DNA of 64,000 nt from an uncultured Candidatus Saccharibacteria bacterium (GTDB taxonomy: Bacteria; Patescibacteriota; Minisyncoccia; RBG-13-40-8-A). The stretch is from NCBI GenBank assembly GCA_965231075.1, contig OZ246412.1, forward strand, positions 463,282 through 527,281, written 5' to 3'. Within the stretch, counting starts at the first letter, position 1, and the number at the start of each line of letters is the position of its first letter. Under the pieces are notes generated by a model, which ran no database searches, was not told the DNA's origin, and worked only from the letters and a program-made list of their open reading frames with translations. Shown here one piece after another: positions 1-64,000 of the stretch. The position numbers and the translations under genes are program-made.

Positions 1-183
1 ACAATAACCTCGTAATTCTTTTGGAACGTCTTCTGGTTTTCGAATTTCTTCTTGAAAACCCTCTGAGAAAAGGGCCATATGTGTGCCTTCGGCAATATCA
101 TGTAAAGCAAAAACTCCCACTCCAGCATTTTTTATTGTGGATGGTTTTAAAATAAACGAAAAATGATCAGTTTTATTTTTCAT
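1..183 (-). CDS. hypothetical protein, N-terminal part only (gene runs off the window start)
   Basis: minus-strand ATG at 181-183 opens a frame (MKNKTDHFSFILKPSTIKNAGVGVFALHDIAEG...) that continues past position 1; absent from the ORF track because truncated. Confidence 0.3.
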   Translation of the reverse strand, partial: MKNKTDHFSFILKPSTIKNAGVGVFALHDIAEGTHMALFSEGFQEEIRKPEDVPKELRGYC

Positions 184-245
184 GTCTCCATTCTAACAGA
201 AAAATCGTCTTATTGAAAGACGGCTTTACTGGGGTTATTATTTTT

Positions 246-1568
246 TTATTCCGTTAGCAATGTCAGCGTTTTGTCTTTATAAACAATTCTCGATCTTAAG
301 TTTCCGAGCAACTCTCTTTTCTCTGATACCGATCCCTCTTTTAAAATATACTTTGCGTAATTTCGTATATCCATATCTTCTCTATTTTTGACCTTATCCG
401 TGCTACCCAATACCGATCTTTGAAATATATTGAATCTTGCAATTTCATCTTCTAATTTTTGTCGCATTCCAAGTTCATTGATATTTACCCTATCCAATAT
501 CTTCAATAACTCGGCAATTAATTCTTCTTCACGAATATATTTGTTCTTACAGTTGCGATCTACACCTCGACTACAACCATAATAAATATAATGAGCTAAG
601 GTGCCATTTTTGAGCGGTTTCCATTTTTCCTCGGCTGATATGCCGGACCCGCAATAACCACACGTAAATAGCTTTGTAAAAGCGAATTCTTTGTTTTCTC
701 TAACTATCTGATCTCGTTTTAATTGCACCTTGGCTTTTTCAAACAAATCTTGAGTGATAATTGGTTCATGTTTGCCGGTATACCAATTTCCGCTTTCTTT
801 GGGATGTTCAAAAACTCCATAATAGAATGGATTATCTAATATACGATAAACTCCACTGAGCGTAAGAGGTTTATTGCCTCTTGTATAAAAATTCAATTCA
901 AATTTAAGCCAGTTATATATCTTTCTACCCGAATAATGTTCAAACGCTACTTTTTCAAACATCTTTTTAATAATCGGTGCTCGCAATGGGTCAATGATGA
1001 TCTGACACTTCTTATCCATATGTTTTTGATTCAAATATCCAAGTGGTGCCATTCCTGGCCACAATCCCATTTCTACTCTTGTTCTTAATCCTCGCTTTAC
1101 ATTAATACCCCTGTTGTCATTTTCTAATTTCGCCTGAGATCCCAAAATCATCAGCAAGAATTTCTCATTTGGATTATTACCAAATCTTTGTCCAAATGTT
1201 CGTATGTCTAAGAGGGCACCCGAATCCATTAAATCTACAATTTTTCCTAAATCGCCAGCATTCCTTGAAATACGATCCGGCGCCCAAGTGAGAATACCAT
1301 TAAATTTACCCTGTTTTAATTCTTCAATAATCTCATTGAAGACTGGCCGTTGTCCAGTTTCTTTAGCTGAGTGCGATTCTCGCTTCATTGTTACTACTTC
1401 TAAATTCTCTCTTTCAGCCAATTGAAGCATCTCTTTGATTTGGCTATCGATAGAAAGGACTTGTCGTTCCTCTGATTCTGTTGATTTCCTCGCGTAAAGA
1501 CAATATTTAATTTTCGTTGGAACTATTGTTTTGCCCGTAGTCCCCATGGGCATTTGCGCTGTATTCAT
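246..1568 (-). CDS. large serine recombinase (resolvase/invertase catalytic domain + recombinase domain + zinc ribbon)
   Basis: N-terminal YARKSTESEERQ..SIDSQ serine-recombinase catalytic motif; C-terminal CGYCGSG...YYGCS zinc-ribbon; 440 aa typical of phage/ICE large serine integrases. Confidence 0.85.
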   Translation of the reverse strand: MNTAQMPMGTTGKTIVPTKIKYCLYARKSTESEERQVLSIDSQIKEMLQLAERENLEVVTMKRESHSAKETGQRPVFNEIIEELKQGKFNGILTWAPDRISRNAGDLGKIVDLMDSGALLDIRTFGQRFGNNPNEKFLLMILGSQAKLENDNRGINVKRGLRTRVEMGLWPGMAPLGYLNQKHMDKKCQIIIDPLRAPIIKKMFEKVAFEHYSGRKIYNWLKFELNFYTRGNKPLTLSGVYRILDNPFYYGVFEHPKESGNWYTGKHEPIITQDLFEKAKVQLKRDQIVRENKEFAFTKLFTCGYCGSGISAEEKWKPLKNGTLAHYIYYGCSRGVDRNCKNKYIREEELIAELLKILDRVNINELGMRQKLEDEIARFNIFQRSVLGSTDKVKNREDMDIRNYAKYILKEGSVSEKRELLGNLRSRIVYKDKTLTLLTE

Positions 1569-1662
1569 ATACTTAATGAATGACGCAACCTATTTCGAGA
1601 GTCAAGAGCGTCCCATGTAGGCAAACTGTCGATAAATTATCTTGTGGTATTGTCCATTATTA

Positions 1663-2988
1663 CTACATCATCGGATTATCGTAAGGGTCAAAACGTTCCT
1701 CTTCTTCCTCTTCTGTGTCGTAATCATAAAAACCTGAATCATTATTTATTTTGCTCTCAATTATAGAGGCGTAACGATGAACATCGGCAGCATGAGATGT
1801 CCAATTATGATACGGAACTTCTCTAAACATATTTTTCTTATCATCCCATTCTCGTTTATATTCCGAAATGGCATTAATCCACAACGCACAATTGTTTTCA
1901 TCAACCATTAACATATTAAACGCGAATTTACCCATCTGAATGCCTTCATCAACTCCAAGTCTAGAATCAATAACGCTAAAGGATATACCAAGATCTTTAG
2001 CATAATCAATTCTCGTTTTTCCTGTACTTGTTTCTCTGGTGTTGATATCATGAGGCGCAAAATGTTTTCCGTAATTATATTCTTTTTGTTTTACTGCCAA
2101 CACGGCCTGATCGATCCCATCATTCTCGGTCCCTTGCCAATAATCAATCATATGCAACATTGCTCCGACGCGTTGATAAAATCCGATTGCCATAGCTGGA
2201 CCCACGCCTATATCCCACACAGTATGCACTTTAAATTCTTTTCTCCAAGGAACCATGCCTATACGATTATCGTTTCTTAACATCGCCAGTTCTTCTGCAT
2301 AGACCGCACCCTTAGTCGAAGCATTAAATGAGCAATAAAGCTCTTGCATAAATTCCTCGTGCGACATTGTTCTTCTGGAATTTTCTATCTCTTTCTGGCT
2401 AATGGTTCCTGTATCATCTGCCGTAAGATGGCAAGTAAACCATTCGCTATCATTCTTGTGAGTCTCATATAATAGATAGAATTCATTTCTGCCCTTTGGC
2501 GTTCCAATCCAAATACCATATCCTCCGTTATCAATAAGCGTTGGCCGAATTACTTCAGTAAAGATATTACTCGGCTGCATGCCGTATTCATCGAATACGA
2601 CCCCGCTCAAACCAATTCCTCTTAATCGATCAGGGTTTTCTGCGCCATACAATGTTATTTTTGACCCGCCAGGAAATTCTACTGATAATTCTGATTCTTT
2701 ACATTTTACTCCTGGAAATCTCGTATATCTTTTCAAAATACTCCATCCGGCGCTTTTGGCCATCTTATAGGTTGGAGCAATATACGCATAGTTAGTGCCA
2801 GGATTTTTTATTGCACTAAATATAAGATAATTTAGGGCTGCAGTTGTTTTGCCCGCACGTCGATGCACAACAAGCACCATCCAACGTTTATCGGTCTCAT
2901 GAAATGGGATTGCCCAATTTCGTGGCCGATATAGACTTAAAGATTTTTTGTCCATAAGTTTAATGTTTCTGGTTATGATTAAACTCAA
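1663..2988 (-). CDS. phage terminase large subunit-like ATPase/nuclease
   Basis: Walker A HRRAGKTTAA, Walker B hhhFDEYG (VVFDEYGM), size 441 aa, immediately downstream of a small HTH gene. Confidence 0.7.
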   Translation of the reverse strand: MSLIITRNIKLMDKKSLSLYRPRNWAIPFHETDKRWMVLVVHRRAGKTTAALNYLIFSAIKNPGTNYAYIAPTYKMAKSAGWSILKRYTRFPGVKCKESELSVEFPGGSKITLYGAENPDRLRGIGLSGVVFDEYGMQPSNIFTEVIRPTLIDNGGYGIWIGTPKGRNEFYLLYETHKNDSEWFTCHLTADDTGTISQKEIENSRRTMSHEEFMQELYCSFNASTKGAVYAEELAMLRNDNRIGMVPWRKEFKVHTVWDIGVGPAMAIGFYQRVGAMLHMIDYWQGTENDGIDQAVLAVKQKEYNYGKHFAPHDINTRETSTGKTRIDYAKDLGISFSVIDSRLGVDEGIQMGKFAFNMLMVDENNCALWINAISEYKREWDDKKNMFREVPYHNWTSHAADVHRYASIIESKINNDSGFYDYDTEEEEEERFDPYDNPMM

Positions 2989-3328
2989 CGTCTAGTGGCG
3001 TACTTATTTCGACCTTTGTTTTGTTATACTTCGGATGACACTTATTAAGACGATAAAGAACCGCCGGCCAGTATTTTTCTTTTATTAACAACAACAACTG
3101 ATGTTCGCTCATGTCGTTAATAAATTCATCGCCCTCAGCCATGGCATCTTCAACGGCCTTAGCAAATTCCGGATCTTCATTCCGCCACCGATAATAAGTG
3201 GCTTTTCCGACTCCAGCTTTCTCGCACGCCAACAACTGAATTGGGTATTTTCTCAGTTGCTCAAGTAAAATTTCTTTTTCTTTTACTTGTCTTGCTTTAA
3301 TTGTTTTTCGTTTTTTAGCGTTGTTCAT
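2960..3328 (-). CDS. small basic HTH protein, possible terminase small subunit
   Basis: 122 aa, basic N-terminus, HTH-like segment KATYYRWRNEDPEFAKAV; overlaps the start of the terminase-large-like gene (translational coupling). Confidence 0.35.
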   Translation of the reverse strand: MNNAKKRKTIKARQVKEKEILLEQLRKYPIQLLACEKAGVGKATYYRWRNEDPEFAKAVEDAMAEGDEFINDMSEHQLLLLIKEKYWPAVLYRLNKCHPKYNKTKVEISTPLDVEFNHNQKH

Positions 3329-4650
3329 ACAATTTTTTTGGCTTTTTGGCCAGTTAATTTTTCCCAGCGATATTTAATTACTTCTGTATATACTGGCGAC
3401 TTCTCCATTACATAACAACGTCGTTTCATTTTTTCGGCTGCAATTAAGGTGCTTCCCGACCCACCAAACGGTTCAACGATTAAATCATCGCGTTTGGTTA
3501 AGACTTTAATATATGGAATCAAAATCTCAATTGGCTTCGTGCCAAATACAACTCCTTGTCCGGAGTGTTTAGCATCTTCGGCGCGAAACTCGACGAAATC
3601 GCTTGGACAATATTTTTTTCCACCTTGATATTTTTCCCATTGCGGTTTGCCACTCGTTGCGTAGAGTGCTGTCTCGTATTCGTTTTGTAATAACTCTTCT
3701 TCCGGTTCAATGTTAAGTTGCTTATTTTTGGAACTTCCGACTAACGCAAAATCATATTTGTTGAAGAATTTGTATTTTGCCGAGAATCCCTGAGAACGAT
3801 TAGGCAAATGCCAAATGATCATATTCCGCACACGCCATCGTTTTTCAATTTCTGTCCAAATATGCGGAGCATTCTTCCAATACTCAAACACAATAATGCT
3901 GAAATCTTCTTTTGCAACAGTTTTTATATTCGTCATCCACTGTTCGGTAAAATTATCTGGCAATTCATCTGTTTCAAGATACCGACGATCACGTTTGTAA
4001 CCGAATCCTTTTTTTGTATTACCACGTCGCTTAATGCCCTGGAGGTATGCGAGCAAATAAGGAGGATCAGTGAACGACATATCTGCCTTTTCCCTATTCA
4101 TGAGCTTCAAGATATCTTTTTTAACAGTAGAATCTCCACACATTAAGCGGTGTGGTCCGAGCTGATACACATCGCCTTTCTTTACTTTAATCTTTTTGAT
4201 ATCCAGTTTGGCAAGTTCTTTTTCTAAATCAAACTCTTCTGCTACATCTTCGACCGCAAATATGTTGTCCAATTCTTCTGACGCAAATCCGATATCTGCC
4301 AAAAACGATTCCTTAAAATTAGTTAGCATGTCCCAGTCAAATTCTCCGGTATTTTTATTTAGTCGGATATTTAATTCTTTTTCTCTTTCAATGTCGGCAA
4401 TGTTTAAATACACAACCGGGATTTCTTTAAATTTTAATTCTTTAGCCGCCCGCAATCTCATGTGACCACCAATTACAACATTTTTTCTATTTGAAGCAAT
4501 GTTTACAATTATTGGATCAACTATTTGGAACCGCTTTATGCTTTTCTTCAGCTGTTCCATTGATTCTTTACTAATTTTTCGAGGATTATATTCGGATGGC
4601 TTAAGTTCGTTTATTGGAACATAAACGATATTTAGTTTATTATTTTGCAT
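3325..4650 (-). CDS. ParB-like nuclease domain fused to beta-class N6A/N4C DNA methyltransferase
   Basis: N-terminal ParB/Srx fold motif (NPRKISKESMEQLKKSIKRFQIVDPIIV...GGHMRLRAAKEL); C-terminal methyltransferase motif IV TDPPY followed by motif I EPFGGSGST. Confidence 0.8.
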   Translation of the reverse strand: MQNNKLNIVYVPINELKPSEYNPRKISKESMEQLKKSIKRFQIVDPIIVNIASNRKNVVIGGHMRLRAAKELKFKEIPVVYLNIADIEREKELNIRLNKNTGEFDWDMLTNFKESFLADIGFASEELDNIFAVEDVAEEFDLEKELAKLDIKKIKVKKGDVYQLGPHRLMCGDSTVKKDILKLMNREKADMSFTDPPYLLAYLQGIKRRGNTKKGFGYKRDRRYLETDELPDNFTEQWMTNIKTVAKEDFSIIVFEYWKNAPHIWTEIEKRWRVRNMIIWHLPNRSQGFSAKYKFFNKYDFALVGSSKNKQLNIEPEEELLQNEYETALYATSGKPQWEKYQGGKKYCPSDFVEFRAEDAKHSGQGVVFGTKPIEILIPYIKVLTKRDDLIVEPFGGSGSTLIAAEKMKRRCYVMEKSPVYTEVIKYRWEKLTGQKAKKIV

Positions 4651-5364
4651 GTTTTTTGGCGATTATTAATTTTTATTTTTTTATGCTGATTAATATCGAC
4701 CGTGGCCTTCAGGAGCACACATTGATCAGTAGAACGCAAAACGAGGAACGCACAAATGCGTTCCTCGTATGATTAAAATGGAAAAATCCAGAAGTTAAAC
4801 CACAAAGATACGCATTGCAACGCAATGTTTTAATGATTTAACTTCCGGATTTTTACGAGCGATCTTCACTCAAGAATGTTGGGTCACTTCTGTTGTTCTG
4901 ATCTGATTTTGTGAGCACATTCACTCACAAAGCAATAAATACTGAACTATGCGACAGAAGGTTGAATAAACCTCGAAAAGTTTTTGGATCTATTTTATTT
5001 TTAATGCTCTATTTTAATGTTAGCAAATTTTATTAAAATGTCAAGTCCAACATTATGCCTAACAGCCCATAATGAGTCAACCTGTTGGTAACTCGACTTC
5101 GCAAAGCCATTAAAATGAGATAACATGGGATTGATGTAGAAATCGATTTAAGTTATAATTCAATTAACAATTAAATAGCTTATAAGCAGATCTAAACCAT
5201 TTAGAGAAATCTGATGGCATGATCCAAAAACGTTCAACACAGAAAGCTCTTAGTCAGAGCACGTGTTGAACGTCATATCAGGAAACTGATATGGGTCCCG
5301 CAAGGGATCGCTGGCTAGGAGCTTTGTGTTTCTCGCCAATAATAATTAAAATCTATACAAAAAC

Positions 5365-5844
5365 ATGGGAAAATTAACAAATAAACTTAATCTCAAAATA
5401 CCAACATTTCTAAGGTGGATATTGTTTATTCCCGTTACTTTAATAATTTATAAAATTATTACCTTCGTAGTTTATCTCGGGGTTACTTTTTTGTTTCATT
5501 TTCTGGGCACACTGCATTGGTATCTCTTAATAATAATTCTGTTTCCTGCCGTTATCCTGCTAATAATTATTGCTGGTGGTATATGGGCTTGTTTCTATCT
5601 GGGGCTATCTCTCAGTCCTAATAAATTATTGTGCTGGCTACTCTCTGCGTGGCTTATATTCTCAGCGATTTCAACTATTCATGGATACTACTCACCAATC
5701 CCGCAGCAAGGTATTGATATTTCAATGCCCTGTTGGGCATATGTGATATTGCAAGCATATATTATTATCAGCTTAATAATGGCTGCCATTGTTAGTGGAA
5801 AAAATATTTCAAATAGAGAAGATAATAAAAATCAGGTAAAATAA
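5365..5844 (+). CDS. hypothetical polytopic membrane protein
   Basis: 159 aa, 4-5 hydrophobic helices, no recognisable motif. Confidence 0.4.
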   Translation: MGKLTNKLNLKIPTFLRWILFIPVTLIIYKIITFVVYLGVTFLFHFLGTLHWYLLIIILFPAVILLIIIAGGIWACFYLGLSLSPNKLLCWLLSAWLIFSAISTIHGYYSPIPQQGIDISMPCWAYVILQAYIIISLIMAAIVSGKNISNREDNKNQVK

Positions 5845-5848
5845 ATCT

Positions 5849-6247
5849 ATGAAGCTTTATTTTGACATTGATGGAGTTCTTATCGCACAAGGACGGAAAC
5901 CGGCTAACTATGTAGCCGAGTTTCTTAAAATAGCAACAGAGAAGCATAATTGCTATTGGCTTACAACTCATTGCAAGGATAGCTCCGAAGCTTCAATTGC
6001 GATGGATCACATTAAAGACGTCTTGCCAGCAGAAGCTATTTCTTATTGTGAACGAATTAAACCCACAGAATGGTCTCTAAAAAAAACCGAAGCAATTGAT
6101 CTTGATTCTGATTTTCTTTGGTTTGACGATGTTTCGTTTGATTTTGAAAAAGAAGTTCTATCGCAACACAATAAATCCAGCAATTTTGTGCTGGTTGATT
6201 TGATAAATAACCCCGATCAATTAAAAGAGTTAATTAAGTTATTATAG
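5849..6247 (+). CDS. hypothetical protein with HAD-like motif I (FDIDGVL)
   Basis: 132 aa; N-terminal DxDGV motif typical of HAD phosphatases, too short for a full HAD fold. Confidence 0.35.
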   Translation: MKLYFDIDGVLIAQGRKPANYVAEFLKIATEKHNCYWLTTHCKDSSEASIAMDHIKDVLPAEAISYCERIKPTEWSLKKTEAIDLDSDFLWFDDVSFDFEKEVLSQHNKSSNFVLVDLINNPDQLKELIKLL

Positions 6248-6262
6248 ATTTATAAATACTTA

Positions 6263-6291
6263 TTGACAGCAGATTTTATTTAAAATAATGT
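6263..6291 (+). promoter_or_regulatory. sigma70-like promoter (TTGACA-17-TAATGT) upstream of ORF 6493
   Basis: ttgacagcagattttatttaaaataatgt read directly; followed by a GC-rich ~110 nt leader. Confidence 0.4.
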
Positions 6292-6492
6292 AGATACATA
6301 CAATTGAATACGTTAATTATCAAGAGTGTGGCGAGAGCACTGGCTCAATGACCCACCGGCAACCCTTTAAGGCGACTCCTCAAGGAAGGTGCCAATTCCA
6401 GCTCCAAAAGGAGAAAGATAAAAGGTCGATTTTTTATTACTCTTTCTTTGTGGAAAGAGTTTTTTAATTATTAAATTAGTAAAAATAAAAAT

Positions 6493-6906
6493 ATGGAAAG
6501 TTTTGAAGAACAATTGAAACAAGGAATTCTTTATGGATTTATTCCCAAAGAGTTACAAATAGAGGGGCGTCCGGAATTAAACGTTTTTCCATTTAACGTT
6601 CTTTTTATGCGATTTAAACAAGAAGACGGGAAAACAATTTCCGGAAGCGCAGTATATGATCCAGATTTAAATTCGTTACAACAAGGCGCAGATAAATGGT
6701 CTATGCGTTACAATAACGCTTATGGTGGCGATAGTTGGCTTATAGTCGAATATGATATTGTGAGCAGGGGTTATCATGGTAAAAAATTCGTGAATGGTAA
6801 GTGCGTCGGAATAACAGATGGCCTAGAATGGAAAGGATTTTTTATACATCTCACCATATTGGGCCTATCCAATGGTGAACAATGCAGATTTGAGACTGTC
6901 GATTAA
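6493..6906 (+). CDS. hypothetical protein
   Basis: 137 aa ORF with AT-rich genome-typical codon usage; no motif recognised. Confidence 0.4.
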   Translation: MESFEEQLKQGILYGFIPKELQIEGRPELNVFPFNVLFMRFKQEDGKTISGSAVYDPDLNSLQQGADKWSMRYNNAYGGDSWLIVEYDIVSRGYHGKKFVNGKCVGITDGLEWKGFFIHLTILGLSNGEQCRFETVD

Positions 6907-7657
6907 ATTTCTCCAAAATCCAATTCAGGGACTGGAAAAAAGAGAAGAAAAGAGATATGATGAAGATGTAATGAAATCTATAAAAAACAATAGATTTATA
7001 ATTAAATCCAAGCAGAGAATCAAGGACCATGGAGAAGTATTTACTCCTGATTTTATTGTGCAAGAAATGCTTGATTTGGTAAAAAATGAAACTGAAAGGA
7101 TTGAATCCCGATTTTTGGAACCAGCTTGTGGCGATGGAAATTTTTTAGCTCCGATACTTGAGAGAAAACTTGAAGTGGTAAAGAGCAAATATAAATCAAG
7201 CCAAGTTGAATTTGAACGGAATGCTCTTTTGGCAGTGAGTAGTATTTATGGCGTTGAATTGTTGCAAGACAACGTTGTAGCGTGTATTGAGCGACTTTAT
7301 AAAATTGTTGATGAAGTATATTCAAAATTATACAAAGAAAAGTGCAGTATTGATTTTAGAAAAAGCATTCGATTTGTATTAAACAGGAATATCTTGCAAG
7401 GCAACGCGCTTGATCTAAAAACTTCTGATGGCAAAGAGCATATAGTTTTCTCCGAATGGTCACCTGCAAATGGCAGTTCAATTAAGAGAAGAGATTTTAG
7501 ATTTTTGGCTCTATCTAATTTTTATAAACCAGGCACATTGCCACTTGATTCAGTAAAAGAACTTTCAGATACCGGCGAAACCGTATTTTCCCCAATGCCG
7601 ATAAAAGAATTTCCGTTGAAACACTATCTTAAACTTGATTATGAAGATGCAAAATAA
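6872..7657 (+). CDS. N6-adenine methyltransferase-like protein lacking the catalytic NPPY/DPPY motif (methyltransferase paralog / possible partner subunit)
   Basis: motif X FTP ([13 protein letters not shown]) and motif [11 protein letters not shown] present, no motif IV anywhere in 261 aa; overlaps downstream methyltransferase gene start. Confidence 0.5.
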
Positions 7658-9137
7658 TTACAATCCGGACGTATTGTCGTGTTTAGCAAATCTTAGTAGT
7701 GATGAAGTTTTCACACCACCAAAATTAGCGAACGAAATATTAGATTTGCTTCCTCAAAAAATTTGGAAAGATAAAAACGCAACTTTTTTGGATCCGGTTT
7801 GTAAGTCGGGAGTATTCCTTCGCGAAATTGCAAGAAGATTGTTAGAGGGACTTAAAGAAGAAATCCCAGATATACAAAAACGCGTTGATCATATTTATAG
7901 GAATCAGCTTTTTGGAATAGGCATTACTGGATTGACCTCACTACTTTCTAGGCGCAGCTTGTATTGTTCAAAATCCGCTAATGGAAAATACTCTGTATCT
8001 AACACTTTTAATAATGAACAAGGTAATATTTCTTTCGAAAAGACGGAGCATGATTGGAAAAACGGAAGATGCTCTTTTTGTGGAGCTAGCCAATCAGAGT
8101 ATCAGCGTGAGAAGGGGCTCGAAACTCACGCTTATCAATTTATACATAATAAAAAACCTAATATAATAAACAATATGAAATTTGATGTAATTATAGGCAA
8201 CCCGCCTTATCAACTCGCGACAGGAGGAGCACAAGCACAAGCGACTCCCTTATATGATAAATTTGTTTTGCAGGCGAAGAAATTAAACCCACGCTTTTTA
8301 ACAATGATCATACCATCAAGATGGTTTTCAGGCGGGATGGGATTAAATGAATTTAGGGCAGAGATGTTAAAAGATACCAGAATAAGAAAATTGATTGATT
8401 ACCCAATATCATCAGAATGTTTTCCTGGTGTCGAGATTAAGGGGGGTGTATGCTATTTCCTTTGGGATAGGGAGAATAAAGGATTGTGTGAAGTTACTTC
8501 TATTAGAGGTGACAGAAAAACCATTTCTCAGAGACCCTTGTTGGAAGAGGGTCAAGACATTTTTATTAGATTTAATGAGGCATTGTCAATTTTATCTAAA
8601 GTAAAAAAACTTAAGGAAAAGTCTTTCTCCGATATCGTAAGTCCACAAAAACCTTTTGGTTTCCCAACAAATTTTAGAGGAAAAACTAAGCCATTCAAAA
8701 ACGCAGTTAAAATTTATGTCACAAAAGAAATAAATTACGTAAATAGAGAAGATATTTCTACTAATCTTGATTGGATTAATCAATATAAAATATTAATTAC
8801 CAAGGGTTATGGTGCTGGCGAAGATTACCCCCATCAGATAATTAATAAACCAATTCTAGCTGAACCAGGAAGTTGTTGTTCTGAGACTTATATTGTCTTG
8901 GGAACATTTTCAAATAAAACACAAGCTCAAAATGCAATATCCTATATAGAGACAAAATTCTTCCGATTTTTGGTGATGTTACAAAAAAACACTCAGGACG
9001 CATTGAGACGTGTTTATACTCTTGTCCCAATACAAGATTTTTCTGAATCATGGACTGACGAAAAGTTATATAAAAAATACAAATTAACAAAAGAAGAAAT
9101 TGAGTTTATTGAATCTATGATTCGTCCGATGAAATAA
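7635..9137 (+). CDS. gamma-class N6-adenine DNA methyltransferase (Eco57I/TaqI-like arrangement) with C-terminal target-recognition region
   Basis: motif X VFTPP, motif [12 protein letters not shown], motif [10 protein letters not shown] in canonical gamma order; ~300 aa C-terminal extension. Confidence 0.8.
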
Positions 9138-9138
9138 T

Positions 9139-11670
9139 ATGAGTAAAGATTTCTTTCCGCAAAAACCTGAAATTAGACCCACTATTTACGCCTATGAACT
9201 TATAGGCGTTGATTCACATAAGGGCCTGTTTAAGGTTGGCTACACTGTTCGTAATGCACAAGACAGAGTCGCCGAGCAATTAAAAACTAGCCGGCTTAAA
9301 TATAAAATTGTTCTCGAAGAATTCGCTGTTAGAAACGACGGAACTGCCTTTACAGATCATGAAGTCCATCATTATTTGAAACGTCGTAGCATTAAGAAAG
9401 AAGACGGAGAATGGTTTAAATGCACCGTAAAAGATATCAAGTCGGCTATCAATGATATAAGGAATCGAAAATTTAGTGTTGAAACGCGGGGATCAAATTT
9501 TAAAATGCGTCCAGAACAGAAGGCGGCGGTAGAAAAAACAGCAGATTATTTTGCGAGTTATAAAAAAGAAAATCCCAGTAAAACACCGCATTTTTTATGG
9601 AATGCAAAAATGCGTTTTGGTAAAACTTTTGCAACCTATCAATTGGCGAAAAAGATGGAGTGGACAAAGATTTTGGTAATGACTTTTAAGCCAGCAGTAG
9701 AAAGTGCTTGGGATGACGATTTAAAGGAACATGTTGATTTTCGAAATTGGCAATTTGTTTCAGCATCAGAGGACACGCTTTGGCATAAAGATATTAATCC
9801 CAAAAAACCGTTCGTGTGCTTCGGTTCATTTCAAGATTATTTAGGAAAAAATAAAAGCACAGGCGGTGTCAAAACAAAAAATAAGTGGGTACATAAAACT
9901 AAATGGGATTGTATTGTATTTGATGAATATCATTATGGTGCGTGGCGAGAAAATGCCAAAGAACTTTTTGAAGCAGAAGATAAAAAAGAAAAAGAATTTG
10001 CCGAGGGTCAAGGACTGGAATATTTAGACGAAAAAACATTGCCCATTGAAACGGAGGCATATTTATACCTTTCGGGGACTCCGTTTAGAGCAATAGCATC
10101 TGGCGAATTTATCGAGGAACAGATTTATAACTGGACATACTCGGACGAACAAAAAGCTAAAAATTCTTGGAATGACAAAGAAGGTTCTAATCCGTATGCC
10201 CCTCTTCCGCGCATGGTAATGATGACCTATCAACTACCGGATTCAATTCGAGATATAGCAATGCAGGGCGAATTCAATGAATTTGATTTGAACTTGTTTT
10301 TCTCTGCGGAGGGCAAGGGCAGGAATGCAAAATTTGCTTATGAGGACGAAGTTCAAAAATGGCTCGATTTGATTCGGGGTTCATTTTTAGAAACAACGAT
10401 TGACAACTTAAAGCTTGGCGCAAAAAAGCCTCCAATGCCCTTTTCTCATGCGGAACTTTTGAGTGTATTAAATCACACACTTTGGTTTTTGCCATCAGTT
10501 GCTTCGTGTCAGGCAATGTATAATTTACTAAAGAAAAAACAAAATACTTTTTATCATGATTATGAAATCATTGTGGCAGCAGGTCAGAAAGCGGGTATCG
10601 GGTTAAAAGCACTTCCGCCAGTTTTGGAAGCCATGGAAGATCCGCTGGAATCAAAAACTATTACTTTAACTTGTGGAAAGCTTTTGACTGGCGTAACCGT
10701 AAGGCCGTGGACAGGTATTTTCATGCTTCGCAATTGTTCAACTCCGGAAACATATTTTCAAGCCGCTTTCCGTGTTCAGTCTCCGTGGATCGTCAAAAAC
10801 CCGGATAACAAATCTCCGAATAAAGAAGAAATTATCAAGCAAGAGTGTTATGTCTTTGATTTTGCGCCCAATAGAGCATTGAGACAAATTGCTGAATATA
10901 GCTGTCGTCTTAACGTAAACGAATCTAATCCAGAGGCAAAAGTGGCTGAGTTTATAAGTTTTCTTCCGGTGCTTGCATATGATGGGAGTGCCATGAAACA
11001 AATCGATGCAGCGGGAATTTTAGACATGGCAATGAGTGGTACTACAGCAACACTTCTTGCGCGACGATGGGAAAGCGCCCTACTTGTAAATGTCGACAAC
11101 AATACATTAAACAGATTAATGAATGACAAAGCAGCAATGGACGCGCTCATGAGCATTGAAGGGTTTAGAAATTTGAATCAAGACATTGAGACGATTATTA
11201 ACAAATCCGAGTCTGTTGAAAAGATAAAAAGGGAGACGAACGACAAAGAGTTATCCAAAAAAGAGAAGAGAGAGCTTACCGAGGAAGAAAAAGAATACAA
11301 GAGTCTCCGCAAGCGGGTGCAGGATAAGCTTATTAAGTTTGCTACTCGCATACCCGTCTTTATGTATCTTACAGATTATCGCGAAAGAACATTAAAAGAT
11401 GTGATTACAAAACTAGAGCCTGGATTATTTAAAAAAGTTACCGGATTAACTCAAAAAGATTTCGAATTACTTGTAAGTCTCGGGGTATTCAATAGTGCAC
11501 TGATGAACGATGCGGTTTATAAGTTTAAGCGATATGAAGACGCGAGTCTTGTTTATACTGGAATAAATAAACACGAAGGTGAAAAAATAGGTCTTTATGA
11601 TACTGTGATCTCACAAGGAGAACATCGAAACGAGTCCGAAAAAATACTTATAAATAATCCGGCTGAATAA
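9139..11670 (+). CDS. T5orf172/GIY-YIG-like domain fused to SF2 (ResIII/DEAH-type) helicase; Res-like subunit
   Basis: N-terminal YAYELIGVDSHKGLFKVGYT...R motif of T5orf172/GIY-YIG superfamily; Walker A AKMRFGKT, motif II VFDEYHYGA, motif III LSGTPF, motif VI QAAFRVQS; start codon 1 nt after methyltransferase stop. Confidence 0.75.
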   Translation: MSKDFFPQKPEIRPTIYAYELIGVDSHKGLFKVGYTVRNAQDRVAEQLKTSRLKYKIVLEEFAVRNDGTAFTDHEVHHYLKRRSIKKEDGEWFKCTVKDIKSAINDIRNRKFSVETRGSNFKMRPEQKAAVEKTADYFASYKKENPSKTPHFLWNAKMRFGKTFATYQLAKKMEWTKILVMTFKPAVESAWDDDLKEHVDFRNWQFVSASEDTLWHKDINPKKPFVCFGSFQDYLGKNKSTGGVKTKNKWVHKTKWDCIVFDEYHYGAWRENAKELFEAEDKKEKEFAEGQGLEYLDEKTLPIETEAYLYLSGTPFRAIASGEFIEEQIYNWTYSDEQKAKNSWNDKEGSNPYAPLPRMVMMTYQLPDSIRDIAMQGEFNEFDLNLFFSAEGKGRNAKFAYEDEVQKWLDLIRGSFLETTIDNLKLGAKKPPMPFSHAELLSVLNHTLWFLPSVASCQAMYNLLKKKQNTFYHDYEIIVAAGQKAGIGLKALPPVLEAMEDPLESKTITLTCGKLLTGVTVRPWTGIFMLRNCSTPETYFQAAFRVQSPWIVKNPDNKSPNKEEIIKQECYVFDFAPNRALRQIAEYSCRLNVNESNPEAKVAEFISFLPVLAYDGSAMKQIDAAGILDMAMSGTTATLLARRWESALLVNVDNNTLNRLMNDKAAMDALMSIEGFRNLNQDIETIINKSESVEKIKRETNDKELSKKEKRELTEEEKEYKSLRKRVQDKLIKFATRIPVFMYLTDYRERTLKDVITKLEPGLFKKVTGLTQKDFELLVSLGVFNSALMNDAVYKFKRYEDASLVYTGINKHEGEKIGLYDTVISQGEHRNESEKILINNPAE

Positions 11671-11719
11671 AATTTGGGTTATTTGTTTTCAATATATAAA
11701 ATAATCAAAAAATAATTTT

Positions 11720-12133
11720 ATGGAAAAGAAAATAACTGAAGACTTTGTTAAACATTCAATTATTAAGTGGTTATCGGCAAATAACTGGGGACATTTTCAG
11801 TTTGGCGGTTTGCACGAGCGAGGCGTTGATATTAGGGCGAAACACAATCAATATCCAATTTATTATTTTATAGAAACAAAAGGTCAAGGGAAAATTAGGC
11901 AGGCCGATGAAGTAGCATTTGTGTATTCATTAGGACAAATTATTACCAGAATGAAAACAAATAATACGAGAAATAAACATGCCTTAGGGTTGCCAGATAC
12001 AAGTGCAAAAATCGCCATCCGGCGTATTCCTTGGCAAATCGCTAAAAAGCTTTTGCTTTATGTGCTTTCCGTAGATCGCACCGGAAAAGTTAAACAATAT
12101 TCTTGGCAGGATTTAAAGAAAGTTCAGAAATAA
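11720..12133 (+). CDS. hypothetical small protein, possible PD-(D/E)xK fold
   Basis: 137 aa; GVDIRAK...YYFIETKG resembles D...ExK nuclease core; weak. Confidence 0.3.
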   Translation: MEKKITEDFVKHSIIKWLSANNWGHFQFGGLHERGVDIRAKHNQYPIYYFIETKGQGKIRQADEVAFVYSLGQIITRMKTNNTRNKHALGLPDTSAKIAIRRIPWQIAKKLLLYVLSVDRTGKVKQYSWQDLKKVQK

Positions 12134-12885
12134 AAAATTTAATCGGAAAAATTATGTTTATTTTTTTAGAGAGACAAAGAGGGAGATTGAATCAATGGTT
12201 AAAGAAAAAAACAACAATAGATTTTTCGGATTGGGGAGTTTTTATTTTATTCCTTGAAGGATTGTTTGCAATTATCTATTTAAATAAAGCCGCAAAAATC
12301 GCTGATATAATATCTGCCGTAGTCTTATGGTTTACTGCAATTGCGATATTGCAGTATACAAAGGAGACATACTGGTTGAAGCAAATACAAAACAAGCAAA
12401 TCAAAGAATTAAGAAAAAGCAGATGTTTAGAAAAAATGCCCATGATAAGAATTGTTTCTATGGACATAGAGAAGAAACCTCCAATACCCAAAGTTGATCC
12501 GTCAAGGATTCCACCAATAAAAGATAAAAATTTCTATAAAATCATTTATAAAAATATCGGAGAAGATTGGGCATTTATAAATAGCATCACAATGTGGGTA
12601 GGAAATCCGGCACCAGAAAAAGAGATCGTTTTTGAAGAACACGCATTCAAGAAAACTCTATTCAGAAACGAGGAAGATATTGTCGTTACTTACAATATAG
12701 AGAAAAAACAAAACGGCGAATTATTGCTTTTTCCCCGTAAAATAGAAATATCATTTTCTGATAGGTATGGAAATAATTTTGTTTATAAAGCCGAAAAGAT
12801 TTTACAATTGGCCGAACCAACTCCATTTTTGGGCGTTAGAGACTATATCAAAGAAGAGATACAATATCCTTCTAATTTGAGATAG
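12103..12885 (+). CDS. hypothetical membrane protein
   Basis: 260 aa, two N-terminal hydrophobic helices; true start may be internal Met near 12154. Confidence 0.35.
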   Translation: MAGFKESSEIKNLIGKIMFIFLERQRGRLNQWLKKKTTIDFSDWGVFILFLEGLFAIIYLNKAAKIADIISAVVLWFTAIAILQYTKETYWLKQIQNKQIKELRKSRCLEKMPMIRIVSMDIEKKPPIPKVDPSRIPPIKDKNFYKIIYKNIGEDWAFINSITMWVGNPAPEKEIVFEEHAFKKTLFRNEEDIVVTYNIEKKQNGELLLFPRKIEISFSDRYGNNFVYKAEKILQLAEPTPFLGVRDYIKEEIQYPSNLR

Positions 12886-12940
12886 ACGATTAACAAAAAT
12901 TTAATTTTAGAAAACAACCCCATAATAAAGTTTAAAAATC

Positions 12941-13546
12941 ATGCACAGATTTAGAAATCCATTTATAGATATCGCTACATTGGTGGCTTTAATTATCAAT
13001 ACCATTGCTTTAATTGTGGTCATTTGGCAAACCATTATTGCGAAACGATCATTGGCTGTCACCAAAAAAAGTGTTGACGACGCAAAAACGCAAAGGCAAT
13101 TAGAAGCGCTTCCAAAATTCGCATGGGTAATTGAAATACAGGTGCAGTTAGAATGTTGGAAAAAGAGTTTACAAGAAAAAAGAGATCTGCTACAAAAAGG
13201 AATAGATGAAAAAAACAATGAAATGTTTAAAAAGGCAAGCGATACCAAAATAAAGAGTTCAAAAGATTTAGCCCTCAATAGATTTCTTTATGACAATATG
13301 CCCGCTTGGTTGCGAGAATTGTGGATGTCTGGTGTTCAATATTATTATGATGCGATAGCTGCACTACCCTATGTCTATAAAGACGAAAAACCAAACCATG
13401 ATTATGCTAAAAAATGGATAAAGGAGCGGTGTGGAGATTCATTACAAGCCATTTCAAAACTATTGGAATACTTTAAAGAAATGGTGCCACCTGTGATTTT
13501 AGACACGCCAGCAAGTTTGTCCGATAAAGATTTTTTGAGAGATTAA
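12941..13546 (+). CDS. hypothetical protein with N-terminal transmembrane helix
   Basis: 201 aa, TM helix LVALIINTIALIVVIW then charged coiled-coil-like region. Confidence 0.35.
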   Translation: MHRFRNPFIDIATLVALIINTIALIVVIWQTIIAKRSLAVTKKSVDDAKTQRQLEALPKFAWVIEIQVQLECWKKSLQEKRDLLQKGIDEKNNEMFKKASDTKIKSSKDLALNRFLYDNMPAWLRELWMSGVQYYYDAIAALPYVYKDEKPNHDYAKKWIKERCGDSLQAISKLLEYFKEMVPPVILDTPASLSDKDFLRD

Positions 13547-13578
13547 AGAGTGGAAAATAATAATAAAAAAATAAATTT

Positions 13579-14109
13579 ATGGATCAACTTAGTGGATTAT
13601 TTGGAAAATTGTTATTGTATTTGGGGCCAATTTTTATTGTGGCCTTAATAATTAAATATTTATTGCCAGAATTAATTAAGGCATTCAAGATAAGGAAGAA
13701 ATTTAAAGCTGGGCAAAAATGGAGTTCAGAAAAAGATTTAATTTATTGGTTGCGAGGAATGAAACCGTGGGAGTTTGAGGAATACATTTCTGGACTATTT
13801 TCAAAATTAGGTTATAAAATAGAAAAAGTCGGTGGAGGATATGATAAAGGAGTCGATGTTATTGCAGAGAAAAATGGAATTAAACACTATATCCAATGCA
13901 AGAAATACATAACTTCTGAAGTTGGAGTTGGCGAGGTTAGAGATTTTTATGGCGCAATTGCCGATCATTTGGCCCAAGGCAAGGGTTATTTCATAACCAC
14001 GAACAAATTCACCTTAGAAGCAGAAAAATTCGCTGAAAGCAAGCCAATCGAACTAATTGATTCTTATGGACTACTAAAGTATATTAAATTGGCAGAAGAT
14101 AAAAAATAA
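13579..14109 (+). CDS. membrane-anchored Mrr-like restriction endonuclease (Mrr_cat domain)
   Basis: N-terminal TM helix then YDKGVDVIAEK...IQCKKY (PD-(D/E)xK of Mrr family), GAIADHLAQGKGYFITT typical downstream segment. Confidence 0.65.
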   Translation: MDQLSGLFGKLLLYLGPIFIVALIIKYLLPELIKAFKIRKKFKAGQKWSSEKDLIYWLRGMKPWEFEEYISGLFSKLGYKIEKVGGGYDKGVDVIAEKNGIKHYIQCKKYITSEVGVGEVRDFYGAIADHLAQGKGYFITTNKFTLEAEKFAESKPIELIDSYGLLKYIKLAEDKK

Positions 14110-14111
14110 AA

Positions 14112-14798
14112 ATGCAAAAATTAGATAGAACGAAATATATTAGTGGAAAAAATCTCGGTGAATTGGCATTACAAAAATTTTGTCCAAGGTGTTTTTGGTT
14201 AAAAAGACACATTGGAGATACGCCGGGCGGTTTTCCTGGCATATTCTCCACTATCGATAGTTTAACCAAAAGAAGCACAAAGAGATCTTTTGATTCTAAA
14301 AATATTCCTCCACTTTGGTTAAAAATAAATGGTCTCAAAAAGGTTTTATCTGTTCCCAAGATAAAAGTTGATATGAGTGAGCATGGCGGATGGATTTTAA
14401 CTGGTGCCATTGATGATGCCTTTTTGAGAGATGACGGGACAGTGCATATCGTAGACTATAAGACCGCAAAGCATACAAAGACACAAGACGAATTACGACC
14501 AGAATACGATGTTCAATTAAATGCCTATGCACTTGCTTTACAAAAAATGGGGATTGGAAAGGTATCTCGTTTGTCTTTGATCTATTGCGAACCTAGTGAA
14601 AATTTAGATTCTGATAGTGATTTTAAATTATCTTTTAGTACACATATTGAAGATGTTGAAATAAACCCCGACCTTGTTCCCAAACTTCTGATTAAGGCAA
14701 GAAATATTTTAAATGCCGATATTCCCAATTCTATTGAAAAATGTACTGGTATTTGTTCGTGGATAGAAAAATACGACGTCAAAATGAGTAATTTATAA
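14112..14798 (+). CDS. Cas4/RecB-like PD-(D/E)xK nuclease with Cys cluster
   Basis: N-terminal CPRC, core GAIDDAF...VHIVDYKTAKH, C-terminal CTGICSW; architecture of Cas4/Dna2-type Fe-S nucleases; no CRISPR array nearby. Confidence 0.6.
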   Translation: MQKLDRTKYISGKNLGELALQKFCPRCFWLKRHIGDTPGGFPGIFSTIDSLTKRSTKRSFDSKNIPPLWLKINGLKKVLSVPKIKVDMSEHGGWILTGAIDDAFLRDDGTVHIVDYKTAKHTKTQDELRPEYDVQLNAYALALQKMGIGKVSRLSLIYCEPSENLDSDSDFKLSFSTHIEDVEINPDLVPKLLIKARNILNADIPNSIEKCTGICSWIEKYDVKMSNL

Positions 14799-14799
14799 A

Positions 14800-16308
14800 A
14801 TGAACGACGATTTATTGCAAAAATTAAAAGTCTGGAGACAAAACATGGTCAACATTGAAAAAGTTGAACCATTTCGAATTTTTACAAACAAAACATTGGA
14901 AAATATTGCAGAAATAAAACCATCAAACCGAGAGGAGCTGATGGCTATAAAGGGTATCAAAGATAGAAAATTTGCAAAATATGGAGAAAAGATTCTATCT
15001 ATAATCAATAATGGTGAAGAGTATCCAGAATTATTTAATAGTTCTCCAAACAAGCAACCCGACAAACCACTGTCTGTTAGTGCGTATATAGATTTGTTGA
15101 ATCATCAACTGAGCAAGTGTAGTGCCAGAATTAAGGGGGAAATTAGTAGTGTAGACACAAGAGATCGAGTTATATATTTCTCGCTCAAAGATTCAGACGA
15201 TGAGAGTATTATTAATTGTTTAATTTGGAAACGCGATTATAATTTGAGTGGCATTGAATTTGAGGTGGGCATGGAAGTTATTCTTGAAGGAACGCCCGAC
15301 ATGTACAAACCAACTGGTCGACTGTCGTTTAAGGCCTCATCGGTTGAGTTGGTTGGAGAGGGTGCCCTTAAAAAAGCATATGATCAATTGAAAAAGAAAC
15401 TCACCGCTGAAGGATTATTGTTAAAGGAGAGAAAAAGAGAAATTCCCAACCTTCCCCAAAAAATCGGAATAATTACTTCTCGACAAGGAGCAGTTTTAGC
15501 GGATTTCTTAAGTAATATTGGCCATTATGGTTTTAAAATTAAAATGATTGATTCTAGAGTCGAAGGACAGTCAGCTGTCACAGATTTACTGTCAGCCATT
15601 AAAACCATCAAGAAAAAAAATATTGAAGTTTTAGTTATCATGAGGGGCGGCGGTTCTTTTGAATCATTGCAGCCATTTAATAATGAATTATTAATTAGAG
15701 AGATTGTAAATTTTCCCGTTCCGGTAATTGCGGCAATTGGTCACGACAAAGACATGCCATTAGTTTCTTTGGTTGCAGACCTTGAAGTTTCCACGCCAAG
15801 CATTGCCGCCATTACGCTCAGCAAATCATGGAGGGAAGCCATTATGTTTTTAGAAAAGCATGAAAGAAGTATATTTGATAATTATGGAAATAACATAAAA
15901 AATACACACGACTTAATAAGTCAATCAATCGAGATAACTCGAGAATCCAGCGAATCTATTATCAAAAAATATAAAGATATTAAAAATAATTTTAGAGTCT
16001 CGGTCCAAATTTTTAAAAACACTTTATTAAATATTAAAGATGGTTTAACAGATTTTTGTAGCAAAACATTATTCGGTTTTAGCGGATTAGTTAAGAGAGG
16101 GTATCAACAACTGGAAAAATCGAGAAGCATTATCTCCGCGCATAATCCAGAACGACAATTGAGCCTGGGATACAGCATAGCTAGCATTGACGGCAAGATA
16201 GTTAAAAGCGTAAAAGATGCCACCGCGGGAAACAACATAAATTTAATGGTTACCGACGGAACGATTATTTCACAAATTAAAAATATAAATAAGAAATTAA
16301 TAAAATAA
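14800..16308 (+). CDS. xseA: exodeoxyribonuclease VII large subunit with N-terminal HRDC domain fusion
   Basis: residues ~1-80 match the HRDC pattern (LQKLKVWRQN..EPFRIFTNKTLENIAEIKPSNREELMAIKGIKDRKFAKYGEKIL); rest matches XseA (IGIITSRQGAVLADFL, VIMRGGGSFESL, AIGHDKD). Confidence 0.85.
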   Translation: MNDDLLQKLKVWRQNMVNIEKVEPFRIFTNKTLENIAEIKPSNREELMAIKGIKDRKFAKYGEKILSIINNGEEYPELFNSSPNKQPDKPLSVSAYIDLLNHQLSKCSARIKGEISSVDTRDRVIYFSLKDSDDESIINCLIWKRDYNLSGIEFEVGMEVILEGTPDMYKPTGRLSFKASSVELVGEGALKKAYDQLKKKLTAEGLLLKERKREIPNLPQKIGIITSRQGAVLADFLSNIGHYGFKIKMIDSRVEGQSAVTDLLSAIKTIKKKNIEVLVIMRGGGSFESLQPFNNELLIREIVNFPVPVIAAIGHDKDMPLVSLVADLEVSTPSIAAITLSKSWREAIMFLEKHERSIFDNYGNNIKNTHDLISQSIEITRESSESIIKKYKDIKNNFRVSVQIFKNTLLNIKDGLTDFCSKTLFGFSGLVKRGYQQLEKSRSIISAHNPERQLSLGYSIASIDGKIVKSVKDATAGNNINLMVTDGTIISQIKNINKKLIK

Positions 16309-16313
16309 ATAAT

Positions 16314-16547
16314 ATGCCAAAAGAATATGCCAAAAATTTAAATAATGATCTTAAGCGCTTATCGGAGATTACCGATTGGTTTAATAATCAAGAAGAAGTT
16401 GACGTAGAAGAGGGACTAAAAAAAGTGAAAGAAGCGGTCGGACTCATTAAGGCCAGTAAATCCAGACTTAAAGAGATAGAGAACGAATTTGAAGAAATTA
16501 AAAAGGAAATAGAAACAGAAGAAAAAACGGATGAAGAAAATAATTAA
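16314..16547 (+). CDS. xseB: exodeoxyribonuclease VII small subunit
   Basis: 77 aa, acidic helical protein directly downstream of xseA; LSEITDWFNNQE..VDVEEGLKKVKEAVGLIKASKSRL fits XseB. Confidence 0.75.
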   Translation: MPKEYAKNLNNDLKRLSEITDWFNNQEEVDVEEGLKKVKEAVGLIKASKSRLKEIENEFEEIKKEIETEEKTDEENN

Positions 16548-16562
16548 TGATTTTAATAAAAC

Positions 16563-17255
16563 ATGATTTCTCCCAAAGCAATAAAAGAATTCCAAGAAAT
16601 ATACAAGAAAGAATATGACAAGGAATTGACCCACGAAGAAGCAGCGGAGGCCAGCCGTAATTTGGCTGGCCTTTTTGAGATTTTATATAACAGCCACATC
16701 GCCGAACTTAAATTGAAAGAAAAACTGAAAAAATCTCCTAAGGGGTTTTCGTTAATGGATGGTCAAACCTATAACTGCGGCATTTGCCATGCCCAAATAA
16801 AAGACGAAGAACTTTGGTATGATAAATGGGGCAAAAAATGTTTGGCCTGCCAAGACGCAATCAATAAAAAAATCATTCCCGGGAAGATTTGTTATAACGA
16901 TAAATATTGGTATGCCACATGGGAACTTGAATCATATCTTAAATTGAAATCGCCGACGGTTAAAAAACTTATTCGACAAGGTGTTTTAAATGTTCGCATT
17001 ATACCCAAAAGTGGTTTTGAAGTTTTTCTTTTAAAAGAGAATGCTGATGTACTACCACCTAAAAATGTTTTAGAGCATGTTTCTGTGCCAACGAAAGGTG
17101 AAGAGAATACAATTACCATAACTCCTTGGTATGAAATTTATGATCCTAAAAAGGTACTTAGAAAATATAAGATTTGGCCATATTTAACAGCATTCCAGCA
17201 GTCCCCAAAAAATCATAAGCACTGTCGCATTTTGAAGGCAATGAAGAACTATTGA
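16563..17255 (+). CDS. hypothetical protein with CxxC...CxxC zinc ribbon
   Basis: 230 aa; CGICHAQ...KKCLACQ. Confidence 0.4.
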   Translation: MISPKAIKEFQEIYKKEYDKELTHEEAAEASRNLAGLFEILYNSHIAELKLKEKLKKSPKGFSLMDGQTYNCGICHAQIKDEELWYDKWGKKCLACQDAINKKIIPGKICYNDKYWYATWELESYLKLKSPTVKKLIRQGVLNVRIIPKSGFEVFLLKENADVLPPKNVLEHVSVPTKGEENTITITPWYEIYDPKKVLRKYKIWPYLTAFQQSPKNHKHCRILKAMKNY

Positions 17256-17279
17256 AATTAATCAAACCAAACAAAAATC

Positions 17280-18017
17280 ATGATTTATATTAAACTTAAA
17301 GGTAAAAATATGGTGTGTTTTGATGAAATCGAATTAGATAATTTGTATAAACAAAAACAATTTTTAGAAATTTTAAAGGAAATGTCTAGGCAAAATGTTA
17401 CATTTAACGACATAAGAAATGATGAACAAAAAATGTTAGATATCTCAAGTGCCATATCGCAAAACGCATCTAAGAGCAAAGAAGAACATGAATTTTTTTC
17501 GGCTTTTTACATATTCTTGAGATTTTATAAAAAAGACAGTAAGGTTTGTTTTGAATTAAAACATACTTTTGACTTTAAACAAACAATAGACACATTCGAA
17601 GACCTAAAAAAGGCAACAGAAGAAGATACTCTAAATGATTTCATTATTAAATCTGGAAACGAAATAAAATTATTTCAGTTAAAAAGATTTCGAGATGAAG
17701 CAAAAACCGACCAAGCACAAAGGTTTATAAAAAAAGTATTATTACATTACGGTAATAACCTGGGAGAAACAAATTTATTAATAATGCTAGAATCTCCAAA
17801 ATGGGGATCTGCCATAGAAGAGAAATTTTTTGAGAATATAAACAAAGAAATTAATAGCTTAAAACTGAAATCAGAATCACAAATACTAATTGCATATAAC
17901 GAAAATAATATGCACAGCGTTGTTGTTCAGGTCTATCCAAGACTCGCCAAATCACAAATTCCTCTAAAAATAAACTATAGGTCTCTATTGTCAGAATATG
18001 AAAAACGTCAAAATTAA
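17280..18017 (+). CDS. hypothetical protein
   Basis: 245 aa, charged/helical, no motif recognised. Confidence 0.4.
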   Translation: MIYIKLKGKNMVCFDEIELDNLYKQKQFLEILKEMSRQNVTFNDIRNDEQKMLDISSAISQNASKSKEEHEFFSAFYIFLRFYKKDSKVCFELKHTFDFKQTIDTFEDLKKATEEDTLNDFIIKSGNEIKLFQLKRFRDEAKTDQAQRFIKKVLLHYGNNLGETNLLIMLESPKWGSAIEEKFFENINKEINSLKLKSESQILIAYNENNMHSVVVQVYPRLAKSQIPLKINYRSLLSEYEKRQN

Positions 18018-18023
18018 ACTTCA

Positions 18024-18602
18024 ATGACAATGATTTCAGAAAAACAATTTAAAGAAAATCTAATATATAATTTAAACCGCCTTAGCTTAGGATGGATTGA
18101 TGGAGATAAACAAAATCACAATAACAGAACCGCTGATATAGTAAACCATCGGGTCAAGACAGCTATAGAGATTAAAGACGACACAAAATACAAAACCGAA
18201 CTACCCACGGTCCCCGGGGTTATAATTGGACAGGGATGTGATCTAACAAAGATGAATCAACGATATAGTGATCATGTTAAGTCAGCAAACAATAAATTTA
18301 AACAATATCCTGGCTATAAAACAATTTTAATTTTCAGAACAGAATTTATAATTACCGATATTATTCGATATGCAATTGAGGGGTTGCATTCTTATCAGAA
18401 ATCAGGAGCTGGAATGACGTATATTGGTCGGAGAGGCAAATATTCACAATTCGCTAAAAACGAAATAGGATGTTTTATTATAATCAATGGAGGTGATTTT
18501 GGTTATTTCCCAAACCAACTCTCAAAAGAAGATCGTATCATGAGTAAAGATGAGATAGAAATAATATTCGGACACAAATTTAACGATATCTCTACAAGAT
18601 AA
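18024..18602 (+). CDS. hypothetical protein, possible PD-(D/E)xK nuclease fold
   Basis: 192 aa; TADIVNHRVKTAIEIKDD resembles D...ExK core. Confidence 0.35.
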   Translation: MTMISEKQFKENLIYNLNRLSLGWIDGDKQNHNNRTADIVNHRVKTAIEIKDDTKYKTELPTVPGVIIGQGCDLTKMNQRYSDHVKSANNKFKQYPGYKTILIFRTEFIITDIIRYAIEGLHSYQKSGAGMTYIGRRGKYSQFAKNEIGCFIIINGGDFGYFPNQLSKEDRIMSKDEIEIIFGHKFNDISTR

Positions 18603-18607
18603 AGCAT

Positions 18608-19579
18608 ATGGTTAAGAATAAAAACATTATAATTGTAGTTGGAACAATTTTAGCAATAATAATTATCGCGGTTTTTGTGTTTCTATATCAATTTTCCGCG
18701 CCACGAAGAAATGCTGAAGAAGAAAGCATAGTGGTTAATTCTACCACCACCACAACAGAATTAATCCCAAAATTAAAAGAACAGGGATATATAAAAAATA
18801 TATGGGCATTTAAATTTGCGTTAAAGAATGGAGAAGTTAGACCAGGCGGATATAAAATTTCAAAAGGCATGAATGCGTGGAAAATTGCCAGAATATTAAC
18901 TGGCGAGCCATATATGAAATGGGTCGTGATTCCCGAAGGATTAAGAAAAGAACAAATAGCGAAAATCCTTAGCGATGAACTTGGCTGGAACGAACAACAA
19001 GAAAGTGATTGGATTAAAAAATACACCGCCATGAAATTCGATTATATTGAGGGCGTTTATTTTCCCGATACCTACCTTATACCGAAAAATGAAAATGGAC
19101 TAGAAGTTGCCCAACGTTTTATTAATAAATTTAACGAAGAATTTGCATCGTATTCTGATAAATTTACACAAGCGAATATTAAATGGACCACCGCCTTAAA
19201 AATCGCTTCACTTATTCAGCGAGAAGCAGGAAGCAAAGACGATATGCCGCTTATTGCGGGCATAATCTGGAACCGCTTATCAAAAGATATGAAGCTCGAA
19301 ATTGACGCCACGCTGCAGTATGCCAGAGGTGATACCGGCAATGGTTGGTGGTCACCAATCAATGTATCGGACAAACAGACCGATTCGCCATATAATACTT
19401 ATCTTTATAAGGGACTTCCGCCTCATCCAATTTGTAATCCGGGAATCAACGCCATAGACGCGGTTTTAAATCCTACCCAGACCGATTGTTTATATTATTT
19501 ACATGATTCGAATAGACAAATTCATTGTGCCGTAACCTACGAGGAGCATAAAGCAAACATTGAAAAATATCTAAAATAA
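18608..19579 (+). CDS. mltG: endolytic murein transglycosylase MltG (YceG family)
   Basis: N-terminal TM helix, YFPDTYLIP and LASLIQREAGSKDDMPLIAGIIWNRL motifs. Confidence 0.85.
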   Translation: MVKNKNIIIVVGTILAIIIIAVFVFLYQFSAPRRNAEEESIVVNSTTTTTELIPKLKEQGYIKNIWAFKFALKNGEVRPGGYKISKGMNAWKIARILTGEPYMKWVVIPEGLRKEQIAKILSDELGWNEQQESDWIKKYTAMKFDYIEGVYFPDTYLIPKNENGLEVAQRFINKFNEEFASYSDKFTQANIKWTTALKIASLIQREAGSKDDMPLIAGIIWNRLSKDMKLEIDATLQYARGDTGNGWWSPINVSDKQTDSPYNTYLYKGLPPHPICNPGINAIDAVLNPTQTDCLYYLHDSNRQIHCAVTYEEHKANIEKYLK

Positions 19580-19622
19580 AACGGATGGGAAAATACTGAG
19601 ATTTATTAAAATTAATACGAAA

Positions 19623-20591
19623 ATGAGTCACAAAATATTCTCAGAAAAAATTGATCTTATTCACAAGGCTCGCGAAGCCATGCTTTCGGCTGTTCAAATT
19701 TATAATAATCCACTCATCACATTTAAGACAGAATCTTTTATAGTTCTATCATTAATTGCGTGGACTTATATGCTTCATGCACACTATCGTTCTGAGAGAA
19801 TTGATTATCGTTATTCTACTATACCAAAAAAGCGCAAAAAATTTGTTCGTAATCCAGACGGAAGTATTCGTTATTGGGATCTAACGGAATGTATTTCCCG
19901 ACAAGCCTGTCCTCTCGACAAAGACACAAAAAATAATTTAGGCTTTCTGATAGGATTGCGGAATCAAATTGAACACAAAAAAGCTACGGGACTAGATTCA
20001 TATCTATCGGCTCGTTATCAAGCATGTGCCCTAAATTTTAATTATTACCTTAAAAAAATTCATGGAGAAAAATTTGGATTAGATCAAAGCCTAGCTCTAA
20101 GTTTACAATTTGCGGAACTCGATTATTCTCAATCAAAAATTATCAAAGATAAAGAAGGATTAATACCTCAGGATATAATTTCTTATATCGCTAATTTCGA
20201 TGGCAAACTATCAAATGCCGAGATAGAGAGTGACAGATTCGCATATAGATTACTTTTTACTAAAGTGGTTGCGAAAAGAAAAGGACAAGCAGATAGAGTT
20301 ATCGAGTTTATTGATCCAAATTCGAAGCTAGCCAAGAATATCTCTCAGCAATATTGGGTTAAAGAAGAAAAAGAGAAAGCAAAGTTTTCTGCGACTCAAG
20401 TAATCCAAAAAGTGCAAGAAGCTGGATTTAAAAGTTTTAGCATGCATCAACATACTGTTTTTTGGAAAGAGCGTGATGGCAAAAATCCCGACAAGGGATT
20501 CGGGGTAATTGTGGTTAAAACATGGTGTTGGTACCAAAATTGGATTGATTGCATAATCAACGAACTTAATAATGAAAAAACGGACAAATGA
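19623..20591 (+). CDS. HEPN-domain protein (Rx4-6H motif), Abi-like
   Basis: alpha-helical protein with GLRNQIEHKK (R-x4-H HEPN signature). Confidence 0.55.
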   Translation: MSHKIFSEKIDLIHKAREAMLSAVQIYNNPLITFKTESFIVLSLIAWTYMLHAHYRSERIDYRYSTIPKKRKKFVRNPDGSIRYWDLTECISRQACPLDKDTKNNLGFLIGLRNQIEHKKATGLDSYLSARYQACALNFNYYLKKIHGEKFGLDQSLALSLQFAELDYSQSKIIKDKEGLIPQDIISYIANFDGKLSNAEIESDRFAYRLLFTKVVAKRKGQADRVIEFIDPNSKLAKNISQQYWVKEEKEKAKFSATQVIQKVQEAGFKSFSMHQHTVFWKERDGKNPDKGFGVIVVKTWCWYQNWIDCIINELNNEKTDK

Positions 20592-20637
20592 GACACGAGA
20601 CAATACCCATAAAAAGTGTCTCATTTGTCTTATTTGT
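20588..20637 (+). terminator. Rho-independent terminator after HEPN gene
   Basis: atgagacac / gtgtctcat 9-bp stem followed by ttgtcttatttg. Confidence 0.65.
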
Positions 20638-20664
20638 AAAAGCTGACCCCGACCCACGTGCTTC

Positions 20665-20693
20665 TTGAAATAGAGCCGAAAAAATGTTAAAAT
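20665..20693 (+). promoter_or_regulatory. sigma70-like promoter TTGAAA-17-TAAAAT for GGDEF gene
   Basis: ttgaaatagagccgaaaaaatgttaaaat read directly, ~40 nt upstream of ATG 20733. Confidence 0.5.
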
Positions 20694-20732
20694 ACCCTTA
20701 CGGTACGGGTTACTTAACCCGACTGTTCCGCA

Positions 20733-21302
20733 TTGTTTATGTCTAGTGAAATAAAAATCCTACAAAAAGAAAATCGAGAATTAAAAAAAGAAATCAACCA
20801 ACTAAAGGAATTGGTTACCGTTGATTATCTCACTAAAATATATAATCGTCGTGCTTTTTCTCATTTTTTAAAAAATCTTTGCCAAGAAGTAAAATGGACG
20901 GCTCAAAACATGAGTCGTCGACAGCGCAAAGAATTTTTTTCTTTATTGTTAATTGATATCGATGATTTTAAAAAAATAAATGATGCCCACGGACATCTCT
21001 ATGGTGACAAGGTTTTACAAAAAGTCGCAAGGTTTTTAGAAAACTCCGTTAGAGATTTTGATGTTGTCGCTCGGTGGGGAGGCGAAGAATTTGTAATTAT
21101 TTTACAAGAGGCAACCCTTAGACAGGCCCAAGCTAGGGCAGAAGTAATATTAAAAAATGCTCCTAAAAAACTATCGATTACCTTTAGCATTGGCGTAGTC
21201 GAATCAAGTCCTGGACTTACAGAAAAATCAATATTCCATAAAGCCGATCGTGCTGTTTATAAAGCAAAAAGGTTGGGCAAGAATCAAATTGTTTTAGCGT
21301 AA
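20733..21302 (+). CDS. GGDEF-domain diguanylate cyclase with N-terminal coiled coil
   Basis: RxxF...IDIDDFKKINDAHGH...RWGGEEF active-site motif. Confidence 0.85.
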   Translation: MFMSSEIKILQKENRELKKEINQLKELVTVDYLTKIYNRRAFSHFLKNLCQEVKWTAQNMSRRQRKEFFSLLLIDIDDFKKINDAHGHLYGDKVLQKVARFLENSVRDFDVVARWGGEEFVIILQEATLRQAQARAEVILKNAPKKLSITFSIGVVESSPGLTEKSIFHKADRAVYKAKRLGKNQIVLA

Positions 21303-21305
21303 AAT

Positions 21306-21390
21306 GGAGGAGTCGCATAGTGGCCTAGTGCGACGGTCTTGAAAACCGTTAGAGGGCAACCTCTCGTGAGTTCGAATCTCACCTCCTCCG
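21306..21390 (+). tRNA. tRNA-Ser (anticodon TGA), long variable arm
   Basis: acceptor ggaggag/ctcctcc, anticodon stem acggt/accgt with loop cttgaaa, T-arm gtgag ttcgaat ctcac; folded by hand. Confidence 0.9.
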
Positions 21391-21415
21391 AATTCAAAAT
21401 TAATGACAAGTAAAA

Positions 21416-21877
21416 ATGTTAATGACAGAAAAAATAATTAAAGTTGAAAAGAATATAAATAATATTTTATTCTGGATATGTTTTTTTGTAACTATTATCG
21501 CCATGTTTATGGCTTTTTTAGAATTTTTTGCCCGTGGTGAATTTCCCACATCTAAAATCGGATTATTCTATATCGGAGTTTTGGCAATTTATTCTTTCCA
21601 CAAAGAGGCACTAAGATTCTTGGAACATGCCCAAACAGAAAAAACCCAGAAAAAGGGAGAATTATTCGTTTACGCTTGGATCATTATTGCGGCAATTTTA
21701 CATCTTGTGAACTTTATAACGAAGAATTATTATGTTATTGGTGATAACGGTGAACATCTTTTGGGCTTAACAAATATAAGTTACACTGCACTAGAGGTTG
21801 GCGCGGTATTTGTTTTCGCAAGAATTTTAAAATTGTTAATGACAAGGTTTTACTATAAAAATAATTCACCCCGTTAA
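21416..21877 (+). CDS. hypothetical membrane protein
   Basis: 153 aa, 4 hydrophobic helices. Confidence 0.4.
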   Translation: MLMTEKIIKVEKNINNILFWICFFVTIIAMFMAFLEFFARGEFPTSKIGLFYIGVLAIYSFHKEALRFLEHAQTEKTQKKGELFVYAWIIIAAILHLVNFITKNYYVIGDNGEHLLGLTNISYTALEVGAVFVFARILKLLMTRFYYKNNSPR

Positions 21878-21920
21878 ATATCCCGCATTGCGGGATCCTG
21901 CTATGCAGGATTTAACAGGG
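21869..21920. promoter_or_regulatory. structured intergenic element copy A (11-bp inverted repeat ccccgttaaat/atttaacaggg enclosing two GC hairpins), 9 nt upstream of ATG 21930
   Basis: hairpins atcccgcattgcgggat and cctgctatgcagg read directly; same architecture at 33400-33451 and 52860-52909. Confidence 0.6.
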
Positions 21921-21929
21921 TAAAAAAAC

Positions 21930-22502
21930 ATGGATATTATTAAACCAATAAAAAAATTAATCGAACCAGAACCAGCTCCGACGCTCGTTGAAGACGAGGT
22001 CGGAGTCCCGACTTCCCCAGAGGAGAACGTCGGGAAAACCACACTACAAACTTTCGAGTGGGAAGCGCCAGAATTTGAGAAACATAACAAATCGGGTTCT
22101 TGGTTTGTGTTGCCAGCGATTATTACAATTATTGTTGGGGTGATTGCTATCGCCACAGAGAATATTTTATTTTTAATTTTAATTTTGTTGGGATTTTTTA
22201 CTTTCTATGTTTATGCCAAAAAAGAACCGGGAATAATAAAATTTAAAATTAACGAGAAAGGAATTGAAATTGACGGAAAACTATACGATTTTAGTTCGAT
22301 CAAATCTTTTTGGATTTTTTATAACCCGCCCACAGAAAAAGAAATTAGTATTCGTAGTCGAAAAACATCCTCACCGTATATTAAAATTCCTTTGGCCGAA
22401 CAAAACCCAAACGAAATTCGAAAATACTTATTAAGATTTTTACCGGAAAAAAGACACAAAGAATCTCTGGTTGATATCTGGATGAAACGAGTTGGATTTT
22501 AA
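21930..22502 (+). CDS. hypothetical membrane protein
   Basis: 190 aa, two central TM helices; preceded by element copy A. Confidence 0.4.
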   Translation: MDIIKPIKKLIEPEPAPTLVEDEVGVPTSPEENVGKTTLQTFEWEAPEFEKHNKSGSWFVLPAIITIIVGVIAIATENILFLILILLGFFTFYVYAKKEPGIIKFKINEKGIEIDGKLYDFSSIKSFWIFYNPPTEKEISIRSRKTSSPYIKIPLAEQNPNEIRKYLLRFLPEKRHKESLVDIWMKRVGF

Positions 22503-22526
22503 CTTGCCCGCTTCTGGCGGGAATAC

Positions 22527-22598
22527 GCCCTTGTCGTTCAACGGACAGGACGCGAACTTGCGGAGTTCGAAATCGAGGTTCGACTCCTCGTGAGGGCA
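22527..22598 (+). tRNA. tRNA, probably Arg (anticodon reads GCG); atypical
   Basis: acceptor gcccttg/tgagggc (two G-U pairs), D-stem gttc/ggac, anticodon stem cgaac/gttcg loop ttgcgga, T-arm cgagg ttcgact cctcg. Confidence 0.5.
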
Positions 22599-22605
22599 AA
22601 TTTCT

Positions 22606-24684
22606 ATGATTAAATTTTCACTTGATGATTCGATTTCTGAATTACCAAGAATAAACGAAAAACATTTAAAAAGATTTCAAAAGCTCGGATTAAATAAAAT
22701 CCGAGATTTGTTGTATCATTTTCCGCATCGTTACGATGATTTTTCCAATATTAAAACTATAAATAAATTACAACTCAACGAAACCGCCACGATTCAGGGA
22801 GAAATTTTGAAAATTACCAACACTCGAACATTCAAAAAACACATGTCCATAACCGAAGCATCAGTCAAAGATAAAACCGGCAATGTACGTGTGATTTGGT
22901 TTAATCAACCGTTCTTGATTAAAAATATTTCGGAGGGAAAAATGGTTAGCTTGTCGGGAAAATACGCCATGGGGCCAAAAGGACCATATTTATCTAATCC
23001 TAGTTATGAATTATTAAGTTTATACAAAACCACCACTCACACTGCCGGATTAATCCCCGTATATCCAGAAACCACCGGGATTAGTTCAAAATTTTTAAGA
23101 TATTATATTAAATTAATTTTACCGAATATTGTTTTAATTAAAGATCCCCTACTATTGGAAATATTAAAACAATACAATTTACCAAACATTCAAAAAGCAT
23201 TATTAAATATCCATTTTCCCAAGACCCTAAAATCTGCCGACGAAGCCAAAAAACGTTTTGCCTTCGAAGAATTATTTTTATTGCAATTATATGTTTTAAA
23301 ACAAAAAATAAATTTACACAAAGAAAATGCGTTTAAGATTCCCTTTAACAAGGATTTGATTCAATCATTTGTAAAACAACTTCCTTTCGAATTAACCGAA
23401 GCACAAAGAAAAACAATTTGGGAAATAATTCAAGATCTAGAAAAATCGGAACCGATGAATCGCTTATTACAAGGAGATGTTGGTTCAGGAAAAACTGTTG
23501 TAGCCGCAACTGTAGCCCTAGAGGTTGCCAGGACGGGATTTCAGGTCGCATTTATGGTGCCAACAGAAATTCTCGCACAACAACATTTTAAAGAAATACA
23601 AAAACTACTTAAAGGATTTGATATCGAAATTGGACTATTAACTGGAAACGATAAAAAAATATCCCAGAAAACAAAAATTGTTGTTGGAACACATGCCCTC
23701 ATACAGAAGTCAGTAAAATTTAACAACCTAGCTCTAGTTATCGTAGACGAACAACATCGCTTCGGTGTCGAACAACGTGCTGCTTTATTGAAGAACAGCA
23801 CCATTTCTCCGCATTTATTATCAATGACTGCTACGCCGATACCAAGAACGCTTGCTCTGACCATTTACGGTGATCTGGATATCTCTTTATTAAATGAAAT
23901 GCCGAAAAATCGACAAAAAATAATTACTAAGATTGTTCCTCCTCATCAGCGTGAACAAGCGTATGAATTTATTCGTCAGGAAGTTAAAAAAGGCAGACAA
24001 TGTTTTGTAATTTGCCCTCGGATAGAGCTATCAAAACCAAAAGAAAAGTCAGAAGAGAACAGCGGTCAAATAAAAATTGACGCCAAGAAATTATTATGGG
24101 CGGAGGTTAAGGCGGTTAAAGATGAATATGAGAAATTATCAGAAAAAATATTTCCCGATTTAACCATTGATATGATTCATGGCAAGATAAAAGCGAAAGA
24201 CAAAGAAAAAATTATGTCTGATTTCCGCAATAAAAAAACCGACGTTTTAATTTCAACATCAGTGATTGAGGTGGGCATTGATATTCCTAACGCTACTGTG
24301 ATGATGATTGAGGGCGCTGATCGATTTGGATTAGCACAATTACACCAATTCAGAGGACGCGTAGGAAGAGGAGAACACCAATCGTATTGTTTGTTATTAT
24401 CGACTTCCGGAGAAACAACAACGCGTTTGAGAGCAATGCAAAAATATGACAATGGTTTCGATCTGGCCGAACAGGACATGAAAATTAGAGGTCCGGGACA
24501 ATTTTACGGCGTTCAGCAATCCGGTTTGCCCGATCTAGCCATGGCGAATTTAAACGATTTAGAATTAATAAAATCCACTCGCCACGAAGCGTTGGAATTA
24601 TTAAAAAAAGATCCCAATTTGGAATCTCATAAATTACTTCTCGAAAAACTCAATAAGTTCAAACAAACAATTCATCTAGAATAA
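22606..24684 (+). CDS. recG: ATP-dependent DNA helicase RecG
   Basis: wedge/OB region then helicase motifs LQGDVGSGKTVVA, VIVDEQHRFG; 692 aa. Confidence 0.9.
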   Translation: MIKFSLDDSISELPRINEKHLKRFQKLGLNKIRDLLYHFPHRYDDFSNIKTINKLQLNETATIQGEILKITNTRTFKKHMSITEASVKDKTGNVRVIWFNQPFLIKNISEGKMVSLSGKYAMGPKGPYLSNPSYELLSLYKTTTHTAGLIPVYPETTGISSKFLRYYIKLILPNIVLIKDPLLLEILKQYNLPNIQKALLNIHFPKTLKSADEAKKRFAFEELFLLQLYVLKQKINLHKENAFKIPFNKDLIQSFVKQLPFELTEAQRKTIWEIIQDLEKSEPMNRLLQGDVGSGKTVVAATVALEVARTGFQVAFMVPTEILAQQHFKEIQKLLKGFDIEIGLLTGNDKKISQKTKIVVGTHALIQKSVKFNNLALVIVDEQHRFGVEQRAALLKNSTISPHLLSMTATPIPRTLALTIYGDLDISLLNEMPKNRQKIITKIVPPHQREQAYEFIRQEVKKGRQCFVICPRIELSKPKEKSEENSGQIKIDAKKLLWAEVKAVKDEYEKLSEKIFPDLTIDMIHGKIKAKDKEKIMSDFRNKKTDVLISTSVIEVGIDIPNATVMMIEGADRFGLAQLHQFRGRVGRGEHQSYCLLLSTSGETTTRLRAMQKYDNGFDLAEQDMKIRGPGQFYGVQQSGLPDLAMANLNDLELIKSTRHEALELLKKDPNLESHKLLLEKLNKFKQTIHLE

Positions 24685-24705
24685 ATATTATTAAATTCAA
24701 TAAAA

Positions 24706-24740
24706 AATAACGAAGTTGAACGTCGTTATTTTTTATTTTT
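24706..24740. terminator. bidirectional Rho-independent terminator between recG (+) and GT2 gene (-)
   Basis: aataacga agttgaacg tcgttatt flanked by A-run and T-run. Confidence 0.6.
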
Positions 24741-26255
24741 GGGCGTGACCCAGAATCCCATATATTTGCCAAACATTAAACGGGTTTGCGAAATTAATGC
24801 CGGAATAGATCCAAAAATAATTGTTGCCACCGGAACCAAAACCCACTGCAAGATCATCCAGATATATTTTTTAGAACTATATTTCGCAGGTCTTGGCGGT
24901 AAAAGTTTTAAAGTATAAAATGCCGACAAGAACAACCCCAGTGTTGCCACAGACATTAAGGTACGGGTCAACCGAGGAAGATTATACGAGAGCAAGGTAC
25001 GATTAAAGCTGTCTCCGCCTAAAAATAACGGCAACCAACCTAAAGCGAAAATCATTAAAGAATTTGTCCCCCACGACCAAAATGCCTCCCAATGATAAAA
25101 CATATGATAGATTTTCTTCCTTAATGGCATTAATTTGTTTTTGATACAGCCGAAAGTAAAATATGGCACGTTTTCTACTCCCCAACTCCATCTCGTTTGT
25201 TGTTTGAAAACATTTTTAACTGTTGTCCAAAAATTATCGGCTAAATTTGCATCCATTGAAATTGGATAATAAAGTGGAACATTGTGATAGTTTCCATTGT
25301 AAAACAATAATGCTTGCCAATAAATCCTTGAATCTTCTGAGACGTTTTTGTTCGTCCAAAAATCCATTTCTACCAGCGCCTTAAAACTCATTGAATGAGA
25401 TGAAAATGTCGACATTCTTTCTGATCTTTCTTGTTGAATCATGTGCCAAAAAGTTGCACCAGTTGCAATAACTCGGGAAATTGCTGGTGCGTCCCAAATA
25501 TTATTATTATACATTGGCACTGGCTGAAAGCTCGAATGTAACGGGTCGGGACAAGTTAGATAGTTAAAAGACAAACAAGCAAAATAATGAGGGAAAACTT
25601 GCGTATCAATATCAAACGACGAAACGATGATGTTTTCGTAGGGGATTTGTAATTGATCGATTAGTTTTTTGGCCTCTTTAGCGGCAAAAGTTTCGTTAGA
25701 GGCTTTCCCCGCTAATTCGCCAACAATGTCTTGCGGATGGACAGTGGTTAAAAATTTAAAAAAATTATTAGAGAATTCTTTTTCTATCTGCTGAGCAATT
25801 CTTAATGCTTCTTCTCCAGCTCTTTGCTCAACCGCCAACACAACAATAAATTTGTCTAGGGGATATTTAGATTTTATTAGAGCATCAAAAGTTGATCTTA
25901 ATACTTCGATTTTTTCTTTATAGAATGGGAGAATAATCAAGTGATGTATTTCTTGCCAGTTTTTAAGCGGAGATTCTTCTAGTTTTTCTAACCAATTAAT
26001 TTTCATGTTTTGCTTCATTCGACGATAAGAAAATTGTTGATGAAAGGCTAAAAAAATCGTTTTCAATAACCAATAAATATCAAAAGCGATAATAAAAAAA
26101 GCCACAAAAACCGGTGCTTTCCAGGAAAGCACAAACATCAAGATTAACGTCCCCCAACTTAAAACTCCCGGCAATATTTCTAGAAAACGAAACAGTCTTC
26201 TGTCTCCAGGGGCTTCTAAATCTCTAGCAAAGCCAATTTTAATATACTTTTTCAT
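24726..26255 (-). CDS. membrane glycosyltransferase family 2 (processive, QxxRW motif)
   Basis: QQTRWSWG motif, multiple TM helices N- and C-terminal, 509 aa. Confidence 0.7.
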   Translation of the reverse strand: MKKYIKIGFARDLEAPGDRRLFRFLEILPGVLSWGTLILMFVLSWKAPVFVAFFIIAFDIYWLLKTIFLAFHQQFSYRRMKQNMKINWLEKLEESPLKNWQEIHHLIILPFYKEKIEVLRSTFDALIKSKYPLDKFIVVLAVEQRAGEEALRIAQQIEKEFSNNFFKFLTTVHPQDIVGELAGKASNETFAAKEAKKLIDQLQIPYENIIVSSFDIDTQVFPHYFACLSFNYLTCPDPLHSSFQPVPMYNNNIWDAPAISRVIATGATFWHMIQQERSERMSTFSSHSMSFKALVEMDFWTNKNVSEDSRIYWQALLFYNGNYHNVPLYYPISMDANLADNFWTTVKNVFKQQTRWSWGVENVPYFTFGCIKNKLMPLRKKIYHMFYHWEAFWSWGTNSLMIFALGWLPLFLGGDSFNRTLLSYNLPRLTRTLMSVATLGLFLSAFYTLKLLPPRPAKYSSKKYIWMILQWVLVPVATIIFGSIPALISQTRLMFGKYMGFWVTPKNKK

Positions 26256-26614
26256 TTAAAATATTCTATCCAAAGCTTAAGATTAGATATTTTTTTTATT
26301 TGTGAATTATTATTTTCGTTTTGAATAATATCGTTGGCGTTTGTAATCATGACCACCGTTTCTCCCTCCTTGACCATGTTTAATTTTTTTCTGGCTTCGT
26401 CTTCCAAAAATTCCTGCGATTGAAAATATTCTCTATTTTCAATTAATTCTTTGTTATTTTCTTTCAGATCTTCAATATCTTGTTCTAGATTATTAATTTC
26501 TTCGCCAACTTTAAAATAGCGATAACCTTCGCGACCGAGGGCAACGATAACCAATACCAATATAATCACTAAGCAGAAAACAAAATATGGTGATTCAAAA
26601 AAATTGTTTTTCAT
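26252..26614 (-). CDS. FtsB/DivIC-like septum formation initiator (TM + coiled coil)
   Basis: TM helix VFCLVIILVLVIVAL then EEINNLEQDIEDLKENNKELIEN coiled coil; start taken at internal Met (MKNNFF). Confidence 0.5.
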   Translation of the reverse strand: MKNNFFESPYFVFCLVIILVLVIVALGREGYRYFKVGEEINNLEQDIEDLKENNKELIENREYFQSQEFLEDEARKKLNMVKEGETVVMITNANDIIQNENNNSQIKKISNLKLWIEYFK

Positions 26615-26719
26615 TATTGGAACATGGGTATGAACAAAAATGCAATCATACTCAACGTAACAATGATTACCGCAACTGCCCAAAAAAACTTTGCTAATTT
26701 TGTAAATCTTTTATTCATA

Positions 26720-28456
26720 TTATCTTTGTTTTAATACTTTTAAAAATACGTCTGCAGGTATGTTAACCTTTCCAAACTGTGCCATTTTCTTCTTTCCCTT
26801 TTTTTGCTTTTCTAATAATTTCCTTTTTCTTGAATAATCGCCACCGTATAAATACCCGGTTACATCTTTTTTCATAGCTTTTTTAGTTTCTCGAGCAAGA
26901 ATGTTGCCGTCGACAGCTGCCTGGATTGGCACTGACCACTGATAATACGGCAAAACATCTTTTAATAGTTCTACTAATCTTTTACCTTCTCGATAAGCAT
27001 CATCGCGTCTAACCATCTTGGAAAATGCTTCTATTTTTTCCCCATCAATTAAAATGTCTAACTTCACCAAGTCAGCAACCTTATAGTCTTTGATTTGATA
27101 AGACATGGAAGCATATCCCGAACTCACGGTTTTCAACTTGTCGTAGAAACTTTGCAAAATTATATCTAATGGTCCCTCAAATTTAATGATTATTTTTTCG
27201 TCGGTTAACCATACCGTGTCTTTAAATTCTCCAGGGAAATTGGTTAATAGTTTGTTTATTGGTCCCAGATATTGATTGGGCGTAATAATCTCCATATCCA
27301 TTACTGGTTCTTCAATTTTATCTTCTGCGTTTTTTCTGTAAATAACACTAGGGGAGGTTGTAATTAAATTCAGGCCGTAGTCCCTTTTTAATCTCTCGGT
27401 AACAATTTCTAAATGAAGCATGCCCAAAAAACCACAACGAAATCCCCTACCCAGCGCGCCTGATGACTCGGGATTAAAAGACAACGAAGAATCGCTCAAT
27501 TTTAATTTTCTCAGACCATCATTTAATAAATCGTAATCATCTGAATCGATGGGATAGAAGCTCGCAAACACAACCGGCTGTGGTTCTTTGTATCCCTTTA
27601 GTGGCTCAATTTCGGTTTTAAAATTATCGTTTTTTAATGTAACAGTATCACCAACGCGACATCTTTCTATTTCTTTTAGTCCAGTCGCGATATAACCAAT
27701 TTCTCCAGCCCTTAATTCTTTGCTTTCCATAAAATCTGGTTTAAAATATCCCAATTCTAATACTTCGGCGTTGGCGCCGACTTGCATCAAATAAATTCTG
27801 TCTTGTTGTTTAAAATTTCCATTGAAAACACGGACATAGGCAACAACTCCTTTGTAGGTGTCGTATTCTGAATCGAAGATAAGTGCCCGCGGTATATCAT
27901 TTTTTTCGCCAGAATTAAATTTTGGCGCTGGCACCTTTTCAATTACAACCCTTAAAAGTTTTTCAACGTTTTCTCCTGTTTTCCCAGAAACCAATATGAT
28001 GTCTTCTCTTTTAACGTCTAAAAGTTTTTCTATTTCGGCAACGGTTTTCTCAACATCGGCTGTGGCCAAATCAATCTTGTTTACGGCGGGAATAATCGTT
28101 AAATTTTCCTTCCTAGCAAATTCCAGATTGGTTAGTGTTTGCGCTTGTACGCCTTGCGTTGCGTCAACCAACAAAATTGCTCCCTCTACTGCCGCTAGAC
28201 TGCGTGAGACCTCATAAGAAAAATCAACGTGACCAGGGGTATCAATTAAATTCAAGATATATCCATCCCATTCCATCCTTACGGGTTGCATTTTAATAGT
28301 AATCCCTCTTTCGCGCTCAATCGACATTCTATCTAAAAATTGTGGCTGCATTTTCCTTGGATCAATGGTTTTGGTAATATCTAAAAATCGGTCAGCGAGA
28401 GTTGACTTGCCGTGATCGATGTGTGCCATGATGACAAAATTCCTAATGTTATTCAT
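26720..28456 (-). CDS. lepA: translation elongation factor 4 (LepA)
   Basis: MNNIRNFVIMAHIDHGKSTLADRFL G-domain N-terminus, 578 aa. Confidence 0.95.
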   Translation of the reverse strand: MNNIRNFVIMAHIDHGKSTLADRFLDITKTIDPRKMQPQFLDRMSIERERGITIKMQPVRMEWDGYILNLIDTPGHVDFSYEVSRSLAAVEGAILLVDATQGVQAQTLTNLEFARKENLTIIPAVNKIDLATADVEKTVAEIEKLLDVKREDIILVSGKTGENVEKLLRVVIEKVPAPKFNSGEKNDIPRALIFDSEYDTYKGVVAYVRVFNGNFKQQDRIYLMQVGANAEVLELGYFKPDFMESKELRAGEIGYIATGLKEIERCRVGDTVTLKNDNFKTEIEPLKGYKEPQPVVFASFYPIDSDDYDLLNDGLRKLKLSDSSLSFNPESSGALGRGFRCGFLGMLHLEIVTERLKRDYGLNLITTSPSVIYRKNAEDKIEEPVMDMEIITPNQYLGPINKLLTNFPGEFKDTVWLTDEKIIIKFEGPLDIILQSFYDKLKTVSSGYASMSYQIKDYKVADLVKLDILIDGEKIEAFSKMVRRDDAYREGKRLVELLKDVLPYYQWSVPIQAAVDGNILARETKKAMKKDVTGYLYGGDYSRKRKLLEKQKKGKKKMAQFGKVNIPADVFLKVLKQR

Positions 28457-30125
28457 CTAATTGATTTAGGGGTTGAACCTCCTCTAGTTTGTCTTCTTTG
28501 TTTTTAAATATAAACTTTCTGACAATTGTCATCGATTCCGATAATCTAAACGCCAGAGATATCAAAAAATAAATTCCAATGCCAATGATCGCCGATATCG
28601 CAACCTGCAAAAATAATCCCACAAATGTCGCCGTGTTAAAAATTGAATTCAGAACCTGTAATAGTCCATATATAATTACGGCCATCAAAACGCAAGAAAT
28701 TAAAATTTTAGAAACAGAATCGAAAATCGCTTTTGTGTCGTATCCTTTGACTTTTTTGTGAAAAAATTTCATTAAAACGACAAAATTAAAGATACTAGAC
28801 AATGAGAATGCTAACGGTAATCCCAATACAGCAAAACTTTTAATACCACTTAATTTAAATATTGACGAAAATATTTCTGAAAACACGTTAACGCGATTTA
28901 AAATCCAAACAAACCCAAAGCTCATCACAATGTTTAAGCCGATGCTGATTAAACTAATCGAGACCGGTGTTTTGGTATCTTTTAAAGAGTAAAATGCTCT
29001 CGAGACCAAGGGAATTAAGCTTTGTGCAAAAATGCTAATGGCAAAAATTCCTAGAGCGGCTGCAGTTAATCTGGTATCCACCCAATTAAATTGACCCGTG
29101 CCTAATATTAAACGAATTATTTGTGCTCGCAAAACGAAAAATATAGTCGTAATTGGCAACACTAAGTACAGAATTTGACTAAAGGCCATTGAAAAATCTT
29201 GAGAGAATTTCTCCTTATTCTCTTCTGCTGATGATTCCGCAAGTCTGGGAAATACCGCAATTGAAAAAGAAATTGCAATTATCCCGATGGGCACATATTG
29301 CAAGTTATTGGACAGATTAAAAATTGCTACACTACCAATAGTTAAACTGGAGGCGATTGCCGTAATCACCAGATAATTAATTTGCGTCCCTGCCAAACCG
29401 ATCGTTCTGGGTATGGTGAGTTGAAGCATTTTTTTTATTCCCTCGTGAAATCTAAACAAGCCATTAAATTTCATACCCGAATAAATTGCGCTTGGCAATT
29501 GTATTAATAAATGGAGGAACGCTCCCAATACCACTCCCCAGGCCAAACCAATTAATCCCATTTTGGGTACAAAAAAAATGATTCCCAATATGATTCCCAG
29601 ATTATACATTATTGGCGCTAAAGAATATATAAAAAAGCGACGAAAATATTGTAATACGCCACTCAAAATACTACTCACGCCCAATAACAACGGACTTAAA
29701 AACATCACTCTGGTCAGTGCCACTGTTGCTTCTTTTTTGGCACCAGAGAATCCAGGGGCGATAAATGCAACGACTTGTGGCGCGAATAAAATCAGAATCC
29801 CCGATAAAACGATTAAAATTAAAACAACCCAACTGAATATCCCGCTGGTTAATTTCCAGGCATCTTTCTCGTCTTTTTTAAAATATTGAGCAAAAATTGG
29901 AATGAATGCCGAAGAAATTGCACCCATAATCAAAATACTGTAAATTAAGTCCGGCAATCGAAACGCTGTAAAATAAACATCTAATTCATCACCGGCACCA
30001 AATTTTCCTGCTAGCAATCTATCTCTGATTAAACCTAAAATTCTGCTCAGTAAGGCCGTGATCGCCAAAATAAAAGCAGCAGAAAACACTGTTTTCGATG
30101 TGTGGTTAATTATCTTTTTAACCAT
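28449..30125 (-). CDS. murJ: lipid II flippase MurJ (MviN)
   Basis: LSRILGLIRDRLLAGKFGAGDELDVYFTAFRLPDL signature, 14 TM; start taken at MVKKII. Confidence 0.9.
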   Translation of the reverse strand: MVKKIINHTSKTVFSAAFILAITALLSRILGLIRDRLLAGKFGAGDELDVYFTAFRLPDLIYSILIMGAISSAFIPIFAQYFKKDEKDAWKLTSGIFSWVVLILIVLSGILILFAPQVVAFIAPGFSGAKKEATVALTRVMFLSPLLLGVSSILSGVLQYFRRFFIYSLAPIMYNLGIILGIIFFVPKMGLIGLAWGVVLGAFLHLLIQLPSAIYSGMKFNGLFRFHEGIKKMLQLTIPRTIGLAGTQINYLVITAIASSLTIGSVAIFNLSNNLQYVPIGIIAISFSIAVFPRLAESSAEENKEKFSQDFSMAFSQILYLVLPITTIFFVLRAQIIRLILGTGQFNWVDTRLTAAALGIFAISIFAQSLIPLVSRAFYSLKDTKTPVSISLISIGLNIVMSFGFVWILNRVNVFSEIFSSIFKLSGIKSFAVLGLPLAFSLSSIFNFVVLMKFFHKKVKGYDTKAIFDSVSKILISCVLMAVIIYGLLQVLNSIFNTATFVGLFLQVAISAIIGIGIYFLISLAFRLSESMTIVRKFIFKNKEDKLEEVQPLNQLDE

Positions 30126-30232
30126 ATATAATTTATTCTCATTGTAACAGAAAGAAATTTTCATTGCTAGACACGGAGTTGGCCCTAAAGCGGAAATTTG
30201 CCAAAACAACAAAAAACCCTTATGATTAAAAC

Positions 30233-31885
30233 ATGAAAAAAATTGCTCAAATTATGCTTATTCCCACAACAATCATTTTACTGATCGTTGTTTTTGTAGT
30301 CTCGCTTTACACATTAAATGCCGAAAAAATAAATTACGGAACCAAAATTGCCGGACAAACAATTGGTGGACTATCGCCAGACGAAGCAATCGATAAACTT
30401 TCTAATTATTTCCAAGAGATAACTAATCAAAATTTCAACTTGGTCTACCAAGATAAAATCTGGACAATTAATTTAAAAAACCTAGGCATTAATATTGATG
30501 TTCACGCCACCGTTAATTTGGCTTTCGAACGTGGCCATCAATCTGGAAAATTAGTCAAAAATATTTTTTGGCAGATCAAATCATTACTGGGACTAAACCA
30601 AGCGTTGGCCTACGATATCGAAGACGCAAAAATTGAAAAATTTTTCCAAGAGAATCTCGCAATTATTCATCGACCAGCAAGAAATTCTCTTTTAGTTTAC
30701 AACAAAGAAAATAATGATTTTAACATCAGCGAATCAAGGTTTGGGACCATTATCAACAAGGATAAATTTCGAAAAGATATTGAAAAAAATATTTATCATT
30801 TCGAAGCCCAATCAATTTATTTAGACCTTGAAAATGACGAGCCAACCACAACCGAAGAACAGGCTAAAAAATTAATCCCTCGAGCTAAAGAATTGATTAA
30901 TCTTGCGCCAGTTACAATTACCGTTAATGGGAAGAAGGTAAACGAAATTACTATTGAAGATATTTTAGAATTAACCGAACCAGTTCCTGAATTAAATGAG
31001 CATAAAATAGAAAATTATCTTGTCTCACTTGCTCCATCAGTAGCCCAAGAACCGATTAATGCTCAATTGACAGTGGTCGATAACAAGGCCACAGCGTTCT
31101 CTTTATCTCAGGATGGAATACAGTTAGAAATCAGAAACAATATTGAAATTTTAAAAAACGGCCTACTCAATGGCGATAAAGAAATTGTTCTGAAAACGAT
31201 TAACACCAAGCCCGAAATTTCCACAGAAAATATCAACAATCTTGGCATCACTTCTTTTCTTGCTAAAGGTGTTTCTAATTTTTCGGGATCTTCGGCCAAC
31301 AGAATCACCAATATAAAAATTGGAGCAGCTAAATTTAACGGCGTATTAATTAAACCAAACGAAGAATTTTCTTTCAATAAATTATTGGGTGATGTCGGCC
31401 CCGAACAAGGATATAAGCCAGGATTGGTGATCAAGGACAACAAAACCATTCCTGAATACGGGGGTGGATTGTGTCAGGTTTCAACCACGGCATTTAGAGC
31501 AGCGGTCTATTCTGGCATGGAGATTACCAAGCGCTTCCCTCACGCATTTCCCGTGAAATACTATAATCCTCAAGGATTTGATGCGACTATCTATCCCCCT
31601 ATGCCAGATCTTAGATTTATTAACAATACCCCTGGACACATCCTTATACAAACCAAAATTGTCGGCAACGAATTAATTTTTGAATTTTATGGGACAAACG
31701 ACAACAGAAAGATTGAAGTTATTGGACCAGAACAATATGATTTACAGCCCGATGGCGCAATGAAAGCGAAGCTCACACAAAAAGTCTACGACAACAATGG
31801 AAATGTTATCATTGATAAAACTTTTTATTCAAATTATAAATCGCCGAGTCTGTACCCCGAAGAGATAATCAACCCCCTTCAATGA
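30233..31885 (+). CDS. VanW-family protein with N-terminal TM anchor
   Basis: YGGGLCQVSTTAFRAAVYSGMEITKR VanW core motif. Confidence 0.8.
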   Translation: MKKIAQIMLIPTTIILLIVVFVVSLYTLNAEKINYGTKIAGQTIGGLSPDEAIDKLSNYFQEITNQNFNLVYQDKIWTINLKNLGINIDVHATVNLAFERGHQSGKLVKNIFWQIKSLLGLNQALAYDIEDAKIEKFFQENLAIIHRPARNSLLVYNKENNDFNISESRFGTIINKDKFRKDIEKNIYHFEAQSIYLDLENDEPTTTEEQAKKLIPRAKELINLAPVTITVNGKKVNEITIEDILELTEPVPELNEHKIENYLVSLAPSVAQEPINAQLTVVDNKATAFSLSQDGIQLEIRNNIEILKNGLLNGDKEIVLKTINTKPEISTENINNLGITSFLAKGVSNFSGSSANRITNIKIGAAKFNGVLIKPNEEFSFNKLLGDVGPEQGYKPGLVIKDNKTIPEYGGGLCQVSTTAFRAAVYSGMEITKRFPHAFPVKYYNPQGFDATIYPPMPDLRFINNTPGHILIQTKIVGNELIFEFYGTNDNRKIEVIGPEQYDLQPDGAMKAKLTQKVYDNNGNVIIDKTFYSNYKSPSLYPEEIINPLQ

Positions 31886-32853
31886 CAACCAAGATTTTAA
31901 AAATAAACCCCCAGAAACCAAACAAAGACAAAATCGATCAAGCCGCCAAAATCATAAAAAATGGCGGCTTAGTTGCTTTTCCCACTGAGACCGTTTACGG
32001 TCTAGGGGCCAACATATTTAACAAAGAGGCAATTAAAAACATCTTTAGAGTTAAAGAAAGGCCGATGGATGACCCATTAATCGTCCATATTGCCGAGATA
32101 AAAGATTTAGATAAACTCACTACAAACATTCCGACAATTGCTTTAAAATTGGCAAAAAAATTTTGGCCAGGGCCATTGACCATGGTTTTGAATAAATCTG
32201 GAATTGTTTCCGACTATGTAACCGGCGGATTAGATACAGTGGCCATACGCATGCCCAAAAATAAGATTGCTTTTGAATTAATTAAAACCGCAGAAACACC
32301 ATTGGCTGCTCCCAGTGCTAATAAATTTACCAGACCATCACCAACTATCGCTAAGCATGTTTTAATTGATTTAAGTAATAAAATTCCTTTGATTATAGAT
32401 GGTGGACAAACAGACATTGGCATCGAGTCGACGGTCTTAGATTTAACCTCAAAAATTCCTACAATTTTAAGGCCGGGGAAAATAACCGAAAAAGATTTAA
32501 AAAAAGTTTTAAGGATGGTTAAAGGGCCACAGTCCACAACAAGTCAATTGCAGATCAGAAAATCTCCTGGGACGCGCTACAAACATTATTCTCCTAATGC
32601 CCGGGTGATTCTGGTTTATGGCAAGATAACAGAAAATCTAATTAACCGATATAAAAAATCAAAACAAAAAATTGGAACCATAAAAGCCAACAAAAATATC
32701 AACTTTTTGACAAAAAATTTATTCAAAAAATTTCGAGAGTTAGATAATAAAAAAACCGACATCATTCTTGTCGAAAATGTCGAAGAAAAAGGATTGGGAA
32801 TTGCACTAATGAACCGCCTTAAAAAATCGGCAAGCGAAATTATAAAAAATTGA
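31882..32853 (+). CDS. tsaC: L-threonylcarbamoyladenylate synthase (Sua5/YrdC type, with Sua5 C-domain)
   Basis: AFPTETVYGLGAN YrdC motif; 323 aa. Confidence 0.9.
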   Translation: MTTKILKINPQKPNKDKIDQAAKIIKNGGLVAFPTETVYGLGANIFNKEAIKNIFRVKERPMDDPLIVHIAEIKDLDKLTTNIPTIALKLAKKFWPGPLTMVLNKSGIVSDYVTGGLDTVAIRMPKNKIAFELIKTAETPLAAPSANKFTRPSPTIAKHVLIDLSNKIPLIIDGGQTDIGIESTVLDLTSKIPTILRPGKITEKDLKKVLRMVKGPQSTTSQLQIRKSPGTRYKHYSPNARVILVYGKITENLINRYKKSKQKIGTIKANKNINFLTKNLFKKFRELDNKKTDIILVENVEEKGLGIALMNRLKKSASEIIKN

Positions 32854-32887
32854 TTTTTACAATAAACTAAAGTAAAATGAAATTATC

Positions 32888-32969
32888 GTCCGGGTGGCGG
32901 AATTGGCAGACGCGCTAGCCTTAGGAGCTAGTGGGGCAACCCGTGGGAGTTCGACTCTCCCCTCGGACA
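32888..32969 (+). tRNA. tRNA-Leu (anticodon TAG), type II
   Basis: acceptor gtccggg/ctcggac, anticodon stem ctagc/gctag loop cttagga, long variable arm, T-arm gggag ttcgact ctccc. Confidence 0.9.
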
Positions 32970-33027
32970 CAATTTTAAAAAGCCGATTTAAATCGGCTTT
33001 TTAAATTTAGTTTCGAAACTAATAACA

Positions 33028-33387
33028 CTATTGCAATCCACTACATTCGTTCGTAAATCTGAATAATCCAGATATTCCAACTCCACCAAGAAAACCTTCA
33101 ACCAATGAAATTAGAATCATGGCACAGAAGATTATTGCAACACCAATTAACGCGTTGATGATCATTTTCTTTGCTCCGTCAGCTTTCTCGCTATCACCCT
33201 TAGATAACATGTATTGAATACCTCCTAAAATTAAGAAGATAACAGCAATACCAAAACCAACAACCGCTAAAATCATTTTAACTTTAACAAAAATGTTGCA
33301 AAGAATGACCGTTGGCTCTAATGCTGCACTAGCAACAAATGGCAAAACTAACAACGATAACATTATAACTGGTAATATTTTTTTCAT
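33028..33387 (-). CDS. VirB2/TrbC-like small membrane protein (paralog 1 of 3)
   Basis: signal peptide + GGIQYMLSKGDSEKADGAKKMIINALIGVAIIF segment. Confidence 0.45.
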   Translation of the reverse strand: MKKILPVIMLSLLVLPFVASAALEPTVILCNIFVKVKMILAVVGFGIAVIFLILGGIQYMLSKGDSEKADGAKKMIINALIGVAIIFCAMILISLVEGFLGGVGISGLFRFTNECSGLQ

Positions 33388-33399
33388 ATTTGTTTTTTA

Positions 33400-33451
33400 C
33401 CCTGTTAAATATTCCGCCCCGCGGAATCATGCTTCGCATGATTTAACAGGG
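33400..33451. promoter_or_regulatory. structured intergenic element copy B (ccctgttaaat/atttaacaggg inverted repeat, two hairpins), 12 nt upstream of minus-strand ATG at 33387
   Basis: hairpins attccgccccgcggaat and catgcttcgcatg; compensatory substitutions relative to copy A. Confidence 0.6.
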
Positions 33452-33497
33452 TGAACTATGTTTATTTCTCGACCTTTGAAATATTTTTTAATTGACA

Positions 33498-33866
33498 TTA
33501 GTTTCCTGTAAGCCTAGTACTAATAAAGTCTTGCACCACCTGGATTAAAAAGAATGCCGCAAAAACAATTCCCACTCCAATCAAACTGTTGATAATCATT
33601 TTTCGAGCGTCTTTTGCCTGATCATCTTTCTCTCCCGCCGTAATATATTTAATCGCACCAAGAATGATAAAAATGACCGCTAAAATTATACCCGCCACAA
33701 ATAAAATATCTCCGATGTCCTCTATTAGGTAGCACACTTTTTGTGCGCTAGGATAACTTGATAAACTACCTTTCACGCATTGTGTGTACCCGAAAATATT
33801 TTGCGCGCTAACGACATACGGTAAGGCCAGAATTATTAAAATAAAAACGAATAATATTTTTTTCAT
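33498..33866 (-). CDS. VirB2/TrbC-like small membrane protein (paralog 2)
   Basis: signal peptide + GAIKYITAGEKDDQAKDARKMIINSLIGVGIVF. Confidence 0.45.
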   Translation of the reverse strand: MKKILFVFILIILALPYVVSAQNIFGYTQCVKGSLSSYPSAQKVCYLIEDIGDILFVAGIILAVIFIILGAIKYITAGEKDDQAKDARKMIINSLIGVGIVFAAFFLIQVVQDFISTRLTGN

Positions 33867-33882
33867 ATTAAAATTTTGTTAA

Positions 33883-34221
33883 TTATTTAATCTTCCCCAA
33901 AATCTCTGTTACTAACTGTACAATAAAGCTCGATGCCAAAACAATTGCTACACCAATTAGTGTATAGCGAATAGTTTTTTTAGCTTTTCCGGCTTTTTCG
34001 TCATCTCCAGCTGACGTTGTATATTGAATCCCGGCAATTATTATCATCACCACGCCAACGGACACGGCTACTGCCTGTAATATTCCGGCAATAATGTTAA
34101 TTAATTCGGTTATGTTGTTGGGCTTTATTGGATTTGGTATTTCAACGGTTTCTGCGCCACAGAAAGATGGCAATATTAATAACGTGCCCAAAACCAATCC
34201 TAGAAATAATTTTGTTTTCAT
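33883..34221 (-). CDS. VirB2/TrbC-like small membrane protein (paralog 3)
   Basis: signal peptide + AGIQYTTSAGDDEKAGKAKKTIRYTLIGVAIVL. Confidence 0.45.
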   Translation of the reverse strand: MKTKLFLGLVLGTLLILPSFCGAETVEIPNPIKPNNITELINIIAGILQAVAVSVGVVMIIIAGIQYTTSAGDDEKAGKAKKTIRYTLIGVAIVLASSFIVQLVTEILGKIK

Positions 34222-34223
34222 AA

Positions 34224-35555
34224 TTATTTTTTTAATAATAAATTTATTTGATTAGCTATGTTCTCGATCGTATCGTCTAAGGTTGATGCTCCTAATACTA
34301 TTGACTCTATGGCACTAGATAATATGTTTTCTATTTTTGCTGAATCAATCTGATACCAGCTTTTTGCGGTTAAACTTTGTTCAGCAAAAACCGCTAAATT
34401 TAAATTGTCGTTTTTCTGCCAATCAACTAGATTTCTTTGTGCGGTTGGTCTGTTGGTCTTTTTTAAATAATCTTTGTTAACTTTTTCTTGTGTTAAATAA
34501 AGCAAAAAATCCCACGCCGCTCCTGATGATTTAGATTTTTTAGAAACTGTATACGCCCAATAATTAGCATAATTAATGTCGAAAGCCCTTCCTTTGATCT
34601 GTGGCATCTTACCTATGCCATAGTTTAAATAAGAGTTTTTAGAATTAATTGTAGGAATGTGATAAGCATAGCTTAACATCATCGCTGATTTTCCATCAGC
34701 AAAGGCGTCTATAGAATATGGCATTTGACGATTCCATGTATAAGTTTTTTTGCTAGGATTAGAAAATTCTGTATAGAATCTTAATGCATCTTTTCCGGGA
34801 TAATATGTTTCATCATTCAGAAAAACTCCTTCGTCAAGCGTGGTGGTTCTTTTATCATCACTGATCATCTTCGTGCCATTTTGAAGCATGATTAATGATA
34901 AAATATCGGTTGCGCGATTTACGTTTTCGGCAGCGCCAAGAGATATGCCTGCACGATCTATACCGCCCCATTGGTTTCTCTTGGTTAATTTATCTAAATC
35001 TATAATTAATTCGTCCCATGTTTCCGGTGGGCCAGCAATACCAGCGCTATTAAAATAATTTTTATTATAATAAAGTGCTAGCGTATCAACATATAGTGGT
35101 AGCCCGTAAATTTTACCGTTGTCAACAAAATCGGCTTCGACAACATCAACAAATTTTTTTCTAAATTCAGCTAGGGTAAATTTTGTTGTTTGTTGTGGCA
35201 ATTCGGCTATTTTATCTTTGTGTTTAGGAAGCCAAGTGTTGTGTATTAACCAAATATCCGGACCCTTGTCTGATGCGAAAGCATTAATGAGCTCTTGTTC
35301 ATAGTTCTCGGCTGGCATTTTTCTGTAAGTAATCTTAACCGAGCAATCATTAGATTTTTTAAATCCTTCCATTGCTTCAGAGAATACTTCTGGTTCATCA
35401 TAAACTCCCCACACTTCCAAATTGGCTGGCCTGCACTGGTCCTTGGTGATTGTACCAATAATAAACACAATTATACCAATCACTACAACAACACTTAAGA
35501 TGATAATTATTTCCTTTTTCTCCATTTTTAATTCTTGGTTAATATTAATCCCCAA
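34224..35555 (-). CDS. extracellular solute-binding protein (ABC transporter, family 1-like) with N-terminal TM anchor
   Basis: 443 aa, TM anchor, periplasmic-binding-protein-like composition; weak. Confidence 0.45.
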   Translation of the reverse strand: MGININQELKMEKKEIIIILSVVVVIGIIVFIIGTITKDQCRPANLEVWGVYDEPEVFSEAMEGFKKSNDCSVKITYRKMPAENYEQELINAFASDKGPDIWLIHNTWLPKHKDKIAELPQQTTKFTLAEFRKKFVDVVEADFVDNGKIYGLPLYVDTLALYYNKNYFNSAGIAGPPETWDELIIDLDKLTKRNQWGGIDRAGISLGAAENVNRATDILSLIMLQNGTKMISDDKRTTTLDEGVFLNDETYYPGKDALRFYTEFSNPSKKTYTWNRQMPYSIDAFADGKSAMMLSYAYHIPTINSKNSYLNYGIGKMPQIKGRAFDINYANYWAYTVSKKSKSSGAAWDFLLYLTQEKVNKDYLKKTNRPTAQRNLVDWQKNDNLNLAVFAEQSLTAKSWYQIDSAKIENILSSAIESIVLGASTLDDTIENIANQINLLLKK

Positions 35556-36067
35556 TGATATTGATCAACAGAAATGTTGTGCTTAGATCCAAAATTGTTC
35601 TGCATTGCAATTTCCTCTATTTGATTTATTGGAACAAATAGATCTTTCGAGGGGCCCAGCGGCTGATTTTCGTTCCAATCAATAACAACTAGCCTTCCTC
35701 TTTTTTTCAAGACCCTGCTCGCCTCCTTAATTATACCAATTTTATTTTCCGATTGGAATAAAATATTGGCCAACAACACCAGATCTATAGAATCGTTTTC
35801 GATTTGTGAGCCATTAATAACTTCTAAATTACAACGTCTAGTTATGATATTAAAAAGACCCTGAATCTTAGCTCTACTTCGAACCGATTCAAGGGCCGTG
35901 TCTAAAACATCTAAGGCATAAATTTTGCCTTCATCTCCCACTATTTTAGCCATTGGTATTACAAAATATCCCGCGCCACAACCGAAGTCAGCAATTTGCA
36001 TGCCTTTATCAATATTCAATTGTTTGATAACTTGTTCGGGATTTAAAAATCCTCCAGTTCCACTCAT
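35528..36067 (-). CDS. class I SAM-dependent methyltransferase
   Basis: motif I IADFGCGAGYF. Confidence 0.65.
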   Translation of the reverse strand: MSGTGGFLNPEQVIKQLNIDKGMQIADFGCGAGYFVIPMAKIVGDEGKIYALDVLDTALESVRSRAKIQGLFNIITRRCNLEVINGSQIENDSIDLVLLANILFQSENKIGIIKEASRVLKKRGRLVVIDWNENQPLGPSKDLFVPINQIEEIAMQNNFGSKHNISVDQYHWGLILTKN

Positions 36068-36071
36068 ATAA

Positions 36072-38612
36072 TTATACGCAAGTAATTGAAGCTACCTTGT
36101 CTTTGTCGTCCAGCTTCATAATTCTTACGCCTTGTGTAACTCTACCAAGTTTAGAAATGTTCTTAATGCCCGTCCTAATTACATTACCTTTTTGTGATGT
36201 AACGATTAAATCCTCCTCTTCTAGTGAAATCATCCTCACGCCAACCAACGATCCAGTCTTCTCGGTCACATTGGCAGTTTTTACGCCCACACCACCACGA
36301 TGCTGTAATTTAAAATTATCTACTGGCGTACGTTTCCCATAACCATTAGAGCTAACAATCAATATGTCGGGGTTAATTTTTTTAACTGCCTGCGTGATTA
36401 CTTCCATGCCCACAACCGCATCAGTAAATTCTTCTTTGTCTTTGGCTTTCACAACTCTTAATCTAACGCCTCTAACTCCAATGGCATTTCTTCCCATGGG
36501 TCGTAAATCTTTTTCTGAAAATTTAATCCCTTGGCCAAGTTTGGTTACCAACATTATTTCATCATCGCCATGAGTAATTTTTACCCATTGTAAATCATCA
36601 TCTTTATCTAGGGTTATAGCGGCAATACCACCCTTTCTAATGTTCCTAAATTTTTCTACTTCTGTCTTCTTTATTATACCTTTTTTTGTGACCATTGCCA
36701 AAAATTTTGTCTGAATTCCATTTTCTCCCTTTTTTTCTCTTTCTAGAGGCACAACCGCACTGATTTTCTCGTCGGAAGATAGTCCTAGAATATTCACGAT
36801 TGCTCGTCCCCTTGAAACACGAGTTGCCTCGGGAATTTCATAGGCTTTGGTTTGATAAACCTTGCCCTTATTACTAAAAAACAATAAATCGTCGTGGGTA
36901 GAACAAACGAAGAAATGTTCAACAAAATCCTCTTCTTTGGTTTTAATTCCCACCATTCCTTTGCCGCCTCGGTTTTGTGCGCGATAAGATTTAGGATCAA
37001 CACGTTTAATGTATCCTGTATTGGTAACTGTAACAATAATTTCTTGATCGGCGATTAAATCCTCTTCAGCAAATTCTCCCACACCAGCACTGTGAACCTT
37101 GGTTTTTCTCTCATCACCAAATTTTTGTTTAAGTTCCGATAATTCTTCCTTAACAACCTTCAAAATTTTCTTAGGATTAGCTAAAATGTCTTCTATTTCT
37201 TTAATCAATTTCAATTTTTCTTCTAATTCATCAAGAATTTTCTTTCTTTCTAGTCCAGCTAGTGTTTGAAGGCGCATATCCAAGATAGCATTGACCTGGA
37301 TTTCAGTTAATTTAAATGCTTTAATTAATCCCAATTTAGCATCTTCGCGATCTTTCGACTTCTTGATAATCTCAATTACTTTGTCAATATTTTTCAATGC
37401 TTTTGCCAGTCCCTCCAAAATATGCACCCTGTCTTTTGTCTTAGCTAATTCAAACTTGTAGCGACGGGTGATTACAATTTGTCGGTGCTCAATAAAATGA
37501 GTCAAGACCTGCTTCAATGACAATGTCTGCGGTTGAATTCCTTCAGTCAAAGCTAGCATGTTTAAATGAAAAGTTTTTTGAAGTTCGGTGTACTTGAACA
37601 ATTTGTTCAAAACCTTTTGCGGAAAGGCGTCATTTTTTAATTCAATTACAACTCTAATTCCTTCTTTGTCGGATTCATCACGAATATCTCGAATGCCTTC
37701 AATCTTTTTTTCTTTTACTAGATCAGCGATTTTTTCAAGCAATACCGATTTATTGGTTTGATAAGTCAGTTCAGAAATAATAATTTTAAATTTCCCCTTT
37801 TCTTCAACAATGTCGGCTTTGGCACGATTTAAAATTGGGCCCTTACCAAAAACATAGGCCTGCATTATTTCTTTTTTATTATAAATTTCTCCGCCGGTTG
37901 GAAAATCTGGTCCTTTTATAAATTGAAACAATTCCTCAACTGTGGCTTTGGGGTTTTCAATTAAATGTTCAGTGGCATCAACAACCTCCGTAAGGTTGTG
38001 CGGTGGAATACTTGTTGCCATACCAACAGCGATGCCTAATGTTCCATTTAATAATAATTGTGGAATTTTTGATGGTAAAACCTGTGGTTCTGTGCGCGTG
38101 TTGTCATAATTAGGAATAAAATCAACCGTGTCTTTTTCTAGGTCTTTAAGCATTTCTTCGGCAATAGGAGTTAATCTCGCTTCCGTATAACGCATTGCGG
38201 CAGCGCCATCGCCATCAATTGAACCAAAGTTTCCTTGGCCATCAACTAACGGATAACGCATTGCAAAACTTTGTGCCATTCTTACCATTGAATCATAAAC
38301 TGCCATATCTCCATGTGGATGATATTTACCTAGAGTTTCTCCAACAACCGTTGCTGATTTTCTATGTTTACCACCAGACGAAAGTCCCATGTCATGCATC
38401 GCGTAAAGAATCCTACGATGTACGGGCTTCATTCCGTCTCGAACATCGGGCAATGCACGTGCAACAATAACACTCATTGCATAAGATAAGTATGATTCTT
38501 CCATTTCGGTGACAATCTCTCGATTTTGAAAATTAATCCTTTCTTCTGTGGGATTGTCTGACTTTTGTTCTGCCGGCAGGGCAGGTTTTTTGTTTTTATT
38601 CTTGTCCTTCAT
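36072..38612 (-). CDS. gyrA: DNA gyrase subunit A
   Basis: [25 protein letters not shown]-terminus, active-site Tyr region, C-terminal beta-pinwheel repeats; 846 aa. Confidence 0.95.
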
Positions 38613-38892
38613 TTAATTCTTGTAAATCTTCTAAATTAGTTTGATCTTTAATTTCTCTTAAACTTGCAGTTACATTCTGTTTAACCGCTGAAATGTCGTT
38701 TTTGATGGTTTCAAATAGGGACGGTAGTTCGGTTTTATTTATTGCGTCCTTGGCATTTTGTTTGTTTGTGTTTAAAGAAAAAGAGAAAATCCAGAAAACT
38801 ATTATAATTGTCATTATGAGTCCACTTGCCAACCACAAAATCATAATTCTGGTTTTTTTGGGTTTGTTTTGTAGTTTTTCTATGAAATTCAT
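38596..38892 (-). CDS. hypothetical small membrane protein
   Basis: 98 aa, one TM helix. Confidence 0.3.
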
Positions 38893-38893
38893 A

Positions 38894-39544
38894 TTATTCT
38901 AATTTCATTACCACAACCTTCATATCTTCACCTAAATCGGTTTTCTTTACGTTATATTCTTGTGTTGTTTCTGGTTCTACGCCAACTTCTTTCAAAAAGT
39001 CATCCACTTTGTCTAGTTTGATTTCGATTCCAGGAATCTTGTAGTGCATGGGAATTACCACGCTAGGTTCAATTTGATTGATGATTTTTACAGCACCCTC
39101 ACCATTAATCGTCCACGTTCCACCAACCGGAACCATTAAAATATCGATTTCTCCCATCTTGTCTAATTGCATATCAGCTAGTTCTTTTTGTCCCAGATCG
39201 CCCAAATGACAAATCTTTAAATCTTCGGCCTCAATTACATAAATTGTATTAATGCCGTTTTCACTACCCTTGGAATTGTCATGATAAGAATAAATGCCTT
39301 TTATGGAAACACCCTTAACGTCGTATTCTCCTGGACCATTAATTACAAACGGTTGTCCATTCACGGTTTGTAAGTTATTGTGATCATGATGATTGTGGGT
39401 AATTAAAACAATATCAGCCCCACCACGTGGAGGAGTTAATCCAGTTTCTTTATCAAATGGATCAATAAGAATCGTAATTTTGTCACCGACATTTGATTTA
39501 ACCAAAAGTTTAAAACAACTTTGGCCATGCCAAGTAATTTTCAT
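38894..39544 (-). CDS. MBL-fold metallo-hydrolase
   Basis: VLITHNHHDH motif. Confidence 0.7.
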   Translation of the reverse strand: MKITWHGQSCFKLLVKSNVGDKITILIDPFDKETGLTPPRGGADIVLITHNHHDHNNLQTVNGQPFVINGPGEYDVKGVSIKGIYSYHDNSKGSENGINTIYVIEAEDLKICHLGDLGQKELADMQLDKMGEIDILMVPVGGTWTINGEGAVKIINQIEPSVVIPMHYKIPGIEIKLDKVDDFLKEVGVEPETTQEYNVKKTDLGEDMKVVVMKLE

Positions 39545-39689
39545 ATATTAAAATTATAACATATAAAAAATATCCTTGCCAAATTATTTTAAATACCCTA
39601 TACTGAAAACACTACGTTAAACATTGATACTTCGACCAATGCGGAGCGTAATAATAATTAACTGTCGGAGTTTTTCTATTTATAAAAAT

Positions 39690-40766
39690 ATGAAAACAGA
39701 AAACAAAACATCAGAATTAATGCAAACTCTTTTAGATCAAGAGACGGTTAGTATTCCCAAAGCTGGAGATGTTGTCGAGGCAAAAGTTATTGCTCTCAAA
39801 CCATCAATCATTTATCTTGATTTTGGTAATTTTAAGAGTGGCATTATTCTAGGAAGCGAGATTAAAAAACATCCTTTTGAATTTAAAAAGGTCAAACTTA
39901 ATGACATTATCACCGTCAAAATTATTTCTATCGACAATGAAGATGGATATGTTGAAGTTTCGCTTTTAAAGGCTGGCGAAGAAAAAACTTGGCAAGCACT
40001 TCGCGAAAAAATGGAAAGAAATGAGATAATCGACACATTAATCACCAAAGCCAATAAAGGTGGATTAATGGTTGAAATCGAAGGCGCGGAGGCGTTTATG
40101 CCTGTTTCTCAGCTGTCGTCTATACATTATCCTCGCGTAGAAGGTGGTGACAAAACTAAAATTCTTTCTGAATTAAATAAATTAATCGGCCAAACAATTA
40201 AAACAAAAATTATCGATGTTAATCAGCGAGAAAAGAAATTGATTGTTTCCGAGAAAGCGACCGAAGAAAAGAAATTAAAAATCGCTTTAGAAAAATATAA
40301 GGTTGGTGATACGGTTGAAGGAATAATTACAGGTATTGTTGATTTCGGAGCGTTTATTAAATTTGACGATCTAGAAGGATTAATTCACATCTCAGAAATG
40401 GATTGGCAAATCATTAACAACCCCAACGAAATCTTCAGTGTTGGCGATCAAATTAAAGCAGAAATCATTGAGATTGACGGAGATAGAGTTTCTTTGTCAA
40501 CGCGCGCTTTAAGAGAAAATCCTTGGACAAAAGTTGAAGAAAAATACCAAGTCGGACAGACCGTAAAAGGCACTGTAGTTAAATTTAATCCTTTTGGTGC
40601 ATTTATTAAATTAGATAAGAACATCCAGGGATTAGCGCATATTTCTGAATTTGGTACTGAAAAGAAAATGGAAGAAACTATTGAGATTGGCAAGGAGTAC
40701 GAATTCAAAATCATATCAATCAAGGCCTCGGAATATAGAATGGCATTGAAGCCAATCACAGAATAA
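39690..40766 (+). CDS. rpsA: 30S ribosomal protein S1 (four S1 domains)
   Basis: repeated S1 OB-fold segments (GDVVEAKV..., GDTVEGIITGIVDFGAFIK, GQTVKGTVVKFNPFGAFIK); start taken at MKTENK. Confidence 0.85.
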   Translation: MKTENKTSELMQTLLDQETVSIPKAGDVVEAKVIALKPSIIYLDFGNFKSGIILGSEIKKHPFEFKKVKLNDIITVKIISIDNEDGYVEVSLLKAGEEKTWQALREKMERNEIIDTLITKANKGGLMVEIEGAEAFMPVSQLSSIHYPRVEGGDKTKILSELNKLIGQTIKTKIIDVNQREKKLIVSEKATEEKKLKIALEKYKVGDTVEGIITGIVDFGAFIKFDDLEGLIHISEMDWQIINNPNEIFSVGDQIKAEIIEIDGDRVSLSTRALRENPWTKVEEKYQVGQTVKGTVVKFNPFGAFIKLDKNIQGLAHISEFGTEKKMEETIEIGKEYEFKIISIKASEYRMALKPITE

Positions 40767-40820
40767 AAACCTTACCTACCAGTAGGCAGGCAAGAAACAA
40801 AACACAATAACTAGACATTC

Positions 40821-40856
40821 AAAAATCTGTCATTATCCTTGACAGATTTTTGTTTT
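40821..40856 (+). terminator. Rho-independent terminator after rpsA
   Basis: aaaaatctgtca ttatcct tgacagattttt gtttt. Confidence 0.7.
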
Positions 40857-40922
40857 AAGATTATTATATAGCAACAATGCACTTTGTACGAATTATTGTT
40901 AAAATTATTTTTGGAGGTTTGA

Positions 40923-41393
40923 ATGTTTCTTCATCGTAATGAACGTATCATTTGGAGGAACGGTAGTCGGATGATCACAATGAAGTTTTTCATTGTTGGG
41001 GAGGTTAAAAGAGTTGACGGGAAAAGCTTTTTTATATCTCAATCCGTGTTCTGGGATTCAAGTCGATATCCTGATCCGACGAAACGAATTCTGGTTGGGG
41101 TTCGTTTCACCTTTTACGGGATTGATCCCGACGAACTAACGAATTACGAGGTAAAAGTTTCTACGAATAACGGATCACCCGTGGACTATTATCAAGAATT
41201 TAAACACAACGACTGTATTGTTCTTGAATATCGAAGCTACTATCCTTTGGTAGTGAAAGTTCATGATTATCCATTAAATAAGCGTTACGAATTCGTAGCG
41301 CAATGGAATCGCAAACCTCACGAATCTCAGTTAAATGATTTTATATTTGTTCTTTATGTTAAAAGTCATTCGGAGCCTCTAGGGAAAGATTAG
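40923..41393 (+). CDS. hypothetical protein
   Basis: 156 aa; strong SD ggaggtttga before ATG. Confidence 0.4.
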   Translation: MFLHRNERIIWRNGSRMITMKFFIVGEVKRVDGKSFFISQSVFWDSSRYPDPTKRILVGVRFTFYGIDPDELTNYEVKVSTNNGSPVDYYQEFKHNDCIVLEYRSYYPLVVKVHDYPLNKRYEFVAQWNRKPHESQLNDFIFVLYVKSHSEPLGKD

Positions 41394-41504
41394 TTTTTGT
41401 TGAACAGACTCCCCAAAACAGACGAAAGAAAGGAGTCTGTTTTTTTATTTTTAAGACCGATAGCGGGATTTGAAATTTTTATCGATTGTGGTATATTAAA
41501 GACT

Positions 41505-43319
41505 ATGAAAACATTTATTAAAAATATTCTAATTGCGTTTTTTGTTTTGCTTTTTATTTCAGCAATTTTTACGGCTTATAATTCTTCATACAAGATTTCC
41601 GAAAATATTCCCCTAAATCAAGTGGTTACTCTGATTAATGAAGATAAAATTGAGAAAATAACCATTCAGGAAAACAAGCTCACCATAGATTTAAAAGACA
41701 AGACTCAAAAAACTAGTCGGAAAGAGGGAGAACTGGGACTAAGCGAAACCTTGAAAAATTTAGGCGTTAATGAAGAAAAACTAAAAACTTTAAATTTTGA
41801 AATCAAAGAACAGTCTGGGACAATGTATTGGTTGAATATTATTTTGCCGTTTGTCTTGCCATTTCTTTTGATCGGTGCATTTATTTGGTTTATGTTGAAA
41901 CAAGCACAAAAGGGACAAACCCAAGCTATGTCCTTCGGCAAAGCCAATGCTCGTTTAAACCAGCCCGAAAAAGGCAAGAAAGTAACCTTTAAAGATGTTG
42001 CTGGCATCGAACAAGCCAAGGAAGAGCTGAAAGAAATTGTTGAATTCTTAAAAACCCCACAAAAATTCATTGATATCGGCGCAAAAATTCCGCGTGGAGT
42101 TCTTTTAATGGGTCCTCCGGGATGTGGCAAAACACTACTAGCTCGCGCCGTTGCCGGAGAGAGTGATGTCCCCTTCTTCCATATTTCAGGATCAGAATTT
42201 GTGGAAATGTTTGTGGGAGTTGGTGCTTCTCGAGTTAGAGATTTATTTATGACGGCTAAAAAAATGGCTCCAGCAATTATTTTCATTGATGAAATTGACG
42301 CCGTGGGCAGGCATCGTGGTGCAGGATTGGGCGGTGGACACGATGAGCGCGAACAAACCTTAAATCAAATTTTGGTTGAAATGGATGGATTTGATAACAA
42401 TACCAATCTAATTGTCATTGCCGCAACCAATCGACCAGACATTTTAGACCCAGCACTGTTAAGACCGGGTAGATTTGATCGCCGTGTTGTTTTAGATATG
42501 CCCGATATTAATGAAAGAGAAGATATTTTGAAAATTCACGCTAAAAACAAAAAGTTTACCGAAGAAGTAAAATTAAGACAATTAGCCGAAAGAACTCCTG
42601 GATTTTCAGGAGCAGATTTGGCCAACTTGGTTAATGAGGCAGCAATTTTAGCAGCGCGCAAAAATCAAAAATCAATCACACAATTAGATTTAATTAATTC
42701 AATTGAAAAAGTTTTACTTGGCCCAGAAAGAAAAAGTCATATCTATACAAAAAAAGAAAAAGAAATTGCTGCTTATCATGAAGCCGGGCATGCTTTAGTT
42801 AATGCCAGCTTAAAACATACCAATCCTGTACACAAAGTTTCAATTATTTCTCGTGGCATGGCCGGTGGTTATACTTTGACTATGCCCGAAGAAGATAAAC
42901 ACTTACACTCTCGTTCAGAATTTATCGAAGAACTTTCAGTTTTGTTGGGTGGTTATTGTGCCGAAAAATTAATTTTTAACGAAATTACTACTGGTGCCTC
43001 TAATGACCTCAAGGTTGCTTCTGGGATAGCTAGAGATCTGGTTTCTAAATATGGAATGTCAGAAAAACTAGGACCGGTTGCGTTTAATGATCATGACGAG
43101 TTAGTGTTTCTGGGTAAAGAAATTTCTGAGGGCAAAAATTATTCAGAAAAAGTTGCTTCAGAAATTGACGAAGAAATCAAGAAATTTATTCATGACGCGC
43201 GATTAGTAACTGAAAAAATTCTTAAGACCAAAAAAACCAAATTAATTCTGATTGCCAAAGAACTGATTGAAAAAGAAACAATCGAAAAAGACGAATTTAA
43301 AGCACTGATAAGTAAATAG
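41505..43319 (+). CDS. ftsH: ATP-dependent zinc metalloprotease FtsH
   Basis: AAA+ GPPGCGKT Walker [10 protein letters not shown] Walker B, HEAGHA zinc motif; start taken at MKTFIKN. Confidence 0.95.
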
Positions 43320-43329
43320 CACAATTCAC

Positions 43330-43389
43330 GGGCGTGTAGCTCAGCTGGTTAGCCTCTGGCCCTACGGGCCATAGGCCCGGAGGGAGCAC
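43330..43389 (+). pseudogene. 5' fragment of tRNA-Ile gene (first 22 nt identical to 43667-43688) interrupted by 33-nt GC-rich insert, then gagcac
   Basis: gggcgtgtagctcagctggtta identical to the intact tRNA start 337 bp downstream. Confidence 0.6.
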
Positions 43390-43398
43390 TCATATGAC

Positions 43399-43650
43399 AT
43401 GTTTTACGTTTATCTTTTGAAAAGCTTAAAAGACAACAATTATTATATTGGTCAAACCGACAATATTAAAAGCAGATTAGATTACCATAACGGCGGGAAA
43501 GTTAAATCAACGAAGAATCGAATACCGTTTATTCTAATCGGAACAGAAGAATATCAAACGAGAAATGAATCGAGATGGCATGAATACACATTAAAGAATA
43601 ATACAAACGAAAAGCGAAAATTTATAAATAAATTTTCGCCCAAACCATAA
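43399..43650 (+). CDS. stand-alone GIY-YIG nuclease domain protein
   Basis: 83 aa; VYLLKS..YYIGQT..R..H..G GIY-YIG core. Confidence 0.7.
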   Translation: MFYVYLLKSLKDNNYYIGQTDNIKSRLDYHNGGKVKSTKNRIPFILIGTEEYQTRNESRWHEYTLKNNTNEKRKFINKFSPKP

Positions 43651-43666
43651 AATTAAGACCATTGTC

Positions 43667-43740
43667 GGGCGTGTAGCTCAGCTGGTTAGAGCACGGCTCT
43701 TATAAAGCCGGGGTCGATGGTTCGAGTCCATCCACGCCCA
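43667..43740 (+). tRNA. tRNA-Ile (anticodon TAT)
   Basis: acceptor gggcgtg/cacgccc, D gctc/gagc, anticodon stem cggct/agccg loop cttataa, T-arm gatgg ttcgagt ccatc. Confidence 0.85.
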
Positions 43741-43745
43741 TTTTT

Positions 43746-43774
43746 AAAACCCCCCGCAGTGCGGGGGGTTTTAT
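43746..43774. terminator. bidirectional GC hairpin terminator between tRNA-Ile (+) and speH-like gene (-)
   Basis: aaaacccccc gcagt gcgggggg tttt. Confidence 0.7.
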
Positions 43775-43777
43775 TAT

Positions 43778-44155
43778 TTACTCTCCAACTTTTATTGGTC
43801 TTTGAATAAAATCAACTGATTGAGGATTAACTTTTTGTTTGAAAATTTCGTATGTCTGCATTCCATCCTCTTCTCCTCTACAAGAATATAATCCAAAATA
43901 AATTGAATTATGCTCCGGATAAGTATGGATCGATACGTGCGATTCAGCTAACAATACCATCAAAGTAAATCCGTTTGGCTTAAAATTGTGGGATGCCTTT
44001 CCCAAGATCGTAAACTGATCTTCCTTTAATGCTCCTAAAAGAGCATCCTCAAGTTCGGCACTATTGTTGATAATTTCTTGATTTACGCCATGTAACACAC
44101 AAGAAATTTCGTTCCCCAACGAAGGGGACCGGTATGCGTCATCCATAAGCCACAA
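43778..44155 (-). CDS. speH: S-adenosylmethionine decarboxylase proenzyme (pyruvoyl-dependent, SpeH type)
   Basis: LAESHVSIHTYPE processing/active-site motif; 125 aa. Confidence 0.7.
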   Translation of the reverse strand: MWLMDDAYRSPSLGNEISCVLHGVNQEIINNSAELEDALLGALKEDQFTILGKASHNFKPNGFTLMVLLAESHVSIHTYPEHNSIYFGLYSCRGEEDGMQTYEIFKQKVNPQSVDFIQRPIKVGE

Positions 44156-44226
44156 AATACTATTTTAAGCTTGCCTAAATTTAAAGGTTCTGCTATTATT
44201 AATTATTATAAATTTATAATAACACA

Positions 44227-44460
44227 ATGAATTTAGAAGCACAAAATGAACGAAATTCTTCCGAAAAATTAATCCTGGGAATACAACGAGAATTGATTTC
44301 GGAAGTCTGTGGCAAAGACCGTGCCAAACAAGCGCAATGGATAGATAAGTATAGTGAAATCTTTCGACAAATTGTCGAAACTGATCCTAGATTGGTTTGG
44401 GAATATCCTCACACGAAAGATGAATTAAGGGCGCTTCTTTACAAAGAAACAACACATTAA
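44227..44460 (+). CDS. hypothetical small protein
   Basis: 77 aa ORF, no motif. Confidence 0.3.
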   Translation: MNLEAQNERNSSEKLILGIQRELISEVCGKDRAKQAQWIDKYSEIFRQIVETDPRLVWEYPHTKDELRALLYKETTH

Positions 44461-44465
44461 TTTAG

Positions 44466-44540
44466 GGGCGTGTAGTTCAGTGGTAGAACGCTACATTGAC
44501 ATTGTAGAGATCGGAGGTTCGATCCCTCCCGCGCCCACCA
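44466..44540 (+). tRNA. tRNA-Val (anticodon GAC), CCA encoded
   Basis: acceptor gggcgtg/cgcgccc, anticodon stem ctaca/tgtag loop ttgacat, T-arm ggagg ttcgatc cctcc, then acca. Confidence 0.9.
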
Positions 44541-45190
44541 TGGAAATACCAACCATTTTCGAGGACGACAATATTGTTATCATAAATAAGCCGGCGGGAT
44601 TATTAGTTCATCCGGTTACCAACGAAAAAGATACTCTAATCGATATTTTAAAAATCAAACACCCTAATGCTGAATTGGTTCACCGATTAGATCAAGACAC
44701 TTCTGGCGTAATGGTTATAGCAAAAAACAATCAGATCGCAGAATTTTTAAAACAACAATTCAAAGATAGAATTATCAAGAAAAAATACGTTGCCCTAGTT
44801 TATGGGATTTTAAAAGAAAAAAAGGGCATTATCGTTAAATCGATTTCCAAATCCAGAAAAAGGGGTGGCTCACAAACCATCGCACCAATTGGAAAAAATC
44901 GCGAAGCGGTTACAAGATACGAAGTTGTTCAAGAATTTGCTGATTATTCCTTATTAGAAGTTTCTCCCGAGACTGGCAGAACCCACCAAATTAGAGTTCA
45001 TCTCGCATCAATTGGGCATCCAATTGTCGGAGATGAAAAATATAAATTTAAAAGACAAAAAACAATCGAAGGTCTTAATCGGCAATTTTTACATGCTAAA
45101 TATTTAAAACTTTCTCTGCTTGACGGAGAAATAAAAGAGTTCTATGCTGAATTACCAGAAGAACTAAGTAATATATTAAAAAATATATGA
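44540..45190 (+). CDS. RluA-family pseudouridine synthase
   Basis: HRLDQDTSGVMVIAKN catalytic Asp motif; start placed at MEIPTIF because the upstream part of the ORF overlaps the tRNA. Confidence 0.85.
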   Translation: MEIPTIFEDDNIVIINKPAGLLVHPVTNEKDTLIDILKIKHPNAELVHRLDQDTSGVMVIAKNNQIAEFLKQQFKDRIIKKKYVALVYGILKEKKGIIVKSISKSRKRGGSQTIAPIGKNREAVTRYEVVQEFADYSLLEVSPETGRTHQIRVHLASIGHPIVGDEKYKFKRQKTIEGLNRQFLHAKYLKLSLLDGEIKEFYAELPEELSNILKNI

Positions 45191-45564
45191 CCAATAAATT
45201 AGATAAATTTAAAGAAAAATTTGTGAAGAAAGATATCCCAGAAATTAGAACTGGTGATATTGTTAAAGTTCACATCAAACTTGCCGAAAAGACAAAGGCT
45301 GGCGGAGACAAAATCCAGATTTTTGAAGGACTGGTAATTGCCAAGAAACACGGAAAGGGAATGGAGGGAACTTTTACGGTTAGAAAAATCGCTGAAGGGG
45401 TGGGAGTGGAAAAGGTATTCCCTCTTCAATGCCCAACAATTTCTAAAATTGAAATCGTTAAGCACTCAAAAGTAAGACGCGCAAAACTTTATTACATGAG
45501 AGGAAGAATTGGAAAGAAAGCAAGAATGTCCGCCCTCGCCGAACCTACTACCGAAGCGAAATAA
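45187..45564 (+). CDS. rplS: 50S ribosomal protein L19
   Basis: GDIVKVHIKLAEKTKAGGDKIQIFEGLVIAKKHGKGMEGTFTVRK. Confidence 0.95.
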   Translation: MTNKLDKFKEKFVKKDIPEIRTGDIVKVHIKLAEKTKAGGDKIQIFEGLVIAKKHGKGMEGTFTVRKIAEGVGVEKVFPLQCPTISKIEIVKHSKVRRAKLYYMRGRIGKKARMSALAEPTTEAK

Positions 45565-45570
45565 TCTTCC

Positions 45571-45654
45571 GCGCGGGTGCTGTAATTGGTAGCCAGGCTA
45601 GCCTAAGGAGCTAGTGGGAATTATCCCGTGGAGGTTCGAGTCCTCTCCCGCGCA
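45571..45654 (+). tRNA. tRNA-Leu, type II; anticodon loop ctaagga reads AAG by my fold (unusual)
   Basis: acceptor gcgcggg/cccgcgc, anticodon stem ctagc/gctag, long variable arm, T-arm ggagg ttcgagt cctct. Confidence 0.75.
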
Positions 45655-45730
45655 TCAGATTAGATCCGACACGTCCGGTAATCAATTGTTAAATAAAAAA
45701 TTACGACTTTACGGGTCGTAATTTTTTTGT

Positions 45731-45805
45731 TGGAGCGGAAGACGGGATTCGCACCCGCGACCTTCTCCTTGGCAAGGAGACGTTCTGCTGCTGAACTACT
45801 TCCGC
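45731..45805 (-). tRNA. tRNA-Gly (anticodon GCC), CCA encoded
   Basis: minus strand gcggaag...cttccgc t cca; anticodon stem tctcc/ggaga loop ttgccaa; T-loop tgcgaat noncanonical. Confidence 0.8.
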
Positions 45806-45809
45806 AAGA

Positions 45810-45881
45810 TGCCGAGGGAGAGAATCGGACTCTCGACACCACGATTTTCAGTCGTGTGCTCTACCACTGAGCTACCCCGGC
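45810..45881 (-). tRNA. tRNA-Phe (anticodon GAA)
   Basis: minus strand gccgggg ta gctc agtggta gagc; anticodon stem cacga/tcgtg loop ctgaaaa; T-loop tccgatt. Confidence 0.8.
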
Positions 45882-45914
45882 GTAATTTTATATTTATGAT
45901 ATCTTATCGTTATT

Positions 45915-46481
45915 TTATTGTAAAGGTTGAAGTACAATTTGTGACTCACCATTAATGCATTGATCAGCATCAAATCCTTGGTTTATCATTAACTGTTCTG
46001 CATAAATTGGAATCGTGTTTCCATTAGATAAGTTGCCCTGCACTCCAACATAAATTCCGGGAGGAATCGTGCATCCGTATCTAGTTGCTCCTAATGGCCA
46101 ATAATTATAATCGTACTCTCCTCCCCAAGGGGTAGTATCTGGCCAATTATTTGTATACGGTCCAGACCAATTTTGATTTATAATTGTTGTCCAGTTTGAC
46201 GGACAATGATCGCATGGGACAATATAGCTTTCGCCTGTAACATAATCATATGGCAATGAATGAGCTAGTCCAGGATCCCACCCCCTACTCACATCAGGAG
46301 GATAAAATCCCATATCGTTATAATAAAATTCTACCGCCAGTGCAAGATTTTTTGCTGTGCTCCCCGCCCCCACAACCCTTCCTTTTTCTTTAGCATTATT
46401 CATGCTCACTAAAACGATAGTTGCCAACAAACCAATAATTGCGATTACAACTAGAAGTTCTATCAATGTAAAGCTTTTCAT
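45915..46481 (-). CDS. type IV pilin / pseudopilin (prepilin N-terminal methylation motif)
   Basis: MKSFTLIELLVVIAIIGLLATIV class III signal peptide. Confidence 0.75.
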   Translation of the reverse strand: MKSFTLIELLVVIAIIGLLATIVLVSMNNAKEKGRVVGAGSTAKNLALAVEFYYNDMGFYPPDVSRGWDPGLAHSLPYDYVTGESYIVPCDHCPSNWTTIINQNWSGPYTNNWPDTTPWGGEYDYNYWPLGATRYGCTIPPGIYVGVQGNLSNGNTIPIYAEQLMINQGFDADQCINGESQIVLQPLQ

Positions 46482-46497
46482 TTTTTAAATATTTTAG

Positions 46498-46569
46498 AGG
46501 CCAGGATGGGAATCGAACCCATGTATAAGAGTTTTGCAGACTCATGCCTTACCACTTGGCGACCTGGCC
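46498..46569 (-). tRNA. tRNA-Cys (anticodon GCA)
   Basis: minus strand ggccagg...cctggcc; anticodon loop ctgcaaa; T-arm atggg ttcgatt cccat. Confidence 0.75.
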
Positions 46570-46575
46570 AATATG

Positions 46576-46647
46576 TGGGCGATGTAGGAGTCGAACCTAC
46601 CGTATTCTGCGTGTAGAGCAGACGTTTTACCGATAAACTAATCGCCC
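46576..46647 (-). tRNA. tRNA-Val (anticodon TAC)
   Basis: minus strand gggcgat ta gttt atcggta aaac; anticodon stem tctgc/gcaga loop tctacac; T-arm gtagg ttcgact cctac. Confidence 0.75.
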
Positions 46648-46706
46648 CTGCTGAGCCCCGCCTTCGCTAAAGCTACGGCGGGCAAGTAAACGCCCCAACA
46701 ACCATG

Positions 46707-46789
46707 TGCCGGGGGCGGGACTCGAACCCGCACGGTCGTGAGACCACAAGATTTTAAGTCTTGCGTGGCTGCCATTACACCACCCCGGC
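46707..46789 (-). tRNA. tRNA-Leu (anticodon TAA), type II
   Basis: minus strand gccgggg...ccccggc; anticodon stem caaga/tcttg loop cttaaaa; T-arm gcggg ttcgagt cccgc. Confidence 0.9.
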
Positions 46790-46799
46790 AAAACAATAT

Positions 46800-47132
46800 T
46801 TAATTTTTTAAACTTCTTAAAATTTCTTCTACTCTGCCTGCTTTTTCTTCGATTTTATCAATAACAAATCTGATCTTGGGAACAAATTTAATCACAATTT
46901 CTTTATTTAAAATTCTTTGTAAATTCGGCTGTTGTTTGTCTAAAACTTCTAAAACCTTTTTGGATTGATTAAACGGAATCACACTTATTTTTATTTTAGC
47001 ATATTTCAAGTCCTTAGAAACGTCAACATTTTGCACGGTAATAAAAACATCTTTCACAAAAATTTCTCTCACAAGAATTTCTGAAATTTTTTCTTGTATT
47101 AAACTATTTATTCTGCTAATTCTGTCCTTCAT
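46800..47132 (-). CDS. rbfA: ribosome-binding factor A
   Basis: 110 aa; [22 protein letters not shown]-like N-terminus; downstream of infB as in the nusA-infB-rbfA operon. Confidence 0.9.
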
Positions 47133-47180
47133 TTGATTAAATCTTTAGCGAGAATTATTTGTATAAAAGTCCGCATCGCA

Positions 47181-47229
47181 GACCGACCGCAGTCGGTCGA
47201 GATAGAGTGGGATCCCGCATTGCGGGATC
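47181..47229. repeat. pair of GC hairpins in the infB-rbfA spacer; second hairpin gatcccgcattgcgggatc is identical to hairpin 1 of element copy A
   Basis: gaccgaccgcagtcggtc and gatcccgcattgcgggatc read directly. Confidence 0.55.
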
Positions 47230-47270
47230 AACACGTGTCTTTTATATAAATAATTCGAGCCTTATAATCA

Positions 47271-48782
47271 TTATAATTCGCGTTTTTTGTGTTCTGTTCT
47301 ATAACATTCTAAAATATCTCCTTCTTGAATAATCGCATCCCCCTCAAACAATAATCCTGCCTCTCTCCCTTTCTCAACCTCCGGCATATCTTTTTTATTG
47401 TGTTGTAGCTGAACTATTTTTCCTGTGCCAATCTTTTCTTCGTTACGAATAATATCAACCTGTGTTTTGTTAACAAATTTTCCTTCAGTAACCTTTCCAC
47501 CTAAAATCATTCTGGTTTTTTCGGTTTTAAAAATTGCTAGAACTTTTAATTTCCCCAAATTTTCTTTTTCCGCTAATGGATCTAATAATTTCGCTGCATC
47601 CTTCCTAATTCCTTCGAATAATTCATAAATAATATCGTATGATCTGGTTTTAATTTTTTTTCTTTTGGCCATATCAGCAACATCGTTGGCAATTTTTACT
47701 CTGAAGGCAATAATAATTGAATTTGTTGATTCGGCTAGTTTTATATCGGTTTCTGAAACATTACCCACGTCAGCTTTTAAAATTTTTAATCCTATTTCTT
47801 CTAAATTTAACTTTGCTAAACTTTCTCCAATTGCTTCAAGCGAGCCGTGAACGTCGGTTTTTAAAATTACATTTAAAGTTTTCCCTCCACCAACACCTTC
47901 GGCATTTGGTGTGGCAGCTTGTATGTTAAAATTTACAGCCGGTTTTACTGTTACTCCCTGGATCGCGGATTGTTCGTTATCGACCACCTGGAATTTACTT
48001 CCCACTACCGGCACTTCGTTTAGTCCTATAACAATTACTGGTGTGCTTGGGATTGCTTTTTCAACTCTTTGCCCATTATAATCTTCTAGCCCCCTAACCT
48101 TACCATAAGCGTTACCACAAACAATCCACTTGCCCACCTCTAATGCGCCACTCAGCACTAAAAACGTCGCTGTAGCCCCTCTCCTTGCGTCCATATATGA
48201 CTCTACAACTACTCCCGTGGCTGGCACCAAAATATCGGCTTTTAATTCTTCCATTTCCGCAACCAATAAAATCATTTCTAATAAATCATTGACTCCCGTA
48301 CCAACCAAGGCCGAAAGTTTTATTGCGGGAATTTTGCCGCCACGTTGCTCAACAACCAATCCTTCTTTTTCTAATTCACCAACTGCTTTTTCAAAATTGG
48401 CTCGGGGATTATCCATTTTGTTCACCGCCACAATTACAGGAATTTCTTCTTTTTTGATTGATTCTATAACCTCTTTGGTTTGTGGTTTTACGCCCTCTTC
48501 TCCAGCAATAACCAATACTGCGATATCCGCAGTTTTAGCACCACGCGATCTCATTTGCGAAAATGCTTCGTGACCAGGAGTATCGATAAAAGTAATCAAT
48601 TTACCATTATATTCGGCCTGATAAGCACCAACGTGTTGCGTGATTCCACCCGATTCTTTAGCAACAACATGAGTTTTTCTAATGGTGTCTAATAATGTGG
48701 TTTTCCCATGATCGACATGACCCAAAATAACCACAATTGGTGGTCGATTCATAATATTTGAATTTTGTTTTTCTTTCATCAT
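47271..48782 (-). CDS. infB: translation initiation factor IF-2 (short form lacking long N-terminal region)
   Basis: G-domain GHVDHGKTTLLD, NKMD; 503 aa. Confidence 0.95.
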   Translation of the reverse strand: MMKEKQNSNIMNRPPIVVILGHVDHGKTTLLDTIRKTHVVAKESGGITQHVGAYQAEYNGKLITFIDTPGHEAFSQMRSRGAKTADIAVLVIAGEEGVKPQTKEVIESIKKEEIPVIVAVNKMDNPRANFEKAVGELEKEGLVVEQRGGKIPAIKLSALVGTGVNDLLEMILLVAEMEELKADILVPATGVVVESYMDARRGATATFLVLSGALEVGKWIVCGNAYGKVRGLEDYNGQRVEKAIPSTPVIVIGLNEVPVVGSKFQVVDNEQSAIQGVTVKPAVNFNIQAATPNAEGVGGGKTLNVILKTDVHGSLEAIGESLAKLNLEEIGLKILKADVGNVSETDIKLAESTNSIIIAFRVKIANDVADMAKRKKIKTRSYDIIYELFEGIRKDAAKLLDPLAEKENLGKLKVLAIFKTEKTRMILGGKVTEGKFVNKTQVDIIRNEEKIGTGKIVQLQHNKKDMPEVEKGREAGLLFEGDAIIQEGDILECYRTEHKKREL

Positions 48783-49246
48783 TTTATTGCTTTGTTAATG
48801 GCTTGCTGTTCTTCATCTGACAAATTATATCCTATCGACTTTCCAGCTTCGATTGGTTTGGTGTAAATTCTTGTTCCTTCGCGAGAATATAGTGAAGAGA
48901 TCACCAATCCATTGTTGTTGCTGTCCAGCAACGCCACTGCAAAACTTTGATCTCCGCCCGTATCCTTAAACGGATTAAATCTTACCACGCCAACCTTGGT
49001 GATTGAGATGTCAGAAATTTTTTGTAATTTTTCGTTCCAATCAGAAAGTTTTTTAATGTCATTTTTAACTTCCTTGATGAGTTTGGTTTGTTCGGTTACC
49101 ACCTCCTCGACGTCCATCACTTTCGCACCCTTCATAAAAATTTTAATTTTCTTCCGTGTCTTCAAAAATAAAAACACTAAAATAATATCAACAACTGTTA
49201 AAATTGCTAAAATTATTAAAATTAAATTGTTGGTCAAAATAGACAT
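48779..49246 (-). CDS. hypothetical protein with N-terminal TM helix
   Basis: start taken at MSILTNN; TM LILIILAILTVVDIILVFLFL then soluble domain. Confidence 0.4.
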   Translation of the reverse strand: MSILTNNLILIILAILTVVDIILVFLFLKTRKKIKIFMKGAKVMDVEEVVTEQTKLIKEVKNDIKKLSDWNEKLQKISDISITKVGVVRFNPFKDTGGDQSFAVALLDSNNNGLVISSLYSREGTRIYTKPIEAGKSIGYNLSDEEQQAINKAIK

Positions 49247-49334
49247 ATTTTTTACGTTCGGACCTGTCCATCTTTGGCGGAGAGTGGAGGATTTTCCGCC
49301 CAAGGCGGACCAGCCTCGGGCTGGGAACTACATT

Positions 49335-49421
49335 CGGAGAGGGTGAGATTCGAACTCACGATACCTTTTCAGATATACCGCTTTTCGAGAGCGGCCCATT
49401 CAACCACTCTGGCACCTCTCC
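49335..49421 (-). tRNA. tRNA-Ser (anticodon CGA), type II
   Basis: minus strand ggagagg...cctctcc g; anticodon stem ccgct/agcgg loop ctcgaaa; T-arm gtgag ttcgaat ctcac. Confidence 0.85.
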
Positions 49422-49431
49422 ATTATTGCGG

Positions 49432-49502
49432 TGGACCCAGGGGGAGTCGCACCCCCGACTCATCCATGCCATGGATGTGTTTTACTGCTGAACTATGGGC
49501 CC
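49432..49502 (-). tRNA. tRNA-Ala (anticodon GGC)
   Basis: minus strand gggccca...tgggtcc; anticodon stem catcc/ggatg loop atggcat; T-arm ggggg tgcgact ccccc. Confidence 0.7.
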
Positions 49503-49516
49503 AAAAAACTCTCGAT

Positions 49517-49588
49517 TGCCCCGACGAGGAATTGGACCCCGATCTCTCCCTTAGGACGGGATTGCTCTATCCGTTGAGCTATCAGGGC
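49517..49588 (-). tRNA. tRNA-Arg (anticodon CCT)
   Basis: minus strand gccctga ta gctc aacggata gagc; anticodon loop gtcctaa; T-loop tccaatt noncanonical. Confidence 0.7.
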
Positions 49589-49680
49589 TCAATATTTTTT
49601 AATCCTAACACACTTTTATTATAATTTAAACCCCCCAGCATCAAAATTTGATGTGGGGGTAAAAATTAATTTAAACTTGT

Positions 49681-49896
49681 TTATTCTACTGTGATAATCT
49701 GTACCGGACAAGCTGCAGCCGCTTCCTTGTTACAACCAGGATCGTCTATTTCTAACTCAAACTTATCTCCGCCCATGTCTTTGGCATCTTTTAAAGATGA
49801 TTTTCCGTCATCTCCCATGTGCCAAAAACTTGGACAAACCGCGACACAGGTCCCGCAACCAATGCATTTGTCTCGTTGTTGTGTGATTTTTGCCAT
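49681..49896 (-). CDS. 4Fe-4S ferredoxin
   Basis: CIGCGTCVAVCP and second Cys cluster; 71 aa. Confidence 0.8.
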   Translation of the reverse strand: MAKITQQRDKCIGCGTCVAVCPSFWHMGDDGKSSLKDAKDMGGDKFELEIDDPGCNKEAAAACPVQIITVE

Positions 49897-49964
49897 AAAT
49901 TAAGGATTACTTTTTAATAATTACCTGATTTTATCAATATAGCACAAATTAAAGATCAAAACAA

Positions 49965-50675
49965 CTAAAATCTTAAGTATTCGTCCCAATAATCATAGAG
50001 TTCTTTTGTGGCAACGATGTCGTGGCTATTATATTCGGCAATTTCCTTAAACTTCCCTTCTCGGAACATTCTAGTGACATCCTCGCCTTTTACTCCTTCC
50101 GATTTGGGACTCTTAATCCCAAACGCCCTAGACCACATGTGTAGGCCACCTTTTTTTCTGGTTGATCCGTAAAAAGTTAATTGATCATATAAATCAACGT
50201 GTTTGGCATTGAATTTCTGTAAATTAAGATAACGATTAGATAATAAATCTTTGCTTGGCCTGATTCCGTGAATTGCCGATCTCACCATTAAAAATGGAAC
50301 ATCGAATCCTCGACCATTAAAACTAATAAACTCATCGTATTTTATTGCTAGTTCCCAAAATTTTTCTAACATTTCTGGTTCGGTCATTTGTTTAAATTTA
50401 ATCCCATCTTTTTCAAATTCTTTGATTTCTTTTCCGGGCGCCTGGAAATAAACCGCGCCCTGCTCTTTTTCGTAATCCAAAACGCCAATTACTACAACCT
50501 CGCCAGTTAACGGCGAAAACCCAAGCCCATCTTTGAGATCGCTTAGATCTTTTTCGTATTCTTCTTTGTTATCGATTTCTTTTCTAATCCAATGCGTTAA
50601 AACTTCCTGAGTGGTTTCATCAAGCTTATCAAAATCCTCGCCAATTGTTTCAATGTCAAAAACTAGTTTGGGCAT
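49965..50675 (-). CDS. predicted 3'-5' exonuclease, RNase H-like fold (PolB-exonuclease-like)
   Basis: Exo I-like FDIETIG at N-terminus, later YNSHDIVAT; 236 aa. Confidence 0.55.
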   Translation of the reverse strand: MPKLVFDIETIGEDFDKLDETTQEVLTHWIRKEIDNKEEYEKDLSDLKDGLGFSPLTGEVVVIGVLDYEKEQGAVYFQAPGKEIKEFEKDGIKFKQMTEPEMLEKFWELAIKYDEFISFNGRGFDVPFLMVRSAIHGIRPSKDLLSNRYLNLQKFNAKHVDLYDQLTFYGSTRKKGGLHMWSRAFGIKSPKSEGVKGEDVTRMFREGKFKEIAEYNSHDIVATKELYDYWDEYLRF

Positions 50676-50786
50676 GTTTTATTTTTACTTAATTTGTTTC
50701 TTTATTAATTATAGCAGAATTGACCCAATTTTAAAATTTTGTTAAGATTAAATCCTAAAATAGCTCTTAAAATCAAGGAGGAAATT

Positions 50787-51842
50787 ATGCTTAATCACGC
50801 TTATCCGGTCAAGATTTTTGCAACCACAGGAACCGCTAAGTTGGCAGAGGAAATTTCCGAAGAATTAAGGAAAATCCTTCCGCTAGAGTATCGACCAGAA
50901 GATGGGAGAATTTTGGGCAGAGTTAACTTCGAAGAATTTTCTAATGAAAACTTCCAAGCACAACTCATTGATAATGTGAGAGGACATTTTGTAATCGTTG
51001 TCCACACGCAGGTACCACCGGTACACAATGGTCTTTTCGAATTATTCGGCATTTTGGATGCAATCAAAAACGCCCAAGCCGCCGACATTCTTCTGGTGTT
51101 CCCCTACATGCCCTACGTCAGATCCGATCGCAAAAACAAACCAAGAATTTCGGTTATGGCTCATCGATTGGCCGACATTATTAGTAACTCCTTCCGGATC
51201 AGAAGAGTGCTTCTCATGGATCCTCATGATTCTCACGTGAAACATTATTTTGAACCGGCCGCGGATGAGATCACAGCAATTAATCTTGTGGGAGATTATC
51301 TGGAAAGAAAATTCTTTTCTATACACCCCAAGCAAGATTGTGTTATGGTGTTTGCCGATGCCGGCGCTGCCAAGAAATACGGAACACTTGCTCACGATCT
51401 CCAAATTGCTTCCGCATATATCGACAAGGACCGACCCGACGATATGGAAAACCCGGAAATCAAGAAAGTTGTCGGTAGTGTCGATGGGCGCGTTTGCATT
51501 TTGATCGACGATGAAATTCTAACCGGAAAAACCTCTGTTCAAGATGCCGAAACCTTAATCAAAGAAGGCGCCCTAGAAGTTCACGCATTCGCCATACATG
51601 GAATTTTAAACAACAAGAAGACTTCCTGGGAGGCAGTGATTAAGAAGATTGATGAATCTCCAATCAGAACCGTTGTGGTGACAGACAGCATCCCTGTTCG
51701 CCACAAAATCGATTCAAATCCAAAATTCGTTGTCCTGAGCGTGGTCAAACTTTTGGCCCACGCAATCGGCAATGCGGTTCAAGGCGGTTCATTGAGTGCG
51801 CTTCACGAACGAAAAAATGTTGATCTTTATCGTGGAACCTGA
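50787..51842 (+). CDS. prs: ribose-phosphate pyrophosphokinase
   Basis: VKIFATTGTAKLAEEISEEL N-terminus, strong SD aaggagg 7 nt before ATG; PRPP-binding region VLLMDPH... and ILIDDEILTGKT. Confidence 0.9.
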   Translation: MLNHAYPVKIFATTGTAKLAEEISEELRKILPLEYRPEDGRILGRVNFEEFSNENFQAQLIDNVRGHFVIVVHTQVPPVHNGLFELFGILDAIKNAQAADILLVFPYMPYVRSDRKNKPRISVMAHRLADIISNSFRIRRVLLMDPHDSHVKHYFEPAADEITAINLVGDYLERKFFSIHPKQDCVMVFADAGAAKKYGTLAHDLQIASAYIDKDRPDDMENPEIKKVVGSVDGRVCILIDDEILTGKTSVQDAETLIKEGALEVHAFAIHGILNNKKTSWEAVIKKIDESPIRTVVVTDSIPVRHKIDSNPKFVVLSVVKLLAHAIGNAVQGGSLSALHERKNVDLYRGT

Positions 51843-51900
51843 CTTTAAAATACCTCGATTCCTAACGGAATCGAGGTATTCTTTTTTGTCTATTTTGTTT

Positions 51901-52470
51901 TTATCCTTTACCGACTCTTTCTGTATAGTCGCCAGTTTCTGTATTAATTCTAATTATGTCTCCAGATTCGATAAACAATGGAACATTCACCATCGCACCG
52001 GTTTCGATTTTTACCGCTTTCACTCCACCTTGAGCAGTGTTTCCTTTAATGCTGGGTGGCGCTTCGATTACCTTAAAATCCATTTTCACCGGTAAATTTA
52101 CGTTAATAATTTTTCCTTCAAACTCGACAATTTCAACCGGACCATTTGGCTTCAAATAGGGGCTGATGTTTCCAATTTGTTCTTCGCTCATTTCAAATCT
52201 TTTTGAGGGATCATTCATCTCGCAAAAGAAATATTTTCCACGGTTGGCATAGAGAAACTTAACGTCTCGGTAATCAATGTTGGCCTCTTCAAAGCTGTCG
52301 GTGTGTTGAAAATTACGGCTCATGGTTTTACCGTTAATCAAATTTTTAATTTTAGTTTGTGCTACCGGTTTTCTTTGTTGCATTCTAACAAAACTAAATT
52401 CCATAACTTGGTATGGTTGTCCATCTAAAACAAAAATGACTCCCGGTTTAAGATCATTATAATTTATCAT
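51901..52470 (-). CDS. efp: elongation factor P
   Basis: MINYNDLKPGVIFVLDGQPYQVMEF; 189 aa. Confidence 0.95.
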   Translation of the reverse strand: MINYNDLKPGVIFVLDGQPYQVMEFSFVRMQQRKPVAQTKIKNLINGKTMSRNFQHTDSFEEANIDYRDVKFLYANRGKYFFCEMNDPSKRFEMSEEQIGNISPYLKPNGPVEIVEFEGKIINVNLPVKMDFKVIEAPPSIKGNTAQGGVKAVKIETGAMVNVPLFIESGDIIRINTETGDYTERVGKG

Positions 52471-52590
52471 AAACTTATATTTACTTAGATATTCTTAATT
52501 TACCTTAAAATTTAATTTTCTGCAACCCCGACGCAAGGTCGGGGTAAAGTTTACTCTGTCATCAATGGGGCTCGACGCAATGCGAGATCG

Positions 52591-52627
52591 GCATAAATTA
52601 AAAATCACCCCGCAGTTGCGGGATGAT
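52591..52627 (-). terminator. Rho-independent terminator downstream of csp (minus strand)
   Basis: minus-strand hairpin atcatcccgcaactgcggggtgat followed by ttttaatttatgc. Confidence 0.6.
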
Positions 52628-52652
52628 TTTTATCAACAAATCCTAAATAAAA

Positions 52653-52850
52653 TTAAATTTTAGTTACATTTGTCGCGTTTGGTCCTTTTGGAGAATCAGC
52701 CTTGTCAAAAGACACATTGTCTCCAACTTTCAAATCCTCGAAAGTTACGCCCTTAAGTTCATTTTTGTGAAAAAATAAATCTTTAGCCTCACCTTCAACA
52801 GCGATGAATCCAAACCCTTTTTCGTTAAGGTTTTTTATTGTTCCTGTCAT
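52653..52850 (-). CDS. cspA: cold-shock protein (CspA family)
   Basis: MTGTIKNLNEKGFGFIAVEG...DLFFH RNP motifs; 65 aa. Confidence 0.95.
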   Translation of the reverse strand: MTGTIKNLNEKGFGFIAVEGEAKDLFFHKNELKGVTFEDLKVGDNVSFDKADSPKGPNATNVTKI

Positions 52851-52859
52851 GTTTGCTCG

Positions 52860-52909
52860 CCCTGTTAAATTTCGCCTACGGCGAACCCGCTTCGCGGGAT
52901 TTAACGGGG
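52860..52909. promoter_or_regulatory. structured intergenic element copy C (ccctgttaaat/atttaacgggg inverted repeat, two hairpins), 9 nt upstream of csp start codon
   Basis: hairpins ttcgcctacggcgaa and cccgcttcgcggg. Confidence 0.6.
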
Positions 52910-53030
52910 TAAATTAATGATTAACGTTTTAAGGTCTTCCCTAAAGTTTGGTTTCAAAAATAAACTCGACTAAATTTTTATTAAGCAACCCACTTGTACC
53001 GTGTAATCATAACACGTATCGAATAAATAA

Positions 53031-53612
53031 TCAATCTCTTCTTTCTCGCACAAATCCGATGCGTTTATTCTGCGCTGTTCTTTTTATAAAATGTGCTAGG
53101 GCTTTTTTGTACATACTCGCATCATATTGTTTATAATCATCAATATATGCTATGCGAATACGTTGATAGGAGGGTGGCATTTTTTGAAAATGTTTCCAAG
53201 CCTCTTTGTTTGCTTTTAACGCCTTTAAGGTTTCTGGAGAAATTTTGAGTTTTTCTTCTTTGTCTGTTTTGGGATTAAACGCATGTACAACAGCTTTAAA
53301 TCCCCATTTTGTCATTTTGTTTTCTTTAATAAGTTCGCGTATGCGTTCTTTGTTCATTTGCGAAAGTACACTATTAGGTCTGCGCGGAGAAAAACGTTGA
53401 GCAAAAGATTCTGTGTCGATTTTTTTGACAGTGCTATCTATCCATCCGTAAGCAAGAGCCTCTAAAACTGCGTCGTCATACGAAATGCGAGGCTTCTTGG
53501 TTTCTTTACGATAATATACGAGCCAAATTTCGTTCTGCTTTTTATGATTTTTCGCTAACCACTTCCGCCAGTCCTTTCTATTAGTTACATATAATTTATT
53601 TTTGATTTCCAT
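53031..53612 (-). CDS. YdeI/OmpD-associated family-like protein
   Basis: 193 aa basic protein; EIWLVYYRK...AYGWIDS pattern; weak. Confidence 0.4.
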   Translation of the reverse strand: MEIKNKLYVTNRKDWRKWLAKNHKKQNEIWLVYYRKETKKPRISYDDAVLEALAYGWIDSTVKKIDTESFAQRFSPRRPNSVLSQMNKERIRELIKENKMTKWGFKAVVHAFNPKTDKEEKLKISPETLKALKANKEAWKHFQKMPPSYQRIRIAYIDDYKQYDASMYKKALAHFIKRTAQNKRIGFVRERRD

Positions 53613-53671
53613 GTTGTTATCCTGTCAAAAAACCACCTCGATTAAAAGGTAGTTCTATTGAAATTCCTCTT

Positions 53672-53747
53672 GGGGTGCCCAACGGGAATCGAACCCGTAT
53701 AGCTGGTTCCACAAACCAGAACTCTAACCGTTGAGCTATGGGCACCA
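53672..53747 (-). tRNA. tRNA-His (anticodon GTG) with encoded G-1 and CCA
   Basis: minus strand g gtgccca ta gctc aacggtta gagt; anticodon stem ctggt/accag loop ttgtgga; T-arm acggg ttcgatt cccgt; tgggcac c cca. Confidence 0.9.
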
Positions 53748-53780
53748 TAATCTATATCATAATTTAAAACACATTTTAAG

Positions 53781-53811
53781 TCAAATAAAAGAGGGGCGTG
53801 GTTAGCGCCCC
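53781..53811 (-). terminator. Rho-independent terminator on minus strand (closes the GC-rich candidate ncRNA)
   Basis: minus-strand ggggcg ctaacca cgcccc followed by tcttttatttg. Confidence 0.65.
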
Positions 53812-54010
53812 GTTGTCTCCTGAAGCAAGAAATGTAGATGTGGTGGAAGCTGATCCGGTCTCTTGGCGCTGCTGTGGAAGCTGCTCGTCGAGGTTCTGAC
53901 CGTAATCGCTGCTGTGTGTTTGAATTGGCGGATATCGGGACTAGTACATCCCGTCGATGGATGAATGCCGTCCGCACACATCACCCCGCAACTGTGACAA
54001 TACATTTTCA
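53812..54010 (-). ncRNA. candidate structured ncRNA (GC-rich; possibly SRP RNA/ffs-like), minus strand
   Basis: ~200-250 nt block of markedly higher GC than flanks, no credible ORF, ends in a minus-strand intrinsic terminator; contains GGUCAG...AGCAGCGCCAAG...CCGGAUCAGCU segments reminiscent of SRP domain IV; identity unproven. Confidence 0.35.
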
Positions 54011-54085
54011 CTTCCTTTCAGTGTGCAAAATAAATAGGCGTTTAGCCTACATCCATAATACTATAATAGATTTTTAAAATCAAGA

Positions 54086-55204
54086 TTATTCCCCGATTAG
54101 TCCCTCCTCTGTATAGATATTTCTAGGATTCCACAAAAGCCAACCCATTCCACCAGCATCATCGGTGGCCTGTTTCTGCAATTCAATCATTTTGGCGTCA
54201 TAAATTGCGCCCATATTAAAGTCCTGCAACCATGGTCTCAATTTGGCTAACTCTAGTTCCGGATTCGACGCCGACAAACTGGCAATTCTTTCGTTTCCTT
54301 TTTGCAGTTCTTTAAAAATTACTTCGTAGGGATAACTGGCTGGGTTTTCAAAACCCATAAATCCGGGCGGATAGTGTGATGGATAAACCATCGGACAAAC
54401 ATAATCAAAATAAGGCACAGCATATTCTAACCACTGTCCAATTCCTAGGTCATTTGTACTGCTCATTGTTAAACCAAATAAATCTGCCGAAATTGGAATG
54501 TTTAATGGCTTTAACCTTTGATCAATATATTCAAAAAATTGTCTAATAATTTCTTTTTTGGGTGTTTTTTGGTCCCAAAACGGATAAATTGCGCTAGAAA
54601 CGTTGCCGTCAGAAGGAAAGCGAATATAGTCAAAATTAATTTCATCAAAACCAACTTTAATTGCCTCCTTGGCAATTTCTAAATTGTAATCCCAAACCTC
54701 TTGTGATGCCGGATCAACCCACGCCAAACCGTTATTGTCTTCCCAAATTCCACCACCGGGTTTCTTGATTGCTAAATCAGTTCTTTCTCTGGGTAGATAG
54801 TTGTCTTCGAAAACGGCAATTCTGGCAATTATATAAATATTTTCTGTGTGTAATTTTCTTATTAATCCGTTAATATCTTTGATAAAGATCTTTTCTGAAC
54901 CAATTTTTTTAATCATGTCACTTTTGGTTTCAAACGGAACCCTGCCAGTATAATCTTTTAAATCAATCACAATCGCATTTAGTTCTGTGTTCTTTATTAG
55001 GTCAATTAATTCATTTATTCGATCATTTCCGGCGGTTCTAAATGTTGCATAAACTCCCTTAGCGGCAAACGGCTCTGGCTTTTTGATTAAATCAATTAAA
55101 AAATCTCCTCGCCCCACAAATATGGTGCGAGGAATATCAGTAACAATAAACCCGATTATCACTAACACAATAATCAAAAAAATAAAGATTTTATCTTTTT
55201 CCAT
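54086..55204 (-). CDS. membrane-anchored putative glycoside hydrolase (TIM-barrel, DUF4015-like)
   Basis: N-terminal TM anchor; FDEINFDYIRFPSDGN segment; 372 aa; weak family assignment. Confidence 0.4.
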   Translation of the reverse strand: MEKDKIFIFLIIVLVIIGFIVTDIPRTIFVGRGDFLIDLIKKPEPFAAKGVYATFRTAGNDRINELIDLIKNTELNAIVIDLKDYTGRVPFETKSDMIKKIGSEKIFIKDINGLIRKLHTENIYIIARIAVFEDNYLPRERTDLAIKKPGGGIWEDNNGLAWVDPASQEVWDYNLEIAKEAIKVGFDEINFDYIRFPSDGNVSSAIYPFWDQKTPKKEIIRQFFEYIDQRLKPLNIPISADLFGLTMSSTNDLGIGQWLEYAVPYFDYVCPMVYPSHYPPGFMGFENPASYPYEVIFKELQKGNERIASLSASNPELELAKLRPWLQDFNMGAIYDAKMIELQKQATDDAGGMGWLLWNPRNIYTEEGLIGE

Positions 55205-55209
55205 TCTAA

Positions 55210-55281
55210 TACCCTCAGTAGGAATCGGACCTACATCACCTGCTTAGAAGGCAGGTGCTCTATCCATTGAGCTATGAGGGC
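55210..55281 (-). tRNA. tRNA-Arg (anticodon TCT)
   Basis: minus strand gccctca ta gctc aatggata gagc; anticodon stem cctgc/gcagg loop cttctaa; T-arm gtagg tccgatt cctac. Confidence 0.8.
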
Positions 55282-55288
55282 AAAAATC

Positions 55289-57763
55289 TTAAAATTTCCT
55301 TTTTTTCACATCTATTGGCTTCATCTTTTTGAGGATTTTTGTCTCTAGCTCCTTGCTGGATAATTGTTCTCTTTTGAATAGTCCTGAAAATAATCTATTT
55401 AAAAATCCTTTTCTATTTTTCTTCTCTTTTAACCTATAAGGTGGAGCTGCTTCTTCTCTGTTTGAATTGCCCAATATTACGCCACCATCATAAAGTGCTT
55501 GCTTTATATCTTCTTCGCTTAATTCGGCAAATTTTATTGATTCTTTCGGAGTTTCAATTTCTTGTTCTGTTTTTTTTGTCTCTACGCTGCCAGACACAAT
55601 TATATCTGTTTTAATCTTATCGGCTATCTTGCGCATCACTTCCGGATCCACTGGATTAATATTTTCTTTTTTCGCCTCTACCTTCTTTCGGTTGCCCAGT
55701 CTAAGTTCTTGTTGTCTTTGTTTTTGTAGTTCTTTTAGTTCGCCTTTAAGTCTTTCTAGTTCGGAATTTATCCCATAATAACCCAAATCCCTGACTACTG
55801 GTTTTTTCCTAAACCAGCCCAATGGTCGGTAGATTGCCATTCTTTGCTCGGCTTGTTCAATTTCTTTGTTTTTTCTTTCTATTTTTTGAAGAATGTTCTC
55901 TTCGGCTTCAGTTTTTATTTCAACTTTAATTTCTCCAGCAACGGTTGTTTCCGACACTTCTTTCTCCTTGTCTGCGCCAGATATGTATTTTTCTAACTCA
56001 CTTCCTGGTAATATCTTAGCATCAATCCTATCTAAGATATCCTTTAAATTCAACTTTTCGTTCGCATCTGTTCGCGGAACTATCCATAAATGTTCTCTGA
56101 TTCTCAAACCAACATCAAATAGACTCTTGTCCAACTCTTTGTCTGAGAATATGAAGAAACTTTTTCCTGTTGTGTCCCACTTAAAATAACTTGCCCCTAC
56201 CGATTGAGCAGCAAAAGCTCCTCCTGGCAATTCACCTTTTACGTCGATTACTGTTTTCCCAAGTTTGGTTTCAATAATAAACCCTTTTTGTTCAAATTCT
56301 TTTAGTTTGTCTTTTGAGACCTCTATAACCTTCCTCTGTTGTTCTTGTCGGTTAATTTTTCTCATTTTCCCATTTTCTTCAATCTCGCCAATCAAATTAT
56401 ATTTCTTTAATTCCTCTTCTGTTAATTCTCGGTTGTAACCACTGTCCTCTCTGAAAAATTTCAATAATTCAGGAAAGTCCATAAATCGATGCAACCCCAA
56501 AATCGTTTTATCTGACTTGTTCCAATTTTCTGGTTTACCAATTTCTTGATAACCCTGACTGTCAATTAAATCAATAAATTCGATCATTCTAGGAATTGCC
56601 TCTATGTCATTACGCTTTATTCTTTTGTTGTTTTCAAACATTCTAAGTTTGTCGAGCAGTTTAAACACCATTCCGGCTGCCGATGGAGCGCCGTCTGGAT
56701 GATGGTCAATGATCATCCCCATATTAAATAACGGATTTTTATCTTTTCTTTCGAGTTTTATCGCTTCTTTATCGTCTAGGTCTAGTACCTGTAATTCGTT
56801 TTCTACTTCTCTTAAAATACCCACCCCATTATATTGACCGACGTCCATGTGGATTTTGTTCTTGGATCTTTCGTTGGGGTTAATGTACGAGATACTACCC
56901 TTTTTTGTATCGTTCCAGCCAGCTAATCCGAGCAATCCCAAACAAACCTTCCCGTCTAGATCTGTTTCTTGATTACTCCACGCAACATTGTGAACTGCAA
57001 AATTTCTGAACGCATAGGGAATCGTTTTTTTAAATTTTTCTTTTAGGTTGTCTATGGCTTGACCATAAATGTCTTCATACGAATATCGCTCTTTTCCTTT
57101 TTCCAGCTTTTTCTCAACCTTGTCCATTTCCCGGCCAATCTTTTCTTTAATCCATAAATCAATAGCTTCTTCCCATGTCAATTTTTCCGACTTAGCTCCC
57201 GTCTCTGTTTCTGTCTTTATTATCGTTTCTGGTTCTGTTTCTTCTGTCGTCGATTGATTTTCCTTGTTTTCAACAACGGGAATATCTTCGGCAATTCTTT
57301 CCGCCATTTTTCTCAATGACTCGTCTACCGAATCAATTGGTGGATCCAATAATATTGGTCTCTTTGAAGATCGTTCTGGTTTAGTTTTTCTTTGAGGTTT
57401 TTGTTCTCGGTATAAGTTCCTGCATACTTGTTCCCATTTATCAATTTCCTCTTGCGGTCGGTTGTTCTTTCTGGCAAATTCTAACGCCTCCTGTGCTTCT
57501 TTTAGTGAACGATCAGGAATTGTTTCTTCGTGTGCAGGGAGAAACCCCTTAACATCTTCTGCGGTATTGTTAGAGGGTTTTTTTGTTTCGTCTTTTTCTT
57601 CTTGTGCTGTTTGTTCTACTTCTTCTGGCAATATTTCACCTGGCAATAAGTCTGCACGTTCCATGTCTTCGGGACTCAAAATTCTGACCTTTTTAGTTCT
57701 TTTGGGTTTAGTAGATTTTAATTTTTCAGTTTTTTCGCCAATTCTCTCTCTTGATCTAGACAT
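55289..57763 (-). CDS. large DHH-family phosphoesterase-like protein with charged low-complexity N- and C-terminal extensions
   Basis: central MIIDHHPDG (DHH motif III) and GGAFAAQS (DHHA1-like) segments; KE-rich N-terminus and coiled-coil C-terminus; 824 aa. Confidence 0.4.
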   Translation of the reverse strand: MSRSRERIGEKTEKLKSTKPKRTKKVRILSPEDMERADLLPGEILPEEVEQTAQEEKDETKKPSNNTAEDVKGFLPAHEETIPDRSLKEAQEALEFARKNNRPQEEIDKWEQVCRNLYREQKPQRKTKPERSSKRPILLDPPIDSVDESLRKMAERIAEDIPVVENKENQSTTEETEPETIIKTETETGAKSEKLTWEEAIDLWIKEKIGREMDKVEKKLEKGKERYSYEDIYGQAIDNLKEKFKKTIPYAFRNFAVHNVAWSNQETDLDGKVCLGLLGLAGWNDTKKGSISYINPNERSKNKIHMDVGQYNGVGILREVENELQVLDLDDKEAIKLERKDKNPLFNMGMIIDHHPDGAPSAAGMVFKLLDKLRMFENNKRIKRNDIEAIPRMIEFIDLIDSQGYQEIGKPENWNKSDKTILGLHRFMDFPELLKFFREDSGYNRELTEEELKKYNLIGEIEENGKMRKINRQEQQRKVIEVSKDKLKEFEQKGFIIETKLGKTVIDVKGELPGGAFAAQSVGASYFKWDTTGKSFFIFSDKELDKSLFDVGLRIREHLWIVPRTDANEKLNLKDILDRIDAKILPGSELEKYISGADKEKEVSETTVAGEIKVEIKTEAEENILQKIERKNKEIEQAEQRMAIYRPLGWFRKKPVVRDLGYYGINSELERLKGELKELQKQRQQELRLGNRKKVEAKKENINPVDPEVMRKIADKIKTDIIVSGSVETKKTEQEIETPKESIKFAELSEEDIKQALYDGGVILGNSNREEAAPPYRLKEKKNRKGFLNRLFSGLFKREQLSSKELETKILKKMKPIDVKKRKF

Positions 57764-57775
57764 ATAAATTAATTA

Positions 57776-59344
57776 TTAATGATTAGTTCCACACTTTTTA
57801 TATTTAGACCAGCCATCTAGTTGAAGATGATTATGATTTCCTTCTGGGTTGATCCAGATGTCTTCAAGGCTTCCGTCCCAAAGTTGTTCAGCGCATTCTT
57901 CAGCTGCATTTTCAAGATTTTTTTCGTTTGTACCGTTAGCAAAATCCACTGCCAAAGAACAGCTTCGACAATCAACCGACCCCACAGAGCAATTAGTGGG
58001 ACCGAAATCTGACCTTCTATAACCGCCGTAATGCAAACTACATAACGAATGACCACAACAGCTCGAATCGCACGAATCTTTGTCTGATGAACACGTACCA
58101 CTATTTGATGTGGGATTAAAACATCTTCCCAGGTTTCCATATGTGATTGGGCTATTGTCGGAAATAGAAGTTATGATTCTATCGGACGCCGACAATTTAC
58201 TGCTCATACAGCTTAAAATACTCTTAAGTTCCGAACAAGCATCCCTTTCTTGGGTAGTTAGCATCTGTTTGCAAGTGTATTTGCCATCGAAACAACTGAA
58301 AGATGCCTTTACATCGCCACAACTATTCGTTGGTGTATCGATACACTTCTGATAATCACAACCTATGCGACAATAAGTACTAGAAGTTCCACCACAATCA
58401 AACAAACTCGTATCATCTCCTGTTGTGGCCTCTTTTTTGGTTTGATAGATAACATATTTACTAGACGAATTACCACAGGTGTTCTTCGATGCCCCCGTGT
58501 AGCAAGTACACATTGCTTGGTCATTTAAATAGCATTTTTTTGCAAACGTTGTTAGGGTCGCATCGAAACATTCCTGTTGACTATTATAACAATTACTACT
58601 AACTTGACAATTAGAGGATGCTTCATTTAACGTACATGCCGAAACACTTTTTAGCCCTGTATCGCTTGCGCAATATAGTTTTGCAGCGTCCATTTTTAAT
58701 GATGAATGACAATAAGTAGACGCATTGGCACTAACGCACTTTTCAAGACATTCTTCTTTGTCTGCAAAATTAAGGTAAACCTTGGCGTTTGTTCCGATCT
58801 GTGATGCTCCAGAGTCTGCAGGATTCAAATCATAAACCGGAGTTTCGCAAACACAGAATTTACCCTCTTCTACTGGTGGCGTTTCTGGTGTTTCTGGTGC
58901 ATCGGTTACCCCTCCTCCCGTACATTCTATTTTATTCCACGGCCAAGGAAATTGGCCAGGATTGGCTAGCTTATTAAAAATTGTATCAATTGCTGTCCAC
59001 GCTAATAGCGCAATAATTAAACCAATAACAACATTCTTGATTACGCTTTTGCCCTTGCTTAACAATCCCGGATCGGCACCAGCAAATAAAATCATTCCAC
59101 CGCCAACAGCAATTAAAATGGGTCCGATAATGATGATTAGACCGATAAGTAAATCCACAATTAGTTGTGCCATCTTAAAGATATCACAGAGCGTGCAATC
59201 GGCTTGATTTATTGAACTTCTCCCGCAAATCACAAATGGACCATTAAAGTCTGGCAGCCCTGCGAAAGAGATTGTCGGCAAAACGGTGCCAATAATTATC
59301 AGCGACAGAAGTAAATATGTTTTCATATTATTTAAATGGATCAA
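57776..59344 (-). CDS. VirB2/TrbC-like N-terminal membrane domain fused to a large Cys-rich extracellular domain
   Basis: N-terminal TM + GGGMILFAGADPGLLSKGKSVIKNVVIGLIIALLAW resembling the 33028-34221 paralogs; then ~40 Cys over 350 aa. Confidence 0.45.
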   Translation of the reverse strand: MIHLNNMKTYLLLSLIIIGTVLPTISFAGLPDFNGPFVICGRSSINQADCTLCDIFKMAQLIVDLLIGLIIIIGPILIAVGGGMILFAGADPGLLSKGKSVIKNVVIGLIIALLAWTAIDTIFNKLANPGQFPWPWNKIECTGGGVTDAPETPETPPVEEGKFCVCETPVYDLNPADSGASQIGTNAKVYLNFADKEECLEKCVSANASTYCHSSLKMDAAKLYCASDTGLKSVSACTLNEASSNCQVSSNCYNSQQECFDATLTTFAKKCYLNDQAMCTCYTGASKNTCGNSSSKYVIYQTKKEATTGDDTSLFDCGGTSSTYCRIGCDYQKCIDTPTNSCGDVKASFSCFDGKYTCKQMLTTQERDACSELKSILSCMSSKLSASDRIITSISDNSPITYGNLGRCFNPTSNSGTCSSDKDSCDSSCCGHSLCSLHYGGYRRSDFGPTNCSVGSVDCRSCSLAVDFANGTNEKNLENAAEECAEQLWDGSLEDIWINPEGNHNHLQLDGWSKYKKCGTNH

Positions 59345-59600
59345 AATAATTTTTATTTAATATTTCGTTTATGTTATTTTCTTGTTGGGAAAATTTATTG
59401 ATTAAGGCATTATAGATGCTCTCTTTAATTTCTAGTCTGGGTGGCATAATTTCTTGCGGACTATAGATTGGCGTATAAATGTATTTATAGAACACAATCC
59501 CTAGGTACATAATTATAACAACAAACATCAAAATTGTCCATATTCGCCAATGGTTTTTAAAAAATATCGAAACTGATTTAATTAATTTATTCTGATTCAT
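59328..59600 (-). CDS. hypothetical small membrane protein in pilus operon
   Basis: 90 aa, one TM helix. Confidence 0.3.
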   Translation of the reverse strand: MNQNKLIKSVSIFFKNHWRIWTILMFVVIIMYLGIVFYKYIYTPIYSPQEIMPPRLEIKESIYNALINKFSQQENNINEILNKNYFDPFK

Positions 59601-60156
59601 TGCTTTGAGATGGTAATTTAATTTGCAGAATGGTTCTAATTTCGCCCAACGAAAATAGTTCTGATTCTCTGGAAAACAAATCTTTTTCTGTTAATTTTCT
59701 TGTTTGCATTGATTCAATGCTAATCAAATATGGATTGTTTTCGATCCATCCAATAAATTTCATTAAATTTTCGAAGCTTCCCGTTAAAATTAAATTAAAA
59801 ATTGGATATTCGGCAGACTTTATTTCTAAATCATTAGAGGTCCTAGCAGCATTGTTCTCCAATTCGACAATAAAATCAATGATTTGTTTTTCAGTTAGAT
59901 TAATTTTAAACATTGCTAAATCCTCTGTGATTTTTTTATATTTAAATTCTATCTGTTTTAAGTAGTCGATGTCTATCTTCTTGAGTGATAAAAGTTTTTG
60001 ATTGTCTTCGGTTGTTAAAATTGAATTTTTCTTAATTTCCCGAATCATCGGACAAATTAAAAAACCAACCATCAGAACGATTATGATCGCAAAGATTCCT
60101 GCAGTTAGATATATTTTTTGATGATTATTCATATATAAAACTAAATCTGAAATCAA
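59587..60156 (-). CDS. PilO-like type IV pilus assembly protein
   Basis: N-terminal TM then periplasmic domain; position after pilM/pilN-like genes. Confidence 0.45.
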   Translation of the reverse strand: MISDLVLYMNNHQKIYLTAGIFAIIIVLMVGFLICPMIREIKKNSILTTEDNQKLLSLKKIDIDYLKQIEFKYKKITEDLAMFKINLTEKQIIDFIVELENNAARTSNDLEIKSAEYPIFNLILTGSFENLMKFIGWIENNPYLISIESMQTRKLTEKDLFSRESELFSLGEIRTILQIKLPSQSNESE

Positions 60157-60664
60157 TATTTTTCGGATTAGTCAAATTGGAAATCGGAAAATCAATCTCT
60201 TGGTATCGAGCTGATCCTTCTAATTGTTGTTTGATTTTCAACAAACTCTCGCGAGTTGGCGAAAATCCGACAATTGTTATTCTTTTCGTGACAGAATTCA
60301 CTTCTAAATTATAGACGCTTACCTCTGATAATAATTCAGGGATAACATTTGATAGTGTTTGATAAAAATCGCTTTGATTTTTGCTAATTTTTTCTAAATC
60401 ATTTAATTTTTTGTTTAACTCTTTAACCTTCTTTTCGATTCCTTTAATGGTGTTGGTTTGTATGATTTTGGATTGTTCGATCACGATTTCTTGATTGATC
60501 GCACTGGATTTAGCATTAGAGAATATTAAAAATCCGCTCAGGAATAATATCGTAATCAATAACAAGAAAACAATAAAACAACCCGCAAAAATTATATTGT
60601 GTTCAATAAGGTGTAATCTTAATCTGTTCTTTTGTTCTGTTGGTAAAAGGTTTAATTTTATCAT
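60125..60664 (-). CDS. PilN-like type IV pilus assembly protein
   Basis: short cytoplasmic N-terminus, TM helix, coiled coil; immediately downstream of the pilM-like gene. Confidence 0.55.
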   Translation of the reverse strand: MIKLNLLPTEQKNRLRLHLIEHNIIFAGCFIVFLLLITILFLSGFLIFSNAKSSAINQEIVIEQSKIIQTNTIKGIEKKVKELNKKLNDLEKISKNQSDFYQTLSNVIPELLSEVSVYNLEVNSVTKRITIVGFSPTRESLLKIKQQLEGSARYQEIDFPISNLTNPKNIDFRFSFIYE

Positions 60665-61806
60665 TATATGTTTTTAGAATTAATGCCTCTCAATGCCAAT
60701 CCTAATACCGTAGAATAGCTTAGAGATTCTTCGTACGAAAATTCGGGAAATTTTAATTCATTCAGACAACTTGTCGGCTTTCTCTTGCTAGAACAAAGAA
60801 TGTTAACCCATGGATTTCCCAAAACAACTGGTAATTTTAACCAAAGTGAAAGATATTCAGCAATGCCAGACAAATTCGCTCCGCCACCACAAAGAATTAC
60901 TTTAGAAATCCTATCCAAACAATCTTTTTGATGTTCATCGTGTTGTTCATAAAACGATGCGCAATCTTTGATGCTCTCTACGAGTTTGGTTAGGACTGGT
61001 AATAGTATGTTAAAAATTTTCCCGTTGTCTTTATTTTTGTCTAGTCCAATTTTAAACTTTAAAACCTTGGCTTCTTCCCAGCTGATTTTCATTTGATCGG
61101 CGATTTCTTTTATCATTTGATTGTTGGATATTGGAATACTAGACGTAAATCTAATACTGTGACCAGAAAAAATATTAAAACTAGTTCGATTAAATCCAAG
61201 GTCGATAATTAATACTGGCTTGTCAGTAAATTCGTTTTTAATCAAACTTCTGATTGAGGCGATGGATTCTGTCTCAAAGACTATTGGCTCGATATCGGCT
61301 TTTCTTAGCACGCCTAAATATCTATCGATTATCTTTTTAGGAACGGCGTTAATTAGAATATCAAAATGATCGGCGTGCCCCTGTTCTTGCCTAATAATCT
61401 GCCAATCCATATAGACCTCATTTGACGGAAAAGGAATATTTGCTTCTGCTTCCCATTTAATGGCTGTTTCCAGCTCGGCCATGGTCATTTTCGGCATCCG
61501 GATAATTTTTATAAAACTATGTTGTTCCGGCAGAGAACAGACCGCATAATTAGATCTTAATTTTTTACCCTTTATTTCTTTTGTGGTTTTTCGTATTAAA
61601 TCAATTAATTCTTGATCCTTTATGATTTCACCCTCTTCAATAATCCCCGGCGGAACACTGACTCGATTATGACTTATTAACCTAGCCCCATTATTACTTT
61701 TTTTTAGTTGCGCAATCTTAATTGAAGAATCAGAAATGTCCAGGCCGAAAGCCTGAATATTTTTATATGATTTAGAAAAGATAATATTTTTGATGTTCAT
61801 GGTCAA
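60664..61806 (-). CDS. pilM: type IV pilus assembly protein PilM (actin-like ATPase fold)
   Basis: 380 aa; FGLDISDSSIKIAQL N-terminus and overall PilM/FtsA-like pattern. Confidence 0.75.
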   Translation of the reverse strand: MTMNIKNIIFSKSYKNIQAFGLDISDSSIKIAQLKKSNNGARLISHNRVSVPPGIIEEGEIIKDQELIDLIRKTTKEIKGKKLRSNYAVCSLPEQHSFIKIIRMPKMTMAELETAIKWEAEANIPFPSNEVYMDWQIIRQEQGHADHFDILINAVPKKIIDRYLGVLRKADIEPIVFETESIASIRSLIKNEFTDKPVLIIDLGFNRTSFNIFSGHSIRFTSSIPISNNQMIKEIADQMKISWEEAKVLKFKIGLDKNKDNGKIFNILLPVLTKLVESIKDCASFYEQHDEHQKDCLDRISKVILCGGGANLSGIAEYLSLWLKLPVVLGNPWVNILCSSKRKPTSCLNELKFPEFSYEESLSYSTVLGLALRGINSKNI

Positions 61807-63099
61807 TTATTCGATCTCTTCCCACTCGGTTAATTCCCCGCTTCCACCGGGGCCACTAGAAAAAATTACGCTTTCTAGTCCGCTTTCGTATTCAATTAGC
61901 GAATTATTGTTTAATTTAATTTTATATCCCGTGATCTCTTTCGCCTTCATATTATTATTTAAATAAATCATACCGTTGTTAGCATAAAAAATTGCGCCCC
62001 TAGCGTTGTTACTCACGGATATTGCTGGGGTAGACGGATTAATCGAGTTGTTTGTAGACAAGATCATAATAAAACTTGATGTGTCGCCTGATCCTCTTAA
62101 TATTGCATTATTACCACTAACTATTCTTCCGTCAGATAGAATTATCCCGCTTAATGGACCATAAACATTATTGTCTAATTCGATAATTGCATTGTTGCTA
62201 AATGTAATCGTCCCCGTAACATAGATTGTGCCGGTAATCTTTAAACGAGCATTATTAGTAACAAGTAAATTTTTGGGACTGGCCGGGGTACCGATTTGAA
62301 TTGGGCCCAGAGAATTGGATGTACCACCGTAGGTTACATTGTCATTAATAATCCCCCCCGTTAATGCTTCTTGTTTCCAATTATTAATTTGTGAATCAGG
62401 AATAGGCAGGCCAACTGGTTGAATTTCGTTCACTTGTGTTGTGGTTGATCCTTCAACGTCGCAAGTATTCGTTCCGCCACTAACATAGGTTAGATTTCCT
62501 TGAATGTTGGCATTATCACATGAATAGGTTAAGGCATCTTGATTTACAGTCACTCCTTGTATTTTATTGCCATTATGTGCGACTATTGCACTGTTATAAA
62601 TAATTCCTGATCCAGTAATGTTGCCATTGGAAAAGACATTCCCCTTAATTCCCGAATTGTTACCCATTTCAATGCCGCCCTCTCCAGCTTGAGCGCCATA
62701 GTGAAAAGAAACTCCCTCACTGTTAACAGAATAAACTGCTCTAATTTTTCTGATGCGGTTATTTTTATCTCCTTCTACGGTGATTGTTCTCGCGCCACCG
62801 ATTGGATCTGATATATTAATTGTAGCACTTACATCCTCAACTGTTAAATTATTAGACAGAACATAATTCATCCCCTTGGATAATCTTAATAGAGAATCCT
62901 CTATTCCGGATTCAGCCGCATAATAGGCCCGTAATGAGTAGATATTGTTGCGAATTGATTTTAAATTATTATAGACAATATAGCTGGCACTTAGAACAAT
63001 TATCGAACTAGCGATTAAGATTAAAATCGTAGAGAAGATAGCAGCAAAGCCTGATTTTGTTTTTAAAATATTTTTCATCTTATTATCTTGTTGTCGCAA
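61807..63099 (-). CDS. putative pilus-associated minor pilin/adhesin-like protein
   Basis: N-terminal hydrophobic pilin-like helix KSGFAAIFSTILILIASSIIVL, then 400 aa beta-rich Gly/Asn/Thr-rich region. Confidence 0.4.
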   Translation of the reverse strand: MRQQDNKMKNILKTKSGFAAIFSTILILIASSIIVLSASYIVYNNLKSIRNNIYSLRAYYAAESGIEDSLLRLSKGMNYVLSNNLTVEDVSATINISDPIGGARTITVEGDKNNRIRKIRAVYSVNSEGVSFHYGAQAGEGGIEMGNNSGIKGNVFSNGNITGSGIIYNSAIVAHNGNKIQGVTVNQDALTYSCDNANIQGNLTYVSGGTNTCDVEGSTTTQVNEIQPVGLPIPDSQINNWKQEALTGGIINDNVTYGGTSNSLGPIQIGTPASPKNLLVTNNARLKITGTIYVTGTITFSNNAIIELDNNVYGPLSGIILSDGRIVSGNNAILRGSGDTSSFIMILSTNNSINPSTPAISVSNNARGAIFYANNGMIYLNNNMKAKEITGYKIKLNNNSLIEYESGLESVIFSSGPGGSGELTEWEEIE

Positions 63100-63613
63100 C
63101 CGAACTTAAACTGTAAGAGAATTGATACTTTGGATTAGTGGTATTATTTTCGATGGTTAGATTCACCTTTATAGATTCTGAATTAGAGGCAATATATTCG
63201 AATTCCAAATTGGTTATTTTTAATCTTTCTGAAACTAAGAGTTGCGAATTTTGACCATCTCTTTTTAGATAAAAATTATTGTTGGTATCGAAATAAAAAT
63301 CAACATAGGTCGATCGTTCATTCTCGGGCAATTCAACTGTTGTTTCTAGGCTTAGTTGACCAGGATTAGTGTTAAATATACTGGTTGGATTATAAACCTT
63401 ATTTGCGGATTTTATTTCTAATAATATTAATCTCATTATTGAATAAGTGGCGGTAGATATCTCTTTCTTAATTTGATTCTTATGAACAGTTTCTAGTGAG
63501 GTGATGGCGAACACTGTAATTATAGTTATTAGGATTACAAAAATCGATAAATACATTAAAAGTTCAATTATCGTAAATCCGGATTTATTAACAGTGTTAA
63601 TTTTATTTTTCAT
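63083..63613 (-). CDS. type IV pilin-like protein
   Basis: KSGFTIIELLMYLSIFVILITII prepilin motif. Confidence 0.7.
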   Translation of the reverse strand: MKNKINTVNKSGFTIIELLMYLSIFVILITIITVFAITSLETVHKNQIKKEISTATYSIMRLILLEIKSANKVYNPTSIFNTNPGQLSLETTVELPENERSTYVDFYFDTNNNFYLKRDGQNSQLLVSERLKITNLEFEYIASNSESIKVNLTIENNTTNPKYQFSYSLSSVATTR

Positions 63614-63987
63614 CTCCAGTTGGTTAAATAGACGCTTAAACTTTCACTAACTGCACCATTGCGATCGACCCAACTAACAATTGCTGTAATTTTTCTTGTA
63701 TTAATGTCGTTATTTACAGGGTTGTAAACGGCTTCAATGTTGTCGTTGGCATCGCGCGAAACGGGACTAAAAATGATCCTACGATTAAATGCTCCGATAT
63801 TTTCACTACCAACAACCATGCTCCAAGACAATTCATTTTTTACTGGATAATAATCAGTGTTCAGCGAGTAATTGCCAATTGTTGCTGACCAAGTATAGTT
63901 GTCTCTTATGAACCGCGTTATTTCTATAGACCCTTCCGCCAAGGATAATGCCTGGAGCCTTAATCGGTTCCGTTCTGAAATGCGCAC
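63610..63987 (-). CDS. hypothetical protein, pilus-operon member
   Basis: 125 aa ORF translationally coupled to the downstream pilin gene. Confidence 0.3.
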   Translation of the reverse strand: MRISERNRLRLQALSLAEGSIEITRFIRDNYTWSATIGNYSLNTDYYPVKNELSWSMVVGSENIGAFNRRIIFSPVSRDANDNIEAVYNPVNNDINTRKITAIVSWVDRNGAVSESLSVYLTNWR

Positions 63988-64000
63988 ATCTAAAGCGAAA

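Follow-up and report, generated by a model that had tools for sequence, protein, structure and literature searches.

What holds together 21 kb of recombinase, terminase and defence genes in the chromosome of a tiny-genome CPR/Patescibacteria bacterium? The genes occupy 246-21302 of the window (the whole 64,000-nucleotide stretch analysed; negative coordinates lie to its left). An earlier note, made from the sequence alone, took them for one accessory island, possibly a degraded prophage mixed with a defence island, running from a serine recombinase to tRNA-Ser(TGA). The region is a real variable island rich in anti-phage genes. It is a mosaic around a very conserved large serine recombinase (LSR), a reusable 10-bp insertion site and the orphan RNA LOOT, and it is anchored at another tRNA-Ser gene outside the window rather than being a single 21-kb element that ends at tRNA-Ser(TGA). 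The reading we prefer, at a probability of roughly 55%, is that 246-20731 would be the larger part of a ~29-kb composite variable island organised by the LSR, with cassettes inserted at the 10-bp core.

The recombinase, its tRNA-Ser gene and the 10-bp core

The LSR gene (246-1568, minus strand) has all the features of its class: the catalytic, recombinase and zinc-ribbon domains (Pfam Resolvase, Recombinase and Zn_ribbon_recom; PHROG integrase) and a catalytic serine motif, YARKSTES, read from the translation. A homologue search returned at least 8000 scored candidates, every one with E<=1e-60; in the best 120 of these matches identity is 83-100%, and the host belongs to Patescibacteria wherever the source names one. 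Synonymous sites are saturated between copies, so the gene looks old and vertically kept, not recently spread. A protein conserved across Patescibacteria in this way would be the organiser of the island.

In the source genome (L122) the LSR gene is convergent with tRNA-Ser(GCT), which lies at window -8593..-8506 and is directly adjoined by a flank of ~60 nt (site a); AlaRS, a RiPP-like gene set, an AP endonuclease and a SET protein follow before the LSR is reached. The same layout of tRNA-Ser, site a, cargo and LSR recurs with the TGA isoacceptor in L033, with GGA in L112 and with GCT in L113, L115, L118 and L123, the L123 locus being cut by a contig end. The geometry and the conserved flank are thus seen in all seven of the seven loci with enough sequence, beside three different tRNA-Ser isoacceptors, and the tie between the recombinase and a tRNA-Ser gene that the earlier note had proposed is borne out. 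In the other loci the cargo between tRNA-Ser and LSR amounts to 0.9-6 kb, mostly defence genes. Site a is absent from tRNA-Ser genes that do not adjoin an LSR, and the distant LSR relatives L139 and L159 (59% identity) have no tRNA within 4 kb.

At tRNA-Ser(GCT) several marks of a tRNA-associated island are present: the tRNA gene at the end is intact, the island extends away from its 3' end, and a recombinase gene lies within. The LSR gene converges on tRNA-Ser in every informative locus, with variable cargo in between, and the island of the window would accordingly begin at tRNA-Ser(GCT), 8.5 kb to the left. The guess that the attachment boundary might lie beyond position 1 proved right, and the LSR, once taken for the left end, is separated from this tRNA by a further ~8.7 kb. 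Among the relatives retrieved, none has tRNA-Ser(GCT) next to the GGDEF side, the empty site expected for the whole island.

On its other side the LSR gene is preceded by ~70-80 nt that are conserved 5' of the start codon in nine loci, regardless of the upstream gene. In the window this leader (site b, 1569-1635, minus strand) ends in the core, TTATCGACAG, at 1626-1635; a second core copy (site c, 5082-5091, minus strand) reads TTACCAACAG and carries the LOOT-side flank tttgcgaagtcgag. The 10-bp core (consensus TTAYCRACAG) separates LOOT from the LSR leader, and its pattern is expected by chance ~0.01 times per kb. It is single in some genomes, as in L118 and L120, where LOOT-side flank, core and LSR-side flank follow one another without interruption. 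Elsewhere an insert sits between two copies: in the window, L009, L010 and L032 two direct copies enclose the terminase trio described below, and in L112 and L115 they enclose an unrelated methyltransferase cassette of restriction-modification (R-M) type. The core is duplicated around two unrelated inserts.

LSR integrases act on defined attachment sites, with a crossover of 2 bp. Among attachment-site features only the duplicated 10-bp core is seen here; sites a and b have no significant similarity to each other and so cannot be read as a pair of inverted arms belonging to a single attachment site. The core between LSR leader and LOOT would be a recombination-type site beside the LSR gene, into which circular cassettes would have inserted, so that a core copy remains at either edge; here the insert would be the trio, at 1636-5081. 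We infer that the LSR catalyses these insertions and that the island or its parts may still be mobile.

LOOT, backbone genes and defence cassettes

The LOOT RNA (RF03000, 5189-5309, plus strand) scores 84.9 bits over model positions 1-121 (gathering score 46.4), and has its own promoter-like site at 5131-5159. Rfam also places it beside the core site in L009, L010, L032, L033, L112 and L118 and near the trio in L013, and an nhmmer profile built from the Rfam matches adds L120, L139, L147 and L159. LOOT and core are ~60-100 nt apart in 11 loci, L013 being the one further locus where LOOT is near the trio.

Past LOOT, conserved backbone genes alternate with variable cassettes, all on the plus strand. 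The stretch 5365-6247, common to L009, L010 and L032, contains a membrane-protein ORF (5365-5844) and, at 5849-6247, a small ORF bearing a DxDG motif; in L112 a homologue of the small ORF lies downstream of the LSR. Cassette V1 (6260-11689) opens with a SAM-I riboswitch (RF00162, 6314-6424; Rfam 67.2 bits, gathering threshold 44.4), whose aptamer and expression platform are both present: a terminator (6439-6460) shares bases with a segment that is complementary to the P1 3' strand. There follow ORF137 (6493-6906) and a split R-M system made of Eco57I/MmeI-type methyltransferase ORFs (6872-7657 and 7635-9137) and a T5orf172 and ResIII helicase-nuclease (9139-11670); in the PADLOC model PDLC03626 the 500-aa ORF corresponds to the C-terminal part and the 843-aa ORF to the N-terminal part. 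V1 is absent from L009, and L010 has RadC-Dam, Dam, an AlwI endonuclease and an OLD nuclease in its place. A backbone ORF (11720-12133), 97-99% identical in L008, L009 and L010, separates V1 from V2 (12139-14095), which is absent from the same three genomes and holds two ORFs of no assigned family and an Mrr-type (type IV) restriction endonuclease (13579-14109; Mrr_cat, Pfam and PADLOC).

The next backbone stretch, 14112-17255, is again common to L008, L009 and L010. It comprises a Cas4-like PD-(D/E)XK nuclease (14112-14798), xseA with an HRDC N-terminus (14800-16308) and xseB (16314-16547), all three by Pfam, and a further ORF (16563-17255). The two orphan ORFs of variable site V3 (17267-18600) are replaced by unrelated ORFs in L009 and L010. 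Housekeeping yceG/mltG (18608-19579; Pfam YceG, E=3.6e-73) is 91% identical in L010, which lacks V4 (19623-20591), a DUF3644 protein matching the PADLOC defence candidate PDC-S19. AlaRS, xseAB and mltG are odd cargo for a mobile element, an observation that speaks against a composite island.

The earlier gene list stands for the LSR, terminase, ParB-methyltransferase, R-M, Mrr, Cas4-like and GGDEF genes, each confirmed at its coordinates. Its HEPN gene has no match, the ORF concerned being the DUF3644 gene of V4. The description of the content as almost entirely mobile or defence-type overlooked xseA, xseB and mltG; the LOOT RNA and the SAM riboswitch were also missed. The accessory nature of the region is upheld by synteny: L008, L009 and L010 lack or replace 6260-11689, 12139-14095, 17267-18600 and 19579-20583, and this turnover is seen between relatives 81-97% identical in nucleotides. 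Most variable cassettes carry defence-type genes. PADLOC recognises a type IIG-like R-M system, a type IV Mrr enzyme and PDC-S19, enough to class the region as a defence island, and equivalent sites in relatives hold AlwI R-M, OLD, type I R-M, CBASS and Shedu. R-M and other defence cassettes past LOOT would be gained, lost and swapped between conserved backbone genes.

Beyond V4 lies a 147-bp element (20584-20731, plus strand) that L008, L009 and L010 retain amid different neighbouring genes. It contains a hairpin and a promoter-like site and ends in a degenerate tRNA-Ser 3' fragment at ~20690-20731. The fragment matches the 3' part of tRNA-Ser(GCT) in 36 of 54 columns, an identity of only ~67%, and the alignment score is reached by 20 of 3000 random windows (p about 0.007). 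The 147-bp element occurs fused to site a and AlaRS in L009, L127 and L128, with a junction identical in the three assemblies. In L009 and L127 a LanDeh-like gene is also fused, oddly, to a second fragment of xseA, so rearrangement or assembly error is possible in that lineage. The element is a plausible candidate for the far boundary of a ~29-kb composite island, which would probably end at the decayed fragment, and it may be an old far attachment site.

Could the region be no mobile island at all? It might be a fixed defence hot spot, its cassettes turning over by homologous recombination through the backbone, with the LSR domesticated and vertically inherited, for example as an invertase or regulator. 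We consider this possible, if doubtful. An LSR identity of 83-100% between lineages in which AlaRS identity is only 62-69%, together with saturated dS, would suit it, as would backbone and housekeeping genes common to relatives. So would composition: the compositional contrast expected of an island is nearly lacking, with a GC content of 35.2% in the region and 36.5% in the rest of the window, and a tetranucleotide L1 distance of 0.213 against 0.176. The edges of V1 and V2 show no recognisable repeat either. These compositional and edge observations, like the lack of an empty site among the relatives retrieved, are also points against a composite island, and so are the saturated synonymous sites of the LSR, the dissimilarity of sites a and b, the low identity of the tRNA-like fragment and the absence of a tRNA near the LSR genes of L139 and L159. 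A fixed hot spot is harder to reconcile with the same core flanking two unrelated inserts exactly at the LSR-LOOT junction, with site a accompanying the LSR to three tRNA-Ser isoacceptors, or with the fusion of the 147-bp element to site a in three assemblies. The mosaic identity of L010 (99.8% for XseA, dS 0.003, but 76% for RecG) tells against it too, although that mosaic could be a chimeric contig.

The terminase trio and the tRNA-Ser(TGA) side

The core-bounded cassette of the window encodes, on the minus strand, a large terminase subunit (1663-2988; Pfam Terminase_6N, PHROG large terminase) with Walker A (GKT) and Walker B (DE) motifs, a small-terminase-like HTH protein (2960-3328; PHROG small terminase, E=2.9e-10; Pfam HTH_Tnp_1_2) and a ParB_N nuclease domain fused to an N6_N4 DNA methyltransferase (3325-4650; Pfam). 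It also includes a non-coding, inverted-repeat-rich stretch (4651-5081), delimited by sequence reading and a terminator scan and conserved in L010, L032 and L033; within it a hairpin with a stem of 12 bp lies at 4741-4768 and a long palindrome at ~4783-4856. The genes are intact, not pseudogenes, and purifying selection acts on them: dN/dS is 0.05-0.07 at dS of 1 or more, with 0.07 for the large terminase against L009 and L033 and 0.05 for the ParB-methyltransferase. Neither phage structural or lysis genes (capsid, portal, tail) nor their remnants are found in 246-21302 by Pfam or PHROG, and with its terminases intact the region does not qualify as a prophage. Since the trio is intact and strongly selected, the backbone is common to relatives and the cassettes vary independently, the region is neither one unit nor a decaying prophage, as had been supposed.

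What would an intact terminase pair do here? We infer that the trio serves transfer. A phage-satellite-like element, integrated by the LSR and packaged in helper-phage capsids by means of the terminases and ParB-methyltransferase, would make sense of a selected terminase pair without capsid, portal, tail or lysis genes. Several such loci are listed as viral in IMG/VR, related large terminases (~40% identity) lie on IMG/VR contigs of ~23-35 kb, and near-identical segments occur between genomes with divergent flanking genes. Such an element is nevertheless unlikely: L112 is without the large terminase and L113 without the whole trio, as are many LSR loci like these, the trio lies outside the LSR-LOOT junction in L118, no replication or repressor module is recognised and no helper phage is known.

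A GGDEF diguanylate cyclase (20733-21302, plus strand; Pfam), outside the proposed island, leads to tRNA-Ser(TGA) (21305-21391, plus strand), with two orphan ORFs, tRNA-Arg and recG downstream. Islands integrated at tRNA genes lie 3' of their target. This tRNA is on the plus strand with its 3' end pointing away, so the region is on its 5' side, and the gene was rejected as the attachment site. The recommended search for a repeat of it gave no tRNA-Ser(TGA) fragment in window -6675..64000, only chance matches of 10-11 nt, and its 3' flank is without the site a found beside every LSR-linked tRNA-Ser. L010 and L013 keep the gene in the same position with different neighbours, and the L010 GGDEF homologue (61% identity) is on its opposite side. 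A single ~21-kb island at tRNA-Ser(TGA), part degraded prophage and part defence island with the LSR marking its other end, would match a recombinase and terminase at the left, a tRNA at the right and variable defence genes between them, but it is contradicted by this orientation, the missing repeat and site a, the constancy of the tRNA among changing neighbours, the pairing of the LSR with tRNA-Ser(GCT) on its other side, the presence of xseAB and mltG, the independent variation of the cassettes and terminase genes that are undegraded amid absent structural genes, and is very improbable.

Relation to known mobile systems

The proposed composite island organised by the LSR shares features with several known systems. 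Among phage satellites, Vibrio PLE uses a large serine recombinase, and PICIs can be capsid-forming. Like them, the locus would combine a serine integrase, packaging-related genes and defence cargo in an integrative element of small size; unlike them, it has no identified helper phage, replication module or capsid genes, and its trio is dispensable in many loci. Vibrio PLE is mentioned in bioRxiv 10.1101/671271. Islander (PMC4383910) catalogues tRNA-integrated genomic islands, and the locus resembles these in having one end at an intact tRNA, an internal recombinase gene, cargo that varies and, at the far end, a candidate for the displaced tRNA 3' fragment. It differs in that the recombinase is an LSR instead of a tyrosine integrase, the fragment is degenerate, housekeeping genes lie inside and no empty site is seen.

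The likeness to staphylococcal cassette chromosome (SCC) elements would extend to an LSR, insertion at one fixed chromosomal site, tandem or composite arrays with short direct repeats between the units, and R-M cargo. In SCC the Ccr LSRs integrate into rlmH, short direct repeats lie between units and R-M cargo is possible; here the anchor is tRNA-Ser rather than rlmH, the core sequence differs, the core-flanked cassettes are without their own recombinase and the gene of a structured RNA, LOOT, adjoins the site. Integrons combine the tyrosine recombinase IntI with attI, attC sites and gene cassettes. Like an integron, the locus has a resident recombinase gene and, beside it, a site that collects cassettes without a recombinase of their own, and the sedentary, vertically inherited form of this locus resembles chromosomal integrons. 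The recombinase here is a serine recombinase, however, attC hairpins are absent, cassette ends have only the 10-bp core in common, and the cassettes span 3-4 kb, comprise several genes and bring regulatory regions of their own; lacking both an IntI-type tyrosine recombinase and attC, the locus is not an integron. In defence islands, finally, unrelated defence systems cluster and turn over at fixed positions, as R-M, Mrr, OLD, CBASS, Shedu and PDC-S19 do here; what sets this cluster apart is its link to a single conserved recombinase, to a defined core site and to the LOOT RNA.

The LSR and its tRNA-Ser gene

The region can be read, with a probability of about 0.55, as a composite island of ~29 kb that would be anchored at a tRNA-Ser(GCT) gene and organised by a resident large serine recombinase (LSR), with a core site that captures cassettes and with defence hot spots beyond the LOOT RNA. 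The LSR (246-1568, minus strand) has many homologues: all 8000 scored candidates have E<=1e-60, and the best 120 are 83-100% identical. Alanyl-tRNA synthetase (AlaRS) is only 62-69% identical between the same lineages, and synonymous sites between LSR copies are saturated; because of this disparity and saturation, LSR conservation points to old, strong constraint rather than to recent spread. Its neighbourhoods at other loci (L numbers denote loci or contigs of relatives and LSR homologues) are rich in defence genes: CBASS, methyltransferases and an OLD nuclease in L112, a CD-NTase and an MmeI-type R-M system with helicase and T5orf172 in L113, Mrr and Shedu in L115, and a KAP NTPase in L118.

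In every locus with enough sequence 3' of the LSR, a tRNA-Ser gene is convergent with it. The anticodon and distance vary: TGA at 0.9 kb (L033), GGA at 4.1 kb (L112), and GCT at 6.1 kb (L113), 6.0 kb (L115) and 2.9 kb (L118), with a further GCT case cut by the contig end (L123). In L113, ARAGORN also predicts a second tRNA-Ser, whose anticodon (ACT) is unusual, directly upstream of the GCT gene (9514-9602). Directly 3' of each LSR-linked tRNA-Ser lies a conserved flank of ~60 nt, GACAATTTTTTATCGG ... GCGACCCGAGTG, termed site a. It is missing beside the tRNA-Ser genes that have no adjoining LSR, among them TGA and CGA in the window and the TGA genes of the relatives L010 and L013. The presence of site a beside three different tRNA-Ser isoacceptors makes it most likely that this flank moves along with the LSR-linked DNA. 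Sites a and b (the LSR leader, 1569-1635) were also compared as possible inverted arms of one attachment site, and no significant similarity was found in 6 loci.

The source genome (L122) has the same layout. The window sequence is found on a 626-kb contig and on a 50-kb Logan contig; the latter supplied 9.7 kb to the left of position 1, where positions are negative, and reveals a tRNA-Ser(GCT) gene at -8593..-8506 on the plus strand, then site a, AlaRS, a RiPP-like set, an AP endonuclease, a SET protein and the LSR. The suspicion of an earlier note that the attachment boundary might lie beyond position 1 is thus borne out. Between the LSR and tRNA-Ser(GCT) (L122 11371-19975, window 183 to about -8400), the SET-domain protein spans window position 1, the RiPP-type set consists of radical-SAM and Lant_dehydr-like genes, and AlaRS is short, at 640 aa.

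The core site, LOOT and the terminase trio

Nine loci share a conserved stretch of ~70-80 nt ahead of the LSR start codon, irrespective of the gene upstream, and this leader starts with the 10-bp core TTAYCRACAG. In two loci (L118 and L120) LOOT and LSR are divergent neighbours, and the sequence between them reads tttgcgaagcttag-TTACCAACAG-tttacctacttgggacgctctggactc. In the window these parts are separated: the LOOT-side flank and core stand at 5082-5091, and core plus LSR-side flank at 1626-1635. The ~3.4 kb between the two cores (1636-5081) hold a large terminase (1663-2988), a small-terminase-like HTH protein (2960-3328) and a ParB-N + methyltransferase protein (3325-4650), all on the minus strand, together with an inverted-repeat-rich non-coding stretch. 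The same two-core arrangement surrounds this trio in L009, L010 and L032. In L112 and L115 an unrelated cassette, made up of Dam and N4/N6 methyltransferases and two unknown ORFs, lies between two cores. The core pattern is expected by chance ~0.01 times per kb, and its duplication reads as the trace left when cassettes without a recombinase of their own inserted site-specifically at a single site. At another locus (L035) the large terminase is separated from the LSR by a type I R-M system and an AAA_21 ATPase.

The second constant neighbour of the core is LOOT (RF03000; 5189-5309 in the window), an Rfam motif for which we know of no function. By Rfam or nhmmer profile, it lies ~60-100 nt from the core in 11 of 12 loci (the window, L009, L010, L013, L032, L033, L112, L118, L120, L139, L147 and L159); the exception is L013, where LOOT is near the trio and a core-like match has the opposite orientation. 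LOOT is transcribed away from the core, and in each lineage a different gene follows within 15-90 nt. A broad IMG/VR scan with the LOOT-side flank and core returned mostly chance matches and only 3 real loci. Two RNA-based interpretations were set aside. In the LSR leader an outer GACGC/GCGTC pair is invariant and the inner part has no consistent covariation, so the leader is treated as a DNA site rather than an RNA hairpin; and LOOT loops are rejected as guides complementary to the core, as the stem that matches it shows free covariation from one LOOT copy to another.

Two rivals bear on these observations. In the first, the region is a fixed hot spot and the recombinase is domesticated. This would be compatible with the old constraint on the LSR, and the cores duplicated around two kinds of insert point instead to site-specific capture; the hot-spot explanation is possible at best. 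A phage-satellite-like element using its own terminase is still less probable. In its favour are the trio, whose genes are intact and strongly constrained by purifying selection (dN/dS 0.05-0.07, dS at least 1), and the region's lack of capsid, portal, tail and lysis genes; the loci without the large terminase or the whole trio count against it.

Gene content, mosaic structure and boundaries

The window is part of a Patescibacteria (CPR) chromosome. Among representative genomes, the XseA relatives closest to it are in Patescibacteria and Saccharibacteria MAGs (45-51% identity), and named AlaRS and LSR homologues all come from Parcubacteria, Paceibacterota, Magasanikbacteria and similar groups. 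A synteny check in GTDB representative genomes found that the closest XseA matches, again at 45-51% identity, have no neighbour genes in common with the window. With 16 tRNA genes in 64 kb, two of them tRNA-Ser (TGA and CGA), the window is densely supplied, given that the genome measures 626 kb or more.

The earlier note had proposed a single ~21-kb island (246-21390), possibly a mosaic of a degraded prophage and a defence island, bounded by the serine recombinase and tRNA-Ser(TGA). Most of the genes it listed are real and correctly placed. Besides the LSR and the trio, these include Eco57I/MmeI-like methyltransferase ORFs (6872-9137), a T5orf172-ResIII helicase-nuclease (9139-11670), Mrr (13579-14109), a Cas4-like nuclease (14112-14798) and GGDEF (20733-21302). 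There is no HEPN domain, the ORF at 19623-20591 being DUF3644 (matching PADLOC defence candidate PDC-S19), and the list had passed over HRDC-XseA (14800-16308), XseB (16314-16547), YceG/MltG (18608-19579), LOOT and a SAM-I riboswitch (6314-6424). What makes the region interesting is its conserved recombinase, together with the core site, LOOT and the anchor at tRNA-Ser. Composition, which the note had offered as a check, hardly separates the region from the remaining window: GC is 35.2% vs 36.5%, the tetranucleotide distance is 0.213 vs 0.176, a gap that partly reflects reference-profile bias, and the GC-skew sign change near 5 kb tracks the switch of coding strand.

XseA has an N-terminal HRDC domain (Pfam E=9e-20); because distant relatives align only from residue ~62-90 onward, the fusion may be specific to the window's lineage. 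The 500-aa methyltransferase and the 843-aa T5orf172-helicase (7635-11670) match the C-terminal and N-terminal parts of one fused type IIG model (PADLOC PDLC03626), as two ORFs in reversed order, with a 261-aa N-terminal methyltransferase fragment ahead of the pair. This split R-M operon follows the SAM-I riboswitch, which has a typical intrinsic terminator (6439-6460), and ORF137 (6493-6906, 137 aa; with the riboswitch, 6314-6906). The riboswitch precedes the ORF137 homologue in 5/5 other Patescibacteria loci checked (L112, L114, L115, L116 and L117), with varied genes downstream: an OLD nuclease, Mrr, a response regulator with a Macro-domain protein, or methyltransferases with an SNF2 helicase. 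ORF137 belongs to a family of 269 representatives, and its predicted fold is confident (pLDDT 87.5), with no convincing structural or family match found.

Close relatives, found by an XseA metagenome scan and mapped by blastn and tblastn, share a backbone: the trio, LOOT, 5365-6247, 11720-12133, the Cas4-like gene, XseA, XseB, 16563-17255, YceG and a 147-bp intergenic element. Variable cassettes, each independent of the others, break it up. V1 (6260-11689) is missing in L009 and replaced in L010 by RadC-Dam, Dam, an AlwI endonuclease and an OLD nuclease; V2 (12139-14095) is missing in L008, L009 and L010; V3 (17267-18600) gives way to unrelated ORFs in relatives; and V4 (19579-20583) is missing in L010. 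In the window V1, V2 and V4 contain defence-type genes, and a search for repeats at the edges of V1 and V2 found none. Identity to L010 is itself uneven (XseA 99.8%, dS 0.003; RecG 76%; GGDEF 61%), which suggests that parts of the region were exchanged recently; a chimeric contig is a possible alternative. The island is real, as a mosaic rather than as one unit and with other boundaries than had been described.

The tRNA-Ser(TGA) gene (21305-21391) is on the plus strand, so that the region sits on its 5' side; none of its fragments occurs anywhere in -6675..64000, and it lacks site a, all of which rules it out as the attachment site. It keeps its position in L010 and L013 with different neighbours. 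GGDEF precedes it in the window (20733-21391) and follows it in L010 (15082-16485), and a different orphan ORF lies on the other side in each; both its flanks are therefore also variable. Its place at the right edge is coincidence, the true anchor lying outside the window, and a single island ending there is very improbable.

The 147-bp element (20584-20731) is a candidate for the far boundary. It is conserved in L008, L009 and L010 with different genes on both sides, and holds a hairpin and a promoter-like site. Its end, GGGTTACTTAACCCGACTGTTCCGCAttg, resembles the end of the genome's tRNA-Ser(GCT), GGGTTCGAATCCCACCCTCTCCGCAttg, at 36 of 54 columns, a score reached by 20 of 3000 random windows. 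In L009 this tRNA-like fragment runs straight into site a and AlaRS, a junction identical in the L009, L127 and L128 assemblies; had the tRNA-Ser(GCT) end recombined with the fragment, exactly this junction would result, as a circle, tandem array or transposed copy. The same lineage has half of a Lant_dehydr-like gene fused to a second, divergent xseA fragment, the product of a rearrangement or of an assembly error common to the assemblies. Because the arrangement in this lineage is complex, the putative far boundary at the 147-bp element is moderately supported. The fusion (L009 14155-14237, L127 13840-13929), reproduced in two assemblies, joins the 5' half of the former gene to the middle of the second xseA, which is ~76% identical to the L013 type. 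L009 is not a simple circular contig: it has no terminal overlap, and its end is fused to the foreign-looking xseA fragment. The hairpin at the start of the element has a 14-bp stem, GACAAATGAGACAC...GTGTCTCATTTGTC (20584-20636; L002 10603-10683; L013 13403-13450), and a distant Patescibacteria MAG has a recognisable counterpart immediately behind xseA/xseB (76% over 83 nt).

A proposed capture platform and its likeness to known systems

In the composite island, a resident LSR at tRNA-Ser would take up or exchange multi-gene cassettes at the 10-bp core beside its own gene, with the LOOT gene as fixed neighbour and with terminase modules, R-M and other defence systems as cassettes. The sequences show the anatomy, the differences between relatives, the core duplicated around two kinds of insert, the tie between tRNA-Ser and site a, and the selection acting on the trio. 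We infer that the LSR catalyses these insertions, that the whole island or pieces of it can still move, and that LOOT and the terminase trio have roles in it. The broader proposal, that Patescibacteria have a resident, integron- or SCC-like serine-recombinase platform for cassette capture, tRNA-Ser-anchored and with LOOT as fixed neighbour, is more tentative. A search of the accessible literature found no account of this arrangement, nor any paper that connects LOOT, this LSR, tRNA-Ser or a SAM riboswitch with R-M systems in CPR.

Patescibacteria have tiny genomes with few recognised mobile elements and CRISPR mostly absent, and to our knowledge the renewal of their phage defences is poorly understood. 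A capture platform would explain how anti-phage genes are renewed in small genomes, and the orphan LOOT motif would have a genomic role in it. Should this model be right, a single conserved serine recombinase with its core and tRNA-Ser anchor would mark a place of defence-gene storage and exchange, such islands would be easily found across thousands of metagenomic genomes, and the LSR would be a candidate site-specific tool with a short known target. Two RNA elements also gain a new setting, LOOT by the recombinase's site and the SAM riboswitch ahead of a small protein in defence neighbourhoods.

Classical tRNA islands are alike in placement, although tyrosine integrases are normal there (PMC4383910) and a serine recombinase is found here. 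Set against the defining tests of prophages and of integrons, the region is neither. It appears to work most like SCC elements, which in layout share a large serine recombinase, a fixed site and units with direct repeats between them. It also resembles sedentary integrons, which share a resident recombinase with an adjoining capture site.

Follow-up and report, generated by a model that had tools for sequence, protein, structure and literature searches.

PICIs/SaPIs, VEIMEs/PICMIs and PICI-like tycheposons are islands with a site-specific integrase, often lying beside a tRNA gene; PICIs/SaPIs and the marine satellites carry no capsid or tail genes, bring their own TerS for packaging specificity together with defence and other cargo, and are presumed to need the capsids of a helper phage. 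The locus analysed here resembles them in all of these respects. It differs in that the described families carry TerS only, whereas this locus encodes TerS and a full TerL, and in that its integrase is a large serine recombinase. Compared with PICIs/SaPIs, it also encodes a ParB-methyltransferase and a structured RNA of its own, its island yielded no Stl-type repressor, AlpA, primase/replicase or capsid-remodelling genes, and its host is a CPR bacterium, for which the literature searched describes no satellite. Membership of the PICIs was rejected on the presence of TerL (PICIs lack it), the large serine recombinase and the missing PICI-type repressor, primase/replicase and capsid-remodelling genes. 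The cf-PICIs come closer in that they encode both TerS and TerL and package themselves with their own terminase; they differ in encoding a major capsid protein, portal, protease, head-tail connectors and HNH, and in taking only tails from the helper. No capsid protein, portal, protease, connector or HNH gene is present at the cassette, and cf-PICI membership was likewise rejected.

The packaging genes themselves resemble those of podophages. Over its full length TerL shares about 40% identity with that of HTVC010P-type pelagiphages, and its identity to the TerL of uncultured phages reaches about 57%; some of those phages have a ParB-methyltransferase homologue directly upstream of the terminase genes. 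In the HTVC010P-type packaging module (ParB-methyltransferase, TerS, TerL, SU10/T7-type portal), TerL leads into the portal and further structural genes, whereas the lineage described here has neither and has acquired a serine recombinase, the LOOT RNA and a leader specific to it. With other serine recombinase elements (phiC31/Bxb1 integrases, SCCmec CcrAB, PLE integrase) the locus shares the three-domain enzyme, short att sites that lack long direct repeats, half-sites in inverted symmetry about a small core, and attL, attR and attP arrangements that can be recovered by comparison. It differs from them in its target, the 3′ end of tRNA-Ser genes with several anticodons, and in that no directionality factor was found for the recombinase. 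The LOOT motif (Rfam RF03000) has been known only as an sRNA candidate derived from metagenomes, and the literature searched links it to no function or gene; the copy here matches the family over its full length, with its six-helix architecture and heavy covariation.

The window, a stretch of 64,000 nucleotides, is part of a Patescibacteria (CPR) chromosome and carries four co-oriented genes on the minus strand at 246–4650. All four ORFs were confirmed at the positions given in the earlier note, and its gene identities agree with Pfam, PHROG and PDB matches. The first gene of the operon (3325–4650, 441 aa) encodes a ParB N-terminal domain fused to a beta-class N6A/N4C DNA methyltransferase (ParB_N, 3.5e-13; N6_N4_Mtase, 6e-23; phrog_498, 1e-86; PDB matches ParB 4umk and CcrM 6pbd), with DPPY and FGGSG motifs; PADLOC returned only generic MTase_II models. 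Next is a small-terminase-like HTH protein of the phBC6A51 type (2960–3328, 122 aa), which matched five PHROG TerS families (best 3e-10) and scored just under the Pfam cut-off for HTH_Tnp_1_2 (phBC6A51-type HTH); in one source a homologue carries the name "phBC6A51 family helix-turn-helix protein". The best fold matches of its AF2 model (pLDDT 84) were Sf6 gp1 TerS, the phBC6A51 protein and phage TerS, none with E ≤ 1e-3.

TerL follows (430 aa, 1663–2955; the ORF spans 1663–2988 and the likely start is at 2955), with ATPase (N-terminal) and nuclease (C-terminal) domains (Terminase_6N, 1e-13; phrog_2 TerL, 2e-33; PDB matches 4zni and 5oe8). Residues 21–395 align with the solved Thermus phage TerL 5oe8, and 20 clade members share Walker A GKT, Walker B DE and the acidic residues D248/D303/D391 without variation. 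To judge by its sequence, TerL is a genuine full-length phage terminase and not the non-phage P-loop protein that the earlier note had allowed for. The last of the four genes (246–1553, 435 aa as called; longest ORF to 1568) encodes a large serine recombinase with the catalytic YARKS motif and resolvase, recombinase and zinc-ribbon domains (Resolvase, 2e-19; Recombinase, 1e-14; Zn_ribbon_recom, 2e-8; phrog_95 integrase, 7e-65). Its nearest NCBIfam models, CcrB and XisF, scored far under their cut-offs, so it was assigned to neither family. A terminator-like hairpin read from the sequence (200–230, minus strand) lies directly 3′ of the recombinase stop, and an equivalent hairpin and T-run occupies the same position in other loci.

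Upstream of the ParB-methyltransferase, a promoter and structured 5′ leader (4651–5080, minus strand) were delineated from an alignment of 15 loci. The promoter scan gave two sigma-70-like candidates (5080–5052 and 5044–5017), and the leader contains a long hairpin (4857–4781), a terminator-like hairpin with a T-run found by terminator scan (4768–4741) and a third helix ahead of the ATG, all on the minus strand. RNAalifold predicted 37 pairs in the leader alignment, 14 with compensatory changes, and the leader HMM matched all main-clade loci and no phage locus. The LOOT RNA (5189–5309, plus strand; 84.9 bits against a gathering score of 46.4) is divergent from the operon and has its own promoter candidate at 5131–5159 (plus strand). 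It is present in about 20 of 23 cassette loci. A custom covariance model found it in 22 of the loci fetched via TerL, all cassette-type, besides the window copy, and in no phage-type locus over 2.1 Mb. Compensatory changes support 33 of 41 LOOT pairs, with 97% of cells paired. A search for LOOT–leader base-pairing found no signal. The gene on the far side of LOOT varies from locus to locus. The RNA gains a context here, being tied to one specific protein cassette. For the core we propose the name LOOT-terminase cassette.

Intact copies of the cassette recur at about 25 distinct loci, their TerLs being 55–99% identical. In a neighbor-joining tree that included about 95 phage TerLs followed by portals, all 23 distinct cassette TerLs and one short contig formed a single clade with no phage TerL inside. 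Elsewhere, 92 of the 98 loci with a large co-oriented ORF after TerL had an ORF belonging to a homology cluster with a recognised portal or connector; no cassette locus had such an ORF after TerL. Phage relatives exist within the phylum, as in a Paceibacterota MAG (L012) in which TerL is followed by a portal. As judged from these comparisons of sequence, there was one ancestral capture of a podophage packaging-initiation module (ParB-methyltransferase, TerS, TerL), which has been kept intact in many genomes with no capsid, portal or tail gene alongside. Recombinase homologues come after TerL in most loci; about 18 distinct loci, in unrelated contexts, show this linkage to the cassette. About a quarter of loci lack the recombinase and retain the trio and LOOT intact (L004/5, L109, L112, L113, L120), so the packaging module appears to be kept even where self-mobility seems lost. 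Identities are discordant between genes of the same locus (in L107, ParB-methyltransferase 83%, TerS 58%, TerL 70%, recombinase 93%). Like the unlike cargo of close strains, this discordance is a signature of mobility, and so is the range of host GC across loci, 34 to 53%. Cassette GC follows host GC, which implies long residence, not frequent transfer.

No portal, capsid or tail gene was found within 10 kb on either side of the cassette, and PHROG scans of the other large unannotated ORFs of the window found no structural protein. The absence claimed in the earlier note therefore also extends past the left window edge, where a 10-kb flank was recovered from the source contig (L001/L179). The leftward extension that it suggested consists of cargo, not of phage DNA. 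The partial ORF there (1–183, minus strand) is the 5′ part of a SET-domain gene, the first cargo gene between the recombinase and the distal att arm, and the flank beyond contains an AP endonuclease, a radical-SAM/LanB-like cluster, AlaRS and tRNA-Ser. On the right, the LOOT RNA is followed by small unknown ORFs, restriction-modification genes, Mrr, a PD-(D/E)XK nuclease and XseA. Among loci, cargo on both sides of the core comprises restriction-modification systems, operons for metal and redox functions, a RiPP-like cluster and even genes for aminoacyl-tRNA synthetases. Restriction-modification and other cargo in the flanks is variable, and cargo is unlike even between strains whose TerLs are 84–99% identical. 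Replication, repressor and excision-directionality genes were not recognised in the island.

The earlier note had made its reading depend on detectable att sites, and att arms were detected. In about 15 distinct loci a conserved end sequence, 0.1–8.7 kb past the recombinase, adjoins the 3′ end of a tRNA-Ser gene, with four different anticodons represented. In the window's genome, homology to it places the distal arm and tRNA-Ser(gct) 8.7 kb past the recombinase, outside the window at about −8440 to −8593 (L179 19993–20147). A putative second arm, the P arm (20636–20741, plus strand), is homologous to L101 1148–1244 and L002 12842–12947 and resembles the 3′ half of a tRNA (..ACGGGTTACTTAACCCGACTGTTCCGCA|TTG..). 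It contains TTGAAA-N17-TAAAAT, reading over the core into a GGDEF gene (20739–21302). In L101/L181 and L002 the tRNA-Ser-side arm is fused to the P arm in an attP-like arrangement, and in the window the P arm stands by itself, joined to other DNA, as an attR-like junction; attL-, attP- and attR-like arrangements occur in different genomes. The half-sites have GGGT(T/C) about 22–26 nt from a common CCGCA|TTG core. Neither circular junction reads nor an empty attB site was found. The P arm would form part of the element, with an uncertain boundary. The segment delimited by the arms in the window's genome is about 29 kb and would include AlaRS, XseA and YceG, odd passengers for a mobile element; because of this content, and because the neighbourhood is rearranged between close relatives, the arms may mark recombinase-driven rearrangements instead of island ends. 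A tRNA-3′-end-like scar also occurs in the window at 49275–49290. The earlier note had overlooked the most informative parts of the locus: LOOT, the conserved terminator-bearing leader and the att system at tRNA-Ser.

We give about even chances to the reading that the four genes, LOOT and the leader make up the conserved core of an island family in CPR/Patescibacteria chromosomes, the islands being integrative and satellite-like, with a terminase of their own. The cassette would most likely load island DNA into helper-phage capsids. The helper-dependent, satellite-like part of the earlier proposal is the best available reading; its PICI-like part does not fit the gene content described above. 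In this model, the island would integrate beside tRNA-Ser via the serine recombinase, and the leader terminator would hold the packaging operon off until infection by a related helper phage caused read-through. The helper would come from a related lineage with TerL about 50–55% identical, an SU10/T7-type portal and genomes of about 35–50 kb. Island TerS and TerL would recognise an island pac site and fill helper procapsids with island DNA, either excised and concatemeric or packaged in situ with adjacent cargo, which would spread the island and take capsids from the phage. The ParB-methyltransferase might mark or protect the packaged DNA or control pac cleavage, and LOOT could be a dedicated RNA component or regulator of the packaging module. 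No direct sign of excision, packaging or a helper was found for the cassette.

The same genes could instead be a domesticated host or defence module, in which TerS/TerL, the methyltransferase and LOOT sabotage phage packaging by procapsid competition or by cutting unmethylated phage concatemers (restriction-like or abortive), the recombinase and tRNA-Ser arms being secondary. The intact trio and LOOT in loci lacking the recombinase would fit such a role, as would the variable restriction-modification and nuclease genes beside the cassette in several genomes, a methyltransferase paired with an ATPase-nuclease that recalls restriction-modification logic, cassette GC ameliorated to that of the host, and stable synteny on the LOOT side among relatives. 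We nevertheless consider it unlikely, since TerL, TerS and the recombinase match no PADLOC model, most loci have the recombinase and a conserved tRNA-Ser att arm, and the modules show the mosaicism between loci that mobile elements have. It overlaps with the satellite-like reading, because satellites also interfere with phage packaging. That the cassette is merely the terminase of a GTA-like element or dispersed cryptic prophage, with structural genes elsewhere in the approximately 0.6-Mb genome, is very unlikely. In its favour, both terminase subunits are complete and under selection, the genes of known GTAs can be scattered over several loci, and structural genes are absent locally (window and 10-kb flanks). 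Against it, there are none in the 64-kb window plus the 10-kb flank, the same layout recurs in about 25 loci (some on contigs of 164–538 kb, inspection covering 10-kb flanks), the genomes of CPR bacteria are very small, and linkage to an integrase and att sites is not a GTA trait.

The recombinase might chiefly be a chromosomal rearrangement enzyme acting at tRNA-Ser-like sites (inversions, excisions, shuffling of gene blocks), with the arms as breakpoints and the cassette a mere neighbour. In its favour, the housekeeping block that separates the recombinase from the P′ arm is a different one in each of three close relatives, L180 carries HAD132 and LOOT as inverted duplicates, the fused attP-like (P′–P) site of L002 lies within a 348-kb contig, and the window has its tRNA-3′-end-like scar. 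Against this, recombinase and cassette are linked with a common mosaic history, the recombinase-to-arm cargo of other loci is typical accessory DNA, and the conservation of TerS, TerL, the ParB-methyltransferase and LOOT would go unexplained, which makes this account decidedly improbable. The decayed prophage of the earlier note, in which these are the last genes left after deletion of the structural genes, is hardly tenable, even though the genes are phage-derived and the ParB-methyltransferase also precedes TerL in some genuine phages. The recurring cassette is intact and of one descent: a set of the same four or three genes persists with invariant catalytic residues, its TerL clade stands apart from phage TerLs, its own leader and LOOT occur in no phage, and independent decay would not halt at one boundary every time. 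Flanks and host GC also differ widely among the loci, contrary to a single recently inherited remnant.

Four ORFs running in the same direction on the minus strand were listed at window 246-1568, 1663-2988, 2960-3328 and 3325-4650, and the types that the earlier note had given them from sequence (recombinase, large terminase, small HTH protein and ParB-methyltransferase fusion) were upheld by Pfam and PHROG. Start codons of the recombinase and of the large terminase (TerL) were taken from gene calls on the source contig. The recombinase (246-1568, minus strand; called start 1553, giving 435 aa) had the domains of a large serine recombinase, with Resolvase, Recombinase and Zn_ribbon_recom all above Pfam cut-offs, a YARKS motif in its translation and a match to phrog_95 (7e-65). 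TerL (1663-2988, minus strand; called start 2955, 430 aa) matched Terminase_6N with a score of 51.8 against a cut-off of 22, and phrog_2 (2e-33); residues 21-395 aligned with PDB 5oe8, and near-full-length matches to solved Thermus phage terminases were obtained. Both Walker motifs and the C-terminal RNase-H-like nuclease of a full-length large terminase were present, and their residues (G35-K36-T37, D122-E123, D248, D303 and D391) were invariant across the clade described below. The product of 3325-4650 (minus strand) is a fusion of ParB_N and N6_N4 methyltransferase domains (ParB-MT; phrog_498, 1e-86) that aligned with ParB/Noc and with CcrM.

The 122-aa protein (2960-3328, minus strand) matched five PHROG small-terminase families, and its size and position directly upstream of TerL fit a small terminase (TerS). 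Its AlphaFold model, based on 40 homologues, was all-helical with a pLDDT of 84; the top fold matches were Sf6 gp1, a phBC6A51 protein and phage small terminases, none of them statistically significant. A PDB sequence search for TerS returned only spurious RecA and TetR matches, which were rejected, and NCBIfam gave no usable assignment for TerL, TerS or the recombinase.

In gene content the window resembles any small bacterial chromosome, with XseA, YceG, GyrA, RecG, FtsH, LepA, MurJ, IF-2 and 16 scattered tRNAs, and the genome is recorded as a contig of 626 kb. Its GyrA shares 87-90% identity with proteins that carry the labels Patescibacteria, Paceibacterota or Candidatus Portnoybacteria. 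To the left of the recombinase lie, in order, a SET-domain gene, an AP endonuclease, a radical-SAM/LanB-like cluster, AlaRS and tRNA-Ser(gct), and to the right of the four genes a LOOT RNA, two small ORFs, a SAM riboswitch, a split type IIG-like restriction-modification system, Mrr, a PD-(D/E)XK nuclease and XseA. The absence of capsid, portal and tail genes, as first noticed, held within 10 kb on either side of the four genes and elsewhere in the window, and PHROG scans of all other large unannotated window ORFs found no structural proteins. An extension of the element past the left edge had also been proposed; there the partial ORF at 1-183 proved to belong to the SET-domain gene, and the sequence left of the window (loci L001 and L179), reached by looking up exact proteins of the source contig, held no structural phage genes.

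A set of 188 loci was gathered by TerL homology; its sources were genomes, metagenomes and viral contigs. The arrangement ParB-MT, 122-aa protein, TerL, referred to here as the cassette, was present in every locus with a TerL of at least 64% identity and in a few at 56-57%. In some of these the serine recombinase comes next, and in others unrelated genes begin at once. Behind TerLs of lower identity a co-oriented ORF of 520-700 aa came next, and 92 of 98 such ORFs fell in homology clusters containing a portal or connector recognised by Pfam or PHROG. A portal-type ORF thus followed TerL in 92 phage loci and in none of the cassette loci. A neighbor-joining tree was built from 119 distinct TerLs; it placed the 23 from cassette loci, together with one short contig, in a single clade that contains no phage TerL. 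Because this clade is free of phage members, its catalytic residues are invariant and portal ORFs are lacking, independent decay of prophages is excluded; the comparison indicates one ancestral capture, kept functional since. A prophage would be expected to show capsid, portal, tail or lysis genes, or their pseudogene remains, next to the terminase, and none was found within 10 kb of the cassette or elsewhere in the window. The decayed prophage of the earlier note is therefore not borne out, and alone among the four rival explanations considered here a prophage remnant is effectively excluded. A complete terminase has persisted over long evolutionary time without capsid genes.

Two cassette-bearing genome bins carry labels that may be binning errors (Gammaproteobacteria for L002, Humimicrobiaceae for L007). 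Independent assemblies (L099, L100/L019, L101, L111 and L139) end within or just past TerL or the recombinase, which suggests population heterogeneity or repeats there and fits with the near-identical recombinase genes common to otherwise divergent cassettes.

LOOT, the structured RNA family RF03000, was located at 5189-5309 on the plus strand, divergent from the operon, with 84.9 bits against a gathering score of 46.4 over model positions 1-121 (Rfam). A covariance model built from five copies was used to scan 2.1 Mb of collected DNA. Besides the window's own copy, 22 were found in loci fetched by TerL homology, all in cassette loci and none in phage-type loci; in five cassette loci LOOT was not found even with filters off. 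Its usual place is 390-540 bp upstream of ParB-MT, on the opposite strand; in a basal sub-clade and in L002 it is found downstream. Among 19 distinct sequences, 33 of 41 pairs showed compensatory changes and 97% of cells were paired (about 40% in slid controls), so that LOOT is identified both by its score over the full model and by covariation. The gene beyond LOOT belongs to at least nine unrelated families, which rules out LOOT as a leader of that gene and makes it part of the cassette. In the literature searched LOOT appears only as a metagenomic sRNA candidate, and no link to terminases was found there. This heavily covarying orphan RNA thereby gains its first genomic and functional context, with ParB-MT, TerS and TerL as partners to test against, and its exclusive link to the cassette is the newest and most readily testable element of the analysis.

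The spacer between ParB-MT and LOOT has a consensus-like sigma-70 promoter and, after it, a leader some 350 nt long. In order, this leader contains a long hairpin, a hairpin with a T-run at 4768-4741 (minus strand) that was scored as a terminator by the scan, and a third helix. Double changes preserved 14 of the 37 predicted pairs, and a leader HMM matched all main-clade cassette loci and no phage loci. The terminator in this leader suggests that the operon stays silent until a signal, plausibly a helper antiterminator, permits read-through. Pairing between LOOT and the operon leader was also considered and found no support: by RNAduplex, a crude method for this purpose, energies were alike for cognate, non-cognate and shuffled partners (mean z 0.13).

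Additional copies were observed in two loci. L180 (704-1443) has a second LOOT (95 bits, plus strand) together with an inverted second copy of the HAD132 gene; both adjoin an OLD-family nuclease gene (AAA_15/AAA_21 and TOPRIM) and lie 7 kb from the cassette LOOT, so LOOT can be duplicated apart from the terminase genes. In L002, the stretch at 12776-17012, beyond the fused P'-P site described below, holds a 228-aa ORF, another ParB-MT that is about 65% identical in nucleotides to the first one, a TerS-like ORF of 172 aa, a gene with an SNase domain, and LOOT; together they look like a second, TerL-less variant of the cassette in tandem.

At the recombinase-side end of the loci, a conserved sequence of 60-70 nt, here the P' arm, directly adjoins a tRNA-Ser gene at its 3' end; this tRNA gene is on the opposite strand, and its anticodon is gga, gct, cga or tga according to locus. 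The distance from recombinase to P' arm ranges from 0.1 kb (L009, L010, L106 and L173) to 8.7 kb, with cargo between. The P' arm is absent inside the window; in this genome it lies 8.7 kb to the left, past AlaRS, where the tRNA-Ser-P' junction occupies 19993-20147 of L179, the window's own contig with DNA to its left. A putative second arm, P, which mimics a tRNA 3' half, lies at window 20636-20733. The two arms are fused in L101/L181 and in L002, an attP-like state. In the window's genome they are apart: the tRNA-Ser-P' junction resembles an attL, and the junction of P with other DNA resembles an attR. Three of the four att arrangements (B-P', P-P' and P-B') were seen across different genomes. 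GGGT(T/C) is present in the half-sites about 22-26 nt from the CCGCA|TTG core that they have in common, a pattern expected of large serine integrase sites of the phiC31/Bxb1 type. The proposed attP junction joins the P arm, ending ...CCCGACTGTTCCGCA, to the P' arm, beginning TTGACAACTTTTTATCGGCATGACCC..., and the proposed attB junction joins the 3' end of tRNA-Ser(gct), ending ...CCCTCTCCGCA, to B', beginning TTGTTTATGTCTAG... A new serine integrase/att pair for tRNA-Ser is thereby predicted, with concrete attP, attL and attR sequences, and is potentially useful as a tool.

A search for an empty attB through the GGDEF gene flanking the P arm returned the source contig only, and a circle junction was likewise not observed. 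L101 is a candidate for the circular excised form; contigs with identical TerL (L180 and L181) differ in their flanks, L181 ending at TerL, and L188 is arranged differently again. The P arm was found only in the window, L101/L181 and L002, so that island ends could be proposed in these loci only. Direct repeats of the tRNA-Ser 3' end were sought at the opposite end of each locus and gave only short matches at chance level, and a conserved small ORF beside the P' arm was discarded as a directionality factor, the candidates in L180 and L183 being unrelated.

Within the P arm (window 20668-20741; L101 1147-1250) the sequence TTGAAA-N17-TAAAAT makes a near-consensus promoter directed over the att core. 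In the window the gene on the far side is the GGDEF gene, and in L101/L181, with their fused arms, it is AlaRS; since the promoter crosses the core, recombination would change how the gene beyond it is expressed. The gene immediately preceding the P arm (window 19623-20591) encodes a DUF3644 protein (phrog_9605, 5e-14). Within window 49275-49422, tRNA-Ser(cga) (49334-49422, minus strand) has at a distance of about 45 nt a partial sequence resembling a tRNA 3' end, TGGCGGAGAGTGGAGG, which an earlier integration may have left behind. The tRNA trio Ser(cga)-Ala(ggc)-Arg(cct) adjoins the cassette in L107 and L108 and lies 49 kb from it in the window; an inversion of 49 kb was considered for this, and the L107 and L108 flanks share nothing with the window.

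Identity to the window was discordant from gene to gene: in L107 it was 83% for ParB-MT, 58% for TerS, 70% for TerL and 93% for the recombinase, and in L007 71, 84, 80 and 82%, in the same order. Host GC ranged from 34 to 53%, and cassette GC tracked it. In close relatives (TerL 84-99%) the LOOT side keeps a backbone of HAD132, a 137-aa ORF, PD-(D/E)XK and XseA, into which differing restriction-modification blocks are inserted: the window and L188 have a type IIG-like block and L183 one of type I, whereas L099 has other DNA at this place and L101 has no insert. The recombinase side carries wholly different gene blocks. In distant loci the recombinase side holds operons of ArsR/thioredoxin/permease type or for metal transport, as judged by eye from translations. 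The cassette site is a hotspot of turnover for defence genes and even for housekeeping genes.

In three related genomes the interval that separates the recombinase from the att arm at tRNA-Ser contains genes for aminoacyl-tRNA synthetases: a short AlaRS of 640 aa beside the radical-SAM/LanB-like cluster in the window's genome (L179 11371-19975), a tRNA-synt_1b enzyme in L180 (12755-20206), and GluRS and CysRS with an archaeal-type SAM synthetase in L183 (12774-18045). They are either odd cargo or a sign of rearrangement at this site.

The best-supported reading is that the cassette is the core of an integrative island with its own complete terminase and no capsid genes, satellite-like and using the procapsids of a helper phage; we infer the step from a conserved cassette with att arms to packaging in helper capsids. 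The helper would be a phage of the related podophage lineage, supplying procapsids: the nearest isolate TerLs, at 40% identity, are those of 35-kb pelagiphages of HTVC010P type, and uncultured relatives reach about 57%, some of them in Paceibacterota MAGs. The operon would remain off until an antiterminator-type signal from the helper carried transcription through the leader terminator. Counting against this reading are the lack of any recognised replication or regulatory genes, the failure to observe an empty site or circle junction, the absence of a recombinase from about one quarter of cassette loci, the enclosure of AlaRS, XseA and YceG in the 29-kb segment that the att arms would delimit, and a neighborhood rearranged even among contigs with identical TerL. 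Such a neighborhood could also be the work of a recombinase-driven system of chromosomal rearrangement, and that rival stands beside two others. One is a GTA-like system with its structural genes elsewhere in the genome; in the window and its 10-kb flanks there was no head-tail structural cluster of the GTA kind. The other is a domesticated anti-packaging or restriction-like module. In PADLOC-DB v2 the ParB-MT matched generic MTase_II models only; TerL, TerS and the recombinase had no matches, and no effector matched a catalogued defence system.

The satellite part of the earlier satellite or PICI-like reading is thus partly supported, as helper dependence fits best, and the PICI part falls short on replication, regulation and the presence of TerL. 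Where PICIs and SaPIs have an integrase at one end and flanking att sites, there is here a large serine recombinase with putative att arms, recognised by comparison, and the proposed island ends are uncertain. Among the putative-island ORFs no replication or regulatory genes were recognised, including an Stl-like repressor, AlpA and primase/replicase (Pfam, PHROG and NCBIfam; divergent proteins could escape). PICIs, VEIMEs/PICMIs and PICI-like tycheposons have TerS and no TerL, redirection of packaging by TerS, by capsid-size genes or by both being a PICI trait, whereas the cassette has a TerS-like gene and a full TerL. The cf-PICIs carry TerS and TerL with capsid, portal, protease and connector genes; both terminase subunits are common to them and the cassette, which lacks capsid and portal genes. 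Arms next to tRNA-Ser and cargo recall tycheposons, but a replication module was not found, and tycheposons mostly rely on tyrosine recombinases and encode TerS or a capsid protein rather than TerL. The cassette would work most like a satellite packaging module, yet fits none of the named families in full. Our literature search found no description of satellites with TerS and TerL but no capsid genes, nor of satellites in CPR bacteria. A capsid-less element with both subunits is not among the described satellite types and suggests a form of phage parasitism, or of gene transfer by phages, that is intermediate between TerS-only satellites and capsid-forming PICIs. It occurs in the CPR/Patescibacteria, a group about whose mobile elements and horizontal gene transfer little is known.

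A bolder proposal, which we consider improbable, makes LOOT an obligatory RNA partner of a terminase-based machine, a subunit or guide of the ParB-MT/TerS/TerL complex comparable to the pRNA that serves the phi29 motor, or else a helper-sensing switch, and the cassette a new capsid-less, terminase-bearing hitchhiker that also mobilises adjacent cargo. If so, it would move neighboring chromosomal genes, such as defence systems and aaRS genes, between CPR bacteria by in situ packaging resembling lateral transduction.

Several features of the LOOT side are of separate interest. At window 6314-11670 a SAM-I riboswitch (RF00162, 67 bits) precedes a 137-aa ORF of no known family and a split type IIG/ISP-like restriction-modification system, composed of a 261-aa MTase-like ORF, an Eco57I-type MTase, and T5orf172 with a ResIII helicase; a DNA methyltransferase operon under a SAM riboswitch is unusual. 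This 5.4-kb block is strain-specific, being shared with L188, absent from L101 and L180 and replaced by other DNA in L099 and L183. A second strain-specific insertion (window 12154-14093; absent from L099, L101 and L188), located between the conserved 137-aa ORF and the PD-(D/E)XK nuclease gene, contains unannotated ORFs of 260 and 201 aa and an Mrr_cat restriction endonuclease. XseA, the large subunit of exonuclease VII (window 14800-16308), has an N-terminal HRDC domain, an uncommon fusion that is kept in L180, L181 and L188.

Follow-up and report, generated by a model that had tools for sequence, protein, structure and literature searches.

Gene organization of the locus

Three tightly packed plus-strand genes in the window (the whole stretch of 64,000 nucleotides analysed here) raise the question of whether two methyltransferase-like proteins and a nuclease-helicase form a restriction-modification (R-M) system outside the textbook classes, as an earlier note on this DNA had claimed, or belong to a family that already has a name. 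The open reading frames (ORFs) and the regions deduced within them were as follows.

6872-7657, plus strand: protein A (M1-like), longest ORF, 261 aa, ATG start
6971-7657, plus strand: M1-like subunit (protein A from its probable start), methyltransferase-like, motifs X and I present
7635-9137, plus strand: protein B (M2-like), ORF of 500 aa, TTG start
7635-8504, plus strand: M2-like subunit, catalytic part (aa 1-290), predicted Eco57I-family gamma-class N6-adenine methyltransferase
8505-9137, plus strand: M2-like subunit, C-terminal part, putative target-recognition domain (TRD, aa 291-465) followed by a tail (aa 466-500)
9139-11670, plus strand: protein C (R), ORF of 843 aa, ATG start
9139-9462, plus strand: R subunit, N-terminal T5orf172/MUG113 domain (GIY-YIG superfamily), by Pfam
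9463-10818, plus strand: R subunit, SF2 ATPase/translocase core (ResIII, SNF2-like), motifs I, II (DEYH), III and VI
10819-11670, plus strand: R subunit, C-terminal region, mostly helical and very conserved (mean pairwise identity 86%)

The packing described in the earlier note was recovered throughout. The A and B frames overlap by 23 nt when the TTG is taken as the start of B (17 nt from the ATG at 7641, 11 nt from the ATG at 7647), and 1 nt lies between B, whose TAA stop ends at 9137, and the ATG of C at 9139. Because the homologues of A are 219-224 aa long and their conservation starts at about residue 44 of A, the true start of A is probably Met34 (window position 6971) rather than 6872, and with this start A would not overlap the upstream ORF at 6493-6906.

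Methyltransferase-like subunits M1 and M2

Protein A carries motif X (GEVFTP) and a 12-residue motif I, and FSEW stands at the position of NPPY. It therefore keeps the SAM-binding motifs without the catalytic NPPY, in agreement with its earlier description as a degenerate methyltransferase paralogue. The Pfam matches of A to MmeI_Mtase and N6_Mtase were both sub-threshold, and its nearest folds were HsdM and the methyltransferase domain of LlaBIII. That A is a pseudogene or a fragment of B was rejected, as it is a separate protein of 219-224 aa with invariant motifs of its own. By homology, A (M1) is a conserved methyltransferase-like partner from its own gene, lacking the catalytic NPPY.

Based on Pfam, protein B matched Eco57I (1e-35), while its MmeI_Mtase match (0.0018) fell below the cut-off. 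Its catalytic motifs, a 14-residue stretch and NPPY, were invariant among 68 homologues, and a Cys/His cluster (C111, H139, C146 and C149) was also conserved. The mean pairwise identity was 37% in aa 291-465 versus 68% in the methyltransferase part, and in 13 pairs the methyltransferase part was >80% identical with a TRD of <45% identity; the tail (aa 466-500) was better conserved than the TRD. The Eco57I match and the hypervariable C-terminal region bear out the proposal of a gamma-class N6-adenine methyltransferase whose TRD lies in its own C-terminal part. By homology, B (M2) is predicted to be an active m6A methyltransferase whose short asymmetric site is read by its own variable TRD.

The R subunit

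The Pfam search that the earlier note had suggested returned, besides Eco57I on B, MUG113 (6.7e-9) and T5orf172 (4.4e-8) at aa 24-107 of C and ResIII at aa 121-280, with no match to a PD-(D/E)xK family in C and no matching family for its C-terminal region. The motor motifs GKT (K162/T163), DEYH (262-265), SGTP (312-315) and QxxFR (541-545) were invariant among homologues. The architecture first read from the translation, an SF2/ResIII helicase with an N-terminal T5orf172/GIY-YIG module and without PD-(D/E)xK, thus stands. In the N-terminal domain, Y17 and K32 were invariant and G34, T36, R43 and E91 at least 90% conserved in representatives sharing 30-60% identity with the window protein. No NCBIfam model was found for C, and in PHROGs its N-terminal domain matched families of unknown function only.

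An AlphaFold2 model of C, built from an alignment of 43 low-diversity sequences, reached a mean pLDDT of 52.6; its N-terminal domain was modelled at a pLDDT of ∼83 with a beta-beta-alpha-beta-alpha layout. Because the model as a whole is poor, a Foldseek search with it indicated only an SF2/SNF2-like motor. Weak profile and fold affinities linked the motor to RapA, SNF2-type motors, XPB, HsdR and SauUSI; sequence searches of the PDB with B and C gave nothing useful, and a search with a diverse C profile gave weak matches only, to RapA, XPB and HsdR. By homology, C (R) joins a predicted GIY-YIG/T5orf172 nuclease and an ATP-dependent SF2 dsDNA translocase in one chain, the nuclease activity being suggested by the conserved GIY-YIG residues.

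Relation to DrdVI

BLASTP aligned all three proteins over their full lengths with those of DrdVI, from plasmid pDrdVI of Deinococcus wulumuqiensis NEB 479: A with M1.DrdVI at 42% identity (E 2e-51), B with M2.DrdVI at 51% (E 0) and C with DrdVI at 56% (E 0). The gene order and strand are identical, and both loci share an NPPY-less M1, an Eco57I-type M2 with TRD and a GIY-YIG-translocase R. The trio is thus orthologous gene for gene to a system already named in REBASE, an outcome that the earlier note itself had listed as refuting, and the claim of a non-textbook R-M class did not hold. The two loci differ in setting, as DrdVI lies on a small plasmid whereas the window trio is chromosomal in a low-GC host, probably a member of the Patescibacteria (CPR). 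They also differ in the TRD of B (aa 291-465), which has diverged from that of DrdVI, so that the recognition sequence is probably different.

M1-2.DrdVI produces m6A at GCAGCC and is classed as Type IIG in REBASE (PMC6430315), and the REBASE curators described DrdVI as 'a fused translocase and REase' with a GIY-YIG domain (PMC4996451). A further member of the family is MaeIV of Methanococcus aeolicus, where the M1/M2.MaeIV 'split methylase/RM', which is similar to DrdVI, has the motif GCACY (PMC10113651). A literature search on T5orf172 together with Eco57I found nothing. When PADLOC was run, as had been proposed in the earlier note, its REBASE-derived Type IIG model PDLC03626 covered both R and M2, spanning aa 115-760 of C and then B.

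Conservation of the gene trio

Scoring covered more than 8000 C homologues, and in a collection of species-representative genomes at least 543 stretches contained relatives. The identity of C was 70-92% across more than 15 phyla. Co-occurrence, which the earlier note had asked to be checked, was counted in the 49 related loci, from many phyla, that had enough upstream DNA; the trio stood in the same order and on the same strand in 47, and the association is therefore more than chance. In 12 of these 47 loci, M2 and R were separated by inserted Bro-N, DUF1016/YhcG and RhuM genes; such hitchhikers are also found within Type I R-M operons (PMC9881135).

Single chains of T5orf172, ResIII and Eco57I (1200-1460 aa) also exist, and such fusions indicate that the parts work together. 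An A-like protein is kept even beside fused enzymes; in Enterococcus faecium, the M1-like gene remains upstream of the fused enzyme. In the fused relatives, the C-terminal region of C stands between motor and methyltransferase, and this placement makes it a candidate coupler to M2.

Comparison with other R-M systems

In its action, the trio probably resembles a Type ISP enzyme that has been split and in which a GIY-YIG nuclease replaces the Mrr nuclease. In the Type ISP enzymes LlaGI and LlaBIII, an Mrr-like PD-(D/E)xK nuclease, motor, methyltransferase and TRD form one polypeptide, whereas the trio has a nuclease of the GIY-YIG/T5orf172 type, divides these activities between B and C, puts the methyltransferase gene first and has an additional M1 subunit. 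Membership in Type ISP was rejected on the N-terminal domain and the split activities; the PDB searches brought up neither LlaBIII nor LlaGI as a sequence-level match to C.

With Type III systems (EcoP15I Mod/Res), the trio shares a methyltransferase gene preceding a ResIII-type ATPase-nuclease gene, asymmetric sites and one-strand methylation. Type III has a beta-class Mod (N6_N4_Mtase) and a Res with a C-terminal PD-(D/E)xK domain, neither of which was found in the trio, and this assignment was rejected, as B is of the Eco57I/N6_Mtase gamma class and C has no PD-(D/E)xK match. Type I systems comprise a separate HsdS with two TRDs and an HsdR with a PD-(D/E)xK nuclease; no HsdS-like ORF was found, the only variable TRD is part of B, and C gave no PD-(D/E)xK match, so Type I was rejected as well.

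Combinations of GIY-YIG, translocase and gamma-class methyltransferase were already described in 2009 (PMC2731913) and 2016 (PMC4752239), and a translocating R-M role was proposed in both papers for the DnmA(YeeA)-YeeB-YeeC type. This type, to which OspHL35III belongs, likewise combines three activities, those of a gamma-class methyltransferase that carries its own TRD, of an SF2 helicase and of a GIY-YIG nuclease, but its helicase and nuclease are two proteins, its methyltransferase is long and of the MmeI family, and M1 is absent. Since C unites nuclease and helicase, B is of the Eco57I family and M1 is present, the trio was not assigned to it. In Vibrio crassostreae, homologues of DnmA-YeeB-YeeC influence the sensitivity to phages (cited in PMC9973331).

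Proposed mechanism and alternative readings

The trio is very probably an intact member of the DrdVI family, a 'Type IIG-like' R-M system with a split methylase. M1, M2 and R would form one complex with a single TRD; an unmethylated site would switch on the motor so that DNA is pulled in, and the GIY-YIG domain, with its single active site, would cut away from the recognition site. Since GCAGCC and GCACY, the known family sites, offer only one strand for methylation, a single unmodified site must not kill after replication. We infer that the cut would probably be completed on collision of two converging enzymes, as in Type ISP and Type III, and that M1 would be a non-catalytic SAM-binding partner, probably replacing a second HsdM-like protomer. 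Tentatively, and with more doubt than confidence, the DrdVI family as a whole may be regarded as a mechanistically distinct ATP-dependent restriction class: a split 'Type ISP-like' machine with a single-site GIY-YIG nickase on an SNF2-like dsDNA translocase and an obligatory, catalytically dead, SAM-binding M1 that is paired with an active M2 and licenses methylation or motor activation.

Decay of the system was weighed against this reading. The three window ORFs are full length relative to their homologues, every catalytic motif is intact, and the identity of C across phyla points to very strong purifying selection, which makes it very unlikely that the trio is an R-M relic in which M2 (with M1) persists as an orphan epigenetic methyltransferase and R no longer restricts. 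Such a fate has been proposed for the analogous DnmA-YeeB-YeeC cluster of Bacillus subtilis, which showed no defence phenotype (PMC9973331); fragmented DrdVI-like genes are reported from Bibersteinia (PMC4996451), and some of the related loci are disrupted (among them L001, with a B match of just 363 aa, L027 and L055). Least probable of the readings considered is a BREX-like, non-cleaving exclusion guided by methylation, in which T5orf172 would bind DNA and the motor would block replication of unmethylated DNA. The original description of T5orf172, cited in PMC9973331, was of a DNA-binding domain; in BREX, a related gamma-class methyltransferase modifies one strand and no cleavage takes place (PMC4752239, PMC12707154); and in the literature searched, methylation specificity only, and no cleavage or phage-restriction activity, was found for any DrdVI-family member. 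However, Y17, Y35, R43, H77 and E91 are conserved even in the representatives of 30-60% identity, the curators' description of DrdVI names an REase, and no further BREX components were found by Pfam or PADLOC.

The surroundings of the trio suggested a different function, that of phage-derived mobile-element cargo serving mainly as an addiction or superinfection-exclusion module and not in host defence. Just upstream, the opposite strand encodes a serine recombinase, a large terminase subunit and a ParB-methyltransferase, homologues are also carried by plasmids and turn up in a few phage records, and AbiE toxin-antitoxin genes adjoin other loci. The small neighbouring ORFs had no family match in Pfam or PHROGs, and the ORF at 11720-12133 had no PDB match. 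This function is unlikely, as related loci are mostly found on chromosomes, next to varied neighbours; at the molecular level it does not compete with a DrdVI-type R-M system, whose biochemistry would be the same.

Implications for the DrdVI family

By itself, the window locus adds no new principle and is a fresh copy of the named DrdVI family. With this assignment, three genes under names as vague as 'hypothetical' and 'GIY-YIG nuclease family protein' can be annotated as an R-M system that has a name, in what is probably a CPR bacterium, and the trio flags an island of defence and mobile genes. Although the DrdVI family is found very widely, knowledge of it comes from methylome papers alone. 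Its R subunit is among the most widespread and best-conserved R-M proteins in this analysis, and the NPPY-less M1 is universally retained in the family.

Gene Organization of the Trio

The three genes of the restriction-modification (R-M) trio were located in the window as follows.

6872-7657, plus strand: gene A (M1-like), ORF of 261 aa
7635-9137, plus strand: gene B (M2-like), ORF of 500 aa with a TTG start, followed two and four codons later by ATGs
9139-11670, plus strand: gene C (R subunit), ORF of 843 aa

An earlier note, made without database searches, had proposed three plus-strand ORFs with tight junctions, which was confirmed on the window sequence: the overlap of A with B measures 23 nt when counted from the TTG start (17 or 11 nt from the alternative ATG starts), and one base lies between the stop of B and the start of C. 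Given that the homologues of A are 219-224 aa long, with conservation starting near residue 44, the true start of A is probably Met34 at 6971. The long version of gene A overlaps a plus-strand ORF of 137 aa (6493-6906), to which no function was assigned; since L013 is the only related locus with a 40%-identical homologue ahead of the trio, this ORF is probably not a core component.

The Trio Belongs to the DrdVI Family

The best plasmid match of C was pDrdVI of Deinococcus wulumuqiensis NEB 479 (56% identity, 98% coverage), which carries, in the same order, genes for a 'DNA methyltransferase' (212 aa), an Eco57I-domain methylase (539 aa) and a DEAD/DEAH protein (851 aa). Full-length identities in pairwise BLASTP were 42% for A, 51% for B and 56% for C. 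By gene order and these identities, the trio is a new member of the named and curated DrdVI family. Fomenkov et al. (2019; PMC6430315) assigned 'M1-2.DrdVI' to pDrdVI (GCAGCC, m6A, Type IIG) and confirmed the assignment by cloning in E. coli. M1.DrdVI and M2.DrdVI have been described together with DrdVI itself, which has a GIY-YIG domain and is called 'a fused translocase and REase' (PMC4996451). A further family member, M1/M2.MaeIV of Methanococcus aeolicus, has the motif GCACY and is described as a 'split methylase/RM' system resembling DrdVI (PMC10113651). The permutation of endonuclease, translocase and methyltransferase around one target-recognition domain (TRD) was presented as a general idea by Blow et al. 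(2016; PMC4752239), and Morgan et al. (2009; PMC2731913) pointed out the combination of GIY-YIG, helicase and gamma-methyltransferase in YeeA/B/C. The functional reading of the trio in the earlier note was thus largely right; the novelty that it saw is refuted, on its own terms, by the match to an already named system.

Conserved Domains and Residues of A, B and C

Pfam searches identified Eco57I in B (1e-35) and MUG113/T5orf172 (aa 24-107) and ResIII (aa 121-280) in C; A gave only sub-threshold matches to MmeI_Mtase and N6_Mtase. The motifs previously read from the proteins were indeed present and conserved among homologues. Residues 1-290 of B form a gamma-class N6-adenine methyltransferase, in which motif X, motif I and NPPY were invariant. 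The stretch from motif I to NPPY contains an inserted, conserved Cys/His cluster (C111, H139, C146 and C149; window 7965-8081), possibly a zinc-binding element. Residues 291-465 of B were hypervariable, with a mean pairwise identity of 37% versus 68% in the catalytic part, and in 13 pairs the catalytic part was more than 80% identical and residues 291-465 less than 45%. Residues 291-465 carry the sequence signature of a specificity-changing TRD.

In the nuclease domain of C, Y17, Y19, K32, G34, R43 and E91 were invariant among close relatives, and T36 and H77 were at least 90% conserved; in representatives 30-60% identical, Y17 and K32 were still invariant and G34, T36, R43 and E91 at least 90% conserved. 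These residues constitute the predicted GIY-YIG catalytic set. The ATPase motifs of C were invariant, and its motor showed weak affinity to SNF2-type dsDNA translocases, RapA, XPB, HsdR and SauUSI. Residues 561-825, the C-terminal third, which received no family assignment, were the most conserved part of C (86% mean pairwise identity).

Co-conservation, Fusions and Insertions

C homologues numbered more than 8000 in the protein collection, and in the species-representative genome set at least 543 stretches contained relatives. Of these, the best 80 were 70-92% identical to C, and their sources included Patescibacteria, Acidobacteriota, Planctomycetota, Bacteroidota, Verrucomicrobiota, Chloroflexota, Nitrospirota and Desulfobacterota, as well as one Woesearchaeota MAG. 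The R homologues of loci L005-L084 (70-92% identity) extended over more than 15 bacterial phyla and the Woesearchaeota MAG. Such conservation and horizontal spread of R are unusually strong and wide for a defence gene. When the window proteins were searched by tblastn, A and B lay upstream of C with order and strand kept in 47 of the 49 loci having at least 4.3 kb upstream of C, which bears out the expected co-occurrence of the three genes in other genomes.

Gene fusions pointed the same way, namely that the trio genes belong together. An exhaustive representative search revealed T5orf172-ResIII-Eco57I, in this domain order, in proteins of 1200-1460 aa made as one chain. One of these, a fused R-M2 enzyme of 1446 aa on conjugative plasmids of Enterococcus faecium, is preceded by a separate M1-like gene (248 aa, 41% identical to A, FSEW motif included); this arrangement occupies 4232-9311 of locus L086 (plasmid NZ_LR135198). 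Similar matches were observed on Lactococcus, Lactiplantibacillus and Pediococcus plasmids. In the REBASE-derived Type IIG model PDLC03626 of PADLOC (1359 positions), C corresponded to positions 150-801 and B to 863-1359. Because the C-terminal region of C sits between motor and methyltransferase in fused proteins, it is a candidate coupler of the two.

Something was present between B and C in 12 of 47 loci; the identifiable extra plus-strand genes encoded Bro-N, DUF1016/YhcG PD-(D/E)xK or RhuM, the same passengers as are known within Type I R-M operons (PMC9881135). Extra plus-strand genes between M2 and R were recorded in L015, L016, L022, L028, L039, L041, L042 and L044, and further in L046, L052, L055, L072, L077, L078 and L082. 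AbiEi/AbiEii pairs were located upstream in L001, L002 and L003 (three loci, two organisms).

Genomic Context

The window is bacterial chromosome of ∼35% GC with 16 tRNA genes, and, to judge by the closest homologues, the host probably belongs to the Patescibacteria. The trio lies within an island; further features of the window are listed below.

246-4650, minus strand: serine recombinase, large terminase subunit (Terminase_6N), small HTH protein and ParB_N-N6_N4 methyltransferase fusion, upstream of the trio
13579-14109, plus strand: stand-alone Mrr_cat restriction endonuclease (Pfam 8.7e-28; PADLOC Type IV mREase, PDC-S02)
14112-14798, plus strand: PDDEXK_1 protein, directly after the Mrr_cat gene
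45571-46789: tRNA cluster, seven of the 16
49334-49588: tRNA cluster, three of the 16

The genes at 246-4650 resemble a module of phage-derived or satellite-like character, which may mark the left edge of the island with the R-M trio. The placement of the trio beside other nucleases was supported by the Mrr_cat and PDDEXK_1 genes, which extend the nuclease-rich island downstream and are followed by housekeeping genes such as xseA. Just 3' of R, a plus-strand ORF of 137 aa (11720-12133) gave no family match; its D...E-x-K-like pattern (GVDIRAK...FIETKG) suggests a small PD-(D/E)xK nuclease, and a 63%-identical homologue lies directly 3' of the R gene in L007 (9702-10127).

Proposed Mechanism

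By homology, M2 (with M1) is predicted to make m6A at a short asymmetric site, and R to carry both a GIY-YIG nuclease and an ATP-driven motor. M1, M2 and R would act in one complex with a single TRD, in which M1 would be a non-catalytic SAM-binding partner that may take the position of a second HsdM-like protomer. Because GCAGCC has an adenine on one strand only, DrdVI-type protection would be of the hemimethylation-like kind known from Type III, Type ISP and MmeI systems. Fully unmodified sites would then be present on the replicated chromosome, so that a safe enzyme would have to depend on a pair of sites. A translocase together with a nuclease of single active site suggests that the mechanism is Type ISP-like, with two converging enzymes that would translocate, collide and nick the DNA. 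A literature search turned up neither cleavage nor phage-defence data for any DrdVI-family member. The analogous cluster of B. subtilis, DnmA-YeeB-YeeC, gave no defence, but defence was seen with Vibrio crassostreae homologues (PMC9973331). Beyond its family assignment, the trio is of interest for how this very common family restricts DNA and for what M1 does in it.

Follow-up and report, generated by a model that had tools for sequence, protein, structure and literature searches.

A free-standing cofactor-binding half of a gamma-class methyltransferase as the probable M1 subunit of a DrdVI-type restriction-modification system

What is the function of a methyltransferase-like gene that encodes the motifs for AdoMet binding, has no catalytic motif and runs into the start of a second methyltransferase gene? 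The question is raised by an open reading frame (ORF) at positions 6872-7657 of the window, the 64,000-nucleotide stretch of Candidatus Saccharibacteria DNA analysed here. The preliminary description of this DNA had left a choice between an inactive regulatory or structural partner, the remnant of a tandem duplication and the product of a frameshift that split a longer methyltransferase. We propose, with a probability of about 0.8, that the ORF encodes the required AdoMet-binding subunit, M1, of a DrdVI-type Type IIG restriction-modification system.

Cofactor motifs of the 6872-7657 reading frame

The gene, from now on referred to as M1, and the features identified in it are as follows:

6872-7657, plus strand: M1 gene (ORF A), 261 aa as an ORF, starting with ATG
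7040-7048, plus strand: motif X, FTP within GEVFTP, residues 57-59; GEV[FYLN]T in 153 of 154 unique homologues
7118-7147, plus strand: motif I with a canonical G-x-G loop, residues 83-92; EP[AST]CG.G.F in 151 of 154 homologues
7244-7258, plus strand: motif II, IYGVE, with the acid at the end of beta2; [YF][GA][IVL][DE] in 154 of 154 homologues
7388-7411, plus strand: motif III, NILQGNAL; N[ILVM]..G[DN] in 152 of 154 homologues
7448-7459, plus strand: FSEW, a strand of a beta-hairpin, invariant in two homologue alignments
7647-7657, plus strand: overlap of M1, ending with TAA at 7655-7657, and M2, starting with ATG at 7647; translational-coupling junction

The presence of FTP and motif I in this ORF, reported previously, was confirmed. 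The reported lack of (N/D)PP(Y/F) was borne out for the protein and extends to all three forward frames of the region, where the wider pattern [NDS]PP[YFW] is likewise absent; none of the 154 unique M1 homologues contains it either. The overlap with the start of the downstream methyltransferase gene is also real and amounts to 11 nt when that gene is read from ATG 7647 and to 17-23 nt when it is read from one of the earlier candidate starts, TTG 7635 and ATG 7641. Among these three starts 7647 is the most likely one because homologues begin at matching residues. Motifs II and III had been missed by the preliminary description; both are present and conserved.

The M1 family profile spans motifs I-III of MmeI (PDB ID: 5hr4), with motif I aligned to DPACGCGNFL and motif III to the NANAL region of that enzyme. 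M1 scores against the PADLOC model MTase_II (E 1.8e-11) and, with its N-terminal part only, against Pfam MmeI_Mtase (E 3.7e-5), values which point to a likeness to methyltransferases far beyond chance. The true start of M1 is probably ATG 6971 (M34), which would give a protein of 228 aa, because homologues measure 213-240 aa and their alignment with the 261-aa ORF begins at about residue 39. Starting at 6971 also abolishes a 35-nt overlap with an unrelated ORF at 6493-6906.

The content of M1 can be described as motifs X, I, II and III followed by a beta-hairpin and a short conserved tail. In the AF2 model, the strands at residues 159-165 and 170-177 form the hairpin region carrying FSEW, and the C-terminal third is modelled at a pLDDT of 56-73. 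M1 ends before beta4-beta7 of the class I fold and has neither a complete fold of this class nor a target-recognition domain (TRD). Judged by its motifs, M1 corresponds to the N-terminal half of a gamma-class N6-adenine methyltransferase, the half that binds the cofactor, and stands alone as a separate protein. Lacking both the (N/D)PP(Y/F) loop and a TRD, it should not be able to methylate DNA by itself.

A three-gene cassette of the DrdVI type

M1 is followed on the same strand by two further genes, here called M2 and R:

7647-9137, plus strand: M2 gene (ORF B), Eco57I-family N6-adenine methyltransferase (Pfam Eco57I, E 1e-35)
7791-7820, plus strand: non-canonical motif I region of M2
8199-8210, plus strand: NPPY of M2
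9139-11670, plus strand: R gene (ORF C), with a T5orf172/MUG113 (GIY-YIG-type) nuclease domain at about 9208-9459 and an SF2/ResIII translocase from about 9499 (Pfam)
6971-7657, 7647-9137 and 9139-11670, plus strand: three-gene cassette of M1, M2 and R in the order A-B-C

A tblastn search against plasmids matched this cassette to pDrdVI of Deinococcus wulumuqiensis NEB 479. M1 of the window shares 42% identity over 211 aa (E 6e-52) with the 212-aa protein in the M1 position of pDrdVI, M2 shares 51% identity over 522 aa with the 539-aa Eco57I-family protein in the M2 position and R shares 56% identity over 845 aa with the protein in the DrdVI position. The gene-level marks of a DrdVI-type system are found in the window, namely an M1 homologue, an adjacent M2 with NPPY and an R protein combining GIY-YIG and SF2 domains. 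By homology the ORF is the M1 gene of a DrdVI-type system, its kind being already known and this copy being new.

The DrdVI system (M1.DrdVI, M2.DrdVI and DrdVI) is classified in REBASE as Type IIG, with m6A at GCAGCC. REBASE papers name the arrangement "split methylase" Type IIG and regard M1 and M2 as one split enzyme. When co-expressed, M1 and M2 of DrdVI yield m6A at GCAGCC, and co-expressed M1 and M2 of MaeIV from Methanococcus aeolicus yield m6A as well, the site being GCACY. A relative of DrdVI in Bibersteinia trehalosi carries an endonuclease domain of the GIY-YIG type, and one B. trehalosi gene encodes an M1-like N-terminus and an M2-like C-terminus (PMC4996451). The literature mentioning DrdVI yielded no test of M1 on its own and none of the role of M1, no experiment on M2 without M1 was found in the literature, and a search for split methylase or methyltransferase together with Type IIG returned nothing. 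"Split methylase" is a REBASE label rather than a demonstrated requirement.

DrdVI and MaeIV agree with the window in gene order, in the motif pattern of both M1 and M2 and in the approximate size of the three proteins, which is 215 aa for M1, 500-540 aa for the Eco57I-type M2 and 850 aa for the nuclease-translocase. In contrast to these two systems, the window copy lies in a low-GC genome whose closest relatives are of the Patescibacteria type. The TRD region of its M2 also differs, so that the recognition sequence of DrdVI cannot be transferred to it. As for R, its domains suggest that it restricts unmodified DNA; it has no cofactor-binding domain of its own.

The cassette was followed across related loci by comparing the window proteins A, B and C with every ORF of the loci retrieved. 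The succession of A, a methyltransferase B of about 500 aa and a nuclease-helicase C of about 840 aa recurs in many phyla, in over 150 loci altogether. It is found in nearly every sufficiently long locus among the 80 genome loci identified with A, and A lies directly upstream of B in 73 of the 74 metagenome loci that were identified with B and had enough upstream DNA. The one exception, L138, has a different protein of 321 aa resembling a methyltransferase N-terminal half at the A position. In 115 of 127 related loci there is an overlap of 4-104 nt between the ORFs of M1 and M2, in most cases one of 4-23 nt. The genes flanking the cassette vary between loci and are not conserved with it. For the ORFs on either side of the window cassette (5365-6906 and 11720-14109), the only cassette-adjacent match among about 170 other loci was a generic one to Mrr, which places them outside the system as far as gene neighborhood can tell. 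A megablast search of phage records with the cassette returned no match.

Conservation of M1 and its kinship to M2

The M1 family is large. A word-indexed protein search returned at least 120 clusters with 68-86% identity to M1, and all 119 best-scoring homologues, the window's own 261-aa entry excluded, are 192-232 aa long; in the set of unique homologues the range is 213-240 aa with a median of 223. The M1 profile had 4445 matches among 1.84 billion representatives, 675 of them at E <= 1e-30. These 675 relatives are representatives at the 50% identity level, and nearly all are 200-240 aa in length. Scanning one genome per species identified at least 541 stretches coding for an M1 relative, distributed over Patescibacteria, Cyanobacteria, Spirochaetes, Bacteroidota, Proteobacteria, Chloroflexota, Actinobacteria, Planctomycetes and Firmicutes as well as one archaeal metagenome-assembled genome. 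The family is also known from plasmids and a gut phage.

Compared with its two closest non-saturated orthologues, M1 has a dN/dS of about 0.11 at a dS of about 0.96, which is comparable to the 0.07-0.16 obtained for the neighbouring methyltransferase M2. The M1 family is under purifying selection. Motifs I, II and III are each kept in 151-154 of the 154 unique homologues, and conservation across phyla extends to the C-terminal tail. Between close relatives, identity is 82% for M1 as compared with 63% for M2.

These data bear directly on the idea that the ORF might be a functionless pseudogene fragment resulting from a recent frameshift, truncation or tandem duplication. Such a fragment could be expected to look like M1 in some respects, namely in the missing motif IV and TRD, in the homology to the N-terminal half encoded by the neighbouring gene and in the existence of single-chain relatives. 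However, the conservation data refute a pseudogene: besides the low dN/dS, the length is stable at 213-240 aa with a C-terminal tail shared across phyla, motifs I-III persist, M1 sits immediately upstream of M2 in all but one of the 74 loci mentioned above, usually with an overlap of 4-23 nt, and the homologous pair is part of the active modification systems DrdVI and MaeIV. We therefore consider a pseudogene hardly credible. A recent frameshift within 7630-7660 was likewise rejected as a candidate, both frames being conserved as protein and the junction architecture recurring in more than 110 loci.

M1 and the N-terminal part of M2 are homologous (32% identity over 88 aa, E 5e-8), but M1 is much closer to the N-terminal half of a minority of Eco57I-family enzymes that are single-chain. 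Five such single-chain relatives (P0188, P0190, P0197, P0210 and P0252) are found among the best-scoring 150 representatives listed. Their N-terminal halves match the M1 profile at E-values of 1e-50 to 1e-57 and from motif IV onward they match M2. In P0188, P0190, P0197 and P0210 the region resembling M1, with the F(S/T)EW hairpin in it, continues directly into FDVI(I/V)GNPPY and an M2-like C-terminal half; P0252 is single-chain as well and has no F(S/T)EW hairpin. P0190 contains an entire M1 with its tail, followed by the last residues of the M2 N-terminal half (E.A.YQ) and then motif IV, and looks like an in-frame deletion-fusion of M1 and M2 that has lost M2's own N-terminal half. When P0188 was compared with plasmids, it mapped onto split M1 and M2 pairs in 11 of the 12 matches listed, the other being a one-piece match in a Mycolicibacterium plasmid (H41; 31% identity). 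Both the single-chain relatives and Btr188ORF1790 from Bibersteinia trehalosi share with the window system an M1-type N-terminal half and an M2-type half beyond it; unlike the window system, the single-chain relatives are one polypeptide with one canonical N-terminal half and no second N-terminal half bearing K[ST]G.

The single-chain relatives also decide how FSEW is to be understood. It is invariant and follows a beta-strand, as motif IV does, and the cofactor motifs of M1 are intact, so one could imagine M1 as an active methyltransferase with unconventional catalytic residues such as FSEW or with a substrate other than DNA. We tried FSEW as a divergent motif IV and rejected it, given that the same hairpin precedes a genuine motif IV in P0188, P0190, P0197 and P0210. 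M1 moreover stops short of beta4-beta7 and carries no TRD, and to our knowledge all exocyclic-amine methyltransferases use (D/N/S)PP(Y/F/W). An independently active M1 is, in our estimate, very improbable. No motif IV emerged from realignment of M1.

With respect to the origin of M1, the possibility of a frameshift that split a longer methyltransferase was not supported. The M1 tail and the M2 N-terminus are both conserved in their own frames, M2 has a motif X and a motif I region of its own and the two-gene layout is the rule across phyla. Related genomes do not show the pair as one uninterrupted ORF: the single-chain relatives are not a read-through of M1 and M2, their N-terminal half being of the M1 type. 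The earlier suggestion of a tandem duplication remnant was right about the homology of M1 to the N-terminal half of M2 and wrong about decay, as seen from the selection, motif and synteny data given above. Closest to our results was the proposal of an inactive regulatory or structural partner, to which we add that the partner is conserved and is a separately translated subunit accompanying M2. On present alignments, M1 is best described as a partner subunit arisen by ancient partition or duplication.

The unusual N-terminal half of M2 and the role of M1

M2 retains NPPY and a variable TRD. Its N-terminal half is strongly conserved and yet non-canonical. G-x-G in motif I is found in none of 143 unique M2 sequences, 141 of which have K[ST]G instead, and no acid follows beta2, where A/G/S-I-T is read, in any of the 139 among these sequences in which the position could be located. 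A C-H-C-C cluster is inserted ahead of motif IV. M2 does keep motif X (DEVFTPP) and an invariant G-N, a possible motif III. Searched as a single sequence against the PDB, M2 gave no match at E <= 0.1, and the M2 profile matched a Type I HsdM in the motif IV region only. The AF2 model of M2 (pLDDT 78.8) shows a complete gamma-methyltransferase with a TRD and with its own beta1, beta2 and beta4, and Foldseek places it closest to CamA, BrxX/PglX, M.TaqI and M.BseCI. Two invariant segments, residues 1-19 and 92-116, are modelled at a pLDDT below 50 and are candidate partner interfaces.

Distance correlations over 84 non-redundant loci with all three genes suggest that M2 consists of parts with different histories. 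The pairwise distances calculated for M1 follow those for R (r 0.84) and for the M2 N-terminal half (r 0.72), while for M2 from motif IV onward r is 0.22, falling to about 0. The partial correlation of M1 is 0.30 with the M2 N-terminal half and -0.01 with the M2 catalytic half. In a sliding-window analysis along M2, r is about 0.4-0.65 up to residue 200, 0.22 across motif IV and about 0.1 just beyond it, and then ranges from about 0 to 0.26 up to the C-terminus. This low range includes the well-conserved segment 201-260, and the drop is therefore not due to saturation. All of these correlations are calculated on related sequences and are confounded by recombination and shared descent. Within that limit, M1, the M2 N-terminal half and R seem to travel together, and the half of M2 from motif IV onward seems to have a separate history, most simply caused by recombinational exchange of the specificity cassette. 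A separate history of the M2 C-terminal half also fits the higher conservation of M1 between close relatives and the fact that one PADLOC model covers residues 180-499 of M2 only.

We propose that M1 and M2 are made together via their overlapping genes. M1 likely binds AdoMet, since its invariant residues coincide precisely with the cofactor motifs, and would form an obligate complex with M2 and probably also with R. The M1-M2 pair would then introduce m6A into one of the two strands of a short asymmetric site. In GCAGCC, adenine occurs on one strand only, so that the other cannot be marked. Unmodified DNA would be cut by R, in which a nuclease of the GIY-YIG type is joined to an SF2 translocase.

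Less clear is what M1 contributes to the complex. We lean slightly, at roughly even odds, towards the view that M1 supplies or gates M2's cofactor site and is not a pure adaptor, because the motifs of M1 and M2 are complementary, single-chain and fusion forms exist and REBASE reads the pair as split. Several considerations pull the other way. The fold predicted for M2 is complete and leaves no obvious place for M1 to complete a Rossmann sheet. M2 may bind AdoMet unaided, as its motif X and invariant G-N are kept and as M.TaqI, which also lacks the first glycine of motif I, provides a precedent. An active site shared between M1 and M2 is less favoured because there is no residual co-variation with the catalytic half. 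Further, stable binding of AdoMet may be more than half a Rossmann fold can achieve by itself.

An alternative that we regard as possible, though on balance unlikely, is that M2 is self-sufficient and M1 a non-catalytic AdoMet sensor or adaptor coupling M2 to R, which could, for example, permit or hold back the action of the nuclease-translocase depending on whether cofactor is available. Allosteric effects of AdoMet are familiar from Type I and Type III enzymes and from many of Type IIG. Consistent with a sensor are the complete gamma-methyltransferase fold of the M2 model, its retained motif X and G-N, the tracking of M1 with R and the M2 N-terminal half but not with the catalytic half, the lack of a cofactor-binding domain in R and the fact that M1 is kept beside fused helicase-methyltransferases on Lactococcus and Enterococcus plasmids. 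However, K[ST]G in nearly all M2 sequences and the missing motif II acid are hard to square with normal AdoMet binding, single-chain relatives use an M1-type N-terminal half for catalysis, the REBASE authors regard M1 and M2 as a single split enzyme and the correlation analysis carries the confounding noted above. A required AdoMet-binding M1 subunit remains our preferred reading.

More speculatively, and in our view rather improbably, one methyltransferase function could be divided among three modules of separate history. M1 would be the only canonical AdoMet-binding module. The M2 N-terminal half would be a conserved pseudo-cofactor half, with an invariant lysine at the first-glycine position of G-x-G and no motif II acid, that co-evolves with M1 and R. 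M2 from motif IV to its end would be a portable specificity cassette exchanged between systems. M1 would in that case deliver the cofactor in trans to the NPPY site of M2 or, alternatively, compete with the M2 N-terminal half as a cofactor-dependent switch between modification and restriction. If true, such a three-module arrangement would be one not described for any restriction-modification enzyme.

Comparison with other systems and significance

A parallel outside the DrdVI type is DnmA-YeeB-YeeC from Bacillus subtilis and Vibrio crassostreae, the only analogy found in the literature on T5orf172 in combination with Eco57I. It likewise has a gamma-class, MmeI-like adenine methyltransferase which acts on an asymmetric site and which forms clusters, together with an SF2 helicase and a T5orf172 protein, within mobile defence islands. 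Compared by description, it differs from the window system in that the methyltransferase is a single MmeI-type chain with no M1 and that the helicase and the T5orf172 protein are separate. Type ISP enzymes (LlaGI, LlaBIII) and fused helicase-methyltransferases share with the window system the combination of nuclease, SF2 translocase and TRD-bearing gamma-class methyltransferase, as well as the modification of one strand of an asymmetric site. Unlike the window system, Type ISP enzymes consist of one polypeptide, have a nuclease of the Mrr type and lack M1. The PADLOC model PDLC03626 (1359 aa) spans R and M2 of the window. The fusion encoded on Lactococcus pCV56A (1452 aa) still has a separate M1-like gene upstream and an N-terminal half with K-T-G.

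Methyltransferases with split motifs, or with an active subunit and a degenerate paralogue, are represented by M.AquI, M.EcoHK31I alpha/beta and METTL3-METTL14. M.AquI and M.EcoHK31I are C5-cytosine enzymes in which the fragments are non-overlapping parts of a single fold, whereas M2 of the window carries a second, altered copy of the part represented by M1. Beyond what earlier papers contain, our alignments add the cofactor motifs of M1 in the absence of a catalytic motif, the non-canonical N-terminal half of M2 and the apparent break in the history of M2.

For annotation, this means that such genes should be called "M1 subunit, DrdVI-type R-M system"; the labels "SAM-dependent DNA methyltransferase", "restriction endonuclease subunit M", "hypothetical protein" and pseudogene are misleading. 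The M1 family is very widespread but barely studied. The complementary motifs of M1 and M2, taken with the sharp break in the history of M2 at motif IV, make the role of M1 directly testable.

Modules of the methyltransferase M2 and its apparent fusion to M1

Across the window gene (7647-9137) and the related loci, distances between sequences of M2, the Eco57I-family methyltransferase of the cassette, track those of both the small motif IV-less protein M1 and the nuclease-translocase R up to motif IV (about residue 187), and are then uncorrelated through to the C-terminus. This decoupling implies that the half of M2 carrying the catalytic loop and the TRD has been swapped between systems as a cassette. 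Two M2 segments, residues 1-19 (window 7647-7703) and 92-116 (window 7920-7994), are invariant yet have pLDDT values below 50 in the monomer model, and may thus represent interfaces with partner proteins. The invariant or nearly invariant cysteine and histidine residues at positions 107, 135, 142 and 145 form a C-H-C-C set, which suggests that a zinc site has been inserted between motifs II and IV.

P0190, a single-chain relative of 580 aa recovered in the representative search, appears to be a complete M1 joined to M2 by an in-frame deletion-fusion. M2 residues ~1-155 are gone from the fusion, while 'E.A.YQ' immediately before [11 protein letters not shown] is kept.

Variant and phage-borne loci

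Among the loci recovered by searching with M2, L138 is the sole one without M1. The M1 position is occupied by the following ORF, which resembles the N-terminal half of a methyltransferase and differs from M1, being more divergent.

L138:613-1578, 321-aa ORF containing EVFTP and LEITCGEAPYL

At L176, a single M1 is followed by two tandem copies of M2. The complete M1-M2-R cassette is also carried by the human gut Caudoviricetes genome NatCom_35866 (L098). ORF084c of Aeromonas phage Aeh1 (L180, 415 aa) has at its C-terminus a stretch similar to motifs X to II of M1 (34% identity), and a protein with such a stretch is also encoded by some 30 further T4-like phages of Aeromonas. This phage protein could be part of a methyltransferase, or it could act in counter-defence.

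Inserted genes and genomic surroundings of the cassette

Around 20 loci contain additional genes in the M1/M2 or M2/R gaps (named for such insertions: L015, L016, L017, L019, L024, L025, L028, L031, L032, L034, L049, L050, L059, L060, L071 and L081). As read off their sequences, eight inserted ORFs across seven loci are taken to be DUF1016/YhcG-like PDDEXK proteins and those in five loci Bro-N/RhuM-like proteins; the other insertions are probably GxxExxY-like proteins, a Fic protein, a PIN toxin-antitoxin pair and IS200-like transposases. These are presumably the same hitchhiker genes that are frequent within type I R-M operons.

The window also encodes the following proteins:

13579-14109, Mrr_cat nuclease with a hydrophobic N-terminus
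14112-14798, PD-(D/E)XK protein
14800-16308, unusual HRDC, OB-fold and exonuclease VII large-subunit fusion

Directly upstream of the cassette, a phage-like module occupies window positions 246-4650 on the minus strand:

246-1568, minus strand, large serine recombinase
1663-2988, minus strand, terminase large subunit
2960-3328, minus strand, HTH small-terminase-like ORF
3325-4650, minus strand, ParB_N and N6_N4 methyltransferase fusion

Serine recombinases likewise flank the cassette at L001 and L008-L012, and their presence beside it in the window and at these loci suggests that the cassette region is a mobile island.
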